Source: Azolla caroliniana
Taxonomy: Eukaryota > Plantae > Polypodiophyta
Direction: 5' to 3'
NCBI GenBank assembly: GCA_043228905.1
Contig: JBHGNT010000016.1
Coordinates: forward strand, 10,478,001-10,542,000
DNA: 64,000 nucleotides
Shown: one piece after another, positions 1-64,000 of the stretch
How the letters are laid out: each line of letters opens with the position of its first letter
Numbering within the stretch: the first letter of the stretch is position 1
Notes under the pieces: model-generated
What the model saw: the letters and a program-made list of their open reading frames with translations, nothing else
Databases searched by the model: none
Told to the model about the DNA's origin: nothing
Position numbers and translations under genes: made by a program

Positions 1-297
1 CTTAACTCGATTGATTTCATCGAGTCCGGGTCCGGTGATGAATCATCAACATACAACAAGATGCATACCGGACCGTCCGAACCTTGCTGGATGCACAACG
101 AAGAGTTAGACTTGGAGGCGGAAAACCCCATCTTACGCAACTGGTGCGTGATCTTCGCATTCCAAGCTCGGGGGTCTTGTTTTAGGCCATAAAGTGACTT
201 CTTCAGCCGGCATACCGTCGACTTGTTCATCCCCGACTGGAAACCAGGGGGTTGGGTCATAAAGACCTCTTCTTCAAGATCGCCGTGAAGAAATGCA

Positions 298-1094
298 TGT
301 CGGGAACTCAAGGCTCCTTATGCACAACGCTTGGCCACAACCGAGCTTAGAATCATACACAGAAAACAGGAAACGGAAAACACGCGACACAAAGGAGAAG
401 AAAAAAAAAATGTACACAGGATGTTTACGTGGAAAACCCAAACTAAGGGAAAAACCACGGCAGCCCACAGGCTGCAAACTATCGCTATGTTAGAATGTAC
501 AACAGTGAGTTCACGGAGGCAACGACCTCGTGCTCACGATCCTCGCCACAGGCGGTGGTTACAACAGAGGCTACGACCTCTTCCTCTCTCTCTCTCAGTG
601 TACACTATTACGTGCTCTCTCTTCTTCTTGCACCAACAAGAAATGACAACAACAAAATTATAACTAAAAGTTTGCACTAAGTCATATTTATACTAATATG
701 ACTTTTCGGCTATTTACAAATATAGCCTCGATGGACTCTCAGAAACATATTTATGAATATGTCTCTTCATCCGATTCTCACCGGGTCTGCACCATCCGGC
801 TCTCCGTAGCCGGGTACTCCTCATCCGGATCTCACTAGGTCTGCACCATCCGGCTCTCCGTAGCCGGGTACTCCTCATCCGGTTCTCACCGGGTCTGCGT
901 CATCCGGCTCTCCGTAACCGGGTACTCCTCATCCGGTTCTCACCGGGTCTGCACCATCCGACTCTCCGTAGCTGGGTACTCCTCATCCGGTTCTCACCGG
1001 GTCTGCACCATCCGGCTCTCCGTAGCCGGGTACTCCTCATCCGATTCGGCACTGTTCTTCTCTCTTCCCATCCGGAGGGACCTGTCTCCCAACT
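298..1094. mobile_element. Solo LTR inserted in E1 RT
   Basis: 5-bp TSD ATGCA at 293-297 and 1095-1099. Termini TGTCGGGA...TCCCAACT. Removing it restores HQMDVKNAF-LHGDLEEEV. Confidence 0.85.
766..1045. repeat. Tandem repeat, 54-bp unit x ~5, CCGG-rich
   Basis: Unit GTCTGCACCATCCGGCTCTCCGTAGCCGGGTACTCCTCATCCGGTTCTCACCGG starts at 785, 839, 893, 947 and 1001. Confidence 0.95.
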
Positions 1095-4000
1095 ATGCAT
1101 TCTTCACGTCCATTTGGTGAAGATGCCACCCCCTTGCCACAACAACTGCTACGTCCACACGAACCGTCGTCATCTTCGCTGCTAGAGCAAAGGTCTCGTC
1201 GTAGTTGATTCTATGGGTCTGCGCATATCCCTTTGCCACTAACCGGGCCTTGTACCGGTTAACTGAACCGTCGGTGTTGTACTTTACCTTGTACACCCAC
1301 TTGCACCTGATCGGTTTACAGTGATGGGGAGGGTCAACTACGTCCCATGTATCGTTGGCATCAAGTGCCCACATCTCTTCCTCCATAGCGGCACGCCAAT
1401 TTGCATCCCTTTCCGCTTCTGCATAGCTCTTTGGCTCACGCACTTCTGCCACCTTGGTCATGTATGCATAGTGATGCGCCATGTACTCATTGTACCCGTA
1501 CCGCTTAATAGGTTCCTTCTGGTGGGTTGACAGACGTAACCCACCATGACTCGGTTTGAGGCCCTTCTTGGCCGGTTTGGTTTTTATTGCCGAAGATCCG
1601 CCTCCTCTTATACCGGAGTTAGATCCGCTCCGATCCGACTCATCATTACCGGTTTCATAATCCGGCATCTTCTTCTTCCCCTTTTCTTTGCGCGTGAACC
1701 GTCTCCTCGGTTCCTTGCGCGGGGAGAGTACGACAGAGTCTTCACTACTTGCCGGTTCCTTATCTAACGGTCGGATTGACCCAGTCTCTCGTTCGGCCCA
1801 CTTAACCGAAATGAGATCGAACTCTCTTCTAGAGTGCCGACATCCTCATCTTCTAATTGGATTGGTTCAGGCTCACTAGCCTCATCCTCCAGTATCGGGT
1901 CGGGGTCGGAAGTCGGAGCTGGTAAGGCATACCATGATGCCGTCTCATCAAACTCAACATCCCGGCTAACTTGGAACTGCTTCGTCCGGGGGTTGTAACA
2001 TTTACACCCCTTTTGCTCATGTGAGTAACCGACTAGGATGCATTTCTCCGACTTTGCATCCAACTTCCTCCGCTTCTCATCCGGTACATGCACATATGCA
2101 ATGCTACCGAATATCCGAAGGTGTCGCAAATTCGGCCTGCGCCTGAAATATAGCTCATGTGTGGACACCTTGTCACCGATCCGGTTTTGGATGTAGACAG
2201 TCGTCCGGACCGCCTCCGCCCAGTAGAAATGGGGCATGCTTTTCTCCTCCACCATCGCCCTTGCCGCGTCGATAAGCGACCGGTTCTTCCTCTCGGTTAC
2301 ACGGTTCTATTCCGGTGTCTATCTACAGTTGAACTCTCGCCGAATTCTTGTTTGTTGCAGATAACTATTGAATTGGCCGGGAAAATATTCTTTTCCGCCG
2401 TCTGACCGCAAGCACTTGATCTTCCTCTCCGATTCCCGCTCTACCATGCTCTGGAGGTTCCGAAAACAGTCAAAGACTTCGCTCTTCCACTCAATGAGGT
2501 AGATCCATGTGTTCCGATTGTAGTGGTCGATGAAGGAGACGAAATATCGACTCCCGCCAATGAGGTAGATCCATGTGTTCCGATTGTAGTCCCCATACAT
2601 CCGAATGAAAGGTTGAGCTTGTTATGGCTACGATTTCGTTCGGTGAGGAATGGAAGCCGGTGTTGCTTCCCGAGTTGGTAGGCTTTACATATTTGGGCCT
2701 TCTGGCCACTGAACTTCGGCAAACCGAAAACAACTTGTTTCGTTTGCAGGTCTTGAAGCCGCCGGTAATTGACGTGGCCGATCCGCTTGTGCCACAGGTC
2801 GATGTCCGATTCGACCTTCTGTCCTATGGCGAACAAAGCGGTGCCGACGTCATTGGTGTTGAGGATGAACATCCTCCTATCTCTGCACCCTTGCGCAATG
2901 ATTTGACCCTCTTCCTCGATGAAGCACCCGAGGTGCGTAAACCGCACCTGCATCCCCTGGTCAACGATTTGACCGACTGACACCGGGTTCTTTGTGATAG
3001 TCGGAACGTGTAATACGTTCATCAACTTCCCCCTCTGTCAGAAGTGGCTCAAAGTGACTTCTTCGACATGCACGATTGGGTGAGGAGTATCATCTCCGGT
3101 TTCGACAACTCCTGGTTGTTCCGGTTTCTCCAGGAAGGAGAACCACTCTTTATGGCTTGTCATGTGATTCGACGCACCGGAATAAACATACCATACTTCC
3201 TTTGATTTGGAAGTGGTCTTCTTCATCGAATTTGCCTCGTGCTTCATCACCAAGGTTGGCCCCTTACCGGTCTTCCTGCTTCCGAATCCTTTCGATCCTT
3301 GCACGTCGTGCGAGCTTTGCCAGTTTTCCGGACCGGTTTTGCTGGATCCAGATCTGTCTGAATCGACACTCTTCTTCCAGCACTCGCTTTCTCGGTGGCC
3401 CTTTTTACCACAGTACCAACATTCCATGGCGGATTTATCCTATCGGCCTTCGGTGCCGCCTTGACTCCCCTTGCTTGTGGAAGTCCCGGAACTGTCTGAA
3501 TTGACACTCTTCTTCCAGCACTCGCTTTCTCGGTGGCCCTTTTTACCATAGTACCAGCATTCCATGGTGGATTTATCCTGTCGGCCTCCGGTGCCGCCTT
3601 GACTCCCCCTGCTTGTGGAAGTCCCGGAACTGCTGTCTGCACGTTCTCTGTGCCTTCTTTCCTGCTCTTGCCGGCCACCTCCAGTGCGTGCCTACCCACC
3701 TCGTCCCCCACGCCCACGGGGCTTATCCGCCTCCGTGTATAGCATCCGGCTGTGCGATTGAGTGGTCCTGGACCCACTCGTGTGGTTTTCTTCGACCATT
3801 AGCATCGATTGCAAGTCGAAGAAGGTCGGTGGTTTCTCCCATGTGCAGATCGCTAACTGGATTGGCCCGCACCTTTGTGCTAGACCACCAAGGAAAATTT
3901 GTACCATTTCATCTTCGTCCACCGTCACGTTGATGGACCTGAGCGTGTCGCAAATCTCCTTTATTTTGGTGGTGTAGTCCATAATCGACATATCTCTTTG

Positions 4001-4348
4001 TCGGATGTTGTTCAGCTCTTGCTGGAGGTGCAACTTACAGGCTGTGGTACTTGCGGCGAAAATCTTACATAGATTTTCCCAGGCCTCCTTCGGCGTCTTT
4101 GCATCCCTGATGTAGCTGAGCATCTGGTCATGCACATAGGACGCGAGGCACTATAATACTTGGCTCGCTCCTTGCTCCCATACCGGGAAGTCCTTGTGTC
4201 CAGGCTCTGGTGCTACCTCATTCGTTCCTTCCATGAAACTCCAATACCCATGCCCCAGTAGGTACTGGTGCATTTTGTATGACCAGGACACGTAGTTGCT
4301 CCGGTCGAGCTTCTCTGTAGGAAGTGAACTCGCCATACCTCTGTCCAT
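1095..4348 (-). pseudogene. E1 copia gag-pol, fragmented by stops and frameshifts (RT continues at 1-297)
   Basis: ORF pieces 4151-4348 and 3692-4135 (gag), 3038-3427 (CCHC, protease), 2441-3025, 1764-2255 (integrase), 1093-1668 (RT start). Confidence 0.9.
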
Positions 4349-4438
4349 TTTTTTTTCCGTCTATTATTCTATTCTCACAACCTATAGGGTTTTATCTTGC
4401 GAAAGCAAATGTTAGTTGTAGAGGTCTTCAACCCTCGC

Positions 4439-4450
4439 GCTCTGATACCA
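4439..4450 (-). promoter_or_regulatory. Primer binding site, tRNA-iMet (E1)
   Basis: Reverse complement is TGGTATCAGAGC, directly after the LTR end at 4451. Confidence 0.9.
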
Positions 4451-4575
4451 TGAAAAAGATTATGTGCGGAAGCAATAGAAAACGAACACAAAAAACACGC
4501 AGGTTTAATGGAAAGCTTTACAGTATGCGGGAGAGATAGAGAAAGAGCAGAACAACTTAATTCTATTACAAAATA

Positions 4576-5089
4576 TGAAAAGAATGGCGTGCGGAAGCAA
4601 TATAGGAAACCGAACAACATAAAACGCAGGTTTAATGGAAAGCTTAGGTTTGCACAGTATGCACAAGAGAGACAGAGAGAGAGTGAACACAAGAACTTAA
4701 TTCAAAAATAATACTCTATCTGTACATAGGATGTGCTCAGTGAGCACTTTTATACAAGCCCTGACAATCGGGATGACACAAGTACTGGGAGTACTTCACT
4801 GCTCATAAGTGAGCCTCGGCACTCACTCCCAAAATTATTCCTTTATGAGGAATATCTCTCTAATGGCCTTTCGGTTTACGCACCGATACGGCCTCTCGTT
4901 ACGCATCGGTTTGCGTACCGATTTACGCATCCGTTTTACGCACCGATACGACCTCTCGTTACGCATCGGTTTGCGTACCGGTTTACGCATCCGTTTTACG
5001 CACCGGTCCGGCCTAGCCGATCGGTCCCAACCGATCCGGTCCTCGCCTTGCTCAGCCGATCCGGCTGATGTTGAGCTTGTCTCTCAACA
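4576..5089 (-). repeat. E2 3' LTR (514 bp), with internal 60-bp tandem duplication
   Basis: Matches 9975-10381. Carries extra TTTACGCACCGATACG...GCATCCG units at ~4873-5003. Confidence 0.9.
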
Positions 5090-5289
5090 CTCCCCCTCAA
5101 GCTCAACTTGAGGTTCTTTGGATCTTCCGGATCACCGCTCCGGTTCCTCCTGGCTCCACGCCTCGCTCGCACTCCTCGGTCTGTTCGACTCCGCGCGCTT
5201 CGACCCTTCCGGTCGGCTTGTCTGCTCCCATAGCCCTTCACAGCTCCCTTCTTGTCATGGTGTTGGCGCATCTCCTACTGCCTTCTTCT

Positions 5290-8200
5290 CCGCTTGGCCC
5301 TTGGTTGATTCAGTGTATCTGAATCAAACATCTGAATCGACTCAGCTACCTCCGATCGGTTTTCGCTCTCGTCCGAGTTGGCTGTCTCCAACTCGTCTTC
5401 GGTCTCCTCGCCCTTGACGGCATCATCTCCCCCATGCTTGGTTGACTTTGGCTCTTCCTTTCAGCTGCACCCGTTATGTCTGCTTCCGGAATCTTCTGCT
5501 GGTCCGCCCTCGGCTTCTTCAACCGATCCGAAATCGAATTCGTCATCCGACCCGACGTCATGGTCTTCTCTCCCCCTTCCATGGTCATTCGGGACATCTC
5601 TCCCCCTCAAGTTCGCCACGTCGAGGTGAAGGAACCCAAGCGCACCCGAGAATTGCCGCAACTTGTCTAGTCCAAAAGGCTTGGTGAAGATGTCGGCGGT
5701 TTGCCGATTCGTTGGAACATACTGAAGTTCGACTTCACCAGAGAGAACATGCTCACGGACAAAATGGTAGTGCACCTCAATGTGCTTAGTCCGGGCGTGG
5801 AAAACGGGTTTCTTGGTGAGTTGGATGTTGTTGAGGTTGTCACAGTAGATAGTCATTGGATCAGACACCTCCACCTACAGATCCTTAAGTAGCCGTTTCA
5901 ACCATATGGCTTCACATGTCGCGATAACCGCTCCTCTATACTCGGCTTTGGTGCTCGACAATGCAACTGTCGGCTGATTCTTGCTACTCCACGCGATCGC
6001 AGCACTCCCGAGAGAGAACGCGAAACCAGACGTGGATCGGCAATCAACGACGTTGCTGGCCCAGTCGGCATCGGTGTAGCCGACCAACTGCGGGGCTGTA
6101 TCGGACTGATATAGTAGCCCCCGGTCCTTAGTGTCACTGACGTACCGGAGTATGCGTTGTGCGCACTGAAGGTGTTCCTCGGTTGGTCGCACCATGAACT
6201 GACTAATCACCCTGACCGGGTAGCTGAGATCTGGTCGGGTGATGGTCAAGTGTATAAGGCTGCCGACTATCTGTCGGAACCTCGTCGGGTCGCATAACTT
6301 TCCGGAATTGGGGCGAAGCTTGATGGTTCTATCCAGAGTAGTCGAGACGGACTTTCAGTCGGCCATTCCGAATTTGAAGAGCATACTCAACACATAATGA
6401 CGTTGGCTGATCAATATGCCTTTGGGGATACAGATCACTTCGATCCCGAGGAAGTAATGAAGATCCCCCAAATCCTTCATGTTGAATGATGCTGCAAGCT
6501 GGAGCTTCATGCGATCGATTTCACCTAGGTCGGTGCCGGTGATGACCAAGTCATCAACATATAGTAAAATACTGACCGGACTGAGTCAACCTTTCCAGAT
6601 AAACAGGGAAGAGTCTGATTTTGATGTTGCAAAGCCCATCCGACGTAGTTGTTGCGTGATCTTCGCGTTCCAGCCACGCGGGGCTTGCTTTAGTCCGTAA
6701 AAGGACTTCTTCAATCAACATACTGCTGACGTGTTCGTTCCGGAGTGAAATCTAGGGGGTTGTACCATGTACACCTGTTCCTCAAGCTCAACTTGCAAGA
6801 ACACATTCTTTACATTCATCTGAGGTAAGTGCCACCCCTTTGCCTCAGCCACCGCGAGCAAAACACGGACAATCGTCATCTTCATGACCGACGCAAATGT
6901 CTCATCGTAGTTGATGCCCTGTTTCTGTACGTAGCCTTTTGCCACTAATCGGGCCTTGTATCGGTTGACCGAGCCGTCAGTGTTGTACTAGACTTTGTAC
7001 ACCGACCTACATCCGATCGGCTTCACACCCGTCGGTGCGTCAACCAGGTCCCAGGTCTCGTTTTCCACCAATGCGTGCATCTCTTCCTCCATCGCGGCGC
7101 GCCAATTCGCGTCCTTAGCCGCTTCTGCGTAGCTCTTCGGCTCACGCACTTCCGCTACACGGGTCATGTATGCATAATGATGCACCATGTACTCGTTGTA
7201 TCCGAACCGCACAACTGGGTTCTTCTGGCAGGTAGATCGGCGTAATCAGTCATTAGCCGATGTCGAGGTCTTCTCGGCCGACGCAGACTTCGCTCTTGAA
7301 GACCCATCACCACTTCCCTCGGAGTCGGAGTCGGACTCACGTTGGTCTGACTCGCTCCTATCCATGTCGGAATCTGACACCTTCTTCTTCCCTTTCTCTT
7401 TGCGCGTAAGCCATCTCCTCGGCTTCTTGCGTCGAGAATGCATGGCCGAGTCTCCACTACTCGCCGGCTCGTCATCGGACTAGTCGAACCGACTCAATCG
7501 TCCATTCGGTCCATTTAACCGAAACGAAATCAGACTCTCTTCGTGGGTCCCGATTTCAGGCTAATCTAGAGGCATCTCGGCCTCGCTGATCTCATCATCA
7601 GAACTCAGATTATAGGTGAGGTCCGGAGTCGGAGGCATGTACTAGGACGTGGACTCATCAAACACAACGTCGCGGCTCACGCACGCTAGTTTGGTGCGCG
7701 GGTTATAACTCTTATAACCCTTCTGCTCGTTCGAGTAACCGACCAAGATACATTTCTCGGCCTTTGCGCCTAGCTTCCTCCATTTCTTCTCAGGCACATG
7801 CACATACGCAATGCTACCGAAAACTCGTAAGTGTCGCAAGTTCGGCTTCATTCCGAAATATAGCTCATGCTCCGAAACTTTGTCTCCGATCCGGTTCTGG
7901 ATGTATACCGCGGTTCGTACTGCCTCGGCCCAATAGAACTTGGGCAAGCTCTTTTCTTCCAGCATTGCCTGTGCCGCATCCACAACCGACCGATTTTTGC
8001 TCTCGGCCACGCTGTTTTGCTCTGGCGTGTATCTTCAACTAAATTCGTGCTGAATTCCCATCTGTTGTAGATAACCGTTGAATTGATCGGAAAAGTATTC
8101 TTTTCCGCCATCCAACCGCAGGCACTTGATCTTTCTTCCTGTTTCCGTTTCCACGAACCCTTTGAGGTCCCGGGAACAATCGAAGACTTCGCTCTTCCTC

Positions 8201-9892
8201 TCAATGAGGTAGATCCACGTGTGCCGCGTGTAGTCATCGATGAAGGAGATGAAATATCGGCTCCCGCCAAGACTAACGTTTTGTGCCGGCCCCCACACAT
8301 TAGAGTGTATCAAGTCGAGCTTGTTCCAACTCTGGTTACACTCGTTGGGGAAGGGAAGTAAGTGTTGCTTCGCAAGCTGGCAGGCTTCACAAATTTGTGC
8401 CTTCCGGCCACTAAATTTAGGCAATCCGAACACCACTTGTTTCGATTGCAGGTCTTGAAGTCGTTGGTAGTTGATGTGGCCTATCCGTTTGTGCCATAAG
8501 TCGATGTCCGACTCGACTTTTTGTCCCTTCGCGAACATTGCGGTGCCACCATCAGTAGAGTCGAGGATGAACATCCTCCCATCTCTGCGCCCTTGCACAA
8601 TAACACGTCCTTCTTCCTCAATGAAGCACCCGATGTGTGTAAACCGAACCTGCATCCCCTGGTCGACGATCTACCCGACCGACTACAGATTCTTTGTGAT
8701 TGTCGGGACATGTAACAAGTTCATAGGTTTCCCTTGCTACTGGACATGGCTCAAGGGAACAACACCGATATTCGTGATCGGATGCGGAGTGTCGTCTCCG
8801 GTTGCGACTACTCCTGATTGCGTCGGTTTCTCAGGGTATTAGAACCACTCCTCGTGGCACGTCATGTGGTTTGACACGCCGGAGTCGACGTATCACACCT
8901 CCTCCGACTTCGGGGTGATCTTCTTCATTGAGTTTGCTTCGTGTCTCGTCATGAAGACTGATCCTTTTCCGGTTTCTCCGGATCCTTCGGCGTAGTGTGA
9001 TCGTTGCCAATTTCCTTTGTCGGTCTGTCTGGAACCTGTTCCGAACCCGGTTCTCTCCGAATCGGCACGCTTTTTCCAGCACTCGCTCTCCCTGTGGCCT
9101 TTCTTGCCATAGTACCGGCATTCCTTGCCGGTTCTCGTCGCCTCGACTCCCCTTGTGTCCGGAGGATCCGGAATTGTTGTCAGCATCACTTCGGTGCCTT
9201 CTTCCTTGATCCCGTCGGCCGCCTCCATTGTGTACCGACTTGCCTCATCCGCCACGACCACGGGGCCTATCTCCCTCCATGTACAACATCTTGTTGTCGG
9301 CATGCGTGCTTGTCGACGCACCCGTGTTGTTCTCCTCTATAAGGAGCATCGACTGTAAGTCGAAAAACAACAACGTATTTTCCCGTGTACTCACAACAGT
9401 TCGGAGCGCTCCAAACTTTGACGCCAAACCCCCGAGACAGACTTGGACCATCTCGCTTTCCTCGATGTTCACATCGATGGAAGCTAAGGAGTCGCATATG
9501 TCCTTGATCTTCGAGGTATCGTCAACCACCGAGAAATTGTGTTGTCATAGGTTGCTCAACTCTTGTCGGAGCTGAAGCTTCCTGGCTGTGGTGCTCGTGG
9601 CAAAGATCTTCTTCAGATTATCCCACGCACCCTTCGGCGTTTTTGCATCCTGAACGTAGCTTAATAGTTGTTCACCCACACAAGATGCGAAACAGTACAA
9701 CACTCTGTTCGCCGATTGCTCCCACGCCGGGAAGTCTTTGTGTGTCGAATCGGGTACTGTGTCATTTGCTGCATCGATATAGCTCCAGTAACCGTGTCCG
9801 AGCAGGTACTGATGCATCTTGTAGGACCAAGATGCGTAGTTGGTTTTGTCGAGCTTCTCTGTCGGAAGCGAGCTAGCCATTCCTCTGTCCAT
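5290..9892 (-). pseudogene. E2 copia gag-pol, fragmented
   Basis: gag 9545-9892, integrase 7642-8655, RT 6355-7212, RNase H 5461-6249 (YTDADWA, ARTKHIEVHYHF), followed by an acidic extension. Confidence 0.9.
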
Positions 9893-9974
9893 CAGTTTTC
9901 TTGTTCTTCTTCGTTGGTTTTTCCTTCAAGCAAAGTCGACTGTAGCGGTTCTCAACCCTCGCGCTCTGATCCCA

Positions 9975-10381
9975 TGAAAAGAATGGCGTGCGGAAGCAAT
10001 ATAGGAAACTGAACAACAGAAAATGCAGGTTTAATGGAAAGCTTAGGTTTGCACAATACGCACAAGAGAAACAGAGAGAGAGTGAACACAAGAACTTAAT
10101 TCAAAAATAATACTCTATCTGTACATAGGATGTGCTCAGTGAGCACTTTTACACAAGCCCTGACAATCGGGCTGACACAAGTACTGACAGTACTTGACTG
10201 CTCATAAGTGAGCCTCGACACTCACTCCCAAAATTATTCTTTTACGAGGAATATCTCTCTAACGGCCTTTCGGTTTACGCATCCATTTTACGCACCAGTC
10301 CCGCCTAGCCGATCGGTCCCAATCGATCTGGTCCTCGGCTTGCTTAGCCGATCCGGCCGATGTTGAGCTTGTCTCTCAACA
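9975..10381 (-). repeat. E2 5' LTR (407 bp)
   Basis: TG...CA termini, adjacent to the PBS, homologous to 4576-5089. Confidence 0.9.
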
Positions 10382-10689
10382 AAACAATAATAGTTTTCTA
10401 TACATGAAACGTGTTGAACATCACTATTTATACAAGTCCTGAGAGGACTGATAGAAGTATCGCGTACTTCAATGCTCACTCGAGCGTCTAGCACTGACTA
10501 TGAGACTATTAACTCCCTAGTAGTCTAGCTGCTACTAGGCTTCCGGTTATTGATGGATCCAGCTAACCGGCTCCCCAGCTCACCGACTCACTTGCTCACC
10601 GGGTCACCGATCCGGCTCATCCTTCTAGATGCCGATCCGGTTTAGGCTTATTCAGCCAATCCGGATCCGGTTGAGCTTGCCGCTCAACA
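10382..10689 (-). repeat. U3 part of E1 5' LTR
   Basis: Reverse complement starts TGTTGAGCGGCAAGCTCAACCGG, matching the E3 LTR start at 17221. Confidence 0.85.
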
Positions 10690-12398
10690 GAGGCCATGTC
10701 GGCAACGAAGGAGGAGTGCGGATCCGTCATAGAGGTCCGACGATTCTTTGGAGCATGTGCCTTTTACCACATATGGATCCCTCATTACACGCACGTCACC
10801 GAACCACTCTACAACTTGCTAAAAAAGAGCAGGAAATTCAAATGGACAAAGGAACATACCGAGTCTGTCCGGAGGCTAAAACGAACGCTCGCCGCGGCAC
10901 CAGCATTGCGCAAAGCAGAATACGCACCGGGATCCCCGGTCTAAATCATGGTGGACACCAGCCCAACCGGGATCGGATGGGTCGTAAATCAAGAGGATAA
11001 AGATGGCACACGTTTCCCTATCCGGTTCGGTGCGAAGGTATGGGGTATCGTTTCAGCGGTTAAGGTCAACAAAGATTATCTAATCGCGACAGCAGTGATT
11101 ATAGAAACGGATTGCCTACCAATTCTCGGTATGGTCTCGGAGAACGAGGATGACATGGTATCGGAGAACAAAGAAGTCGGCGCGGACTTCTTAGAATCGG
11201 CAAGGATGAGGATAAAAAGGAGAAGCGCTCCGCCCCTGAACGAGTTCGACGAAGACGACTATGATGGGAAGTGGCTTCTAATCGGAAGGTTTCTAAAAAC
11301 AATGACGGCGGACCCCATGATGACTAGGGAAGAGGTGGGACAGCTCTGAAAAAGGGCATACCGGTACTTCTTACGGAACGGGAAAATTTGGAGGGTCCCA
11401 AAAAGGCAAAACGACGGGCTGCTCCGGGTAATAGCACGGGCGGATGATCAAGAGAAGCTAATATCGGAGTTGCACGAAAACCCTTGGTCTGGTCACTAGG
11501 GTACATGGGCCACATTCGAGAAGTTAAAGGAGAAATACTGGTGGCCGGGTATATATAAGAGCATGCATGACTTCGTGTCCACGTGCGAAAGCTGCCAGAT
11601 GCACTTGGTGGTTCAACACTGCGACGAGCTGCACCCAACATACCCCCCAGTTGTGCACTTCAAATGGATGGTCGACTTAGTAACGATGCCGATAGGAGAG
11701 GGTCAAAAGCGATACCTAGTGCTGGCTAGAGAGGACCTAACGAACCAGGTAGAGGGCTGAGCACTAACTAACAAGACCGCGGTAATATGTAAGTTTCTGA
11801 TCGAAGATGTCATATACCGATACGGGTGTGTCGGAAAAATCGTGGCTGACCGAGGAGAGCTAGATGCGGAATATGCCAAAGAACTTTTCAATCGGCTAGG
11901 CGTAAAACTGTCCCTCACAATGTTGTACAACCCGGAGGCAAATGGAAAGATAAAGCGGGGCCACGGTCCGATCGTAAAGGCCATTGTACGCGCGTGCAAA
12001 GGGCAAGTCGGCTACTGGCCGTGGTTGCTCCCTTACGTGATATGGGCGGATCGGACTACCCACAGTTCGGTGACAGGGTACATGCCGGCGGAACTAATGT
12101 TTGGAAAGAAACCCATCATGCTGGGTAGAATGGACGATCGCCTCGTGGACGGCGATCGATTGGGCCAACGAAATGAGCAGAGAAGAATTTCTTGTTGCGC
12201 TTAGCATATCTGTTTGCGCCTATGTCTACGCACGTTGCTCTTACACCATCTCTCTCGTTTCGCTAATTTTTTCTGTTTAAACCACGGTCTCAGGGCTATC
12301 GTAAACCACAGACTCTTCCTCCTCACTTCTCGATTCCTTGGTTCAAGACCCCCGTGGTCTTGCCCAACTTCTACGCATCCGCGAGGATTTCCTCGACA
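10690..12398 (+). mobile_element. Ty3/gypsy remnant of the Trp-PBS family: RT-RNase H junction, integrase, and LTR 3' end
   Basis: EVRRFFGACAFYHIWIPHY (same as 63570-63620), HHCC zinc finger, integrase core HFKWMVDLVTMP...VADRGE...PEANGKIKRGH. Ends GGATTTCCTCGACA like the solo LTR 59138-59876. Confidence 0.8.
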
Positions 12399-12401
12399 AC
12401 G

Positions 12402-12778
12402 TGTTGAGAGATCAAGCTCAACTTAGTTTAGTTAGTTAGTCAACACATGTAACTTAGTAGTTACCTAGATAGAATCTAGTTAGTGTGTTGACCATAAAGC
12501 CTTAAATAGGATTTTGTACTTGAGTGGGATACATTGTAGATCCACCACTCCATGCTCATTTAATATAGGACTTACACGTTGTACCTATATTCTCCTAGCA
12601 CATGTGCACCCTTGCACATGAAACCTATCTATACCTCATTGAAGGTATTTTTGTATAGTTTACTCATCCCCCATCTTGTGTTATTTCATAAGTCTCTCTC
12701 TGTCTCTCTGTCTCTCTCTTCCTCTCACACACATACACACACATATCACATAATCTTCCGCTTATTAACTTAATCACA
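12402..12778 (+). repeat. Copia-type LTR fragment
   Basis: Starts TGTTGAGAGATCAAGCTCAACTT like the E4 LTR and has a CT/CA tract. No TSD or PBS found. Confidence 0.6.
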
Positions 12779-12809
12779 TAATTAGGTACTAATTAACTCC
12801 TAATTATTT

Positions 12810-14190
12810 ACCTAATTCTTAACATTACGTTTAGGAGCTAACCCATGTGGTAGTTCACTCGGAAAAACATCACGAAAATCATTTAAGATTTCATCGAGTT
12901 GTTGTTGTTCAAAATATGATAATTGAAACGAGACATTATCGATATTGTAAACGTGAATGTCCGGATCAACTACACAATAAAATAAAGTAGAACAAGACAT
13001 CTCGGATATTGATGGAGAGGAAACAATCGAAAGGCATTGTTTTTTAACACATTCAATAAAATGAGTACAATCGTTCAGTACAAAAGTAATTCAATGATGA
13101 ACCCAATCAATAGATAAAGAAGACTTTTTATTAAAAAACTAGGGATAACCCAATATTACATCAGTGGTACAAAGATTCATTAAATGGAAGTTTATTTCCT
13201 CTATATAAGTATCAATAGAAATTCCTAATGAATGAATCGTCCCGTTGATGTATTGTACTCTTCCATCAGCCAAGTGCACCCTATAGGTGTGATCACTTAT
13301 GGTGGGTTGGATTCCCAATATCTGAACCAAACGATCATTCACAAAATTGTGTGAGCTTCCCGAATCAAATAAAAATTGTACGGGAGATCCATTGATATAC
13401 CCGTTTGCACATAGTAAATCATTGGGTCCCAATATATAGTGAGGGAAAGAACATTGACAATTACTTAAATGATGTGTATAGAGCTCCAGGACATTAGGAA
13501 TCTAACCTTTATAGTCTGCAACTTTTGCTTTGTTGTTGTGCTCTTTCTGTTGGATCTTTCGACATTGTTCTTTTGTATGACTCTTCTTTTCGCAGAATAC
13601 GCAAAAAGGATGTTGTCGCTTACAATCGCGATCTATGAATTGGTTAGGTGTCGTGCGTTTCTCGGCGAATTGCGACTGCTTAGTCCCGGACGCTTCGTTA
13701 GGTTTGTTATGGTCCTTCGAAGTGCGTTGATAGAGAAGAACTATTTCAACGGCCTTTCCGAAGGATGTTGGATCCTTATCATGCACTATCCAGTGATAGT
13801 CTGAATTGGGGACGCACAAAACAAACTATTAACTAGTTGTCCCCTACTAGACCCGATTTTTGGATTTGGGTTCTAGTATGGTGAACATAATCTTCTAATG
13901 AGGAAACTTCTTGCTAGAGGGGTTCATTAAAGCTTGTGCTACCTCGATTCGAGAGGGAGGTTGCAAAAATTGGCCCTTGAAAACTGTGACAAAATTTGTC
14001 CAGGTATCAGGCAATTTCCCCAAAGTTTGCAGCCCATGCCGCCAAGTGGCGGCCTTACCCCCTAGTTCTCGGCTGACATATGCAATCTTCATACTATCTG
14101 GTGTGGGATACAGCTCAAAATAAGACTCCCATTGGCCTAGTCACGTGGAGATTGCTTCTTTAGTTCTGTCCTTTTTTTTCTCGTGTAAAT
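12810..14190 (-). pseudogene. Decayed chromovirus family A gag-protease
   Basis: LFDSGSSHNFV protease, DVILGYP, CVFCEKKSHTKEQC knuckle. Homologous to 30420-31040 and 40799-41983. Confidence 0.85.
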
Positions 14191-15399
14191 GGCTTTATGA
14201 CAAATGATGGTTCACCCTGACACTCATCGGGTCTATTAGTGTCGCGTTGTAAACTAATGACACATGCCTCGAGAGCACTTTGAGAATTCTGAAGTTTGGA
14301 CATATGATGAGTGGTTGAACTAAGGAAATTTTATATTTGTAAGAAATACGACTCAATGGAGATTGGTCCATGAGGATTTCCTTGAGTTCCTTCCGCTTGA
14401 GCAGATGACATCGGGTCGTTATTATGAGCCATTGAATGATAATTTCTGGCAAAGAAATAGATAAGGTCAAAGAAAGTCATGATATAAACATATCATGGGC
14501 CAACATTAATTGATATCATGATCTCACGTCAATACTCCTCTAGACGTATGAGATGAGGTTCAAGATCAGGTTACTATGGTAACACAAAGGTGTTTTAAAA
14601 ACCGGGGGGGTGACAAATGAATGTCTTTGCCTGATCTCTATATCAATTTTTTCATGGCGATCCCCCGAGGCTTAACTATGTATGTTCGCGTCATGAATAG
14701 TTTATACACGAAAAAAATGTTAACAATAAACTATGTTTTTGTGCCCACATATGTGGTTTTGGCTCGTTAAGTCCTATTATGCGGACCCCGAAGTGCACAT
14801 AGACCTAAAGTCTAAACACGTATTATAATCATATGTATGAACAATGTTGTATGGTCTTGGTCATATTTGAACTCGAGACCTCGAGAACAAATTTATTATA
14901 CACTTGAGCTAACCAAATAGGTTGCTCATGACTCTATTCTTGTGGTGGGTCAACTGTTGTAGCGAGCATGACGACACCAGGTACGACTCGACGTAGTCAA
15001 GAGATCATCAAATGAGGGTAGTTAGGCCTCATATTTAGAGCGAGACCCAAGGCCCCTAGGCAAGTTCACACTTGGCCTAATGGGGAGGATTAAAAGTAAT
15101 CCTCCCCTTCTTTACACTCTCGTTTAACCCTCACACTTATCCATGTGTATAGAATACTATGGTAAATTCTCACCACCGGATATTATGTGGTCATGCCCAT
15201 AACAAAGGTGTTGGACAATGGTTTGGCCTATGTGAGGGTAAAGAGCTAGGTTGGTTGGCACTCTGTTTAGTTCTTGACGGTTCGGCCTAACCACGAGAAG
15301 AACCGGGACTCTCTCGGCGGCGAAGGCAGAGAAATATTTTAGAGAGGGATATCAATGCGTGGGGCCGCGATAGTCCAGACAACCAAAAGAAACCCCACA

Positions 15400-16190
15400 T
15401 CTATACCATAGTTAGGAAATTTTGGCCCTCTGTTAATGGAGGTTGTACCATAACCGGCATCAGTGGCCGGGAAAGGAAGTGGGTCAAATGGCACTTGAAG
15501 GCATGCGGAGCTTTGGGCTCGGACATAGAGATTGGTGGCACTGTGGAGGCGGTCTCATTAGATGACACCCTCAGGGAGATTGAGAGGGTAGTCAAAGAGG
15601 ATATACGTGAAGACCGAATTATTACGGTTGGTTCGATCGATATGTATGAAGTCATCACGGACTTCGGGAGGATGGCCGGTTTGGATCGGACCGCCCGGGT
15701 GGACAGTAAGTACAAGATTGTGGACTGGAATGTGAGGCTAGTCGTGACACCCTTACCTGAGGACATCTGGGAGCGAATGAAGGTGGTTGCGACGGAACCA
15801 AGTTTACGAGATCCGGCTAGCATAGGACACTGGTTCACCAAGGAGACACCACGGAAGCTCAAGATTAGTGGGGGTGGCTTCCTACTGGCGTCGGAGGAGG
15901 AACAGTTTCGGAGAATGCTCAAAAGCCACGACTAGGCCTTTGTATTCTCACTGGAGGAGATCAGATGCGTCGACCCAAAAATCATAGAACCGATGGTGAT
16001 CTTCATGGCACCACATGTGCTGTGAAGTCTCAAACCGATTTTGGTACTGAGGGCTCTCATACCGAAGTTGATGGAGCTTCTCAAGACGAAAGTGAAGATG
16101 GGAATCCTCAAACCATCGAGTGCTCCTTATTCGAATTAGTAGTTTACGGTGCCAAAGAAACGCTTTATACAGGGCCTGGAACCAATCAAC
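15400..16190 (+). pseudogene. Gypsy pol remnant (pre-RT/RT start), Trp-PBS family
   Basis: GGGFLLASEEEQFRRML...EPMVIFMAPHV...LKPSSAPYSN, homologous to 62700-62990. Confidence 0.75.
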
Positions 16191-17200
16191 AATGGAAGCT
16201 AGTGTTGCTTCCCAAGTTGGCAGGCTTCACAAATTCGGGCTTTCAGGCCACTAAATTTTAGTAGTTCGAATACAACCTATTTCGACTGCAGGTCCTAAAG
16301 CCTTTGATAATTGATGTGGCTGAGCTGCTTATGCCATAGGTCGATATTCAACTCGACCTTCTGTCCTTTTGCGAATAGAGCGGTGCCAACATCGTTGGTG
16401 TTGAGGATAAACATCCTCCCATCCTGCCACCCTTGCCTCCTCTTCGATGAAGCACCCGAGATGCGTGAATCATACTTGCATCCCCTAGTCCGACATGAGG
16501 TTCTTCGTAATTGTCGGAACATGTAATACGTTCATCAACATTCCTTTTTGTCCGACATGACTTAAGTTGACTTCACTGACATGTTCAATCGGGTGAGGTG
16601 TGTCGTCTCCAGTTTTGAAAATCCCCGGTTACTCCAGTGTTTCCAGTTAGAAGAACCACTCTTCGTGCCTCGTCATATGGTTTGATGCTTAGGAGTCGAC
16701 ATACCACACTTCCTCTGATTTGGAAGTGGTCTTGTTCTTCAAGTTAGCCTTGTGCTTCATCACGAAGGCTGGCCCTTTTCCGGTCTTTTTGGTTTAGGAT
16801 CCTTCCGATCCTTCTGCATAGTCCAAGCTCTACCGATTTCCTTGTCCAGCCTTGTAGGATCCAAATTTATCCGAATTGACGCACTTCTTCCAACACTCAC
16901 TTTCTCGGTGGCCTTTCTTGCCACAATACCAACATTCCGTATTGGCTTTCAATTGTTGGTTTCCGGCGCCACCTTGACTCCCCCTGCTTGTGGAGGGTCC
17001 AGAACTATTGTCGGCACTATTCCTGTGCCTTTGATTCTAATCTTCTCGTCCGCTACTGTTGAGTGCCGATTCACCTCGTCCTCCACGCCCATGATGTCGA
17101 TCCACCTCCGTGTACAACATCCAATAGTCTGATTGAGTGGTCCTCGACCCACTTGTATGGTTTTCTTCGACCATCAACATCTATTGCAAGTCGAAGAAGG
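16190..17200 (-). pseudogene. Copia gag/protease/GAG-pre-integrase remnant (E1/E3 family)
   Basis: GRMFILNTNDVGTALFAKGQKVE...DLWHK and knuckle region homologous to E1 and E3. Confidence 0.85.
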
Positions 17201-17220
17201 ACAGTGGCTTCTAACGGATG

Positions 17221-17653
17221 TGTTGAGCGGAAAGCTCAACCGGAGCCGGATTGGCTGAATAAGCCTGGGCCGGTAAGCGAGATAAATCGGTATGCTGGTG
17301 AGCAACTGAGCCGGTAAGCAGTAAGGACCGGTGAGCTGGGAAGCCGGTATGCCAGATCCAATCCGTAACCGGAAGCCTAGTATAGGTTAGACTACTAGGC
17401 AGTTATAGTCTCGTAGTTAGTGTCAGACGATCGTGTGAGCATTGAAGTACACCGTACTTCTAACAATCCTGTGTGGACTTGTATAAATAGCGCTGATGAG
17501 CGCGTTGTAGATACAGAGTACAGAGCTCAGAGTATTCATATAATTTTGAAAAATAGTGTGTCCCGCTCTCTCTCTCTCTCTCTGTCACTCCCGCGTACTC
17601 TCTCTCCCCTTGTGTATTGTTCTTTCTAACGCTTCCGCAAGCAATCTTGCACA
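17221..17653 (+). repeat. E3 5' LTR
   Basis: TG...CA termini, TATAAATA at ~17482, followed by the iMet PBS. Confidence 0.95.
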
Positions 17654-17748
17654 TGGTATCAGAGCACGTGGGTTGAGAACCTCTGCTATAGACATCTACG
17701 CTTGTGAAGGAAACCCTAACAGATCGGAAAACAGACACAAAAGGAGGA

Positions 17749-20700
17749 ATGGACAGAGGTATGGCTACGTCGCTCCCGATGGAGAAGCTCGACAAAACCA
17801 ACTACGCATCTTGGTCATACAAGATGCACTAGTACCTGCTTGGGCATGGCTACTGGAGTTATGTCGACGGAGTGAACGACTCAGCACCGGAGACGACACA
17901 CAAGGACTTCCCAGTGTGGGAACAGGCGGCAAGCAGGGTGATGTACTACTTCGCGTCCAATGTTGGTGACCAGCTGCTCTGCCATATCCATGACACCAAG
18001 ACACCGAAGGATACTTGGGGAAACTTAAAAAAGGTCTTCGCCACAAGCACCACTGCCCGGAAGCTGCAACTCAGACAAGAGTTGAGCAATGTTCGACAGA
18101 AGAACATGTCGGTGGCAGATTACACAGCCTAGATCAAAGGGATCTGTGACTCACTTGCCTCTATTAACGTCACCGTAGAGGAAGACGAGATGGTGCAGGT
18201 CTGTCTTGGAGGCCTAGCGCCCAAGTTCGGAGCTTTCCGGACTACGGTTTGTACAAGGGAGAATACGCCCTCATTTTTCGACTTACAGTCGATGCTCCTT
18301 GTAGAGGAGAACCACGCCGGTGCATCTACCAATGCATCCCCAGATAGTCGTATGCTGTACACGGGAGCGGATCGGTCCCGCAGGCGTGGTGGACGAGGTA
18401 GGTCGGCATGCATTGGAGGCGGCCGGCATGAGCAGGAACGAAGGCACAGTGAGCGTGCAGATAGCAGTTCCGGGACTTCTACAAGTAGGGGGAGTCAAGG
18501 TGGTGCCGGAGGCCGGCAAGACAAATCTGCTACGAAATGCTGGTACTGTGGCAAAAAGGGCCACAGGGAAAGCGAGTGCTGGAGAAAGCGTGCCGATTCG
18601 GACAAATCTGGATCCGGCAAGACCGGTAAGGAAGGCCGACAAAGCTCGCACTACGCAAACGAATCAGGAGGATCCAAGAACGGTAAGGAGCCAGCCTTGG
18701 TGATGAAGCACAAGGCAAACTCAATGAAGAAGACCACTTCCAAATCGGAGGAAGTGTGGTACGTTGACTCCTGCGCATCGAACCACATGACGAGCCACGA
18801 GGAGTGGTTCTCCTTTTTGGAGAAGCTGGATCAACCGGGAGTTGTCGAAACCGGAGACGACACTCCCCACCCGATCGTGCACGTCGGAGAAGGCCCTTTG
18901 AGCCACGTCGGACAAAGGGGGAAGCTGATGAATGTATTACATGTTCCAACGATCACGAAGAACCTGGTGTCGGTCAGACAGATCGTCGACCAAGGGATGC
19001 AGATGTAGTTTACGCACCTCGGGTGCTTCATTGAGGATGAGGACGAAGTTATTGCGCAAGGGCGTAGAGATGGGAGGATGTTTATCCTCAACACCAATGA
19101 CGTCGACACCGCACTGTTCGCCAAAGGATAGAAGGTCGAGTCGGATATCGACCTGTGGCACAAGCGGATCGGCCACGTCAACTACCGGATGCTTCAAGAC
19201 CTGCTAACGGAACAAGTGGTTTTCGGTTTGCCGAAGTTTAGCAGCCGGAGAGCCCAGATTTATGAAGCCTGCCAACTCGGGAAGCAACACCGGCTTCCAT
19301 TCCCCACCGAAAGAAATCGAAGCCGTAACAAGCTCGATCTTATCCATTCGGATGTGTGGGGACCGGCACAAAATGTTAGCATTGGCGGGAGTCGATATTT
19401 CGTCTCCTTCATCGACGACTACACGCGACATACATGGATCTACCTCATTGAGCGGAAGAGTGAAGTCTTCGAGGGTTTCCGGAGCCTCCAGAAGATGGTG
19501 GAACGAGAATCCGAGAGGAAGATCAAATGCCTACGGTCGGATGGCGGAAAAGAGTACTTTTCCGGCCAATTCAACAGCTATCTGCAACAAAAAGGAATTC
19601 GGCGAGAATTCAGCTGCAGATACACACCGCAACAAAATGGTGTGGCCGAAAGGAAGAATCGGTTGCTGATTGACGCGGCTAGGGCAATGCTGGAGGAAAA
19701 GAGCATGCCCAAGTTCTACTGGGAGGAGGCGGTCCAAACGGCCGTTTACATCCAGAACCGGATCGGGGACAAGGTGTCAGCTCACGAGCTGTATTTCGGG
19801 CACAAGCCGAATTTGAGACACCTCCGGATATTTGACAGCATAGCCTATGTACATGTGCCAGATGAGAAGCGGAGAAAGTTGGATGAAAAATCGGAAAAAT
19901 GCATCCTAGTTGGCTATGCTCAAGAGCAAAAGGGGTATAAGTGTTATAACCCCCGGATGAAGCAGGTTCGAGTCAGCCGAGATGTTGAGTTTGATGAATC
20001 AACATCATGGTATTCCTTACCGACTCCAACTTCCGATCCCGACCCGATGTCGGAGGATGGGGCTAGTGAGCCTGAACCGGCCCAGGTAGAGAAAGATGAG
20101 GACGGGACTCAATATGAGAGTCCGGAATCATTCCGGTTAAGCAGACCAAATGAGAGACTGGATCAGTCCAACCAGTCGGATGATGAGACGGCGAGTAGTG
20201 GAGACTCTGTCGTGCTCTCCCCGCGCAAGGAACCAAGGAGACGGTTCACACGCAAAGAGAAGGGGAAGCAGAAGATGCCGGAATTCGAGACCGGCAATGA
20301 TGAGTTGGATCGTTGCGTATCTGACTTCGGCAAGGACATAGGCAGATCTTCGGGAACGAAGACCGAACCGGCCAAGAAGGGTCTCATACCAAGTAATGGT
20401 GAGTTACGCCGGTCCACCCGCCAGAAGGATCCTGTTAAACGGTACGGGTATAACGAGTACATGGTGCATCATTATGCGTACATGACCAAGGTGGCGGAAG
20501 TGCGTGAGCCGGAAAGCTACGCAGAAGTAGCAAAGGACGCAAATTGGCGTGCCACTATGGAGGAAGAAATGCGGGCACTAGATGCCAACGAAACTTGGGA
20601 CCTGGTTGACCCTCCCCGTCACTGTAAACCGATCGGATGCAAGTGGGTGTACAAGGTAAAGTACAATGCCGACGATACAGTTAACCGGTACAAGGCCCGG

Positions 20701-22494
20701 TTAGTGGTGAAGGGATTTGCGCAGACCCACGGAATCGACTACAACGAGACCTTTGCTCCCGTAGCGAAGATGACGACAGTTCGTGTGGTACTAGCGGTTG
20801 CTGCGGCAAGGGGGTGGCATCTTCATCTTCATCAAATGGATGTGAAGAATGCCTTCCTTCAAGGAGATCTTGAAGAAGAAGTCTTTATGACTCAGCCCCC
20901 CAGATTTCAGTCGGAGGTGAACAAGTCGGTGGTATGCCGGCTGAGGAAGTCGTTGTACTGCTTGAAGCAAGCCCCCCATGCTTGGAATGCTAAGATCACG
21001 CACCAGTTGCGAAAGATGAGGTTTGTTGCCTCTAAGTCAGACTCTTCCTTGTTCATCTGTCAAGACTCAAACGGTCCGGTATGTATCTTACTCTATGTTG
21101 ATGATTTAGTCATCACCGGCCCAGGTCTTCCGGAAATCAACCGAGTCAAGTCCCAGTTGTCGGACGCATTCAATATGAAGGACTTGGGGGACCTTCATTA
21201 TTTCTTGGGGATCGAGGTGATCCGCACCCCCGACGGCATATTGCTTTCTCAATGCCATTATGTGTTGAATATGCTGTACAAGTTTGGCATGACGGAATGC
21301 CGACCTGTCTCCACACCCCTGGACCGGAACCAGAAGATCCGTCCCAACTCCGGACCGGCTTGCAATGAGAAACGGTTCCGACAAATAGTTGGAAGCCTGA
21401 TCTACTTGACCATCACCCGACCCGACATTAGCTATCCGGTCGGAGTGGTAAGCCAATTCATGCAGAAGCCGACCATGGAACACCTTAAGTGTGCGCAATG
21501 AATACTGAGGTATCTAAGTGGCACTAAGGACTGGGGGTTCTTATACCGGCAAGGTATAACCAAAGTTCTTGTCAGCTACACAGATGCTGACTGGGCTGGC
21601 GATGCAACGAATCGTGGCTCAACGTCCGGCTTTATGTTTTCTCTTGGGAGCGCAGCTGTTCCGTGGAGCAGCAAAAAGCAACCAACAGTGGCTCTATCCA
21701 GCACTGAGGCTGAATACCGGGGCGCGACCGTTGCCACCTGCGAAGCCATTTGGCTTCGACGACTGCTGCAAGACCTGCGGATCGAGGTACCGACCCCGAT
21801 CCTGATCTACTGCGATAACCTCAGCAGCATGCAGCTCGCCAAGAACCTTGTGTTCCATGCTCGCACAAAGCACATAGAAGTGCATTATTACTTCGTGCGT
21901 GAGCGGGTCCTGAGCGGTGAAGTTGAACTATGGTATGTTCACACGGATCGGCAAGTTGCCGACATCTTCACCAAGCCGCTCGGGTCGGACAAGTTGCAGC
22001 ACTTTACCGAAATGCTTGGTGTTCAGCATCTTGACGTGTCGCACTTGAGGGGGAGACGCAAGGGCAAAGACACTACCGAAACGGGCAAAGGCAACAGAAT
22101 TGTTGAACCTGTAGGTAAGAGAATAACCGGTAGAGGTGGAGACAAGAAGAAAAATGAAGCCGAGTCGACGAAGGAAGTCGGCACATCCGAACAAATCGGA
22201 GTGAGCGGCTGTGCAGAAGAAGTGTACACTCAGGAAGAGAAGTGCATGCTATGCGGAGGTCATCATGATCGTAATGGCCATGATGCGGAGTCGAATGAAG
22301 AATTCGACTTCGGTGAACCGGCTGAAGAAGCCAAGGGAAGCATGGAGAAGGCCAAGTCCCGGACGTGGTCCGATGTGGTGAGAGGCCGGAAGCCGAAAAT
22401 CAAATCGGAGGATACCGATTCGGACAAGATCTGGAACGAGTCGGAGACAACCGATTTGGATCAACAGACGGATCCAAATGAGTCGGATCAATGA
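17749..22494 (+). pseudogene. E3 gag-pol (gag, CCHC, protease, integrase, RT, RNase H, C-terminal extension) with in-frame stops
   Basis: ORFs 18190-19008, 19189-21501 (770 aa integrase-RT with YVDDL) and 21634-22494. Confidence 0.93.
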
Positions 22495-22791
22495 GAGGCC
22501 AAGGAGACACGAACGCAGCAAAAGTCGATGCCATCGCGGAGGAACCGACGGATTGGCAAGTGTCGGAGTCATAGCAACGAAGGAGCTGAGATGGACCTAT
22601 TGAGCAGACATGCCGAAAGTCAAGGCCTGCAAAACCAAAGGGGTCACGGCAAACGGGACTGGACCGGACAAGGAGCGCGAGCAAGGCGAAGTGACGCCAG
22701 GGGAAGCGACGCCAGGAGAAGTCGGTTGGAAGAGCCGGCTGCCACAGAGGTTGACACTACGACCCTACCTCAGGTTGAGCTTCAGGGGGAG

Positions 22792-23224
22792 TGTTGAGCG
22801 GCAATCTCAACCAGAGCCAGATCGGCTGAATAAGTCTGAGCCGGTAAGCGAGATGAATCGGTATGTTGGTGAGCAACTGAGCCGGTAAGCAGTAAGGACC
22901 AGTGAGCTGGGGAGCCAGTATGCCGGATCCAATCCATAACCAGAAGCCTAGTATAGGTTAGACTACTAGGCAGTTATAGTCTCGTAGTTAGTGTCAGACG
23001 CTCGTGTGAGCATTGAAGTACACTGTACTTCTAACAGTCCCGTGTGGACTTGTATAAATAGCGCTGATGAGCATGTTGTAGATACAGAGTACAGAGCTCA
23101 GAGTATTCATATAATTTTGAAAAATAGTGTGTCCCGCTCTCTCTCTCTCTCTCTGTCTCTCCCGCGTACTCTCTCTCTCCTTGTGTATTGTTCTTTCTAA
23201 CACTTCCGCAAGCAATCTTTCACA
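22792..23224 (+). repeat. E3 3' LTR
   Basis: Direct repeat of 17221-17653, preceded by the PPT AGGGGGAG. Confidence 0.95.
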
Positions 23225-24885
23225 GGATGCAAATCGTCATTCGGATAAGTCTTTGTCTTCTACCTTCTCCTGAAGCTAGTGATATCTTCGTTGGATGTGT
23301 GTGGTCCTCAGTGGTAGGGCGCATTCTTTGCAAGGTGGATGGCACTTTGATTGTCGCAATAGAGCCGATAATCCTCTTGTCAGTTGTAGTTCTCTGATGA
23401 AGTCCTTAATCCAGATTACCTCTTTGCTAGCTTCCACGCCTACCATGTACTCCATTTCCATTGTCGACTGTGCTACAAATTTGGGTAGCCTCGACTACCA
23501 CGATACGGCTCCCCCTACATAAGTCATGACGTATCCGGACGTGGACCGACTAGTATCTACATGAGCCTACATGTCCGAATCCATGAAGCCTTCTAGTTGG
23601 GGTTTCCCTGAGCCAAATCAAAGGCACATACTCGAGGTGCCTTTTAGGTACTAGAGGATCCACTGGACAACGACCCAATGCTCTCTTCTCGGATTGCTCA
23701 TGAATCGACTGACCATTTTGACTACATATTTGATGACCGGAAAGAGGTTCGATTTTGCTTCCCGTCAAAAAATTGATCCACTTTTCATGTTGCACGTTTT
23801 CGACCTCTAGAATGAGGTTATCGTCGACAAGTTTTCACATGCCCTTCTGGCTCATGTGACACAACCTCTTGTGCCACAGCTCATCGACAGTGTCGGAAGC
23901 AATGTTCACTCCTCTCGGCATATCCGGGCATGCATTAGGTATAGTGTGTTGATCTTCCGGGCTCGGGCTGCGATCAAGCTTCCTCTGCAAAACTTCATTG
24001 TGTTGTTCCGAATGCTACCAGGGTAGCTTTCATCATCTAGCCGACCAGCTGATATTAGGTTCAGTAGAACCTCTAGAACGTGTCAGAAATCATTCAACAA
24101 CAGCTTGCACTCGGTTCACGTTGTCAGCCACACATCTCCTATGTCGACAATTCATCATGCTCCTTCATTACCCATCCTTACACAACTGTGATCTCTGGCT
24201 CTATAAGATGAGAAGCACTTTCGATCGGGGGTCAGATGGAATGACGCTCCAGAGTAGACCACCCATGTTGATACATCGCTGACAAGGTGCAACTCACTCT
24301 TCTCGGTGATTAGTAGCATTTCCTCTTCACTTGTAACAATTGCTTATGTTCTTCTTCTCTCCGAAATCTTCATCAGTTCCGAACCGTCGGCTCCCCCTTT
24401 GGTTTTCCATAAGTGTCGGCAATTCTTTCGGAAATGGCCCGGTTTCCCACAATAGAAACACGTAGGCTTCCCCATCGACTTTGACCTCGTCCCCAACTTG
24501 TCCCGGTTCTGGGGGCATTTATTTCAGCCTCTTCTCTTGTTTGTGTCATCTTCCGTGACTAAGGTTTTTGGGTCAGTTCCGGAATCTCGGTCCTTTTGGC
24601 AAGATTCTTCGTTTAGCAAACTTGACTTCACTCTCGCTATGGATAAGTTCTTTCCTTCTGGTCATGCGTTGTCCAATGTGACAACCAACATCTCCCAACT
24701 TCCGTGACTAAGGTTTTAGGGTCAGTTTCAGACTCTCGGTCCTTTTGGTGAGATTCTTCGTTTAGCAAACTTGACTTCACTCTCGCCATGGATAAGTTCT
24801 TTCCTTCTGGTCATGCATTGTCCAATGTGACGACCAGCATCTCCCAACTATCCAGAAGGGATTCAAGCAGTAGCAATACCAGTAC
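23225..24885 (-). pseudogene. Heavily deleted copia of a different (Tnt1/Tork-like) lineage, host of E3
   Basis: RNase H EYMVGVEASKEVIWIK...THIQRRYH, LWHKRLCHMSQKG, gag LLDSWEMLVVTL...VKSSLLNEES. A 149-bp tandem duplication lies at ~24551-24849. Confidence 0.7.
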
Positions 24886-25637
24886 GTCATCGGCTAGGGG
24901 TACTTCGAGCGGTATTTTCGCGTTCCCATGTGGCATGTTTGATAGATTTATCCATCCATTTAATTTTAAATTCTTGGATTATTTTAGTGTGTAGATTTTT
25001 TGTTTTAACATCGAGAATTCTTTCTAGTGCATGTGGTTTAGAAGATAATTCTTCAGAAGTTTCAGTTGTAATTGTATTGCCGCCAGAACCTAGACGTTCT
25101 TTTAGACGACTTACATGAAAAACTAGATTAATTTCAACGCTATCGGGAAGAACGAGGCGATGGGCGGATGAACCAATGCGTTTGAGGACTTGGAAAGGTC
25201 CACAAAACCGTGGGGCTAACTTAGCGCACTTACGCGTAGACAATGTCTTAGAATTGTGAGGTACACATAAAAATACCTTCTGTCCAGGTTTGAATACACG
25301 AGGTTGCCTAATATGATCAGCGTAATAACATGCTCTATCTTGATCAGTTTTTATATTATCTCATGCAAAATATGCAACATATCTTGCATATCCCGAAGAA
25401 AGTTTTGTGTATTTCACAACTCATCATGATGTATATTAACATCAATCGGGGCTCGTGGCTGAAAACCATACATCAACATAAAAGGACTATATCCCGTCGA
25501 CGAATGCTTGAACCTGTTATAAGCAAACTCCAAAATTGGGGGATAACGTTCCCATTTTGTTTGTTTTGCACCAACGTATGTTTGAAGCATGTCCTCAATA
25601 ATTTGATTTACTTATTCGTCTTGCCATCGGATTGAGG

Positions 25638-27537
25638 ATGATCCGTGGAGCTCATGCTCAACGTAGTTTCTAATTTCTTAAAGACTTGTGTCCAGAAGTC
25701 ACTAGTAAACTTTGGATCTCAATCACTCACGATATCCATCGGGAACCTATAAAAACGAAATAACTCGTCAATGAATTGGTAAGCCAATTCAGGAGTTGTT
25801 ATTGTGGTTTTAGTAGCAATAAATCTGACCATTTTAGTTAGTCTATCAACCACAACCCAGATGGCATCATGGCCTTTTTGGGTGCGAGGAAGGCTAACAA
25901 TAAAATCCATGGATATACTTTCCCACTTACTATTGGGAATGTCCAAGGGATGTAAAAGTCCTGCAGCCTTAAGTCGCTCGGCTTTGTTAACCTGGCATTG
26001 GTGACATTTAGTCACATATTTATGTATGTTAGTACACATCTTAGGCCAATCGAATTGAGTGGAGATGAGAACGAGTGTACGATGTATTCCAGGGTGCCTT
26101 GCTAAGGGTGCATAATGGCAGTAAAAAAGAATTCTCATTTTTTACCTCACGCAAATCTGGAACACAAACCTTCCCGTTACGGTAGATCAGCCCATCGTGC
26201 CTTACGACCTTTCAGGTCTTGTTGGTCACAAAAATATTTCAAGGACTCGTGGTCCATAGTTACCACAAAATGATCCGTGGAGCTCATGCTCAACGTAGTT
26301 TCTAATTTCTTAAAGACTTGTGTCCAGAAGTCACTAGTAAACTTTGGATCTCAATCACTCACGATATCCATCGGGAACCTATAAAAACGAAATAACTCGT
26401 CAATGAATTGGTAAGCCAATTCAGGAGTTGTTATTGTGGTTTTAGTAGCAATAAATCTGACCATTTTAGTTAGTCTATCAACCACAACCCAGATGGCATC
26501 ATGGCCTTTTTGGGTGCGAGGAAGGCTAACAATAAAATCCATGGATATACTTTCCCACTTACTATTGGGAATGTCCAAGGGATGTAAAAGTCCTGCAGCC
26601 TTAAGTCGCTCGGCTTTGTTAACCTGGCATTGGTGACATTTAGTCACATATTTATGTATGTTAGTACACATCTTAGGCCAATCGAATTGAGTGGAGATGA
26701 GAACGAGTGTACGATGTATTCCAGGGTGCCTTGCTAAGGGTGCATAATGGCAGTAAAAAAGAATTCTCATTTTTTACCTCACGCAAATCTGGAACACAAA
26801 CCTTCCCGTTACGGTAGATCAGCCCATCGTGCCTTACGACCTTTCAGGTCTTGTTGGTCACAAAAATATTTCAAGGACTCGTGGTCCATAGTTACCACAA
26901 AATGATCCGTGGAGCTCATGCTCAACGTAGTTTCTAATTTCTTAAAGACTTGTGTCCAGAAGTCACTAGTAAACTTTGGATCTCAATCACTCACGATATC
27001 CATCGGGAACCTATAAAAACGAAATAACTCGTCAATGAATTGGTAAGCCAATTCAGGAGTTGTTATTGTGGTTTTAGTAGCAATAAATCTGACCATTTTA
27101 GTTAGTCTATCAACCACAACCCAGATGGCATCATGGCCTTTTTGGGTGCGAGGAAGGCTAACAATAAAATCCATGGATATACTTTCCCACTTACTATTGG
27201 GAATGTCCAAGGGATGTAAAAGTCCTGCAGCCTTAAGTCGCTCGGCTTTGTTAACCTGGCATTGGTGACATTTAGTCACATATTTATGTATGTTAGTACA
27301 CATCTTAGGCCAATCGAATTGAGTGGAGATGAGAACGAGTGTACGATGTATTCCAGGGTGCCTTGCTAAGGGTGCATAATGGCAGTAAAAAAGAATTCTC
27401 ATTTTTTACCTCACGCAAATCTGGAACACAAACCTTCCCGTTACGGTAGATCAGCCCATCGTGCCTTACGACCTTTCAGGTCTTGTTGGTCACAAAAATA
27501 TTTCAAGGACTCGTGGTCCATAGTTACCACAAAATGA
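25638..27537. repeat. 632-bp tandem triplication of an integrase segment
   Basis: TGATCCGTGGAGCTC at 25639, 26271 and 26903. Three identical 139-aa ORFs. ATGAT microhomology at the junctions. Confidence 0.97.
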
Positions 27538-28380
27538 TTTGTATAAAGATAATGGCGCCATGTTTTGAGCGCATGTATAACTACAAATAATTCCTTTTCT
27601 TAAACTGTATACGGAGATTGAGCAAAATTAGGTTTCTTACTCTCGAATGCTATTGGTTTACCATCTTGATATAAGATAGCACATACAACATAATCGCTTG
27701 CATTAGTTTCAACCTCAAAAGGTTTTGAAGGATCAGGTAAAAGAAGCGAAGGAGCCTTGCACACCAGGTCCTTGAGTTCCTTAAAGGCGACGTCTAATGT
27801 AGCATGCCACACAATAGGTTTTGTAGACATACGCATTTGACCTTTTAGAAGATCAGTAAATGACGTCGTCAATTCAAAGTAATTATGAAGGGATTTTCGC
27901 AAAAACCCGACAAAACCAAGGAATGATCGAACTTTGGACCACTCTTGCATCGAGAAAATCCCTTGCATTCCTTGATTTTCTCGATGCAAGAACGATCAAT
28001 TTCAACTCCTCGTTCAGTTATGAGATGTCCAAGATAAGTAATAGATTTCTTGAAGAACTCTCATTTTGAGATCTTTGCGTAGAATTGCTTGTTGCGCAAT
28101 GTTTGTAAAACAACGCGGACATGTTTAGCATGTTCTTCTCATGTACGAGTATAAACTAAAATATTATCTAAGAAAATAACGACAAATTTTATCAAATTGA
28201 TCTTGGAAAATGTCATTCATTTATTGTTGAAAACTGGCCGGAGCATTGGTCAAACCAAATGGCATAACCAAACACTGATAACGGCCGTAACGTTGTCGCG
28301 TGGCACGTGACACACTTGCCAAACATCGGGATGTGCGCATCACAAGCGCGGACAAGCACCGGGCCTCTATCCGCTAGTGG

Positions 28381-29070
28381 TTATGGCGGATTGACGATGG
28401 GATTTCCGTGCCTACGGGTCGGTCGAACGGGACCACCAAGGTCTTTGACCGGGGAGAAAGAATCGGGTAAGTTGTGCCTGTAAGGAATTGGCCGTTTAGG
28501 TTTATTGTCGAGTCGTTCTTTGTGGCACGTTTGTTCACGATCACATCCTTGACTATCTTGGCCATTCCCCCCAAACGCATGTTCTTTGTTCCATGTCTCG
28601 TCATTATCGCATCCTTCTCTATCTTCCCTCTTGAGTTCACGTTCTTCGTCACATGTTTCTCCTTTGTTGAGTTTGCATCGATCCTCGTAACGACCATAGG
28701 CATGTCGATCTCGATCTCTCTCTTCAAATACTTGTTCTTCATCACATGTCTCTTCATGACCGTAGCTACGCCAATCTCGATCATCTTCATCATCGTCACC
28801 GTCGAGCAAACCATAAAAAGGTTGAGGCCCAAATCTTGACGTCAGAACCGCTTCGTACCAATCCGGAATTTCTGGATACAGTCTTTTGACTTGCCTTGCC
28901 AAGTTGAGATACTCCAACGCTCTATCCTTATCATCATGAAACATTATTTCGATGGCCTTCCTTACAAATAGAAGCAACATGAGCCTCAGACCACCTTCTA
29001 TTCTTATTGATTCCTCTAAGTCGTATACATCCAAGATCACATCCATCATTCGTGATGCCCCCATTACCAC
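28381..29070 (-). CDS. 229-aa ORF: divergent gag-like N-terminus plus acidic ETCDEE repeats, reading into the LTR remnant
   Basis: Starts just downstream of the PBS, in the gag position. Weak similarity by eye to the gags at 37163 and 61178. Confidence 0.45.
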   Translation of the reverse strand: MVMGASRMMDVILDVYDLEESIRIEGGLRLMLLLFVRKAIEIMFHDDKDRALEYLNLARQVKRLYPEIPDWYEAVLTSRFGPQPFYGLLDGDDDEDDRDWRSYGHEETCDEEQVFEERDRDRHAYGRYEDRCKLNKGETCDEERELKREDREGCDNDETWNKEHAFGGNGQDSQGCDREQTCHKERLDNKPKRPIPYRHNLPDSFSPVKDLGGPVRPTRRHGNPIVNPP

Positions 29071-29079
29071 CTTGTGTTG

Positions 29080-29097
29080 TTCACGTCAGGTTCACCA
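29080..29097 (-). promoter_or_regulatory. PBS complementary to tRNA-Trp
   Basis: TGGTGAACCTGACGTGAA, one mismatch to the complement of the plant tRNA-Trp 3' end TTCACGTCGGGTTCACCA (recalled sequence). Confidence 0.8.
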
Positions 29098-29475
29098 AAT
29101 AGATGTTGCGTGGCATGTGACACACATGCCAAACGTCAGGATGTGCGCGTCACAAGCGCGGACAAACACCGGGCCTCTATCCGCTAGTGGTTATGGAGGA
29201 TTGACGATGGGATTTCCGCGCCTACGGGTTGGTCGAACGGGACCACCAAGGTCTTTGACCGGGGAGAACGAATTGGGTGAGTTGTGCCTATAAGGTTTAT
29301 CTTCGAGTCGTTCTTTGTTGTCGAAGACACCCGAACCCGACTCAACGGTGCGCTGGATTGACGTGTAGGCAACTGAAGTAATGCACTAATGTGGTTGAGA
29401 GTGTGTGAGAGAGAGAAACGAAAATTGAGGAAGTGTTTTAGATAGATAAATAGACGACGGATTGAAATTCCAATT

Positions 29476-29533
29476 CTAGGTTTGAACCCTTGACTTTAAT
29501 TTAGAGAAACAAGACACATCACCAATAGGATAA
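29476..29533 (-). promoter_or_regulatory. tRNA-like Pol III A/B-box module in LTR, sense to the element
   Basis: Reverse complement TATCCTATTGG...GGGTTCAAACCT with tRNA-like spacing. Conserved at 59284-59337. Confidence 0.5.
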
Positions 29534-29811
29534 TTAGGTTTTCTTTTTAAAATGTCTTTATTTAATCCATAGCTTGCTTGATACATAGCTTGTTCGATTT
29601 ATCAATCGATTCCCACTTATATAGATGCCCCCATGCATATGTGCATGTGAGGGTGTAAGACATGTATACAATGCATGAAATGCATGTGATGCATGATTGC
29701 CATTTGGCGCTCATGCATCACATGTGGTGCATGATGACCATGTACCTCATCCAAGCTCTCATGTATGAGCATTCATATATGAAAAACATAATGATGATCT
29801 AAAGAAATAAC

Positions 29812-29872
29812 TTAGCCTAGTGGTAAGTCAGGTTTGTCCTATCTTGGAGGTGCAAGGTTCAATACTTGCACC
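29812..29872 (+). promoter_or_regulatory. tRNA-like Pol III A/B-box module in LTR U3, antisense to the element
   Basis: A box TAGCCTAGTGG, B box GGTTCAATAC in the stem GGTGCAAG/CTTGCACC, starts 43 nt apart. Conserved at 59568-59620. Confidence 0.6.
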
Positions 29873-31039
29873 CTTTCGTATGCTTGAAAATGCAAATAGG
29901 GTTTTGGTGTTCTCATAACATTTATATTTACAACATGCTAACGTATGAGAGTAACGATCACCCCTTTCATTTGTGTTCATATTACACCTTCTTGATTCCA
30001 CGCGATTTTCACACCATTGCCGAAAATCTGCACGACAACGCGTACAGAATGTCGTTTTAGGAACATCGTCCTCGCTTATACGAATTTGATAGTAGCCCAT
30101 ACGAAGATCAAGTTTCCTAAAAAACCAAGCTCCCTAGAGACTGTCAATTAGATTGTTGGCCCGGGGCATGGATATGAATTCTTTATCGTCACTTTATTCA
30201 GGCGTCGGTAATTAATACACATACGCCATGTGCCCTCTTTCTTTTTTACCAAGAGAATAGCTCCACCACATGGAAATTTACTATGACGTATATAAGCCAT
30301 TCGTAAATAGTCCTTTAGCTACTTAGATACCTCATCCTCTTCGGATCGACTTAAGAGATAAGGAGGTATACTTATTGGTGCAATGCCAGGTACAATATGT
30401 ATACGATGTTCTATATTATTTTTAGGAGGTAACTCATGTGGTAGTTCACTCAGAAAAACATCACGAAAATCATTTAGGATTTTATCGAGTTGTTGTTATT
30501 CAAAATATGATAATGGAACCGAGACATTATCGATATAGTAAACGTGAATGTCCGGATCAAGTACACAATAAAATAAAGTAGAACAAGAAAACTCGGATAT
30601 TGATGGCAAGGAAACAATCGAAAGATAGTGTTTTTTAACACATTGAATAAAATGACTACAATTGTTCAGTACAACAGTAATTGCATGATGAACCCAATGA
30701 ATTGATAAAAAAGAGTTTTCATTAAAAAACCATGGATAACCCAAGATTACATCACTGGTACAAAGATTCATTACATGGAAGTCTACTTCCTCTATATAAG
30801 TATCAATAGAAATTCCTAATGAATGAATCGCCCCGTTGATGTATTGTACTATTCCATCAGCCAAGTGCACCCTATAGGTGTGATCACTTACAGTGGGTTG
30901 AATTCCCCATATCTGAACCAAACGATCATTGACAAAATTGTGTGAGCTTCCTGAATCAAATAAAAATTCACATCCATTGATATACTCGTTTGTAGGTGGC
31001 GGCCTTACTCCCTAGTTCTCGGCCAACATATGCAATCTT

Positions 31040-33809
31040 TAGGCTTACCCCCTGGAGCTCAAACCGGGACTTTTCCCACACCTATTCTAGAGACTTCGGT
31101 GGCTGGCCCCAAGAGCCCACGTGAGACCGGAGAGACGGAAGATGGTGGCGGCAAAGCGGACGATCGAAACGACGGTAAGGAAGGTCATAGCGGACGGAGG
31201 AGAGACCCCTCGATACCAGGGCCGGAGACTATGACGGTTGCGTTCGAATGCCAACATAAGACTGGAGAGAAGGGCGGTGGCCGTGAGGTGGCGTGGCCCG
31301 GAGTGAACACGTACGAAGATAAGGATGCGAGGCCCAAAACAGGCATTTACGAGAGGACCGATGGAGAGGTCGGGAGCGGCAAAGAGGACAGAGTCGGGAA
31401 CTGACCCGACCGGAAGATGAACCGGTCGATAATCCGACACGACCGGAAGACAACGCGTGTAAGAAGATTGGAGTGGGGTCCGGTCAACTGGGCCCGAACC
31501 GAAGAAGAGACGGCAAGGCCGGATTTGTTCAGACAAACATGTACCGGCCGGTTACGATTACGGAAGGGAGCCGACCAAACCGGAACTCGATCGGCCGAGA
31601 CCAATTCGGGCGAAGGCTAAGTCGGCATGATTGGAGGTTGAGGCGAATGAGCCACAACACCCAGTGGGAGCCGGTGAGCGCAAGAAGGAGGCCAAGCATG
31701 CACAAGGAGTACGACTCGGTGGGAGACCAAGAGCGAGAGGGACCCTCCACACCTATTCTTGAGACTTTGGCGGTTGCGGATCGACGTAAGACCAAAGAGA
31801 CAACGGATGGCGACGAGGAGTCGGAGACCAGAACGGACGAGGCTACCGGAACGGGTACCCGGTGCGTGAAGGCAGATGAGCACGGCCAAGACGGCAAGCC
31901 GGAGTCAGTCGGGACTACGGCGGGAGAAGCGTGTAACACGAAGCATGCATTACGGCATAGAACGGAGCATGCACTACAGCTGACGAAGGGCCAAGAAGCA
32001 AACATGCACCCTGAAGAGCGGCAACGAGTGACCGGCAACGGCAGACCAGTCGAGCCTTTGAGAGGCAAGCACGCGGCAAGAGACGGAGCGGTGAGTTGCC
32101 GGGATTGGCGGATGAACAACGAGGGCGGAGGATGGTGCGTGGAGAGCAAAGAACTACGCATCGGGGAGAGAAAAAGCGTCGTCCCGGAGGACGTGCAAGG
32201 CCAAGCGGACCAAGAGGATGCGAGTTGGGATGAAGCGGTAACGAGAGCCACGAAGAACCCCGACACGAAGGTCGGGATGACGATACGCTCTACTACGAGA
32301 GAGCATGGAGAGCAAGGGAGAATCGGGGTGCGCGTAATGGGGTCACCTAAGGACCAAAGAATGAGCGTGCATTTGGAGGAGCCGCAACGAGTGATTGACG
32401 ATGACGGTCGGAAGAAGCCTTCGAGAGGCAAGCGCGGGACAACGGACGGTGCGACGAGACGCCAAGATCGACGGAACGAGACGGGCATGATCGGCATGAA
32501 CGAAGGATTGTGTCTAGGAAAACGGAGGGGATGCGCGGAGAACAACGGGGTACACACCGGGAAGAGAAAATGTGGCGGCTTCCCGGAGGGCATGCAAGGC
32601 CAAGCGGGCCAAGAGGGCCAAGAGGGCACAAGTCGAGGCGAGGCGGTAACGAGAGCCTCGAGGGACACCGACACGGAGGTCAGGTTGATGGTACGCTCTA
32701 CGGCAAGAGAGCACGACGGGCAAAGGAGAGGCAAGGAACGCGGAATGGGGTCGCCTAAGGGCCAAAGAATGAGCGCATATTCGGGAGACAACAAGGGCGC
32801 ATGGAAAGAGCCTACGAAAGGTGAGCGCGGAGCGGAGGGAATCTGCACGAGGTGTTCGAGACGAAGAGAAGATCGAGCCGGAGATAGAACACAAGCGGTA
32901 CGCGAGGGGCGCAATCCGGCGAGCAAACGGGGTGACCAAGGGCCTAATCGAAGGACCTACGTGGCGGACAAAGAAAGAGTGACTGGATCGGCAATGACGT
33001 TCGGGAGGACCGACCGGGGAGGAAGGTGCGTGCGGTGGATATGGTGGTTCGGATGGAGTCGATGTTTCGGGGACACATGGTGCACGTGGTGGATCGGTTG
33101 GAGCCTTCGGCTCGAGGACGTGCGACGGATACAGTGGAACGGGATGCTACAACGGTTCGTGTGGAAGGGACAGGCATGCTCGAAATGGAAAACGAAGCCG
33201 AGCAAGGCCAATGAGGACACGGTGGACCTTGGTTTTATCACCATGGTCAAAAAATCTCGCCTCTTCTCCTTTCTTGGCACATACCGGTGGATGTGCGGTT
33301 TGGTGGGGGCGGATGTCGTGAAGATTTTCGTCCATAGGCGGAAACCAGGGTGGAATAGGCAAATCGGTGTATAGAAATGGTGTATAGAAATAAGAGGGGA
33401 AATTCTATCCCACATTGTAAGGTTCCTCCCTCCTTGGGCTATAAAAGGAAGGGAGGGGTCACTTATGAAGGGGTTGCCTATTTTGAGGGAGAGAGGCATA
33501 CCACTTAGGTCGAGGGTTTCCTATTCGGTTTTAGGGTTTCGGTTAGGGTTTTCTTCTTGGGTTTTCCTTTAGGGTTTTTCGGATAGTCGTTTGGTGCGGC
33601 CATGGCGGCCACCATTGTAAAGCGTTTATGTTTCCTTAAACTAACTTGTTGAGTATCTTGCCTCCGTCTATTCTGTGTTATTGCCTTATTCTCTCTCTTC
33701 TCCTCTTGAGCTAAGCCTCCATATCCTATCTTATTCTTTCTCCTCTACTCCCTAGTCAGAGACCCCGTGGTCCCGCCCCTTCTACATGCATGCGCGTAGC
33801 AACGTGACA
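31040..33809 (+). mobile_element. 3' part of a Trp-family gypsy element: purine-rich internal region, PPT, 3' LTR 33314-33809
   Basis: PPT-like TGGTGGGGGCGGA then TGTCGTGAAGATTTTC...CAACGTGACA, with TATAAAA at ~33440. The internal region shares motifs with 38230-38530 and 59880-60525. Confidence 0.75.
31473..33374 (+). other. 633-codon low-complexity ORF (465-codon ORF on the opposite strand) in the element's 3' internal region; coding status unproven
   Basis: From the ORF track. Internal repeat PEDVQGQADQE...MGSPKDQRMS / PEGMQGQAGQE...MGSPKGQRMS. The T-poor strand makes chance ORFs more likely. Confidence 0.3.
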
Positions 33810-36155
33810 CCGAACTGTACCGGCAGCCAAAGATCTTTGACCACAAGCATGTCCCTCATCTTCGACTTCCACACTGAATAGTTGGAGACGGTGAACTTGA
33901 ACATGCTTTCGAATGACTCTTCCATCTATTGGTCACTTTGATACTAGATTGTGTGGAATAGTGCTCGGCCACAACCGAGCTAAACACTCAATGGAAGATC
34001 AAAACAAAAGTGGAGATTAATACACTTACATAGTCAATAGAGAGGACACATGATGTTTATGCCAGTATGACGATCGATACTGACGTGATGATAGGCATCG
34101 TCCCGAGGAAGATCACTATCAGCTCGACAATCGGTACCAACCTGAGGAGGATCGTTATCGGCCAGACAATCAGTACTAGCCCGAGGAAGTTCGTTATCGG
34201 CCTAGGGAGGTCCGCTATCAACTAGTGGATGACTACTACTGATACGATCAGAACAAAGAGTACGACCCAAGAAATTGTTCCGACCAAAGGCACGATCGAC
34301 AGCCTCCCCAACATAACCGAGCCCAGCAGTACGTCGCACCGCACAGAGAAGAAAACCCCAGACCGTATCAAACACCTAAATTTGAGCCAAGGGAGTCAAG
34401 CAACTCGGCGCCGCTCACGTGTTTTAACTATAATCAACTAGGGCATTGTGCCACACAATGTCCGGTCAATAGCATCACGGCTGAAGTCCAACAAGTCACA
34501 ACATGAAGCAAGGCCCAACACACACCATGGAAAGTCCAAGATGAAGTCCAGCAAGCCGCGAAGGAGTGGATCGCGAAAACTAATAATACAAATGTCGACC
34601 ACATGAATACCGAAATGAAGGACATCACTATCGGCGCGTCAGCTCACTAAAAACCTACCGATGTGCTCGACGATGATTGCAGTTCACAAGCACTGACCAA
34701 TTGCCAAATATCAAGGCCCCTAATTAAGCTCCTACATTTACTCCCACGATTCAAGGATACAATGATATCCTTGACTACCGAAAAGGATTAGACAACCATG
34801 CCTGTGCCCACTGGCGAGCCACGTATAGGAACACCACTAATGGACTCCCAGAACCCGGCAATAAAGATCATTGTTCACTGTTGTATTATCAATTAAGGGC
34901 TCAATGTGATCAGCGAGGATACTTGTCGAGTTCTCAGTATTACCCAATGGGAACCATGCCCATTTTCACTCCGTATGGCGGATACACAATATGTTTGGCC
35001 GATGGGTTTAATCTGACACCTCGATTTTATTCTCAGAGACCAAACCTTCAAGATTTTGACTATGGTGTTATGACTGCATGATCCTAGCGTCTACCCGATG
35101 CTGCTCAACCGTCCCTGGTTACACACAGCCAACATTAAGTAGCACTTGTAACACAACATGATCTCGTTCCGGCGTGGGAAAACTAAGGTACGTGTCGTCA
35201 CGGAGGAGCCAATCCGCAACCCACAACATACCACTGCCCTATATGCATAAAGTGTTCACATGCTCGATGGACTTGCTGTGGTGGAGGTCAACCCGATTGT
35301 TCCGTTGTTCGACATCGACATCATAACCGTTTTCAACTCTTATGTTTCCGAGGTGGTTGGAGAAGAGCAAGCGATCGGCTGAGAGCTCGATTCAAAATTG
35401 ATCGAAGAATTATGGTATGCACGTGGTGCTCAAACACGAACTAGCCATATCTCAATGGGTGAAGGCATCCACACTAGAAAAGATTAATCTCGGTACCACC
35501 ACAGATCCGAGAACACTAAAAATAGCAAAAGAGCTTACTCCCCATGAACGCTCAGCATTGTCCGGTCTACTCACGGAATATAAGAACATCTTTGCGTGGT
35601 CATACAATGACATGAAAGACTTAGACCCAACATACTATCCACACCAGATCCATCGGAAGCATGATGCACGACCTATACAACAACGTCGTCACAGAATGAA
35701 TTCTATTTATGCACAAAATTGAAAGAGGAAATCGATAGGCTCCTTCGGGTGGGATTTATTCGGCTAGTGAAACGTGCCATGTGGTTCAGCCCCATCGTGT
35801 TCATTCCCAAGAAAAATTGAAAAATAAGGGTCGGCGTCGATTATAGGAAGCTGAACGCGGGGATCATCACCAACGCTTTCCCTCTTCCGTTTACAGATGG
35901 TGTGCTCGATACTGTGGCGGGTCATGAGCGATATAGCTTCCTAGATGGGTTCAGCGGGTATAATCAGATCCACATGCACGTTGACGACCAAGAAAAAACA
36001 ACATTTGTAACAGAATGGGGCATTTTCATCGCAATCCTGATGATGTTTAGGTTAAAAATGGCATTAGCCACATTCCAACGTATCATGGAAGAAATTTTCG
36101 ATGAGTACATTCGGGCTTCCATGCAAGTGTTCCTCAATGATTTTGCAGTTTACGG
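33810..36155 (+). pseudogene. Decayed non-chromovirus gypsy (Tat/Athila-like) protease-RT
   Basis: LEKINLG...YKNIFAWSY, VDYRKLN, YSFLDGFSGYNQI...KTTFVTEWG...ATFQR...FLNDF. Confidence 0.8.
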
Positions 36156-38530
36156 TGTCGTGAGAATACACTCCCTCTTGTAAAGATTATATAAAGATAG
36201 TGGGTGCCGAATAGGAATGATAGCCAGGCAGGATATCCCTCGAAGTGGGGGGGGGGGGGGGGGGATATTTATCCCACATTGTATCATCCTTCCCTCCTTG
36301 GACCATAAAACAGGGAGGGGTCTCTTGTAAAGGGGTTGCCCATTTTTAGGTAGGAGTGTATGCCGTTAGATTTAGGGTTGGGTAGTTTTCTCTTATTCTT
36401 ATTTTCTTAGGTTTCTACTTTGGTCTCCTTCACCCTATCTCATTTTAGCGTTTCATTTTGGCAGGTTTCTTCTTCCTCTTCTTTCTTTTGGGTGTTCTTC
36501 TTGGAATGGTAGTTTAGCGTTTCTCGGGGATCCTATCTCTCTTCTTGGTTAGGGTTTAGTCGGGTTTAGAGCTTGCATGCTCTAAGGGTTTCCGTTTGTA
36601 GTTGTGTCTCTTGTGCAAGACCCCACTCGCGTAGGCGAGCCTGAGTGCTCCTAGACTGGTGGCTTGGCGGCATACAGTTGTAGTACTTCACCAAGAAGGC
36701 CCATTTTCCGTGCAAGACTTCCACTCGTGTAGGCGAGCCTGAGTGCTCCCCGACTGGTGCTTGCATGTGGACAGTTGATGTATATGTTCTGTACTAGCAT
36801 TGTAATTTCATGGTCTTGTATATACATTCATAAGAAGTTATGCATATCTGTGTCTCTGTTGGTGTTAGGTGTCTTTCTTTCTTTCCGTTTCTATACATAA
36901 GTAACATGTGTTGAGTCGGTGTTGTGCATATGCTCTCACTCACTCTCTCCCTCTCTCCCTCTTTCTGGTTCGGTAGCATCCAGTACGCATCTGGAATTGT
37001 ACTGGCTTGTGCCACAACCGGTGCAGCCGGTTCCGGACAGAGTCGGTCTCCCGACATCCATCTCTTCCTGGTCCATGACCTTGGTGGACCTGCCCGATCT
37101 GGCACATGCACGCGGAATACCGACATCTTTGGGGAACCTGATGTGAAAGGGCAGCAAGGGAGGATGGAGTTGGAAGACGATGACTTTGCGGAGATGGTGG
37201 CTGAAGTGGTGATCGAGTTCAGACGAGTGACGATGAGACGAGAAGCAAAGCAACAAGCTGTCAAGTGTGTGGTCGAAAGAGTCGGCCATTTTAACGGGGA
37301 CAAAGTCCCATTCTACTTCGAACCCTACAACTCGGAGATGGACATCCAAAGTGTAGACGAGGCGTTCAGGCTGAAGTTCTTTTGTCGGGTCATAGGCGAC
37401 CGTATGCACACGTAAGTAAAGGAGCTTCGAGAAGAACATAGTTTGTGGGAGGCCTTCAAAGAGGCGCTCCTACAGGCACACAGAGGATGCCCGAAGAGCC
37501 GGGGACAACGAGACTTCGGCCAGTGGGTTGCATCGGCGAAGACCCACCAGGGCGCAACGAAGGCGTTCCTAGAGTTCAGACGACACTTTGCTTGGCTCCC
37601 GGACCGGGAACAAAGACTGGTGGGGGTGGACAAATTCCTGCTATTCATTAGGTTGATCGACCAAGCGGAACGGGAGGCCATCAGAATGGAGCTCGAAGAT
37701 GACGATGGAGCGAATGGCCTTACCGAGGACTGGTCGAAAGTTGGACGAGTATGCCAATGGTTGGATTAAGAGCGGTCTGCTAAAGGAAAAGGGAAGATGA
37801 CATGTGGCGGCGCATTATCAGAGCAGGGAGTGGGCGCACAACGAGATGGAATAGTGAAGATCAATGTCGAGGCCCTGGTCCGGGAAGCGTACGATGCTCT
37901 TATAGCGATGGTCAAGGAAGACGAGAGATCCGGGGCGCAGTCGGATTCCGGACATCTAGAGCTAATCGGCCTTCTGAACGAGACGGATGTGGCCCATGCG
38001 GAGGTAGTATGACGCTACGATGGTACCACGGGAGAGGGTGTGGAACAAGTCACCCTCTCAGCTTGCGGAGAAACACCGACCAAGGATAAGGTTGGATTTG
38101 GGGAGATAATGATCGCGGTTTCGGATAGAGACCGATGGGTTCAGGCACCACTGCCTGAAACTATGGACTTTGGAGAGGCAAGCCCAAGTTGGGCTTGTGC
38201 GATCGGAGAAGAGATAGCTTCCACCTACCCCATCTAAGAAGAGTCGGTGGCTATAGACAAGTTGTTGGATGCCATACATACGAAATCGTTCCCTACATCG
38301 TTTCCGGAGACTTCGGCAGTTCGGCCAATGTCGCAACGTGAGACCGGAGAGATGGAAGGCGGCAACAAGGAGTCCTGGCACGATGCCAGCGAAGATGCAT
38401 TGGAGATGGCTTGCGAGGAGGCCAAGGATGGAGTCGTGGTGGAGCGAAAGAAAGAGGTGAGCGGCGATGCCGAAAAGGGCGGAGCTGGGAGTCAACCTGA
38501 TCGGGAGTCGATCCGGTCAGCACTCCGATT
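36156..38530 (+). mobile_element. Trp-PBS gypsy 5' part: LTR 36156-37125, PBS 37130-37147, decayed gag ~37163-37770, low-complexity tail
   Basis: TGTCG...CCGACA termini, PBS TGGGGAACCTGATGTGAA, gag VGHFNGDKV...LELEDDDG-type motif...LTEDW homologous to the 61178 gag. Confidence 0.8.
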
Positions 38531-39760
38531 CCGAAAGTGTTTTTAGAATTCCAGGTATTGAAGTCTACAAGAATATAAGGTATGGAGCATTCAAGGTCAA
38601 TAATAGGAATCAAGGTCTTGAGGATAAGTCAAACTAAAAGCAAGATACATGGAGAAAAGTGAAAGAAGAAAAAAGTGGGTCACTAAAACATAGTCTGAAA
38701 CGAACGATCATAACTCATTCGTTTGGACGTCAAATATCATGTTCAAATATGGATTAGAAATCGTATGAAGAGAGCTATCCGTAGCTTTTTAAAGCTCTAC
38801 ATTTGGAGGTTGGATGAGGGAGATATTACGATTAGAAGATCGTTGTGTCATAGCTAAGAATAGGAGATGGAAAACTTCTAAAAAAAGCGTAGAAAAGAAA
38901 GCAAGGGAAGCTTATCTAGGAGAGGAGAACTTCATATAAAGAAAGAACTTCATATTTGTCGTTGTATCTTCTTTCTCTTTTCCTTCTATCATGATCATTC
39001 ATGATCAATAGATCTTTGTAGTTTTGGTTTTATATATCTTCTTTATCTTTTCTTTCTATCATCACCCTATCATTTTGGTGCTCCAGGGAGGGTAGATCTT
39101 TTCCGCATCTTGGGAAGATTGATTGTGTCGTAGTGTTATGTGGATATGGCTTTTCAATTTTCCTTTGCAGGTGATGGTGTTCAAGATGCGGGAGCCTTTT
39201 TGGCATGCTTTGAGCATCACGCAGTTTCAATCGGGAAGGTGAATGACATAGAGAAACTTCCCTTGTTGGTGGCAACTTTCTACTCAAGGGCCCGGGAGTG
39301 GTATGAGTCATTGCCTCCCAACCAACAATCAAACTACCAATTGCTCCTTCAACAATTTCGAAGCAGATTCATCCGACGTCGTAATGTGATGGACGTACGA
39401 GAGGAACTCTTTGTGTTGCATATGTCAACATTGATGGAGTATTCTGAGTACGAGAGGGTGTTCAAAGAGCTTTGGTCAACATGGATCCGTCTACGAGGAG
39501 GCGTAGAGGATGAGTGGTTCAAGATGGATCGCTTCAAGGCGGGCTTGAATCCTTACTTTGCAATGGAGGCAAATTTGAAGGACCCAACCAATTTTCAAAC
39601 TCTTCTACAAGTATGTCAAATTTATGATAGACAACTAAAAGTGATGCGGATGGGAGTCAACACAACGATGGCAATAGCTAGTGCGAATGTGGTGCCGATT
39701 CTAAATGCTCCACATCCATCCTCTATTGTACATGGAGGATAGGTTTTTCCAAACATCTTT
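38531..39760 (+). mobile_element. Truncated LTR element related to 48620-57694: LTR to 39072, PBS 39076-39093, gag 39140-39742
   Basis: LTR is homologous to 48620-49260. PBS TGGTGCTCCAGGGAGGG. Retrotransposon-gag motif RAREWYESLP...FRSRF...RFKAGL. Confidence 0.8.
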
Positions 39761-40201
39761 AATTGTAATATAACGTTGGTGAGGGTTGTTCACTAATATT
39801 TACATTAGTGAAGGGTATGTTCACTAATGTTAAAAAAAGGGGCTAATGTGATTGGATAGAAGGAATGATAGGGGCATGCAATATGATGATTTGGGCAACC
39901 AATGAATGGAGACCCTTTTTGAAAGGCACATCTATTCAAGGGGCCTGTCGAAAGGTTGTTGTCTTAGACACTGGTGGTGTGGGCTAGGCTTTCGTCTTAA
40001 AAACATGGGGGAAAACATAGCTAAGATGTCTTTCTCGGATCTCGAATCACATCTCATATGTCAAGAGGGGTAAAGGCATGAGATGCTTTCTTGGTAAAGT
40101 TCTTACAATCATAATTTAAGCATTCATTTTGCTTGTGTATTTTTTGAACCTCCTTATTTATATTGCATACCCACAACTTGCATTATGGAATAAGTTTTGA
40201 A

Positions 40202-40737
40202 TGTTGTTGGAGCGATCTCTCCGACCGAGACCTCTCAACTCCAATCCGGATCTCGCACACAGGTTGAGATCACTATTGTATGTTTGTCTTCCGGGACTTT
40301 AGTTAGGGTTAATGGTAATGATGATTGGTGATGGAGATGGTGTGTTTGATGAGGATGATGAGCACTATGGGATTGATGGTGAGAGAGACGAAAAGCATTG
40401 AGAAGAATTGTGGGGTGGGGGGTGGTGCCTAGAATGGCTCCACCCCCCTCCCAAGGGGTTCAACGTTAAGGGGAGAGAGAAGAAGAGAGATGACAAAGAG
40501 AGAGAGAGAGAGATTAAGAGAGAAATGTTCATTCATGTTTCATTCATTCCCCATAAGGGGTTAAATAGTACAAGAGGGGGTAGATACATAGGGGTGTAAG
40601 CCCCCTTGAGCATTCATACTGGACACTCACTCACACCTCCTCGTATCCATCCACACGCACACACGTGTGCATGTGTTCACATACGTATAGACTCACAATT
40701 ATGTTTATGCCCCATACACCACAACATCATGATAACA
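40202..40737 (-). mobile_element. Probable solo LTR
   Basis: TGTTGT...ATAACA termini, imperfect TSD TTGAA/TTCAA, GA tract. Confidence 0.55.
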
Positions 40738-41983
40738 TTCAACCCTCGCTCATCACACTTGACTCTCCGTACATCTCGTACGGGGTAACATTGAGAAATT
40801 GCTCACTACTACCTTGAATCAATTGGCAGAAATGAGGCAAACCAATATGGCATTGGAAAATAAATTCCAAGAATCGACTATTGAGTCCAAGAAAGAAGGT
40901 GAACCTTCTTTCGTAGTTATGTCATTCAAGGGAGATAAGAAAGAAAGAACTGAGGAGGCCATTAACACTTGGCTTGGTCATTGGGAGTTTCACATTGAGC
41001 TCCACCCCAAGCCCAATGCTATAAAAATTGGTTATGTCGGTCGTGAGTTAGGTGGTCGAGCTGCTGCTTGGTGGTGTGGCCTAAGGACTGCAAAGAACTT
41101 ACCCACAACTTGGGAAGGTTTCATTGATGTTATTAAGAAACATTTTTTGTAGCCACCTTCTCAAACTGAACAAGCGCAACACTTGCTCACATTGTCGAGT
41201 AGGCCATTTACCTCTCTCGAGGATTACGTGCATCATGCTTGGACCTAGATTAAAAAATCGGGATTTACGGGTTAAAAATGGTTTGCTGATTGCTTTTTGA
41301 ATGGTATTCTCAATGGGGATTACCATTGGATTATCCATGACAAGGACCCCACAACTTTCGAGGAAGCCGTCAACATTGTACTTCGGTACTATAGGACTTC
41401 CAAGAAAGACCACAATAAACCTAAGTTCACCAAAACTCTGAATGTCAAGTTCATTGGGAAACATAAGCAATCATGTGACACTCTTGGCCGCGACTCCAAG
41501 AAACTGAACTTCTTCTGTGCATATTGTAAGAAGTGCAGCCACACAAAGGATATCTGCCGTCATCTTGAGAGGAAGTCAATGAACACCCCTCCTCAAGACA
41601 AATCTATGAGTCACACAGGTGAGTATTTTGATGTTGTTGACGTTCATACCAACCACTTAAGTTCATGTGAATGCACTTTTCCTTCAGATTTACTTAGACC
41701 TAATGATTTACTCCGAGCAATCGAGTATATCAATAGAACACAAGTACATTTCTTGTTTGATTCCGGTAGTTCTCACAATTTTTTTAATGATCACTTTGTG
41801 CAGCAAATGGAACTCCACATAAACGCAAGTGATCATATCTATCAAGTTCACATGGCAAATGGAAGCATTCAATACATCAATGGCATTGTTTGTCAACTGC
41901 CAATTCAAATAGATACATTTATTTGGAGAAGCTAGACTTTCATGTTATGAAACTACAATCCATAGATGTCATTTTAGGATATC

Positions 41984-44900
41984 TGTTGAGAATCAAGCTC
42001 AACTTGGTCTAGTGTGTGAACTCACCTTGAGAGTGAATAGACACTCCAACGGTCAAGAGTCACCATTATGTCACCACTTTGTATTCTAGCATTTAATATG
42101 AGTCATATAATCATATTCTATGACACATAACTTATGAGCTTTCACATTCCCCATGCTCCATGAGTGTTGTAGTTAATGAAGAGAGAGGGGGTGACTATAT
42201 AAAGCACCCTCCTCCCACCTTGTATAATGTTGAGTCTTTCTCCTTTGTTAATATTCTTTACCTTGCATATTCTCTGTGTCTTACTCCTTGTCTCTCTCTC
42301 TCACTCACTCTCTCTCATACACACACAGTTCATATCTATTCCGCTACACAGAATCCATTTCTTGATTCTTTACATGGTATCAGAGCGGTTTGGTAGCTCC
42401 ACCTAGCCCATCCGCGTGTGTTGAGCTCTATGCCGACGTTCAAGAAGAACCGGCTCATCGTTATCGTAGCTTCTCTACATAGCTCGCATTCGAAGAGAGA
42501 AGAAGAAGAAGAAGAAGAATCGACATAATGAATACTCAAATGGGGAGCGCTCTCCCTACCGAGAAGTTGGATCGAAACAACTTCGCATCTTGGGAGTACA
42601 AGATGCACCAATACCTTGTTAGACAAGGCTATTGGAGCTACATCAAAGGAGCGCACAAAGACCGATGCGTCGAAACGGCTCCCGGATACGTGACATGGGA
42701 GCAAGCTACGTGATGTATTTCTTGGCGACATGTCTTCACGATCACATGCTCGGCTACATTCGCGAAGCCAAGACGCCAAAGGAGGCATGGGAAAATCTAC
42801 GAAAGATTTTTGTGGCGAACACAACCGCAAGAAGGCTTCAACTCCACCAAGAGTTGAACAACATTCAACAAAGCGACATGTCCATCACGACATACACCTT
42901 GAAGATCAAGGAGCTTTGCGACTTGCTCAGCTCGATAAGCGTAAATATCAATGATGATGAGATGGCGCAAGTATGCCTCGTCTGCCTCGCACCACGGTTC
43001 GGTGCGATCAAGAAATCTCCCTCCTTCTTCGAGCTCCAATCAATGCTATTGGTCGAAGAAAACCATGACATTGCGTACAAGGAGCAATGAGTCGGAAGGC
43101 CACATGCTCTACACGCACTCGAACGGAGGAAGAGGAAGCGGACGAGCGAGAGGCCGATTCGGCCAAGGACAAGGTGGACGAGGTCCGACCTGCGACAACA
43201 ACTCCCAATTTCGGCCGCAAAACGGAAGCCAATGAGAAACCTTCGCAAGAAGGGGGAGCTTCCACTCTAGCCTGAGCCATCAAAACGCAACCGAATGCGG
43301 ATATTGTGGAAAGCCCGTCCACCATGAAGAAGAGTGCCGAAAGAAAATGCAGGAATCAGCTTCCACAAGCTGACAACTCACGAATTACACGCACAACTCC
43401 AACTATGAAGATCATGGGGGAATGTATGCACACAACTCTGACCGTGGCGGAATGTTCATGATGAAACATAGAGCAAACTCTTTGTCGGCCTCTACCTCAA
43501 CTAGTGCCCTCAATCTAGAGGAAGTATGGTTTGTTGACTCCGGAGCCTCAAACCATATGAAATCTCATAAAGAATGGTTTCTCGAACTTCAAGAGACGGA
43601 GCGACCCGGTTATGTCGAAACCGGAGATGACACTACGCACCCGATTCGGCAAATCGGCAATGTTCCGTTCGGCGAAAGAGGTAAGCAAACATACATTAAA
43701 AATGTCTTGCATGTTCCCACCATCACGAAGAACTTGGTCTCGGTCGGCCAAATGGTTGAGCAAGGGATGCAAGTACAATTCGACCAAGAAGGGTGCTTCA
43801 TCGAAAAAGGGGGCCGAATCATCGCGTGCGGAAGAAGACAGGGCCGGATGTTCATTCTCGATTCACACGAGATGAAATCCACCATGTTCGCAAAAAGCAC
43901 GAAAGCCGACTCCAACATAGAGCTATGGCACAAGCGAATCGGCCACATCAATCTCAACAAACTCAAAGCAATGAAATTGAAAGCAATCGTCATCGGACTC
44001 CCGACATTCAAAGAGAAGGAGATTGAAGGTGTATGCAAAGTGTGCCAATTTGGCAAGCAACACCGACATCCATTCCCCAAAGAGCAGAACGTGAGCAAAG
44101 ATCTACTCGACATAGTCCATTCCGACATATGGGGATTGGCGCAGACGGCTACATTCGGCGGATTCCGATATTACGTGCTCTTCATCGACGACTTCTCCAG
44201 GCACACGTGGCTCTATCCGATGCACAAAAGAGAGAAGTGTTCAGACACTTCCAAAGTTTTAAAAACGAACTCCAAAAGGCCACTGGTCGTCCTGTATGAT
44301 GCCTTCGATTGGATGGCGGCAAGGAGTACTTCTCGGACGATTTCACAGCATATCTCCGAAAGGAAGGAATTCGGCGAGAATTCACTTGCCGACACACTCC
44401 GCAACAAAACGGAGTAGCCGAGAGCAAAAATCGGCATATCCTCGAAGTAGTGCGGGCCATGATGAACGAGAAGCATATGCCCAAGTCATATTGGGCCGAA
44501 GCTGCAAATACAGCCGTCTACTTAATGAATTGGTGCACAACATCCGGAGTGCACGAGGTCACTCCGCACGAAAAATACTTCGGAAAGAAGCCGGATTTAT
44601 CACACACCCGGATATTCGGTGCGATAGTATACGTGCACATACCCAACAAAAAGCGGCAAAAGCTAGATCCAAAGTCGGAGAAATGTATCCTCGTAGGATA
44701 CTCACTCGAACAAAAGGTGGTACAAATGCTACAACCCATCTACCCAAAAAGTTCGAGTAAGTCGAGACGTTGTGTTGGACGAATCCGCATCTTGGTACGC
44801 ACTAGAGAAGATTCCGACTTCGACCCTGATCGACGCAGAACCGGCCGAACAAGATCGAGAAGGTCGAAATCTCTTCGAAGACATGTTCGAAGATAGCCCG

Positions 44901-47317
44901 ATTACCACAAGACTAAGTGGGCCACAAGAGCCCCTGCGCGATCAAAGCACATCACGGCCTAGCCCAAAGATGGACAAAGGCAAGGCGAAAATGACGGAAT
45001 ACGAAGACGATCGCTTCGACGACGATGAGTCGACTCACTCACTTGACAGTGAGATCGGCGGCTTCGATGTACCAATCGGAACTAAGAAAGCCCTCACCCG
45101 TGAAAAGAAAGCTCTATCCCCCACCCGTGAAAAGAATTTAGTTAGCCAATTCGGTTACAACGACTACATGGCATATCACTATGCCTTTATGATGAAGATG
45201 GCGATAGTACGCTGGCCAGAAACATTTTCCGAAGCAGCCAAGGATCCACGATAGATCGAAGCCATGAACGAGGAGATGCAGGCACTACGCAAGAATGAGA
45301 CATGGGATCTCGTTCCCACCTCACGACACAAAAAGGCGATTGGATGCAGATGGATTTACAAAGTGAAGTACAACGCCGACGGTTCTGTCAACCGCTACAA
45401 AGCGCGACTCGTAGCAAAAGGCTACGCCCAAACACAGGGAGTTGACTATGAGGAGACCTTTGCCCCAGTGGCAAAGATGACGATGGTACGGACCGTAATT
45501 GCACTTGCCTCGGCGAAAGGGTGGCACCTCCATCAAATGGACGTCAAGAACACCTTTCTACAAGGCGAATTAGAAGAGGAGGTGTACATGATAGAACCAC
45601 CCGACTTCAACTCGAGCACCCATCCGAAAGCTGTATGCCAACTCAAGAAGCCACTCTACAGCCTCAAGCAAGCACCGCGTGCTTGGCATTTGAAGATAAC
45701 GCAATATCTTCATCAAATCAGCTTCCGTATGTCAAAATCAGACAACTCCCTCTACATACGAAGCGAATCCACAAGTCCGATCGTCATCATCTTATATGTG
45801 GATGACCTAGTCATTGGAGGTGAGCATCTCGTCGAAATCAATAAGGTCAAATCCCTCCTTTCCGACAAGTTCAAGATGACGGACATGAAGGAGCTCCACT
45901 ACTTCCTCGGCATCGAGGTAATTCGGACTCCGGCCGGAATCTTGATCTCTCAACGGCACTACATCCTCAACTTGGTATACAAGTTCAGTATGGCTGAGTG
46001 CAAATCCGCGGCAACCCCGCTCGATCGCAATCTCAAACTAGATGCGAACTCCGGCACCAAAGCGTGTGAGCCAACTCAGTATCGGCAACTCATCGGGAGT
46101 CTCATCTACCTCACGATCACTCGACCCGATCTCAGTTATCCGTTCGGTCTCCTTAGTCAATTCATGCAAACATCGTGTGATACTCACTTGGATTGCGATA
46201 AGCGAGTTCTACGATGCTTGAGTGGCACAATGGATTGCGGCATCCTCTACAAGACCACGATGCCAATAGGACTCGAGGGCTACACAAACACCGATTGGAC
46301 CGGCTACAAAGCCAATAGAAGATCAACCTCCGGATTTACTTTTTCCCTCGGCAGCAGGGCAATATCTTGGAGTAGCAAAAAGCAACCAACCGTTGCTCTT
46401 TCGAGCATAGAGGCGGAATACAAGGGCGCGGCAGTGGCCACATGTGAAGCCGTATGGCTCAAAAGGATACTCAAGGATATGGGCGTACCCATCAAGGATC
46501 CAACAAGTTCCCTTTACTGCGACAACATGAGCAGTATCTATCTGGCTCGGAACTCGGTGTTCCATGCGCGGACAAAGCACATCGAAGTGCACTATCACTT
46601 CATCCGAGAGCACGTTCTAGCTGGCGATGTTGACCTACAACACATTAGCACAAATCTTCAAACGGCCGACATCTTCACTAAAGCCTTAGGAGCCGACAAG
46701 CTATGGCAATTCATGACCGATCTTGGATTGACGACCCCTGACCTGCCAAGCTTGAGGGGGAGTACTGAAGACACTACGCAATAACGTGTGGATTCCACAA
46801 CTGCACAACGAAGTCTGTGAAGAGCCGAAGCACAGACTTTGCAACTACGCACAACGCAAGCTGGAGCACGGATTTCGGATACCGTCTGAAACCGACCCGA
46901 CTTGAGCTTGAGGGGGCGTGTTGAGAGTCAAGCTCAACTTGGTCTAGTGTGTGAACTCACCTTAAGAGTGAATAGACACTTCAACGGTCAAGAGTCACCA
47001 TTATGTCACCACTTTGTATTCTAGCATTTAGTATGCGTTATAGAATCATATTCTATGACACATAACTTATGAGCTTTCACATTCCCCATGTTCCATGAGT
47101 GTTGTAGTTAATGAAGAGAGAGGGTGACTATATAAAGCACCCTCCTCCCACCTTGTATAATGTTGAGTCTTTCTCCTTTGTTAATATTCTTTACCTTGCA
47201 TATTCTCTGTGTCTTACTCCTTGCCTCTCTCACTCACTCTCTCTCTCTCTCTCTCTCATACACACACATAGTTCATATCTATTCCGCTGCATAGAATCCA
47301 TCTCTTGATTCTTTACA
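41984..47317 (+). mobile_element. Full-length Ty1/copia element E4
   Basis: LTRs 41984-42374 and 46919-47317. PBS TGGTATCAGAGC at 42375-42386. PPT at 46910-46918. TSD ATATC/ATACC interrupts the host DVILGYPWF. Confidence 0.95.
42528..46784 (+). pseudogene. E4 gag-pol, fragmented; RT-RNase H segment 45264-46784 still open (506 aa)
   Basis: WFVDSGASNHM protease, integrase 43900-44800, YVDDL, RNase H ARTKHIEVHYHF. Confidence 0.93.
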
Positions 47318-49263
47318 ATACCCTTGGTTTTTTAATAAAAACCCTTCTTTGTTCATTGATTGGGTTAATCACTCAATTACATTTGAACTTAATAATTGTA
47401 ACCATTTTATTCAATGTTCCAAACTCCATTCTCGTTCACTTGTGTCTTCTAAATCTTTACGTGAGTATTCTAGTTCATTAATTTATTTGTGTGAAATTGA
47501 TCCTGCGCTTCAATTTTATTATTTTAATATTGACGTCACACAATTACCACATTATGAACAACGATTAGTCAGTCTATTTTAGACGATTTTCAGGACGATT
47601 TTCCTCACGAATTGCCGCTTACTTTACCACCAAAACGTAATGTGGACCATCAAATTGAACTCATCCCCAGTGCTGCTCCTATGAGCATTCCACCTTATCG
47701 ACTCAGTCGATTAGAAGAGTATGAGATCACTAAACAACTTAAGGAATACTTCGTATGGGCCACATTAGGTATAGTAAATCACCTTGGGGTGCGCCAGTTC
47801 TATTAGTTAAGAAGAAGGAAGGTTCATGGTGAATGTGCATCAATTATCGCCGTTTGAATAAAATGACAATTAAAAATGCATATATGTTACCTCGTGCCGA
47901 TCATTTGATTCATCATTTGCATGGGGCCCGATATTTTACAAAAATTGACTTCTGAAAAGGTTATCCATCAGCTTCGCATTGCGAGGATGGTATTCCTAAA
48001 ACCACTTTTCGTACACGCTATGACTAATGTTGTAGCCACATTCCAACAAGCGATGAATGATATTTTCCGAGATCAACTCGGTGATTTTGTTGTCGTCTTC
48101 TTGGATGATATTTTGATATATAGTTGTACCTTGCAAGGTCATGTTCAACATGTTCGATTTGTTTTGTAAAATTTGTGTGACAACTCTTTCCATGCAAAAC
48201 ATTCAAAATGTGATTTTTTCCAAAAATCTATTGTGTACCTAGGTCATTTAATTACGGAAAATGGCGTTGAAATTGAACCTTATCGTATTCAAAACGTTAA
48301 AATTTGGCCCATTCCTCATAATATTCATGAATTGCGATCATTCTTAGGGTTTGTTGGATTTTTACGAAAATCAATTCGTAACTATTCCACATTGACTGCA
48401 CCATTAACTGACCTTTTAAAAGGTCATCCACGTAAGTTTGTTAAACCGATTGCATGGAATGAACAACTTGACAAATCATTTGAGACATTCAAAGAGCATG
48501 TGTGTCACACTCTCACTTTTCTATTACCAGACCTTTCTAAGCCTTTCTCAATCAAAATCGATGCTAGTGATTATGCTATTGGTGCTGTTCTTTATCAAGG
48601 CAGTCACCCTATTGCTTTGTGTGAAAGTGTTTTCAGAATTCAAGGTATTGAAGTCTACAAAAATATAAGGTATGGAGCATTCACACCCGAAGGCCAAGAA
48701 CACGAGCTAAGGTTTCAAGTATAAGTCAAACTAAAAACAAGAAAGATGGAGAAAAGTAAAAGAAGGAAAAAGCAGACCACCAAAACGTAGTCAGAAACAA
48801 ATGCTCATAACTCTCTCGTTTGACACCCAAATATCACGTGTAAATATGGGTTAGAAAGCTTATGACGAGAGCTATCCGTAGCTTTTTAAAACTCTAAATT
48901 TGGAGCATGGATGAGGGAGATATGACGATTAGAAGATCGTTGTGTCATAGCTAAGAATAGGAGATGGAAAAGCTCTAAAAAAAGCGTGGAAAAGAAAGCA
49001 AGCGAAACTTATCTACTAGAGGAGAACTTCATATAAAGCAAGAAGAGTGAGGTGGTGAGAAGAGAGCCTTTTTCTTGTGGGGTTTTTCTTGCCTATTCAT
49101 GTAGTGCGTTTTTCTAGTTATCAATTGATCCTTGTAGGCTTGAGTTTATGTATCTTCTTTCTCTTGTTTCTATGATCATCACTCCTTATTAATATATCTT
49201 TGTAGATTTGGATTTCTATATCTTCCTTCTCTCTCTTTTCTATCATCTTCTCTCTTTTCATTT

Positions 49264-49281
49264 TGGCGCTCCAGGGAGGGT
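49264..49281 (+). promoter_or_regulatory. PBS for a non-Met tRNA, possibly tRNA-Asn
   Basis: TGGCGCTCCAGGGAGGGT implies a tRNA ending CCCTCCCTGGAGCG-CCA (G discriminator). The isoacceptor identity is inferred. Confidence 0.6.
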
Positions 49282-50083
49282 CGATCCTTTCCATATAACG
49301 GGAGGAACGGTTGTCCACTAATTGATGGTTGGATCTACCGATTCATCATCAAACTAATGGCACGATATGGAGTTCGCGATGCGACAGATCTACGAAGAGA
49401 ACTTTTCCAATTGCGTATGGTTTCACCAATGTGCTACCTCGAGTATGAGAAGACGTTTTTGGATATATGGTCCACTTGGATTGGACTTGTTGGAGGCATT
49501 GAAGATGTATACTTCAAGATGGAAAGATTCAAAGCAGGGCTAGATCCATATTTTCAATATGAAGTGCATATGAAGTACCCAAGGTCTTTCCATGATTTGC
49601 TTCGAGTATGTCAAAGTTATGATCAACAATTGAAGAAGTTGTTATTCGGTGAAGCATATGGAGTATCGGCGTCATATACCATAAATCCAAGCTATAATAA
49701 TTGTGGATCGGTCATGAGCCAACAACCAACATACTTGCAATGTCCGATTCAACAGGTTCCCTCATATCATTATTCTAATTTTTGGAGTTATAATGATGTC
49801 TATGAAGGTGATTCCAGAGACTATGAAGAAGAGGTGATGAATGTGGAGTTCCCCCATCTAGTTCATGAGGGCAACCATGATATAAAGAATGATGATGTGA
49901 AAGACGAATCTAATGAGATTGTTATGAGAAGCGATGTTATGGATGGTGATGCCAATGTACATCATGTTGAGAGCATTATTGATACAACAAGCGATATGGT
50001 GGTTGATGATGAATATGTGCAAGATGAAATGGAAGATATGACAAAAGAAGTTGTTGATGGTGAAGTACCCACAACGAAGTTGC

Positions 50084-50539
50084 TGTCATAACTAGACTCG
50101 AACCCATAACCTTTTGTTACACGGGTCGAGACTTTACCATTAGGTTATGAATTGTAATTTGAAGGATATTATTTTCATTTAGGTTTTATTGGGAAATTGA
50201 TGTATATTCCAGATTTCTCTGGAACATTCTAGAAACTTCAGGAGTATTCCTGAAGACACTATAAAAGGAGGCGCAAGGCATTAGTTCGAACCAAATCGGT
50301 TCAACGCCAGTCTTAAGCCTTCTAACTACTGTTGTATATCTTCCTTCATATAATACATATATCTTTCGCATCATCATTCTCTCTCTCTCTCTCTCTCTCT
50401 CACTCACTCATTCCTTCTCTCAAAAGTTCGACACCTCTCATAGTACTAATCCTTCTCTGTCTTAGTACTATTCCCCAACAATAGTACTAATCCTTCTTTT
50501 AGTACTAATTCCTTCTCTGCCTTAATAGAGTTCCTGACA
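50084..50539 (+). repeat. 5' LTR of intact chromovirus
   Basis: TGTCA...TGACA termini, TATAAAA at ~50260, CT tract. Confidence 0.97.
50086..50150 (-). promoter_or_regulatory. tRNA-like A/B-box module at the LTR start, antisense (repeated at ~55388-55452)
   Basis: Reverse complement TCATAACCTAATGGTAAAG...ATGGGTTCGAGTCTAGTTATGA, with A and B starts 43 nt apart and a closing TCATAAC/GTTATGA stem. Confidence 0.6.
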
Positions 50540-50541
50540 GT

Positions 50542-50553
50542 TTGAACCGATTT
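50542..50553 (+). promoter_or_regulatory. Self-priming PBS
   Basis: TTGAACCGATTT is the exact reverse complement of AAATCGGTTCAA at 50293-50304, about 30 nt after the LTR TATA box. There is no TGG tRNA-type PBS. Confidence 0.85.
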
Positions 50554-50639
50554 TGGGTGCCTGTCTGGTCTTTTCTCTCCCTCTTCCTTCTGTCTCCCTC
50601 CTTTCCTACTAGTCTCTTATTTCCCTTTTCCTTCATCCC

Positions 50640-51809
50640 ATGGCCACCGTTAGCGCTGAAGAGTATCAATCCGTTTTCTCGGAATTTCAATGCTTGAAAG
50701 AGAAGTTTCATGCTTTGGAACAAGAAAATCAACGCTTGTTGGGGGATCTTCAGCAAATTTCCTTAGAAAAGCAGCAAACGCAACAACAGCATGGGGAACT
50801 TGCGTTACGCGTGCAACAACTCGAAGCAACCATCGTAGCAATGCAACAACAAGGGCACGGAGCACAAGGGATTCATAAAGAACCCAAGATTGGCCTTCCC
50901 ACGAAGTTCGATGGAACGCGATCGCAGTTTAGAGGGTTTCTTAACCAGGTACGGTTAGTTATTCAAATGCATCCGTCCCGATATCCCACCGATGCATCAC
51001 GAGTGGGTTTAGTAGGCACGTTGTTAAATGGCTCAGCATTAGCATGGTTCGCTCCGCTACTAGAAAAGGAATCTCCAGTACTAAATAATTTTGAAGAATT
51101 CATAAGTGAGTTTAAAGCATGTTTTGGAGATACTGACAGCATAAGGACTGCAATCAACAAAATCTGGCGATTACGCCAAGGTGACCGTCCAGCCTCCGCA
51201 TATGCTGCAGATTTCCGACTACTCGCCGCCGATATCCCCTGGGATGATCAAGCATTGATGGAGCAGTTCCGCTATGGTCTACGCAACGATGTCAAGGATT
51301 TACTCTTGACTTTCCCTGAAGAGCCAAAATCATTAACAGAAGCAATCAGTCGAGCGGTAAGATGTGACAACCGCCTCTTCGAGCGACGTTCGGAACGACA
51401 ATTTCAGATGCCGAGGGCAAGATCCGAGCCTACCTATGCCTCAGTGGTAGCAAAACCTTTTCAAAGGGAGTCACATAATGCGCCTCCAGTAAGTACTCCA
51501 ACTCCAATGGAAATTGACACTACACGTCGTCGTGGGCCGCTATCGGAGGAGGAAAAGCAACGACGCCGAACAAACCGATTATGCCTTTATTGCGGTGGAC
51601 CAGGGCATATCGCGATAAACTGTCCCCATAGACCAAGAAGGCAGGTAAACCAAGTCGTTGTTAGTTCTGACTATACTAAACCCGAGTCTATTTCAGTAGG
51701 AATCTCTGATAGTCCTCATAGTCATAATAGTCCTAATAGTACTAATAGTCCGAATCTCGCAAACAAATTTGATGTCCTTAGCCAATTAGAAGAAGAGTTA
51801 AACGACTAA
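50640..51809 (+). CDS. gag: Gag polyprotein (coiled coil, retrotransposon capsid, CCHC knuckle)
   Basis: 389-aa ORF with PKIGLPTKFDG, ALAWF, LRQG, CLYCGGPGHIAINC. Confidence 0.95.
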   Translation: MATVSAEEYQSVFSEFQCLKEKFHALEQENQRLLGDLQQISLEKQQTQQQHGELALRVQQLEATIVAMQQQGHGAQGIHKEPKIGLPTKFDGTRSQFRGFLNQVRLVIQMHPSRYPTDASRVGLVGTLLNGSALAWFAPLLEKESPVLNNFEEFISEFKACFGDTDSIRTAINKIWRLRQGDRPASAYAADFRLLAADIPWDDQALMEQFRYGLRNDVKDLLLTFPEEPKSLTEAISRAVRCDNRLFERRSERQFQMPRARSEPTYASVVAKPFQRESHNAPPVSTPTPMEIDTTRRRGPLSEEEKQRRRTNRLCLYCGGPGHIAINCPHRPRRQVNQVVVSSDYTKPESISVGISDSPHSHNSPNSTNSPNLANKFDVLSQLEEELND

Positions 51810-54800
51810 GTCCAGCCAAAATAGGAGCCGTTTGGTTGGACAGCCCTAGATCTGTGCAGCCCATTAGTGGTTCCATTCCCTCTAAGCAAGTTAGTGATGT
51901 GTTCGTAGCCCAAGTAGCAGTTAGTACTAAAAGTACCCCTCCAGTACATACCTTAGCCCTTCTAGATTCCGGAGCTAATTCTTGCTTCATGGATAGGAAT
52001 TTTTCCCGAGCTCATCAGATATCTCTCAGAAAGCTCCCATGTCCAGCCTCAATAGTAGTCATTGATGGTCGTCCCATTGCTTCTGGTAATATCATAGAAG
52101 AGTCGGAACCCGTTAATATTGTCCTAGATAACTTAACATGTGTAGTATCATTTAATATTATTAGTATTCCAGAACATCCCATAGTTTTAGGATTACCATG
52201 GTTCGAGTTACATAACCCAGACATAGATTGGAGGACAAGGGAAATCCGGTTGCGACAAACCCAAGGATCTACCCAGAAGGTTGCAACCATTTCGCTACAT
52301 CAGTTGCGTGAGGAAGGGCGCAAGGAGGAAATGTTTCTCTTCGCAATATCAGTACAACCCTCCAGCACCACCAAAGAGGAGTCCACCGTTCAACTTCCCG
52401 AGAAGTATCGTCAGTATGTTGATGTGTTCGATAAAGTACAAGCCAACACACTTCCTCATCATCGGCCGTACGATTGCGCCATCGACTTACAACCGGGAAA
52501 AGAGCCGCCATGGGGGCCGATCTACAATTTGTCACCAACCGAGCTAGAAGTCCTCCGAGCCTATATAGAGGAGAATTTGGAGAACGGTTTCATTCGGCAT
52601 TCGAAATCTCCAGCCGGTGCACCCATTTTCTTCGTCAAGAAAAAAGATGGCTCGCTTCGACTCGTTGTAGATTACCGTGGCTTGAATAAGGTCACAGTAA
52701 GAAATAGGTATGCTCTTCCCCTTATCTCAAGTCTTTTAGAACGGATCAACGGTGCCAGGTTCTTTACGAAGATCGACTTACGAGGAGCCTATAACCTCGT
52801 ACGGATCCGACCAGGAGATGAATGGAAGACCGCGTTTCGCACCAGATATGGGCACTTCGAGTATACGGTCATGCCGTTCGGACTCACTAATGCGCCGGCA
52901 GTCTTCCAGCACATGGCGAATGATATATTTCGAGATCTCTTGGATGATTTTTTGATCATCTATTTGGATGATCTACTGGTTTATTCAAAGACCCAAGAAG
53001 AACATGATTCTCATGTACTATTAGTACTAAAACGACTTCGAGAACATGGTCTGTATGCAAAGTTAGAGAAATGTAGTTTCGGGTGCAACCAAGTGGAATT
53101 TCTCGGCTATGTCATCTCCTCAGAAGGCATATCTATGGACCCAGCCAAGGTGAAAACGGTGATAGAATGGCACACTCCGCGTTCGGTGCGGGATGTGCAA
53201 TGCTTCCTAGGCTTTGCAAATTTTTACCGGAAGTTCATACAAAATTACTCAAAAATTGTGCTGCCTCTCACACAGCTCACCAGGAAGGGACAATCATTCA
53301 TTTGGTCTAAAGAGACGGACATGGCTTTCGAGAGTCTTAAGAAGGCGTTTACATCAGCTCCAATTTTAGGTCATGTGGATCCGGAAAAACCATTCATTAT
53401 CGAAGCTGACGCATCGGATTTCGCATTGGGGAGCATTCTGTCACAACAGGGTAACGACGAGAAGCTACATCCTGTGGCTTTCCACTCCCGTAAGTTTGAC
53501 GCCGCCGAAATCAACTACGAAATTCATGATAAAGAGCTATTAGCAATAGTTGATTCTTTTATGCAATGGAGGCATTTCCTGGAGGGATCTCCTCATCAGG
53601 TCACTGTATTCAGTGACCACAAGAACCTTGCCTACTTTCAAGATGCTCGTGTACTGAATCGACGTCAAGCTCGGTGGGCCCACTTCCTCACACGCTTCGA
53701 CTTCAAAATTACATATCGTCCGGGGAAGCACCAAGGGAAGGCAGATGCATTATCACGGCGTTCGTATCTAACACCACGTCCCGGTGAGCCAGCTTTCGAT
53801 AACCAGAAGCAAGTAATCTTGGGTCCAGCACGACTGCAAGCAGCACAGGTCTTTGACATGCCCGTGGATTCCGACATTACCAATACTATACGTGAGGACT
53901 TGAAGACTGACGCTTTCGCCCAAGCTATACTAGCACAAATTGACCCCTCTCGAGCGTCATGTTCACAATCACAATCACCAGGTACGGATTATCGGCAATT
54001 CAAATACTGTGATGGATTACTCTTCTTTAAAGAACTTTTGTATGTTCCTAATGGTTCTTGCCGCCTTCGAGTAGTACAAAATTGCCATGACACATATACA
54101 GCAGGACATTTTGGTAGTACTAAAACATTAGATTTAGTACAACGATCATTCTGGTGGCCCCGTATGCGACAATTTGTCGAAGATTTTGTTCGGACTTGCG
54201 ATACATGCTGCAGAGCGAAAATGCCAAGACATCATCCATATGGTTTATTAGAACCATTACCAATTCCAAGCAAGCCATGGCAATCCATTGCTCTTGACTT
54301 CATTACAGATCTTCCAGTCTCTAAGGGATTCAGTGCGATTCTCACAGTGGTGGATCGATATACGAAGATGGCTCATTTCTTACCATGTACTAAAGAAATA
54401 TCTAGTGAAGACACCGCCGAAATTGTCATGCGGGAAGTATGTCGGCATCATGGACTCCCTGATAATATCATCAACGATCGTGGACCCCAGTTTGTGTCAA
54501 AATTCTGGAAGCACCTTTTTAAAATGCTGAAGGTCACTTGTAACCTCTCCTCCGGCTACCACCCACAAACCGACGGTCAAGCCGAACGAACAAATCAAAC
54601 ACTGGAGCAGTATCTGCGGTGCTTTCTCAACTATCATCAGAATGACTGGGCAGATATTCTTCAGTTCGCCGAATTTGCCTATAATAACACTATCCACGCA
54701 TCGACTAAAGTCACGCCATTCTACGCTTATACGGGATATCATCCCTGGTGGTGTGTCCTTGAAACCCCAGAAGTGTCCACAAATCCTTGCGCGGAGGATC

Positions 54801-55393
54801 GTTTGGAGCGGTTACGCAAGATACAAGCGGATTTATCTACTCAACTCCAGCAAGCTCAACAATCACACAAGGACTACGCAGATCGTCATCGACTTCCATC
54901 CAGTTTTAACATTGGAGATTGGGTGTGGCTGCTACGACGACACATCAAGACTACTCGCCCATGTGAGAAGTTGGATTATCGGCGATTAGGTCCTTTCCGT
55001 ATTATCGGGAAGATTAATGATGTCGCTTTTCGTCTCGAGCTACCTCCGCAACTTCAGATACATCCGGTGTTTCATAGTTCTCTCCTCGAACCCTATCACG
55101 AGAGCACTATCCCAGGACGTACTATACAACCACCACCTCCTATCGAGCTCGAAGATGGACCTGAGTATGAGGTCGCTGCCATCCTCGATTCCAAGATTGT
55201 TCGCAACAAGCTCTACTATCTAGTCGATTGGCTAGGATATAGTCCCAGCGAGCGTACTTGGGAACCGATCGAGAATGTGACCAATGCTCGTGCTCTTCTA
55301 GAAGACTTCCATCGACGATATCTCGAGAAACCGGGTCCTCAATCCAAAACGACTCGTGGAACTCGTCGTTTTAAAGGGGGGATAGTGTCATAA
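51782..55393 (+). CDS. pol: Pol polyprotein (protease-RT-RNase H-integrase-chromodomain), likely expressed by -1 frameshift
   Basis: Frame is open from 51782. LLDSGA, YLDD, EADASDF, HHCC, DDE core, GPF, chromodomain EYEVAAILDS...YLVDWLGY...TWEP. Confidence 0.96.
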   Translation, partial: PIRRRVKRLSPAKIGAVWLDSPRSVQPISGSIPSKQVSDVFVAQVAVSTKSTPPVHTLALLDSGANSCFMDRNFSRAHQISLRKLPCPASIVVIDGRPIASGNIIEESEPVNIVLDNLTCVVSFNIISIPEHPIVLGLPWFELHNPDIDWRTREIRLRQTQGSTQKVATISLHQLREEGRKEEMFLFAISVQPSSTTKEESTVQLPEKYRQYVDVFDKVQANTLPHHRPYDCAIDLQPGKEPPWGPIYNLSPTELEVLRAYIEENLENGFIRHSKSPAGAPIFFVKKKDGSLRLVVDYRGLNKVTVRNRYALPLISSLLERINGARFFTKIDLRGAYNLVRIRPGDEWKTAFRTRYGHFEYTVMPFGLTNAPAVFQHMANDIFRDLLDDFLIIYLDDLLVYSKTQEEHDSHVLLVLKRLREHGLYAKLEKCSFGCNQVEFLGYVISSEGISMDPAKVKTVIEWHTPRSVRDVQCFLGFANFYRKFIQNYSKIVLPLTQLTRKGQSFIWSKETDMAFESLKKAFTSAPILGHVDPEKPFIIEADASDFALGSILSQQGNDEKLHPVAFHSRKFDAAEINYEIHDKELLAIVDSFMQWRHFLEGSPHQVTVFSDHKNLAYFQDARVLNRRQARWAHFLTRFDFKITYRPGKHQGKADALSRRSYLTPRPGEPAFDNQKQVILGPARLQAAQVFDMPVDSDITNTIREDLKTDAFAQAILAQIDPSRASCSQSQSPGTDYRQFKYCDGLLFFKELLYVPNGSCRLRVVQNCHDTYTAGHFGSTKTLDLVQRSFWWPRMRQFVEDFVRTCDTCCRAKMPRHHPYGLLEPLPIPSKPWQSIALDFITDLPVSKGFSAILTVVDRYTKMAHFLPCTKEISSEDTAEIVMREVCRHHGLPDNIINDRGPQFVSKFWKHLFKMLKVTCNLSSGYHPQTDGQAERTNQTLEQYLRCFLNYHQNDWADILQFAEFAYNNTIHASTKVTPFYAYTGYHPWWCVLETPEVSTNPCAEDRLERLRKIQADLSTQLQQAQQSHKDYADRHRLPSSFNIGDWVWLLRRHIKTTRPCEKLDYRRLGPFRIIGKINDVAFRLELPPQLQIHPVFHSSLLEPYHESTIPGRTIQPPPPIELEDGPEYEVAAILDSKIVRNKLYYLVDWLGYSPSERTWEPIENVTNARALLEDFHRRYLEKPGPQSKTTRGTRRFKGGIVS
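51797..51850 (+). promoter_or_regulatory. -1 ribosomal frameshift signal
   Basis: G TTA AAC heptamer in the gag frame, 6-nt spacer, 11-bp stem GTCCAGCCAAA/TTTGGTTGGAC. Loop TAGG can pair with downstream CCTA. Confidence 0.8.
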
Positions 55394-55843
55394 CTAGACT
55401 CGAACCCATAACCTTTTGTTACACGGGTCGAGACTTTACCATTAGGTTATGAATTGTAATTTGAAGGATATTATTTTCATTTAGGTTTTATTGGGAAATT
55501 GATGTATATTCCAGATTTCTCTGGAACATTCTAGAAACTTCAGGAGTATTCCTGAAGACACTATAAAAGGAGGCGCAAGGCATTAGTTCGAACCAAATCG
55601 GTTCAACGCCAGTCTTAAGCCTTCTAACTACTGTTGTATATCTTCCTTCATATAATACATATATCTTTCGCATCATCATTCTCTCTCTCTCTCTCTCTCT
55701 CTCTCACTCACTCATTCCTTCTCTCAAAAGTTCGACACCTCTCATAGTACTAATCCTTCTCTGTCTTAGTACTATTCCCCAACAATAGTACTAATCCTTC
55801 TTTTAGTACTAATTCCTTCTCTGCCTTAATAGAGTTCCTGACA
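55386..55843 (+). repeat. 3' LTR of intact chromovirus
   Basis: Direct repeat of 50084-50539. Confidence 0.97.
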
Positions 55844-57053
55844 GTTGCAAGATGAAGAAGGTAACCTAGAAGTGATAGCTGGAGATTGGCTTTTGGAGAT
55901 CAATGCGTGTAAGGAAGCATTGGTAAGTGCCAAGATGCAGTGTATGAAGGTGTTTGTGCAAGATTTGTGTTTTGGATTTGCATTGAGTAGCAACAAAGTT
56001 ATGTGGGCATCAACTCTTCAACAACAATTTGACCAAGAGCCAAGAGATTTACTTGTAATGCATGATTGGAGTATCATTAACTTATCACCATCAAAGGATC
56101 CACCACAACTAATCAAATGTATAAAGGAGAAGGAATCATCTATCGACATTGGCAAGCAAGAAGAGGAAAGCATAACAATTGATGAATATTCATTGGATAG
56201 GGAAAACAAATCATTCCACATGGTGTCTAAGGAGGAAGAAGAAGTCATTGAAGAGAAAAGTATTATCACCCTAAAGGGGAAAAAGAAGATGATTTCAAAC
56301 AATGTCCAAGGAGAAGAGGATCTAAGGTTTATTTCTATCTTTTTTAAGTTTACAAAGTTATTCATAAATGACTATTCACAGATAAGAGTAGAAGGCATCA
56401 AGCACCACATCAAGTTGGAGAATTTGAAGTTTGTCTCACTTATTGTGGTTGTTCCAAAGGAGAAAGACGTCAACTTCCAACCCTTGAATGATTCAACCAG
56501 ACGAGATTTATTTTTGCTTCCTTTTCAAGATGAGATTCTAGATGAAATGGTCATACATACAAAACAAGGTAATGTGGAGAATGTGGTGTGCCAAGAAGAA
56601 AGTCATGTTGATGAAGCAAAGATCGACGTAATTCAAAATATGACAATTCTGACAAGTCTCGAAGCTTTGAAGGTATTTGTACAAAAGGTTCGCTCGCTCG
56701 AAAGACTTATTCATATGTTAACATGCTTACTTCTATCAAGAGTTATGTATCACATAGACCTACTTCTGTTTGGAAAGTTGATGAAGATATACTAATTGTT
56801 GTAACCTCTTTCTTTGTGTTGACAAGGAGAAAGATGGTGATGGCAATTGTCAATGTGTATGTGTGTGTGTTTAGAAGTGTGAGGTTTTTCCTATCGACTA
56901 GCGGGGGTTTTACTCACATAGTTTGTTTCTTTTCTATTTATTTTCTCCTTCTTTGTCTATAGCCATGAATAAGGCGAAGGAGAACCTTTAGTTTTATTAG
57001 TAGCTTAGGGTTCACCATAAATGGTTCACCAAAAAGCAAGGGGGAGGGCTAAA

Positions 57054-57694
57054 TGTGAAAGTGTTTTCAGAATTCAAGGTATTGAAGTCTACAAAAATAT
57101 AAGGTATGGAGCATTCACACCCGAAGGCCAAGAACACGAGCTAAGGTTTCAAGTATAAGTCAAACTAAAAACAAGAAAGATGGAGAAAAGTAAAAGAAGG
57201 AAAAAGCAGACCACCAAAACGCAGTCAGAAACAAATGCTCGTAACTCTCTCGTTTGACACCCAAATATCACGTGTAAATATGGGTTAGAAAGCTTATGAC
57301 GAGAGCTATCCGTAGCTTTTTAAAACTCTAAATTTGGAGCATGGATGAGGGAGATATGACGATTAGAAGATCGTTGTGTCATAGCTAAGAATAGGAGATG
57401 GAAAAGCTCTAAAAAAAGCGTGGAAAAGAAAGCAAGCGAAACTTATCTACTAGAGGAGAACTTCATATAAAGCAAGAAGAGTGAGGTGGTGAGAAGAGAG
57501 CCTTTTTCTTGTGGGGTTTTTCTTGCCTATTCATGTAGTGCGTTTTTCTAGTGATCAATTGATCCTTGTAGGCTTGAGTTTATGTATCTTCTTTCTCTTG
57601 TTTCTATGATCATCACTCCTTATTAATATATCTTTGTAGATTTGGATTTCTATATCTTCCTTCTCTCTCTTTTCTATCATCTTCTCTCTTTTCA
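57054..57694 (+). repeat. 3' LTR of the non-autonomous element
   Basis: Direct repeat of 48620-49260. Confidence 0.95.
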
Positions 57695-58549
57695 CTTTGG
57701 AAAGTAAGAAGCTTGATGCTGCTCAATCTCGGTATTCGGTTCAAGAGAAAGACTTGTTTGCGGTAATACATGCACTTAAAACATGGAGGCACTATCTCAA
57801 TGGAAATAAATTTGTGGTTACAACAGACCATCAATCATTGAAGTATTTTTGTGTCCAGCCATATCTTGTTGGTCGTAAAGATTGTTGGACTCACCTTTTG
57901 CAAGATTTTGATTTTTCCATACGATATTGCAAGGGCTCTATGAACACCGTTCCAAATGCTCTTAGTCACATTCAAGAAGTTAATATGCTTAGCTTCATGG
58001 AAATAAAATCTGATCTTTTAGATCACCTTCGAGGGAAATACCTTGATAACAGTTTGATGCCACATGGGAACGCGAGCATACTCTTAAGGCACAATTTCCT
58101 CACTTCATATTGCAAGAGTGCAATCTTTTAAAGTAGGGGAGTATGTTATGTACACATAACGTTGGTGAGGGCATGTTCACTAATAGATGGGCATGACTAA
58201 AAACTAATATTTACATTAGTGAAGGGTATGTTCACTAATGTAAATATTAGGTATTTCCCTCGCAGGTATTTCACTAATGTAAATATTCTAAGTTTTTTAT
58301 GTAAATATTAGTGAACATAACCTTCTAAGTTTTTCATACCGGTGGTGCGGGCTAGGCTTTGTCTCGGCGATCGTGTTTATCTCTTCCAAGGTATTAGTCA
58401 TCCTAATATCTGGTGGTATGGGATGTAAGTGGTAGTTTGGCTATGTCTAGATCATAGCTCGGGGGTGGTCGGGTGGAACGGGTTCTTCTATCCAATCTAT
58501 TTTCCTTCTTTTACTTTAGTTTGGTCTATTGATTAGTAATAGACCCTTA

Positions 58550-60525
58550 ACACCAATTGGGCCAATAGGGCGAAGAAGGCATTAAGGAGGGGACCGACTC
58601 GGGAGTTGGGGAAAATGTGTGGTGACCCGAAGAAATACACAATGAAGAGCGGAACAAGATGCGTGCAATATGTCTGTGTAAGGGCCAAGTAACGAGCACA
58701 AAGGGGATCGATTGCGATGAGGAGTCAAAAGGTGTTCGACGTGCAGCGGTGATGGATCGAGGGAGCGGTTGGGTCGAAAAAGGTAGGGACAAGGTGCGAT
58801 ACCCGACATGCGGTCGGGAAGAACGGGAACCCGTGCCGCACATGGATATGAAGAGGCTAGAGAGCGGTACATTGGTACCACGGGAGAGGGTGCGGATCGA
58901 GCCACCCTCTCGACATGCGGAGAAAGAACGACCAGGGACAAGGTCGAGGCCGGAGATGCGATGATCACGTTCGGGAAGGGACGAACATGTCCAAAATGTC
59001 GATTCGGGATAGGCAAGCAAGGTCGAAGCTTGTGTGGAAGAGATAGCCATGGGCCGCGACGTCGAGCGAAAGTAGCTATGGACAGAGGCTGGGTAGGTGA
59101 TCCTACGACGATCTTCACACCGATCCAGAGATTCCAATGTCGAGGAAATCCTCGTGTGTTCGTGAAATGAAGCGGGACCACCGAGGTCCTGGACCGGAAG
59201 GATTCGATGTTTTTAGCAGCGTAACCGAGAAAGTATTGAAGATAGATAGATGGATGAAGAGAGAGAGAGAGAGATTGAGATAGAGATTGAACCCGTGACT
59301 TTAGTTTTATGAGACAAGATACATCACCATTAGGATAACTCCGATCTTTGATTAAAAGTTTCTTTTTTACTTACATCACTTGCCTCCCCTACACAAGCCC
59401 AACTATAGACTTTATAGGTCTGTCCATGCAAAAACCATGGGCTAAAACCACGAGCTGAAACCATGGGCTAAAACCATGGTTTTGTGCCCACTTTTTCTAT
59501 ATGTTTGCTTCCTACAAAATACTGAATATTAAAAGAAAATATACAAATTCTAAAGCACTTAGTAGTGTCTTTAGTGGTAAGTTAATTTGTCTCTTATCAT
59601 GGAGGTGCAAGGTTCAAGTCTTTTTTTTACCCCTATGTATGCACTTAAGTGTTACTAGGCTTTAGTCTTATTTTTATATTACAATTGAGCGCACATCACA
59701 CGTGCTCATGTTTAACTTTACATCTAGCTTTTCTTTTACGATTCTCATTTCGGTCCTATTTACAACATGCTAGCGTATGCGTGTGACCTTCACCCCTTTC
59801 ACATGTGGACATTGCACCTTCTCAATTTCGTTCGTTGCACACAATTTTCACATCGTTGCTGAAAATCTTCATGACACCGGTAGTCAGCCCGAGAGCCGGC
59901 GTGAGACCTAGAGAGATGGACGGTGGCGGCAGGTGAATGAAATCTTAAGATGTGATTTTACAGAGATCTACTCACTAATCCGAAGACTCCGCTGATCCGG
60001 CCCGAGAGCCGACGTGAGAACGACACAGATGTACGGTGGTGGTAGGTGAACGGGATCCTACTATGTGGTGAAATGTGAATGAGCAATCCTACGATGATCC
60101 TCAGACCGATCCCGAGACTCCGACGGTCCGGCCTAAGAGCCGACGTGAGACCAGGAGAGATGGATGGTGGCGGCAGGTGAACGGGATCCGACAAAGCAAG
60201 GACTGCAAGAGCAGAAAGAGGTATAAGGCCGGTGATGTGGCCATGAACCGGAAATGGACCCGATCGGCATGGTCAGAAGAACGAAGGATGGACGCGCAAG
60301 GTGCACGGGTCGTAGGCCTCAAAAGACAGAAGGCTCGAGAGGGATCCTCCACACCGGTTCTAGAGACCTCAGCATTTCGACTATCATGGCAACGTAAGAC
60401 TGAAGAAATGGAAGGTGGCGGTGATGGGACGAAGGCAGTAGCAACGGAGGCACCGAGCAACCAAGGTATCGCGAGGACAACGGAGGCCAAACGGGCCGAA
60501 ACGGACAAGGGTGATCCCTATACGG
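58550..60525 (+). mobile_element. Purine-rich internal region of a Trp-family element with degenerate ~110-125-bp tandem units, split by a solo LTR
   Basis: GTTGEGADRATLSTCGE is homologous to ~38025-38090. CCCGAGAGCC..CGTGAGA..GGTGGCGGCAGGTGAA recurs at ~59888, 60001 and 60132. Confidence 0.6.
59138..59876 (-). mobile_element. Solo LTR of the Trp-PBS gypsy family
   Basis: TGTCGAGG...CATGACA termini, homologous in blocks to 29104-30037. Flanks CCAA/CCGG fit a deaminated 4-bp TSD. Confidence 0.8.
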
Positions 60526-63500
60526 TGTCGTGGAGAAAACCGTCCCTAGGAGGAATTGGCCGATAGTTTTCGTGAACCGGCCCTTACACACGGGCACGTA
60601 TTTGATGTATCACATAGTACAAGTCGGCGATGTAATTATCCTATGTAGCACGAATTCTTTAAGTAGGAGGATCTCTATCCAAAAGGACAGGGAATAACAG
60701 TGATTTCACGGTCTGTAAACGGCTCTCTCTCCGTGTGCTATAAAGGGAGGGGAAGAAGAGCTGAGTGAGGATTGTACGTTTTGAGAGGACGAAGTGTTGT
60801 CTGACTGGGAACCGAGCTCTCTCCTCCACCATCGTTATTGGTTCTGCAAGGATTTTGGGTTAAGTTGGCTGCTTTTGCTACGTGAAAGCCCGTGTGCTTC
60901 CGGTAGAGGCTCCACTGCGTATTTCAATGTATGTGTTCATCTGTGTTGAGTCTGTCACTGGCTTACCGGTTGTAACATTGCAAGCTCTGTATTCTATACT
61001 GATTTGGAATTGATTCTCTCGTTTCTATCTCTCTGTGTTTTCTGTGAATCTCTCTCCCTCTCATCTCTCACGCTCCTCGGATTAGGGCCCCCATGGTCCC
61101 GCCTTATTTCATACGCGAAAGCGTAACAACATGACATTAATTTGGTGAAGCCGACATGAAACAAGGTAGTAGAGGAATTGAAAATGAGGGGATCAGAGTT
61201 CGTTGAAGCCATGGCAGCGGTAGTCGATCGGATAGTAAGTGCTCGCGAGGGCACGGGCGCCCTCGACAATGCCATTGAAACAATTGTCGGCACAATAGGT
61301 CAGTTCGATGGGAAGGACGCCACGAGTTATTTGGTGGCCTACAAAGCCAAAATGGTGATGAGGGACATCCCGAAGGAGAGGCGTTTGGCTGCATTTCCCC
61401 GGGTAGCAACACCGGGCATCCATGGAGAGGTGCTCGAGGTGCATGTTGGATGCTGGACCTGGGGGGAATTCGAAGTGCGGCTCCTTGAGTGGTACGGGCT
61501 TGATGACATGCTTCGGTTATTGAAGGGGGACTTTATGGATTGGGTAGAGACCCCAGGAAAGGGGAGGAATGCGTTGGCGCTCCTCCAGGAGTTCGAGGAA
61601 CGCTTCGCATGTCTTTCGGCACTAGATAGGACCGTGCTGGACACAAGCCATGTCCGTTTATTCGTCAAAGCTGTGGACGTGCGGGATCGGGAGCAAGTGG
61701 GTCTCCTGCTGGAGACGGACGATGGGTTGACGGTTGACTGGGCCGTGGTAAAAGAGGTCTGCGGCCGTTTCGAAAAACGGCGTGAGTGGGTCGACAAGGG
61801 CTCATGGGGGCAGGAGCGGTTGCGACAAGAAACCTTGAGGGACCCCCGCCGGCGCGCATGGAGGAAACCCGGGATTGGCTTGAGACAGGTCCGTCCGGTG
61901 TGGTCAAAGGCCAGTCCGGCGGAGCAGCTCTGGAAGAACGGACGTAGATGGGACGAGACCTCCAGATTGCACAAGCGAGGAGGGACGACAGCGAGCAGCC
62001 TCGCGACCGAAGACCTCCAGGTGGCTATCGGTGCTTGTGGTGTGACGCGGTCTGTCACGTCCGGAAGGACTGTGTGGACTTCGCGGAAGCAATAAGGGCT
62101 AATGTGGTGTACCTATGGAATGGGAGGGTGCACGCTAGGGAGACCCGGAGAGCCCTAGACCTGAATATCGGACAGGGAGGAATGAGGAGATTGATGGAAA
62201 AAGCGGCGGCGCGCCAGGCGAAGACAATCCACTACTCCGCGTTGGCAAGAATCCGGGTTCTGGCCGGTGGTGCTAGAAGGCGTCGCTGGCGTGCGGTTGA
62301 GAAGGGAGGAAGCGGACCGTGCGGAAAGACGGGTCCGGGAGGTCACCAGGTGGAGCGATCCGGTCGAAGAAAAGACCGGCTTTGTGGAAGCCGTGTGCTA
62401 GAACTACGAGGTTTTGGTAGAAGACAAGTGTGCGGGAAAGGCCGGAGGGGCCGGACCCTCGCAGGGGTATGAGACCTGGTTCAGGCCAAAGCAGAATGAC
62501 GCCGGTGCTGTCGGCACACTGAATAAAGCAAAGAAAGCCGGTTACCAGTTGAGCACCGAGATAGAAAGAACAAGGGACCTGCGGAAGGTCCTTGAGGAAC
62601 GAATCCTCGACAGCAAGGTGGAGTTGTTGCTGAGGGAAGTTCTTGGGATCCGGCCGACATAGGACACCGGTTCACCAACATAACGCTACGGGAGCTCAAG
62701 GTTGGTGGGGGTGGCTTTCAACTACTGGCGGAGGAGGAACGATTTCTGAGAATGCTTGGGAGGCACGGGAAGGCCTTCGCATTCTCGCCAAAAGAGATCG
62801 GATGCATGGACCCAACGGTCGTTGAGCCGATGATTATTTTTATGGTACCACATGTGTCATGGAATCTCAAACCGATTCCAGTACCCAGAGCTCACATCCC
62901 GAAGCTGCTGAAGCACAAGGTGGAGATCGGCATCCTCAAACCATCGAGTGCCCCATACTCGAATCTGTGGTTTACTGTGCCTAAGAAGAACGGCATGTTG
63001 CGCTTCATTCAGAACCTGCAGCTGGTCAATAAAGTGACCATTCGAAACGCAAGAGTCGGACCAATGATCAACGAGGTTTTAGAGGCCTTCGCCGGGAGGT
63101 CGATCTATTCGGTCGGGGATCTATACTCAGGGCATGACCAGTTCCAACTAGCCGAGGAGAGTAGGGATGTCTCAACGATGCGGACGTCTCTCGGCTTAGT
63201 GCTGACAAACTCAGTGGCGCACATGGTGAATGCGATGAACAAGGTGTTGAGGGACTACATCCCGAACATCACCATGCCATTTCTGGATGATATACCGATA
63301 AAGGGGTGCCCGGTGGAGGATAAGGATGAAACGGTTGGGCTGGACGGATGCTGGAGATTCATGGCGTACCACATTGACGACTGCGCGAAGGTACTATAAA
63401 GACTAGAGGGTGCGCGGCTCACCCTCTCCGGAGAGAAGTCGGCTTTCGGGTAGTCAGAGATCCTTGTGGTCGGTCACCTATGCGGGCCTTACGGCCGGAA

Positions 63501-64000
63501 ACCGTCTCCAGCAAAGGTAGATGCCATCTCCGCGATGAAGGAAGAATGCAAGTCAGTTATGGAGGTGCAGAGGTTCCTGGGGGCCTGCGCGTTCTATCAC
63601 ATTTGGATCCCGCACTACGCACACGTCGCGGAATCGGTCTACGGGTTGCCAAAGAAAGGGCGAAAAATTGAATGGAGTAACGAACATACGGAATCAGTCC
63701 GGAGATTAAAAGAGACGCTTACCACGGCACCGGCTCTCCGAAAAGTTGTCTATGGCAAGGAGGTCCCCAGTGTCTACGTAACCGTAGACACAAGCCCGAC
63801 CAGGATCGGATGGGTGATTAGTCAGGAGGACGAGAGTGGCGCGCGGTTCCCGATTCGATTCAGAGCAAAGGTATTGAGCGAGCGACAACAAGAATACGCC
63901 CAAGTCAAGCGCGAACTGTGGGGTATCGTTTTGGTAGTCAAGGCCGACAAGGACTATCTAATCGGGATGGAAGTAATAATCGAGACGGACTGCCTACCAA
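60526..64000 (+). mobile_element. Trp-PBS Ty3/gypsy element, 5' part, runs off the window
   Basis: LTR 60526-61136 (TGTCGTG...CATGACA, TATAAA at ~60739), PBS TGGTGAAGCCGACATGAA at 61143-61160, then gag and pol. Confidence 0.88.
61178..64000 (+). pseudogene. Decayed gag-pol: gag, knuckle CLWCDAVCHVRKDC, RT, start of RNase H; protease region apparently deleted
   Basis: IGQFDGKDAT gag, GDLYSGHDQF...PFLDDIPIKG RT, VTVDTSPT RNase H. Confidence 0.85.

What the first reader, a model, noticed from the sequence alone, without database searches (positions are those of the whole stretch)
12398..60526. Gypsy family with 4-bp TSD and apparent CpG-centred target site (6 of 6 insertions)
Seen: the 4-mers abutting LTR termini are ACG(T) 12399, ACGT/ACGC 28290 and 30038, CCGA 33810, ACGG 36152, CCAA/CCGG 59134 and 59877, and ACGG 60522. 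Each insertion has CG at positions 2-3 on at least one side, and two share TACGG. A 4-bp duplication restores the host RT frame at 28294-30037 and the host repeat unit at 59138-59876. All other elements with a TSD here have 5-bp TSDs without this bias. Inference: the integrase is sequence-specific, possibly methyl-CpG-directed, steering insertion into other transposons.
Basis: partly seen in the sequence, partly recalled or inferred. Interest (0 to 1): 0.72.

Follow-up and report, generated by a model that had tools for sequence, protein, structure and literature searches.

The report
Phygy retrotransposons insert at CG sites
A very abundant group of plant jumping genes in this genome inserts almost only into four-base sites with CG in the middle, a habit already published for the moss Phygy lineage to which it likely belongs, and its integrase likely reads the CG sequence itself rather than a methyl mark.

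Summary

All 17 resolved young elements, chosen by pol ORF length and not by flank, have NCGN at the 5' end; 15 have perfect 4-bp duplications. Genome-wide, 3195 LTR 5' termini have CG at flank positions 2-3, about 85-87% of host flanks, against 3.7% background and 1 of 55 for a Copia control. Most TG/CA exceptions are later C-to-T decay: 12 of 15 keep CG in the partner copy. The preference is [ACG]CG[CGT], ACGT best.

The six window insertions are several families of one non-chromovirus Ty3/gypsy lineage: tRNA-Trp primer site, no chromodomain, relatives in Physcomitrium, Riccia and Adiantum. Neumann et al. 2019 report 4-bp NCGN duplications and tRNA-Trp priming for Phygy.

Methyl-direction is unsupported. 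Insertions lie in repeats (79%) no more than random CG sites do (81%), and the integrase shows no recognised methyl-reader. CG targeting does tilt insertions towards repeats (57% at random positions), passively. Two searches of this scan's notes found no earlier report.

The parts
10690..12398 (+). Insertion A: RNase H-integrase remnant joined to a truncated 3' LTR ending ...CCTCGACA; 5' end not seen
   Evidence: tblastn to young pol 64% over aa 477-1011; terminus
12399..12402 (+). Flank of A, ACGT; the T is also the first base of a Copia-type LTR (TGTTGAG at 12402)
28290..28293 (+). Left TSD copy of B, ACGT (C-to-T from ACGC, in a CHG context)
28294..30037 (-). Insertion B: internally deleted element; 5' LTR 30037-29104, primer site 29097-29080, 3' LTR remnant 28523-28294; sits in the RT of a dead gypsy element
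30038..30041 (+). Right TSD copy of B, ACGC
31065..33809 (+). Insertion C: 3' part of a non-autonomous member; polypurine tract, then 3' LTR 33314-33809; 5' end lost
   Evidence: 77-83% to non-autonomous L192
33810..33813 (+). Flank of C, CCGA
36152..36155 (+). Flank of D, ACGG, just after the FLND motif of a different gypsy RT
36156..38095 (+). Insertion D: 5' LTR to about 37125, degenerate primer site 37130-37147, gag remnant; resembles non-autonomous members; 3' end not seen
   Evidence: its exact 5' terminus is unique in the genome
59134..59137 (+). Left TSD copy of E, CCAA (two G-to-A changes from CCGG)
59138..59876 (-). Insertion E: solo LTR inside the internal repeats of a non-autonomous member of the same lineage
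59877..59880 (+). Right TSD copy of E, CCGG
60522..60525 (+). Flank of F, ACGG
60526..64000 (+). Insertion F: 5' LTR 60526-61136, primer site about 61143-61160, gag 61148-62617, pol from 62590; runs off the window
   Evidence: gag 64-72% and pol 77% to young copy L065
50084..55843 (+). Control, not part of the lineage: intact chromodomain-bearing gypsy element with 5-bp TSD GTTGC

Best explanation
These are insertions of a non-chromovirus Ty3/gypsy lineage, likely Phygy, that make a 4-bp duplication centred on CG, and the integrase likely selects the site by reading DNA sequence and bendability directly, without needing methylation. Shown: 4-bp duplication; target [ACG]CG[CGT] with ACGT best; C-to-T decay of the duplicated CG after insertion; insertion sites distributed like CG sites in general. 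Inferred: as in the 4-bp-stagger foamy-virus intasome, the target is kinked at a central pyrimidine-purine step and T is excluded at the first position. Inferred: this lineage adds base-specific contacts that narrow the step to CG; candidates are the conserved basic loop ...RKFARRW of the SH3-like C-terminal domain and the conserved D-R-G-E-L after the second catalytic Asp. Because CG is concentrated in GC-rich transposon DNA in this genome, nesting follows passively.
For: Unbiased young set: 17 of 17 resolved elements (20 fetched) have NCGN, 15 with perfect 4-bp pairs. Genome counts at one terminal pattern: NCG 3195; second base not C 298 (first 100: 70 TG, 7 TA, 9 other, 14 element-internal); NCW 353 (first 100: 56 CA, 3 CT, 41 internal). 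Copia control: 1 of 55 host flanks. First 100 NCG flanks: ACGT 31; T first or A last in only 4, against 53% of background CG sites. TG/CA flanks: 12 of 15 resolved pairs keep CG on the other side, and these elements are older (median LTR identity 95.4 vs 98.4%, p=0.001). Empty-site joints skip element + 4. Repeat context: insertions 67 of 85 (79%), random CG 244 of 300 (81%), random positions 172 of 300 (57%). The integrase has NTD, core and SH3-like domains only; best matches are foamy-virus and Ty3 integrases. Retroviruses with 4-bp TSDs select central YR and disfavour T/A at the TSD edges (PMC4422553 passages). Drosophila ZAM integrase made in bacteria binds CGCGCG oligonucleotides (PMC2527525 passages). 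Phygy features: PMC6317226; P. patens relatives.
Against: No methylome and no biochemistry, so methyl-independence is inferred only. If nearly all CGs in this genome are methylated, the repeat test cannot separate the models. The background rests on 20 regions (200 kb) with wide intervals (random CG 69-90%, insertions 69-88%, random positions 42-73%), and the repeat library was my own fetched loci. Insertions into the lineage's own DNA are somewhat more frequent (28%) than for random CG (13%) or [ACG]CG[CGT] sites (20%). Bendability alone does not explain CG over TA or CA/TG, and the candidate residues are untested. No reference Phygy RT or integrase was available for a tree.
Confidence: 0.75

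Rival explanations
1. The integrase, or a host partner, prefers methylated CG and so actively directs the element into silenced transposon DNA.
For: The target centre is the plant CG-methylation site. Duplicated CGs decay C-to-T, so the sites are likely methylated at least after insertion. All six window insertions and 79% of sampled ones lie in repeats. An arginine-rich loop could in principle sense 5mC (recalled principle, not tested).
Against: No excess of repeat context or CG density over random CG sites (79 vs 81%; 10.2 vs 10.4 CG per 200 bases). TA and TG, whose T carries the same 5-methyl group, are rarely used at insertion (TA about 0.6% of host flanks; concordant TG/TG or CA/CA in 2-3 of 15 resolved pairs). 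No chromodomain, MBD or SRA family hit. Decay in the TSD (about 4% per strand) is close to that of a CG inside the element (3 of 57 changed), so it says nothing about the state before insertion.
Confidence: 0.13
2. Sequence readout fixes the CG, but a separate chromatin or self-tethering cue chooses the region, for example near other copies of the lineage or in heterochromatin.
For: Own-lineage hosts in 24 of 85 insertions against 13-20% of background sites. Phygy is reported enriched at liverwort centromeres (PMC12885004 passages) and often nested in Tcn1 in P. patens (PMC6911290 passages).
Against: The overall repeat fraction is not raised. The sample is biased to loci I fetched, many on contig C1. 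Selection against insertions near genes would give the same pattern.
Confidence: 0.1
3. The CG bias is an artefact of local composition, of terminal-motif choice, or of misplaced LTR ends (really a 5-bp TSD).
For: The window is CG-rich (observed/expected 0.92); neither two-ended window copy has a perfect duplication.
Against: Background CG 3.7%; Copia control 1 of 55; LTR ends fixed by paired-LTR alignment; empty-site joints skip element + 4.
Confidence: 0.01

Closest known systems
Phygy lineage (non-chromovirus Ty3/gypsy; Neumann et al. 2019, PMC6317226: passages and Additional file 5 read; Additional files 1 and 3 too large to read)
   Same: 4-bp TSD, NCGN target, tRNA-Trp primer site, no chromodomain or extra RNase H, coding region filling the interior; gag-protease and pol N-terminus match P. 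patens proteins.
   Different: Host not identified: 22 large contigs, and P. patens proteins match at only 38-71%. One autonomous family is 6.9-7.3 kb, below the published 7.7-10.0 kb (another is 8.0-8.1 kb). Non-autonomous gag-only members of 3.7-5.7 kb. The target resolves here to [ACG]CG[CGT] rather than NCGN.
TatI (PMC6317226, Additional file 5)
   Same: 4-bp TSD and tRNA-Trp primer site.
   Different: TatI carries an extra archaeal-type RNase H (100%) and no target preference is reported; no such domain is detected here.
Drosophila ZAM (PMC2527525, passages)
   Same: LTR element with a CG-containing palindromic target (CGCGCg) and a 4-bp TSD (PMC3276498 table); integrase binds the target directly.
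   Different: Different lineage and host; longer target; needs a second binding site; host lacks CG methylation (recalled).
Prototype foamy virus intasome (PMC4422553, passages)
   Same: Closest solved integrase; 4-bp TSD, central YR step, T/A disfavoured at the TSD edges.
   Different: PFV preference is weak and not restricted to CG; identity is only about 20%.

Membership tests
Phygy | 4-bp TSD | tested here: met
   15 of 17 perfect in the unbiased set; 11 of 13 resolved in the second terminal type; joints skip element + 4
Phygy | NCGN target motif | tested here: met
   17 of 17; 3195 genome termini
Phygy | Primer site complementary to tRNA-Trp | tested here: met
   PBS after 5' LTRs; its complement lies in 63 genome places, and 6 of 6 scanned are tRNA-Trp(CCA) genes
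Phygy | No chromodomain and no extra (archaeal) RNase H; order RT-RH-INT | tested here: met
   Pfam on 3 intact pol ORFs; the model ends in an SH3-like domain and a disordered tail
Phygy | Coding sequence spans nearly the whole interior, no extra ORF | tested here: met
   gag and pol ORFs run from the primer site to about 75 bases before the 3' LTR
Phygy | Length 7656-9968 bp | tested here: inconclusive
   7968 and 8064 bp for one family, mostly 6.9-7.3 kb for the other
Phygy | Clusters with reference Phygy RT-RH-INT in a tree | not testable with these tools
   REXdb sequence file too large to read. Indirect: 31 of 120 hits to gag-protease are P. patens proteins; they match this pol N-terminus (up to 57% over 119 aa) and not the window's chromovirus. 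They are not labelled Phygy.
TatI | Extra archaeal-type RNase H domain | tested here: not met
   Single RNase H region, no second RNase H family hit
Chromoviruses (Tcn1, Galadriel and others) | Chromodomain at the integrase C-terminus | tested here: not met
   None; the window's own chromovirus scores 2e-14 for Chromo and is 25% identical to this pol
Methyl-CpG-directed integration | Preference for methylated over unmethylated CG | not testable with these tools
   No methylome; the indirect tests show no excess over random CG sites

The most novel reading that the evidence does not exclude
The Phygy integrase is a methyl-CpG-sensing integrase: a conserved arginine-rich loop reads 5mCG directly, with no chromodomain, so the element homes to silenced DNA across mosses, liverworts and ferns, and every insertion doubles its own target.
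Probability: 0.13. Interest if true: 0.8.

Novelty: new member of a known kind. Interest (0 to 1): 0.27.

Why it matters
The core fact (4-bp TSD, NCGN) is in print for Phygy, so this is mainly confirmation in a further genome. What it adds is modest: thousands of sites that sharpen the motif to [ACG]CG[CGT]; evidence that at least about 90-95% of insertions used CG before decay; and evidence that nesting in repeats follows passively from CG distribution. It is among the most sequence-specific plant LTR integrases (PMC6317226 names Phygy as the only exception to variable TSDs). Young intact copies make it a usable system for asking how an integrase reads bases, and whether 5mC helps or hinders. 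If methyl-sensing were shown, it would be a chromodomain-free route to heterochromatin and of real interest.

Tried and rejected
5-bp TSD or misplaced ends: rejected. Composition artefact: rejected. One single family: rejected. TatI and chromovirus membership: rejected.

Searching my fetched loci for empty sites of B and E found none; contigs gave the empty form for E and for L065. These joined forms probably come from uninterrupted paralogues of the host repeats, so they show TSD length and target, not polymorphism. A genome pattern for D's terminus matched only D, so D's family was not tested genome-wide.

Dropped before counts; 3 of 20 (two without paired LTRs, one tandem). 40 non-CG loci: 15 TG/CA pairs resolved; one AG-centred site had an unrelated partner (L130); the other 24 had no partner end in 10 kb or an uncertain one., 20 CG loci: 14 resolved, 12 perfect, 2 with C-to-T; 13 of 20 resolved, including one unrelated pair (L198). 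L077 has NCGN on both sides but different 4-mers.

The listings were tallied by hand from the first 100 rows and scaled to the totals. NCC flanks were not counted genome-wide (about 3 non-internal in 200 listed rows), hence the range 85-87%. The Fisher table used 7 where the correct count is 6 (49 of 55); I do not quote that p-value.

The Atlas search and representative search gave no usable names, so a link to the fungal Ylt1 clade (PMC2864245 passages) stays an untested lead. The wide fold search barely tested the C-terminal part, so the absence of a reader fold there is not proven. A paper search for 'NCGN' listed 30 of 93 papers, all unrelated.

Full report
Setting. The window lies on contig C16 of a 523-Mb eukaryotic assembly and consists of nested LTR retrotransposons. 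Named relatives of the elements in question come from the liverwort Riccia, the fern Adiantum and the moss Physcomitrium, so the host is likely a seed-free land plant. An earlier scan note on this genome calls it likely a fern; I did not settle this.

Observation in the window. The eight 4-mers are exactly as stated. The six insertions are: A (3' end 12398), B (28294-30037, minus strand, internally deleted), C (3' LTR 33314-33809), D (5' LTR from 36156), E (solo LTR 59138-59876, minus strand) and F (5' LTR 60526-61136, then gag and pol). Only B and E have both ends, and neither duplication is perfect. For B, the host RT flanks read ...KTTFCTR and [14 protein letters not shown], overlapping in the 4-mer. 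For E, contigs of uninterrupted related copies skip a net 743 bases (739 + 4) and have CG at the centre. The mismatches are C-to-T changes at CG or CHG. The six belong to several families: F and A resemble the 7-kb autonomous type, B and E the 8-kb type, C and D the gag-only non-autonomous type. The three other window elements whose ends I could place have 5-bp duplications without CG.

Genome-wide test. I took 20 copies chosen only for long pol ORFs. Seventeen resolved; all have NCGN at the 5' end, 15 have identical 4-mers on both sides, one differs by C-to-T, and one has two different NCGN 4-mers. For one of them, contigs join across element + 4 bases (7269 = 7265 + 4). At a shared 5'-terminal pattern, whole-genome counts are 3195 with CG at flank positions 2-3, 298 with a non-C second base and 353 with CA or CT. 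After removing element-internal junctions by hand in the first 100 rows of each listing, CG is about 85-87% of host flanks, TG and CA about 5-6% each, and TA about 0.6% (NCC not counted genome-wide). Background CG frequency is 3.7%. A Copia family treated the same way has CG at those positions in 1 of 55 host flanks. The second terminal type alone gives 49 of 55 and 11 perfect pairs of 13 resolved.

The exceptions are mostly decay. Of 40 non-CG loci fetched, 15 TG/CA sites had a resolvable partner end. Twelve keep CG on the other side, 2 are concordant (CA/CA, TG/TG) and 1 has TG on both sides with another mismatch. These elements are older than CG-flanked ones (median LTR identity 95.4 vs 98.4%, p = 0.001). 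A CG inside the element decays at a similar rate (3 of 57). So at least about 90-95% of insertions used CG (inference). The outer bases matter too: among the first 100 NCG flanks, ACGT is 31 and only 4 have T first or A last, against 53% of background CG sites. The target is [ACG]CG[CGT]. Beyond the TSD there is only a mild bias (C 37, G 9 of 85 at the adjacent base).

What the element is. Intact copies have paired LTRs of 0.6-1.2 kb, a primer site matching host tRNA-Trp(CCA), gag with DUF4100 (1 of 2 scanned), and an overlapping pol with RT, RNase H and integrase; Pfam finds no chromodomain, second RNase H, MBD or SRA. The integrase model (mean pLDDT 81, pTM 0.54) matches foamy-virus and Ty3 integrases best. 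Neumann et al. 2019 (PMC6317226; passages and Additional file 5) list Phygy as 4-bp TSD (100%), NCGN, tRNA-Trp (81%), no extra domain, 7.7-10 kb, and call it the one exception to variable TSDs. Thirty-one of 120 hits to the gag-protease region are P. patens proteins; these also match the pol N-terminus and not the window's chromovirus. I could not read the reference sequences, so tree placement is untested and one family is shorter than the published range. Membership in Phygy is likely (about 90%).

Mechanism. Retroviruses with 4-bp duplications kink the target at a central pyrimidine-purine step and disfavour T and A at the edges (PMC4422553, passages). The edge rule is seen here in extreme form. 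Bendability does not explain CG over TA, CA or TG, so base-specific contacts are inferred. Candidates are D-R-G-E-L, whose Glu aligns with PFV Ala188 and is kept in 61 of 62 aligned proteins, and the basic ...RKFARRW loop; neither is tested. ZAM integrase made in bacteria binds a CGCGCG oligonucleotide (PMC2527525, passages), a precedent for CG targeting without methylation.

Methylation and nesting. The 200 bases beside 85 CG-centred insertions hit other repeats in 79% of cases (interval 69-88%). Random CG sites do so in 81% (69-90%), random [ACG]CG[CGT] sites in 86% (74-92%) and random positions in 57% (42-73%); CG density is the same at insertions and at random CG sites. The motif therefore tilts insertions towards transposon DNA, but no further pull is visible. 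Against this: the background is 20 regions, the repeat library is my own loci, own-lineage hosts are somewhat over-represented (28% vs 13-20%), and if nearly all CGs are methylated the test is blind. Methyl-direction is unsupported, not excluded. My paper searches found no test of methyl-dependence for Phygy; most subscription journals and the two large supplements were not visible.

Verdict. A real, strong, genome-wide feature, already published for the lineage. New here: a further host genome, a sharper motif, the decay correction and a passive explanation of nesting. Interest 0.27; the methyl-sensing reading has probability about 0.13.

Noticed in passing
L191-L198, L202, L203; window 31065-33809 and 36156-38095: Non-autonomous members of 3.7-5.7 kb keep the LTR ends and tRNA-Trp primer site but only a gag remnant; two have 100% identical LTRs (L192, L194), so they likely moved recently in trans, with the same target.
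   Followed up: partly
L074 near 1999 (minus-strand view): A young copy sits directly against the 5' terminus and TSD of another copy of the lineage; each insertion duplicates its own CG target, so stacking is expected.
   Followed up: no
window 12399-12408 and L202: Two independent insertions end at ...ACG|TGTTGAG, the start of a Copia-type LTR, where the preceding bases supply a CG; a possible recurrent site.
   Followed up: no
L069 1921-9661 (minus-strand view): The 3' LTR is followed by a primer site and more internal sequence: a tandem LTR-internal-LTR-internal array.
   Followed up: no
window 25638-27538: Three exact 632-bp tandem copies inside the integrase region of a dead gypsy element; recent duplication or assembly artefact.
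   Followed up: no
window 50084-55843: Intact chromovirus (LTRs 99.6% identical, 1203-aa pol with chromodomain, 5-bp TSD GTTGC) lying between the two 99%-identical LTR-like repeats at 48620 and 57054.
   Followed up: partly
L211-L216; G000 C8 17.80-17.82 Mb and C16 4.99-5.11 Mb: Matches to the tRNA-Trp 3' arm form clusters, with about 1.2-kb spacing on C8: likely tandem tRNA-Trp gene arrays (only 6 of 63 places scanned).
   Followed up: partly
window 15201-16190: A further gag-pol junction fragment of the same lineage without recognised termini, not counted among the six.
   Followed up: no

Follow-up and report, generated by a model that had tools for sequence, protein, structure and literature searches.

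A tRNA-like unit with the A and B boxes of a Pol III promoter lies antisense in the U3 of a family of Phygy-type gypsy LTRs. Judged by alignment, this unit (module 1) is a conserved island between old lineages of the family, kept as a whole unit and not box by box. We tentatively favour the reading that it is a tRNA-derived cassette, captured antisense in U3 and kept as a possible TFIIIC/Pol III docking site upstream of the Pol II TATA. A second unit (module 2) faces the other way behind the TATA in some of the LTRs; the pair of insulators that the two units had been predicted to form is a subfamily state, without functional support so far. The analysis started from a stretch of 64,000 nt of Azolla caroliniana DNA, which is referred to as the window.

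The element carrying LTR_A

The window is a pile of nested LTR retrotransposons, in which copia remnants, one intact chromodomain gypsy and several non-chromovirus gypsy pieces are found. By themselves, the element types would suggest a moss host. One of the insertions is an internally deleted Phygy-type element, which lies in the RT of an older chromovirus, with chromovirus pol on both sides (24923-28304 and 30163-30819). It has the following features.

28294..30037, minus strand: internally deleted Phygy-type LTR element
28290-28293 (ACGT) and 30038-30041 (ACGC): 4-bp target duplication flanking the element
29104..30037, minus strand: 5' LTR (LTR_A), 934 bp, TG...CA, with an 'A-type' U3 containing CATG-rich palindromes
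29080..29097, minus strand: primer-binding site, 6 nt behind LTR_A
28524..29064, minus strand: start of an acidic ORF in the position of gag, cut by the deletion
28294..28523, minus strand: remnant of the 3' LTR, U5 end only (last 230 bp), 87% identical to LTR_A

The outer border of LTR_A is marked by the loose ends of contigs, which stop at 30037, and the deletion runs from the acidic ORF to the last 230 bp of the 3' LTR. The original prediction placed the modules in a gypsy LTR. This stands, the gypsy being of Phygy type; the LTR does not, however, belong to the neighbouring pol, because the element interrupts the RT of that pol and is bounded by a 4-bp duplication, and so was inserted into it. 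Pfam gives no match for the acidic ORF, which has just five homologues, all unnamed. It is homologous to the 679-aa ORF of a pol-less element (locus L014, see below), and no alignment was obtained with a neighbouring Phygy-type gag.

Two other features of the pile were observed. In an otherwise decayed chromovirus, 632 bp of integrase are present in three exact head-to-tail copies (25638-27538), which reflect either a very recent tandem duplication or an assembly artefact. An element with 640-bp LTRs that are 99.4% identical (48620-57695, 5-bp TSD CTTTG, gag-like interior without pol) sits in a gypsy RNase H and hosts the intact chromovirus; a diverged relative of this element begins near 38530.

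Two tRNA-like modules around a TATA-like motif

LTR_A and a solo LTR elsewhere in the window (LTR_B) have a similar organization:

29813..29872, plus strand: module 1 of LTR_A, tRNA-like unit, antisense in U3
29813-29823, plus strand: its A box, TAGCCTAGTGG
29856-29865, plus strand: its B box, GGTTCAATAC; A and B boxes start 43 nt apart
29849-29872: 8-bp hairpin of module 1, with the B box in the loop
29617-29624, minus strand: TATA-like motif of LTR_A, CTATATAA, predicted Pol II promoter
29479..29532, minus strand: module 2 of LTR_A, sense tRNA-like unit behind the TATA
29532-29522, minus strand: its A box, TATCCTATTGG, with 2 mismatches
29488-29479, minus strand: its B box, GGTTCAAACC, intact; A and B boxes start 44 nt apart
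59138..59876, minus strand: solo LTR (LTR_B), 739 bp, with a 'B-type' U3 containing AAAACCATGG repeats; target duplication CCAA / CCGG
59566..59620, plus strand: module 1 of LTR_B, with an A-like box at 59566-59577 and a B box at 59611-59620
59411-59418, minus strand: TATA-like motif of LTR_B, CCTATAAA
59284..59337, minus strand: module 2 of LTR_B, with the A box at 59337-59327 and the B box at 59293-59284

The prediction holds for the four modules and for the two TATA-like motifs, with coordinates that differ by 1-3 nt (1 nt for the TATA of LTR_A). Their description as tRNA-type A/B units with tRNA-like spacing also holds, given the distances of 43 and 44 nt in LTR_A. The layout of a type 2 Pol III promoter is found in module 1 of LTR_A (0+1 mismatches, 43 nt) and is weaker in the other copies; in module 1 of LTR_B the 5' half of the A box has diverged. 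LTR_B retains both modules around its TATA, as had been claimed, and alignment of the two LTRs gives conserved blocks at the U3 start, module 1 and module 2, with a middle that cannot be aligned, which amounts to retention between diverged types. The spacer of module 1 is 0.79 identical between the window copies.

Contigs cover both modules in all four runs of the LTR_A set and in all three DNA runs of the LTR_B set; the runs carry four organism labels besides the first, and only the cover and the letters read were used. Over the modules the summed contig depth exceeds that of the adjoining flanks, and in the LTR_B set it is lower over module 2 than over module 1, with the proviso that contig depth cannot rank parts. 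One further run, guessed to be RNA, has two contigs on LTR_B and gives no evidence either way.

Directly upstream of the TATA, the A-type U3 contains CATG/TGCA-rich palindromic repeats (29629-29740) and the B-type U3 likewise contains the AAAACCATGG repeats. From their sequence, both arrays are candidate Pol II enhancers, and we take them to be RY-like, that is, to resemble RY elements.

Chance level and tRNA identity

The textbook A+B consensus has five sites with at most 2 mismatches in total in the window, compared with a mean of 0.5 in shuffled sequence (maximum 3 in 40 shuffles). With the A/B spacing set to 40-47, five sites compare with 0.075 in the shuffles. Two of the five are modules of LTR_A and LTR_B, two are the module of the chromovirus LTR described below, and one lies in copia coding DNA; module 2 of LTR_A needs 3 mismatches, and module 1 of LTR_B is missed by the textbook consensus. 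A pattern tuned post hoc on the four modules gives 6 sites compared with 0.11. The expected excess over shuffled sequence is thus found for the textbook consensus and not for a loose SINE-type pattern, which is not enriched in the window (13 vs 10.3).

The modules were rejected as tRNA genes. ARAGORN detects no tRNA gene in the window or in any of the 19 related loci described below, and Rfam returns no tRNA match at E values up to 10; cloverleaf folding of the modules was rejected after folding tests. An origin of the LTR segment from 5S rRNA finds no Rfam 5S match.

Module 1 in related LTRs

Metagenomes were scanned with a seed of 21 nt covering the module-1 B box, requiring an exact match to the window copies. 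There were 20 matches, distributed over 19 loci; the loci belong to six assembly accessions and may not represent independent lineages. All 20 sit in LTRs related to LTR_A or LTR_B and none is free-standing; no free-standing SINE copy was found outside an LTR context among the scan matches (0/20), and the window has no extra copy of module 1. We regard capture from a tRNA gene or a SINE head as the likely origin of the unit. The seed picks copies by their B box, so that only features beyond the seed are informative, and neither B-box conservation nor the share of Phygy LTRs with module 1 can be read from an exact-match scan.

Outside the seed, the 3' half of the A box (ARTGG) is retained in 18/20 copies, and its distance to GGTTC is 37-38 nt in 17 of these 18. 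The 5' half is more variable (n=20), being canonical in three copies, enlarged by one base in nine, diverged in six and deleted in two. C61 of the B box is retained in 18/20. In all of the assessable related LTRs (13/13) a TATA block recurs, at a distance of 139-275 nt from module 1.

Between A-type and B-type U3 the A-box block and the spacer are each 0.64 identical, compared with 0.43-0.44 after shuffling, whereas the flanks of module 1 (0.46-0.51) are at the shuffled level (0.45-0.50). As box and spacer are kept equally and the flanks are not kept, the island comprises the whole unit, and excess conservation of the boxes over their spacer is not seen. Nor are the modules more conserved than their flanks within a type: identities in within-type pairs are 0.80-0.91 for module 1, 0.75-0.96 for module 2 and mostly 0.82-0.96 for the flanks, and all blocks are about 0.64 identical within the B-type LTRs.

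A run of four or more T is a Pol III terminator, and the T run behind module 1 of LTR_B had been listed among its features. It is decay specific to this copy: most of the contig depth has C or G at positions 59624, 59627 and 59628, and the run is absent from the 93%-identical copy in L014. In the 20/22 copies with a T4 behind the B box of module 1, the distance to the first one ranges from 1 to 143 nt, which does not agree with a conserved terminator.

Neither module is present in the Phygy-type LTRs that start at 33314, 36156 and 60526 in the window, and module 1 was not found in viral contigs. Insertions 5' of the module-1 A box do not pile up in the 19 loci (judged by eye). In L011, on the 5' side of the A box, an insert of about 60 bp with inverted ends breaks the A box.

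Distribution and probable origin of module 2

Thirteen of the 20 LTRs reach through the TATA block into R/U5 and can be assessed for module 2; the other seven are short or interrupted. Module 2 is present in three of the 13 (L007 and both LTRs of L014), and the remaining ten have CAT/CTT-rich sequence in its place. All A-type LTRs seen carry it, including a copy with a decayed A box in L017, compared with 2/12 B-type LTRs (L005 typed by eye). The divergent pair is therefore present in five LTRs, two in the window and three in the loci, of both U3 types, with an A-box to A-box distance that varies between about 215 and 280 nt. The bracketing of the TATA by paired modules, put forward as a feature of the family, does not extend to the 10/13 LTRs that lack module 2, and a two-sided insulator is consequently no general feature of the family. 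The A boxes of module 2 are poor: G3 is found in none of six copies, and four of the six have at least 2 mismatches (by eye). Module 2 falls 65-92 nt downstream of the TATA, within sequence that is predicted to be transcribed and where an insulator would be oddly placed.

When the window and the 19 loci (101,537 bases) are searched with a profile built from the sequence of module 1 alone, the profile matches its 22 training copies and four copies of module 2 (11-21 bits), and nothing further. The modules resemble each other along the spacer and for about 25 nt downstream of the B box. This likeness holds for the set when the boxes are left out; taken singly, it holds for only 2/5 copies once the last 10 nt are also trimmed. 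Since the module-1 profile finds module 2 and the likeness extends beyond the boxes, module 2 probably arose long ago by inverted duplication of module 1.

Phygy-type marks and elements without pol

An identical 18-nt primer-binding site is found in the LTR_A element, L009, L014, L015 and two other elements of the window. We tentatively take it to be of the tRNA-Trp type. At the two insertions in the window the target duplication fits the pattern NCGN, one copy of each having undergone G-to-A decay, and it does so too in 4/5 host flanks of the loci (ACGG, ACGC, GCGT, ACGC; the fifth is CTGT). In the description of Phygy (Neumann 2019, PMC6317226), the target duplication is 4 bp long with the pattern NCGN, and 81% of 186 elements have a primer site for tRNA-Trp; our putative assignment of the primer follows the Phygy row of that work. 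By the duplication and the putative primer type, the LTR_A/LTR_B family would be Phygy-type. The duplication, and probably the primer type, are shared; the difference is that Phygy elements as described are coding and 7.7-10 kb long (PMC6317226), whereas the carriers seen here are deleted or lack pol.

No module-bearing LTR could be linked to a pol of its own, and the two near-complete carriers, L014 and L015, are without pol. L014 (about 3.9 kb) has one ORF of 679 aa, acidic, repeat-rich and without Pfam match. Its 5' LTR is A-type and its 3' LTR B-type, both within a single GCGT duplication (205-4100), and the element is either a recombinant or an assembly chimera. L015 is a unit of about 2.6 kb with a G/A-rich interior of 1.96 kb. 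In L017 an A-type U3 is joined to a B-type U5. The mixed LTRs of L014 and the mixed U3/U5 of L017 indicate that blocks have been exchanged between LTRs.

G/A-rich interiors at 31090-33300, 37900-38500 and 58547-60520 of the window, and at 700-2660 of L015, contain recurring 'CCACAC...TCTAGAGACTTCGGC' units, and apparently form a non-coding, non-autonomous Phygy-type class. The sense strand of L015 has a single T4 run over the 1.96 kb.

A similar module in a chromovirus

The intact chromovirus of the window (50085-55843) is young, with LTRs that are 99.6% identical, a 5-bp TSD (GTTGC), a gag of 398 aa and a pol of 1203 aa with chromodomain. Its LTRs contain an A/B module at the U3 start:

50095..50147, minus strand: antisense A/B module of the chromovirus, with a second copy at 55397-55449

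The sequence following the LTR is complementary to a stretch just behind the TATA (50293-50304 / 50542-50553). A self-priming layout of this kind has been reported for Tcn1 (Neumann 2019, PMC6317226), and from its sequence the chromovirus appears to be of the self-priming type; with this layout, a tRNA primer is not the reason for its module. The module-1 profile does not match the chromovirus module, whose spacer weakly resembles that of module 2 (p about 0.02). The chromovirus module is absent from the 19 loci. No relative of the chromovirus was found in viral contigs; the genome contigs contain two distant chromovirus-like sequences, one of which reaches an LTR, and this LTR has no A/B module. 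The presence of an antisense U3 module in an unrelated chromovirus suggests repeated retention. Chromovirus-like integrase also occurs in two bacterial MAG records (L020, L021), probably as eukaryotic contamination.

Relation to known systems

Helenus, or TRIMp3, elements carry a tRNA-like unit with boxes A and B in the LTR, mostly not a working tRNA, for which a SINE insertion was proposed as origin and a function was inferred from sequence (Kojima 2024, PMC10886601). The same paper notes in passing that not a few Repbase LTRs contain tRNA-like sequence. Helenus elements are TRIMs of 311-1263 bp with LTRs of up to 323 bp, and the single plant family, from Selaginella, has a 120-bp LTR, a sense unit and a 5-bp TSD (PMC10886601). 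The LTRs described here share the tRNA-like A/B unit. They differ in length (685-934 bp) and in their TATA block, the elements being 3.3-3.9 kb with a 4-bp TSD; moreover their common unit runs antisense, and in some LTRs a second, inverted unit accompanies it. Membership in Helenus was rejected on size (L014 about 3.9 kb with its 679-aa ORF, L015 about 2.6 kb) and orientation. A terminator-free sense path to the 3' LTR, as in Helenus, was likewise not found, module 1 being antisense and T4+ runs being present.

In yeasts, tRNA genes act as barriers, and tDNA and ETC sites are barriers of the TFIIIC type. These barriers, and boundaries formed by SINEs (mouse B2, PMC8136502), resemble the present arrangement in that A/B boxes adjoin a Pol II promoter; the difference is that the candidate site described here lies inside a transposon's own LTR. 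Cassandra, as summarized in PMC10886601, is also a non-autonomous LTR element of plants whose LTR contains promoter motifs of the Pol III type. Its motifs are derived from 5S, run in the sense direction and make the genomic RNA, whereas here they are of tRNA type and mainly antisense, with T runs in the way. In Ty3, a bipartite primer-binding site places tRNA-complementary sequence in the U3 of a gypsy RNA (PMC5371799), as would be the case here, except that module 1 does not match the T stem of the primer. The titles and abstract beginnings of open-access papers that were searched contained nothing on LTRs of mosses with tRNA-like units, nor on a pair of inverted units flanking the TATA, and PMC7466625 and PMC13570524 have nothing to add on this subject.

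Possible role of module 1

In the reading that we tentatively favour, a piece of a tRNA gene or SINE head captured antisense in U3 would have given rise to module 1. TFIIIC would bind its B box, TFIIIB would be loaded onto the A/T-rich tract that separates module 1 from the TATA, and the loaded factors would help to keep the element's Pol II promoter accessible. The output would be at most short antisense RNAs without a fixed end, and the genomic RNA would still come from Pol II; module 2 would be a dispensable inverted copy in certain subfamilies, now decaying. Binding, loading and chromatin effect in this model are drawn from established Pol III biology. The orientation, spacing and retention of module 1, and its alignability between otherwise unalignable U3 types, are observed and consistent with docking; a spacer as conserved as the A box is not what pure box binding predicts. 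A neutral relic comes close behind as a possible account. A SINE head or tRNA fragment in an ancestral U3 would have been inverted-duplicated once and spread by LTR recombination, with no function, which agrees with the lack of box-specific or within-type excess conservation, with the A box being deleted or broken in several copies, with the 10/13 LTRs without module 2, and with the exchange of blocks between types in L014 and L017. It fits less well with a module 1 that stayed alignable at fixed spacing while both flanks turned over between U3 types, with a module of the same orientation and place in a second lineage, and with the score of 0/20 for free-standing copies. It may even be that Phygy and the Tcn1-like chromoviruses, though unrelated, each captured an outward-facing U3 cassette and use TFIIIC/TFIIIB to hold the Pol II promoter open in heterochromatin, one Phygy branch having doubled the cassette into a divergent pair that would form a cis-acting anti-silencing device in the LTR; we consider this wider proposal rather doubtful.

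Alternatively, the unit may be conserved for a hairpin, of RNA or of DNA, that would form in the 3' U3 of the genomic RNA and act in packaging, strand transfer or RNA stability, its tRNA origin being incidental. The 8-bp arm 3' of the B box, which lies outside the seed, pairs with GGTGYAAG at 7-8/8 positions in 13/20 copies, and it is the whole unit rather than the boxes alone that is conserved. This explanation is nevertheless unlikely: the sole consensus helix has no compensatory change (one of its sides being in the seed), the folding z-scores of modules 1 and 2 range from -1.4 to +0.55, and the A box is retained although it lies outside the hairpin. The original proposal, that two divergent pseudo-tRNA genes jointly insulate the Pol II promoter from silencing, is quite unlikely. 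The divergent geometry is real in five LTRs of both U3 types, and copies of a mouse SINE act as chromatin boundaries, where CTCF is named (PMC8136502). Against this, module 2 occurs in only 3/13 assessable LTRs, with poor A boxes, the A-to-A distance is not constant, and module 2 lies in the predicted transcribed region. The expected shielding from methylation-type decay did not emerge either, in what is a weak test of low power: in three within-type pairs, C-to-T/G-to-A transitions at CG/CHG sites number 5/34 between the modules and 32/176 outside (p=0.81). A split primer site as in Ty3 (PMC5371799), in which the primer tRNA would pair, through its D and T arms, with the complement of module 1 in the 3' U3, needs an antisense orientation in U3, as is found here, and is still very improbable. 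Module 1 agrees at 1/5 positions (by eye) with the T stem that the primer site of the element implies, and the chromovirus, which has a module of this kind, appears to be self-priming. The comparison covers the T stem, no primer tRNA having been found in the viral contigs or in the genome contigs. Least credible is a Cassandra/Helenus mode, in which Pol III would make the genomic RNA from module 2. This module is sense and near the predicted start, and the near-complete carriers L014 and L015 are without pol; however, L014 has eight T4+ runs from module 2 to the PPT and six more in the 3' U3, and with T runs in the path a Pol III genomic RNA is unlikely. The interiors measure 2-2.4 kb, L015 has no module 2, and the TATA block is retained in 13/13 assessable LTRs. 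The analogy with Cassandra that had been drawn is not supported, module 1 being antisense and T4+ runs occurring in both U3 and interior.

tRNA-like pieces in LTRs have so far been described for miniature elements and read as promoters of the genomic RNA. The common unit described here faces the wrong way for genomic RNA and lies in long LTRs that keep their TATA; if it is under selection, it would therefore have another role, such as opening chromatin for the element's Pol II promoter, as in the docking model. If it is a relic, it matters only for annotating tRNAs and SINEs in mosses. Within the same genomes, LTRs that lack both modules, carry module 1 alone or carry the pair provide natural controls, and make the protection of plant transposon promoters by Pol III factors directly testable with existing methylome and accessibility data.

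Follow-up and report, generated by a model that had tools for sequence, protein, structure and literature searches.

An outward-facing tRNA-derived module with Pol III-type promoter boxes at the LTR edge of Tcn1-like chromoviruses: a candidate chromatin barrier

Results

A young, self-primed chromovirus at the locus

The window, by which we mean the whole 64,000-nucleotide stretch of DNA that was analysed, contains a 5,760-bp Ty3/gypsy element (50084-55843) with TG...CA ends, a 5-bp target-site duplication (TSD) and open gag and pol frames (Table 1). The domains follow the gypsy order and close with a C-terminal chromodomain bearing an aromatic cage, as in the Tcn1 clade. Between the two LTRs there are no substitutions and one 2-nt microsatellite indel, and the LTRs of the family are 93-100% identical among the 40 that were scored, from which we infer that the element is very young. 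Judged by the element evidence, the host would be a non-seed plant.

The element has a self-priming layout: 12 nt (50542-50553), positioned 2 nt past the 5' LTR, pair with 50293-50304, which lies 33 nt behind the start of the TATA box. This falls within the definition of Tcn1-clade self-priming (at least 10 complementary nt, starting 0-5 nt after the 5' LTR). The self-complementarity of the primer-binding site (PBS) rules out primer debris as the origin of the tRNA-like module at the LTR start, and the 12-nt pairing supports the sequence-only reading, which had made the same argument. The self-primer sits in a near-palindrome (50277-50305), perfect in the sister family L064, so that a competing hairpin may arise at the 5' end of the RNA.

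Two further observations concern the window itself. In the protease region (51822-52019), five polyA reads from two runs skip 196 nt with non-canonical ends, probably reflecting a deleted copy. At 25638-27538, three identical 632-bp tandem copies lie within a decayed chromovirus integrase and represent either a recent duplication or an assembly artefact.

Table 1. Features of the window element and of related modules in the window (window positions; strand given where it applies).
Feature	Position	Strand	Basis or remark
Outward-facing tRNA-derived module, U3 start of 5' LTR	50084..50150	-	boxes, score, stem
A-box-like segment TAACCTAATGG	50137..50147	-	TGGT core common to the 14 families aligned
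B box GGTTCGAGTC	50095..50104	-	sequence
Second module copy, 3' LTR	55386..55452	-	faces polypurine tract and chromodomain frame; first run of four T 37 nt past LTR end
5' LTR	50084..50539	+	456 bp, TG...CA
3' LTR	55386..55843	+	458 bp
TSD GTTGC	50079..50083; second copy 55844-55848	.	element nested within another LTR element, 48620-57694
TATA box, presumed Pol II promoter	50260..50266	+	LTR nt 177
Predicted self-primer near presumed RNA 5' end	50293..50304	+	sequence pairing with PBS
PBS, complementary to self-primer, not to a tRNA end	50542..50553	+	sequence
gag (Retrotrans_gag, zinc knuckle)	50613..51809	+	open frame
pol: protease, RT, RNase H, integrase, SH3, chromodomain (Y1129/W1150/Y1153)	51782..55393	+	open frame, 1203 aa
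Polypurine tract (PPT)	55373..55385	+	sequence
tRNA-like module, outward, U3 of putative minus-strand LTR (~30041 to 29104), other gypsy lineage	29810..29875	+	LTR judged from TG start, TATA box and PBS
Like module, related putative minus-strand LTR starting near 59877	59560..59625	+

Both LTRs begin with an antisense two-box module

In both window LTRs an A-like box, a B box and a 7-bp closing stem are present at the terminus, with the two boxes 43 nt apart, start to start on the minus strand; every letter that the sequence-only reading had given for this arrangement was recovered. In the 5' copy the stem joins 50144-50150 with 50086-50092 (p 0.004, 500 shuffles). A two-box weight matrix trained on tRNA genes called by ARAGORN in host loci gave the window module a score of 27.1, against a host tRNA median of 28.2, and none of 200 dinucleotide shuffles scored as high. 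The box gap is 38, host tRNA genes having 38-39, and the module accordingly has the sequence layout of a type 2 Pol III promoter, an A and a B box at tRNA spacing. Scores of 13 and above are counted as positive below, a cut set after inspection of the data, and single shuffles reached scores up to 21.

A true tRNA gene was rejected, in agreement with the earlier reading. ARAGORN made no call, even at a relaxed threshold at which 5 of 23 modules, the window module not among them, were called as tRNA, and there was no Rfam tRNA match at E<=10. Only two Watson-Crick pairs form in the T-stem, the closing stem is displaced by 2 nt from the acceptor register, and there is no cloverleaf with its stems in register. 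Candidate donors gave best local matches to Arg(TCT) and Ile(TAT), and with only 14 isoacceptor types compared, some of them organelle-like, none is named.

Distribution across the Tcn1-like lineage

Genome-wide, a pattern of PPT and TGT followed by an antisense B box had 2,944 matches, compared with six for the reversed control (overlapping matches counted), and the sense-orientation pattern had 13, compared with 12 in its control. Because such a pattern itself selects for the box, sampling without the B-box pattern was also used. This box-independent sample drew on 70 of the 150 best chromodomain matches, on 400 kb of sequence next to the window and on 79 metagenome loci chosen for their integrase; the scored zone was the 400 nt past the chromodomain, and a score of at least 13 was taken as positive. 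Among 78 chromodomain-anchored Tcn1-like 3' ends from this genome, most of them copies of family E and not independent, 72 carried an antisense module and none a sense one. The module was also found in five of six plant-like metagenome relatives, always outward, and in none of 69 chromoviruses (37-47% identity) taken to be fungal-like, nor in any of three other chromovirus ends. Distant loci came from viral (one) and prokaryote (seven) collections, and neither the viral locus nor the five prokaryote loci that were scored had a module.

Counted by LTR type, 18 of 20 were positive, with scores of 13.6-27.6 and at most 1 of 200 shuffles as high; the proportion was 14 of 16 for types not chosen by the B-box pattern. 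Three pattern matches (L102, L116 and L119) had been dropped as non-LTR, with no pol upstream. Conservation of the module far beyond the family of the window element, on which the sequence-only reading depended, is borne out by these counts.

The module-bearing families are diverged down to about 50% protein (integrase) identity. In an integrase tree of 50 rows, with no reference element and the root not fixed, the plant elements form one branch (22 rows, 100/99), and the module occurs on both of its main halves. Two rows of family H are nested inside this branch with a decayed remnant. This family (L193, L224 and L260), with decayed boxes and a TA run in the spacer, offers a natural loss-of-module control and is still present in two data sets despite the decay. 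Two non-coding self-primed LTR elements, L061 (4.8 kb) and L062 (2.7 kb), have no gag or pol match and otherwise unrelated LTRs, and keep the boxes. In the LTR of SM-Tcn1 from Selaginella a module was not seen by eye; the module may therefore go back to a single ancestral gain or may have passed between families within a single host lineage.

Rearrangements at the module were observed in L024 (1437-1498, element orientation), L009 and L216, where it is duplicated (first 62 nt), absent from a tandem LTR (nt 1-71) or duplicated together with the PPT; this suggests template switching at the module border.

The promoter boxes are kept and the tRNA shape is not

The TGGT core of the A box is the same in all of 14 families, and the B-box core varies very little. 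Mean pairwise identity across ten families is 0.69 for the A core, 0.77 for the B box and 0.75 for the variable loop, the box values being inflated by anchoring, and only 0.29 for the anticodon region and 0.34 upstream. Most families have a box gap of 37-40 nt, and E and I have one of 45. In the Tcn1-like families the distance from the LTR terminus to the start of the B box is 17-64 nt, and in many families the last B-box position is T instead of C. The closing stem is significant only in A1 and D, and marginally in G, among 23 modules, and elsewhere is absent or found in other registers. This comparison rejects a conserved closing stem or cloverleaf; the tRNA mimicry that the sequence-only reading had proposed for U3 is not supported, and what is kept instead are the promoter boxes.

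No run of four T occurs between the predicted start and the B box in any of the 14 families (3.4 expected, P 0.014), and family H has one; the terminator lies 1-114 nt past the LTR, or there is none within 300 nt. Among 200 listed genomic copies, the box-destroying change C56T was seen 16 times and the tolerated change G57A seven times, whereas among the 14 family representatives the counts are one and six (Fisher p 0.025, the families not being independent). Conservation confined to the boxes, taken with this reversal, argues for selection on a Pol III promoter rather than on tRNA shape.

Other LTR lineages and a SINE-like family

A general LTR strategy in this genome, as the earlier reading had suggested, is contradicted by the other lineages: no score was found anywhere in the LTR for 12 copia pairs or eight Arg-primed gypsy pairs, the three other chromovirus ends were likewise negative, and none of 29 non-self-primed LTR pairs scored in the first 150 nt. 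The narrower idea that two distant gypsy lineages converged on or exchanged such modules fared better. In a gypsy lineage with 4-bp TSDs, the module is antisense, hence outward, and lies about 105-165 nt into U3, though it was positive in only two of four LTR pairs. The family has the order PR-RT-RH-INT, no chromodomain match and an RT about 27% identical, and is a non-chromovirus. It has a 14-nt stretch around the A box in common with Tcn1 family B, which hints at exchange or a shared donor. The minus-strand LTR-like stretches at 29104-30041 and ~58900-59877 in the window, which probably represent the other lineage of the sequence-only reading, each contain two tRNA-like modules, of which the one in U3 faces outward and the one behind the TATA box faces inward; a Met-like anticodon loop is present in one module.

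A free-standing SINE-like family (L335-L364, e.g. L335:1501-1710) is about 205 bp long and consists of two tRNA-like heads arranged tail to tail with an A-rich end. It is young, with TSDs of 8-25 bp, inserts in GA microsatellites and numbers about 2,125 first-look candidates. Its first head matches the modules of families C, C2 and D with 63/76 to 69/79 identical positions (83-89%), and does not match the window module. This head is present in RNA reads; assuming standard stranded libraries, these favour its sense strand by about 3 to 1. A SINE-like family with the C/C2/D head is an indirect sign that this type of sequence works as a Pol III promoter. For family A no free SINE was found, all ten of its ten matches lying in LTR-type context.

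Several related arrangements were noted in passing. One SINE-like copy sits inside a copia LTR (L156:2120-2330), and more tRNA-like heads, outside the families studied, are found at L163:6480-6620 and L156:1600-1700. At L136:2340-2440 and in LTR clusters F10-F12 and F16 there are gypsy elements in which a tRNA-Arg copy replaces the PPT, one of them carrying a whole tRNA-Arg gene.

So the module appears to be a conserved Pol III-type promoter restricted to a lineage, and neither a tRNA mimic nor a genome-wide LTR strategy.

RNA, CpG and insertion-site data

PolyA RNA reads on the window element are sparse (56 and 43), and none starts or ends at the module, polyA libraries being uninformative for Pol III. 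The B-box CpG decays in inserted copies at the rate of a neighbouring CpG (12 versus 15 of 100, p 0.68; the control CpG of family E, which varies by subfamily, was left out), and most copies therefore do not seem to be shielded from CG methylation at the B box. Targeting to tRNA genes was rejected: the 1.5 kb around family copies contained no tRNA gene at any of 60 partly overlapping loci.

Discussion

A predicted Pol III complex at the LTR edge

The module is probably a selected Pol III-type promoter of some role. It cannot drive the genomic RNA, because it points off the element end and a distinct Pol II start is indicated by the TATA box and the self-primer. Terminator distance and fold vary, which also makes a conserved RNA product unlikely and leaves a DNA-bound complex as the candidate. 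Our preferred reading, held tentatively and at slightly less than even confidence, is that the module may serve as a TFIIIC/Pol III chromatin barrier that shields the Pol II promoter of the LTR. The outward tRNA-derived A and B boxes, in the outer 70-110 bases of each LTR, would likely bind TFIIIC and assemble Pol III. TFIIIC bound on LTR nt 10-65 is predicted to place TFIIIB on the AT-rich nt 68-130 (76% AT), 50-110 nt upstream of the TATA box, and the Pol III complex would stand between the host flank and the Pol II promoter. Such a complex would be a built-in barrier, allowing the Pol II promoter to stay open after an insertion into silent chromatin that the chromodomain has probably steered; short outward transcripts would stop at the first T run, and selection would work on a few master copies.

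In yeast, tDNA barriers that block heterochromatin require TFIIIC and Pol III, according to PMC2040200, and chromodomain integrases have been reported to target heterochromatin (PMC7466625). Barrier activity in yeast is described as orientation-independent (PMC2040200), whereas the orientation of the module is fixed, and this counts against a barrier. So does the existence, without the module, of family H, SM-Tcn1 (by eye) and the 69 fungal-like relatives. The CpG-decay proxy gives no indication of protection, and the RNA reads give no module signal. A broader picture is rather doubtful, namely that autonomous chromoviruses aiming at heterochromatin might carry a clade-wide outward Pol III barrier, that it was traded with other gypsy lineages, and that its run-off transcripts founded a new SINE family (LTR-to-SINE); the transfer may have run from LTR to SINE or from SINE to LTR.

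The boxes might instead form an active Pol III promoter with a meaningful product, the 3' LTR giving a short antisense RNA that covers U3, the PPT and part of the chromodomain frame and that tunes the element's own expression or feeds or decoys small-RNA silencing. The fixed antisense orientation, the lack of an internal run of four T in 14 of 14 families and the related SINE head in RNA, with its sense bias of roughly 3 to 1 under the same assumption about the libraries, would all suit such a product, but with terminators 1 to 114 nt or more past the LTR, no conserved fold and no such reads seen in the polyA-selected libraries, we regard it as unlikely. Distinctly unlikely, in our judgement, is a passenger origin, in which tRNA-SINE heads were repeatedly captured or swapped into LTR starts, or U3 ends recombined between families, and the boxes look conserved while conferring no benefit. 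Here the spacer has diverged to background while the boxes persist, and the mutation bias runs against C56T; in every family the module has the same end and strand, with no poly-A tail or TSD, and family A has no free SINE (10 of 10 matches in LTR-type context). These points stand against the SINE head common to C, C2 and D, the SINE copies that do insert in LTRs (L156) and the 14-nt stretch in common with the distant gypsy family. SM-Tcn1, near the window's branch by eye and yet lacking the module, also fits a passenger, as does the SINE insertion that Kojima proposed as the origin of Helenus (PMC10886601).

Two other possibilities concern the RNA or cDNA of the element. On free cDNA, TFIIIC bound beside the U3 end could help to retain the integration complex in the nucleus, to tether it or to choose its target site, in keeping with a B box that is always 17-64 nt from the integration terminus. 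Pol III factors serve targeting in other retrotransposons (Ty1 and Ty3). This is nonetheless improbable, given that no tRNA gene lies within 1.5 kb in the 60 partly overlapping loci, that the A box, open spacer and missing terminators exceed what tethering needs, and that the module of the other gypsy family is more than 100 nt from the LTR end. Alternatively, a tRNA mimic or hairpin could act in RNA or single-stranded cDNA at the PPT/U3 junction. Individual modules do look the part: shuffled versions of the window module fold less well than the module itself (z -2.9), family D combines a perfect 7-bp acceptor stem with an Rfam tRNA score of 25.4 bits, the cut-off being 29, and in family E an 8-bp stem around the T loop ends at the LTR terminus. 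The stems differ in register, however, and are absent from most of the 23 modules, and folding energy is no better than in shuffles for B, E, F, G and m3. The tRNA-like sequences of Helenus are likewise given no priming role by Kojima (PMC10886601). The stem comparison largely refutes a structural role of this kind, which we consider very improbable.

If the barrier reading is right, it bears on the open question of how elements that insert in silent chromatin stay active, and the captured Pol III promoter is a concrete candidate that can be mutated, since its two boxes make up about 20 bases. This plant genome is strewn with thousands of candidate TFIIIC sites, 2,270 LTRs matching the pattern of one subfamily alone, and an LTR lineage is linked to a SINE family. 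In plant genomes rich in repeats, such modules may also lead to tRNA genes being overcounted; more than 7,500 tRNA genes are listed for one fern in a review (PMC13578239).

Comparison with known systems

We found Pol III-type boxes at the LTR edge in print only for short parasitic elements. In the open-access literature no account of autonomous elements with such an outward module was found, only Helenus and Ajax being relevant, and subscription papers, Repbase notes or supplements may hold one. Helenus/TRIMp3 (Kojima 2024, PMC10886601) is the closest parallel: as here, both LTRs contain sequence derived from a tRNA in which the A and B boxes are kept and the tRNA structure is lost, with a proposed SINE origin and no priming role. 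Helenus elements are TRIMs of 311-1263 bp without coding sequence, and their transcription is ascribed to the tRNA-type promoter (PMC10886601), whereas the carriers described here are autonomous, 5.3-5.8 kb long and equipped with a separate TATA promoter. Three features keep the window element out of Helenus: it is a 5,760-bp element with open gag and pol rather than a short (about 1 kb or less) non-coding one; its PBS is self-complementary rather than tRNA-primed; and its promoter is antisense rather than placed to transcribe the element, the sense orientation in Helenus following from the model in PMC10886601, whose text gives no explicit orientation. The same paper argues that an autonomous partner has to rely on Pol II and that its LTRs are unlikely to have such sequence in common with Helenus, so that the present elements extend the tRNA-in-LTR design from short parasites to autonomous elements against an expectation stated in print (PMC10886601). 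It also mentions tRNA-like parts in "not a few" of the LTRs in Repbase, the non-TRIM ones not being analysed there. Cassandra, as described in PMC10886601, similarly keeps a Pol III promoter long-term in a plant LTR, but that promoter is 5S-derived, sense, and drives the RNA of a non-autonomous element.

The window element has self-priming, the aromatic-cage chromodomain, two overlapping ORFs and a 5-bp TSD in common with plant Tcn1-clade chromoviruses (Neumann 2019, PMC6317226; Novikova 2010, PMC2864245), and the self-priming layout was predicted for Tcn1 elements by Neumann et al. (PMC6317226). Judged by eye, a chromodomain stretch of SM-Tcn1 matches the window element at 36 of 50 residues, and the proteins and R region are alike too (PMC2864245, supplement S3). 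In the portions of these two papers available to us no tRNA-like LTR module is described, and the SM-Tcn1 LTR has tandem repeats at the place of the module. In the same supplement, bases past the 5' LTR of SM-Tcn1 pair by eye with a stretch near the LTR TATA region, as they do in the window element, although the authors found no priming signal.

Tail-less, lacking a TSD of its own and moving by the LTR route, the module differs from tRNA-derived SINEs (SINE2), with which it has in common a tRNA-origin head, kept boxes and decayed stems, and one such family here has the C/D module. With the yeast tDNA/TFIIIC barriers (PMC2040200), which it may resemble in its working, it would have in common an A/B-box element bordering silent chromatin and an active promoter; those barriers are host loci demonstrated by experiment (PMC2040200), whereas the module described here is mobile, occurs in plants and is known from its sequence.
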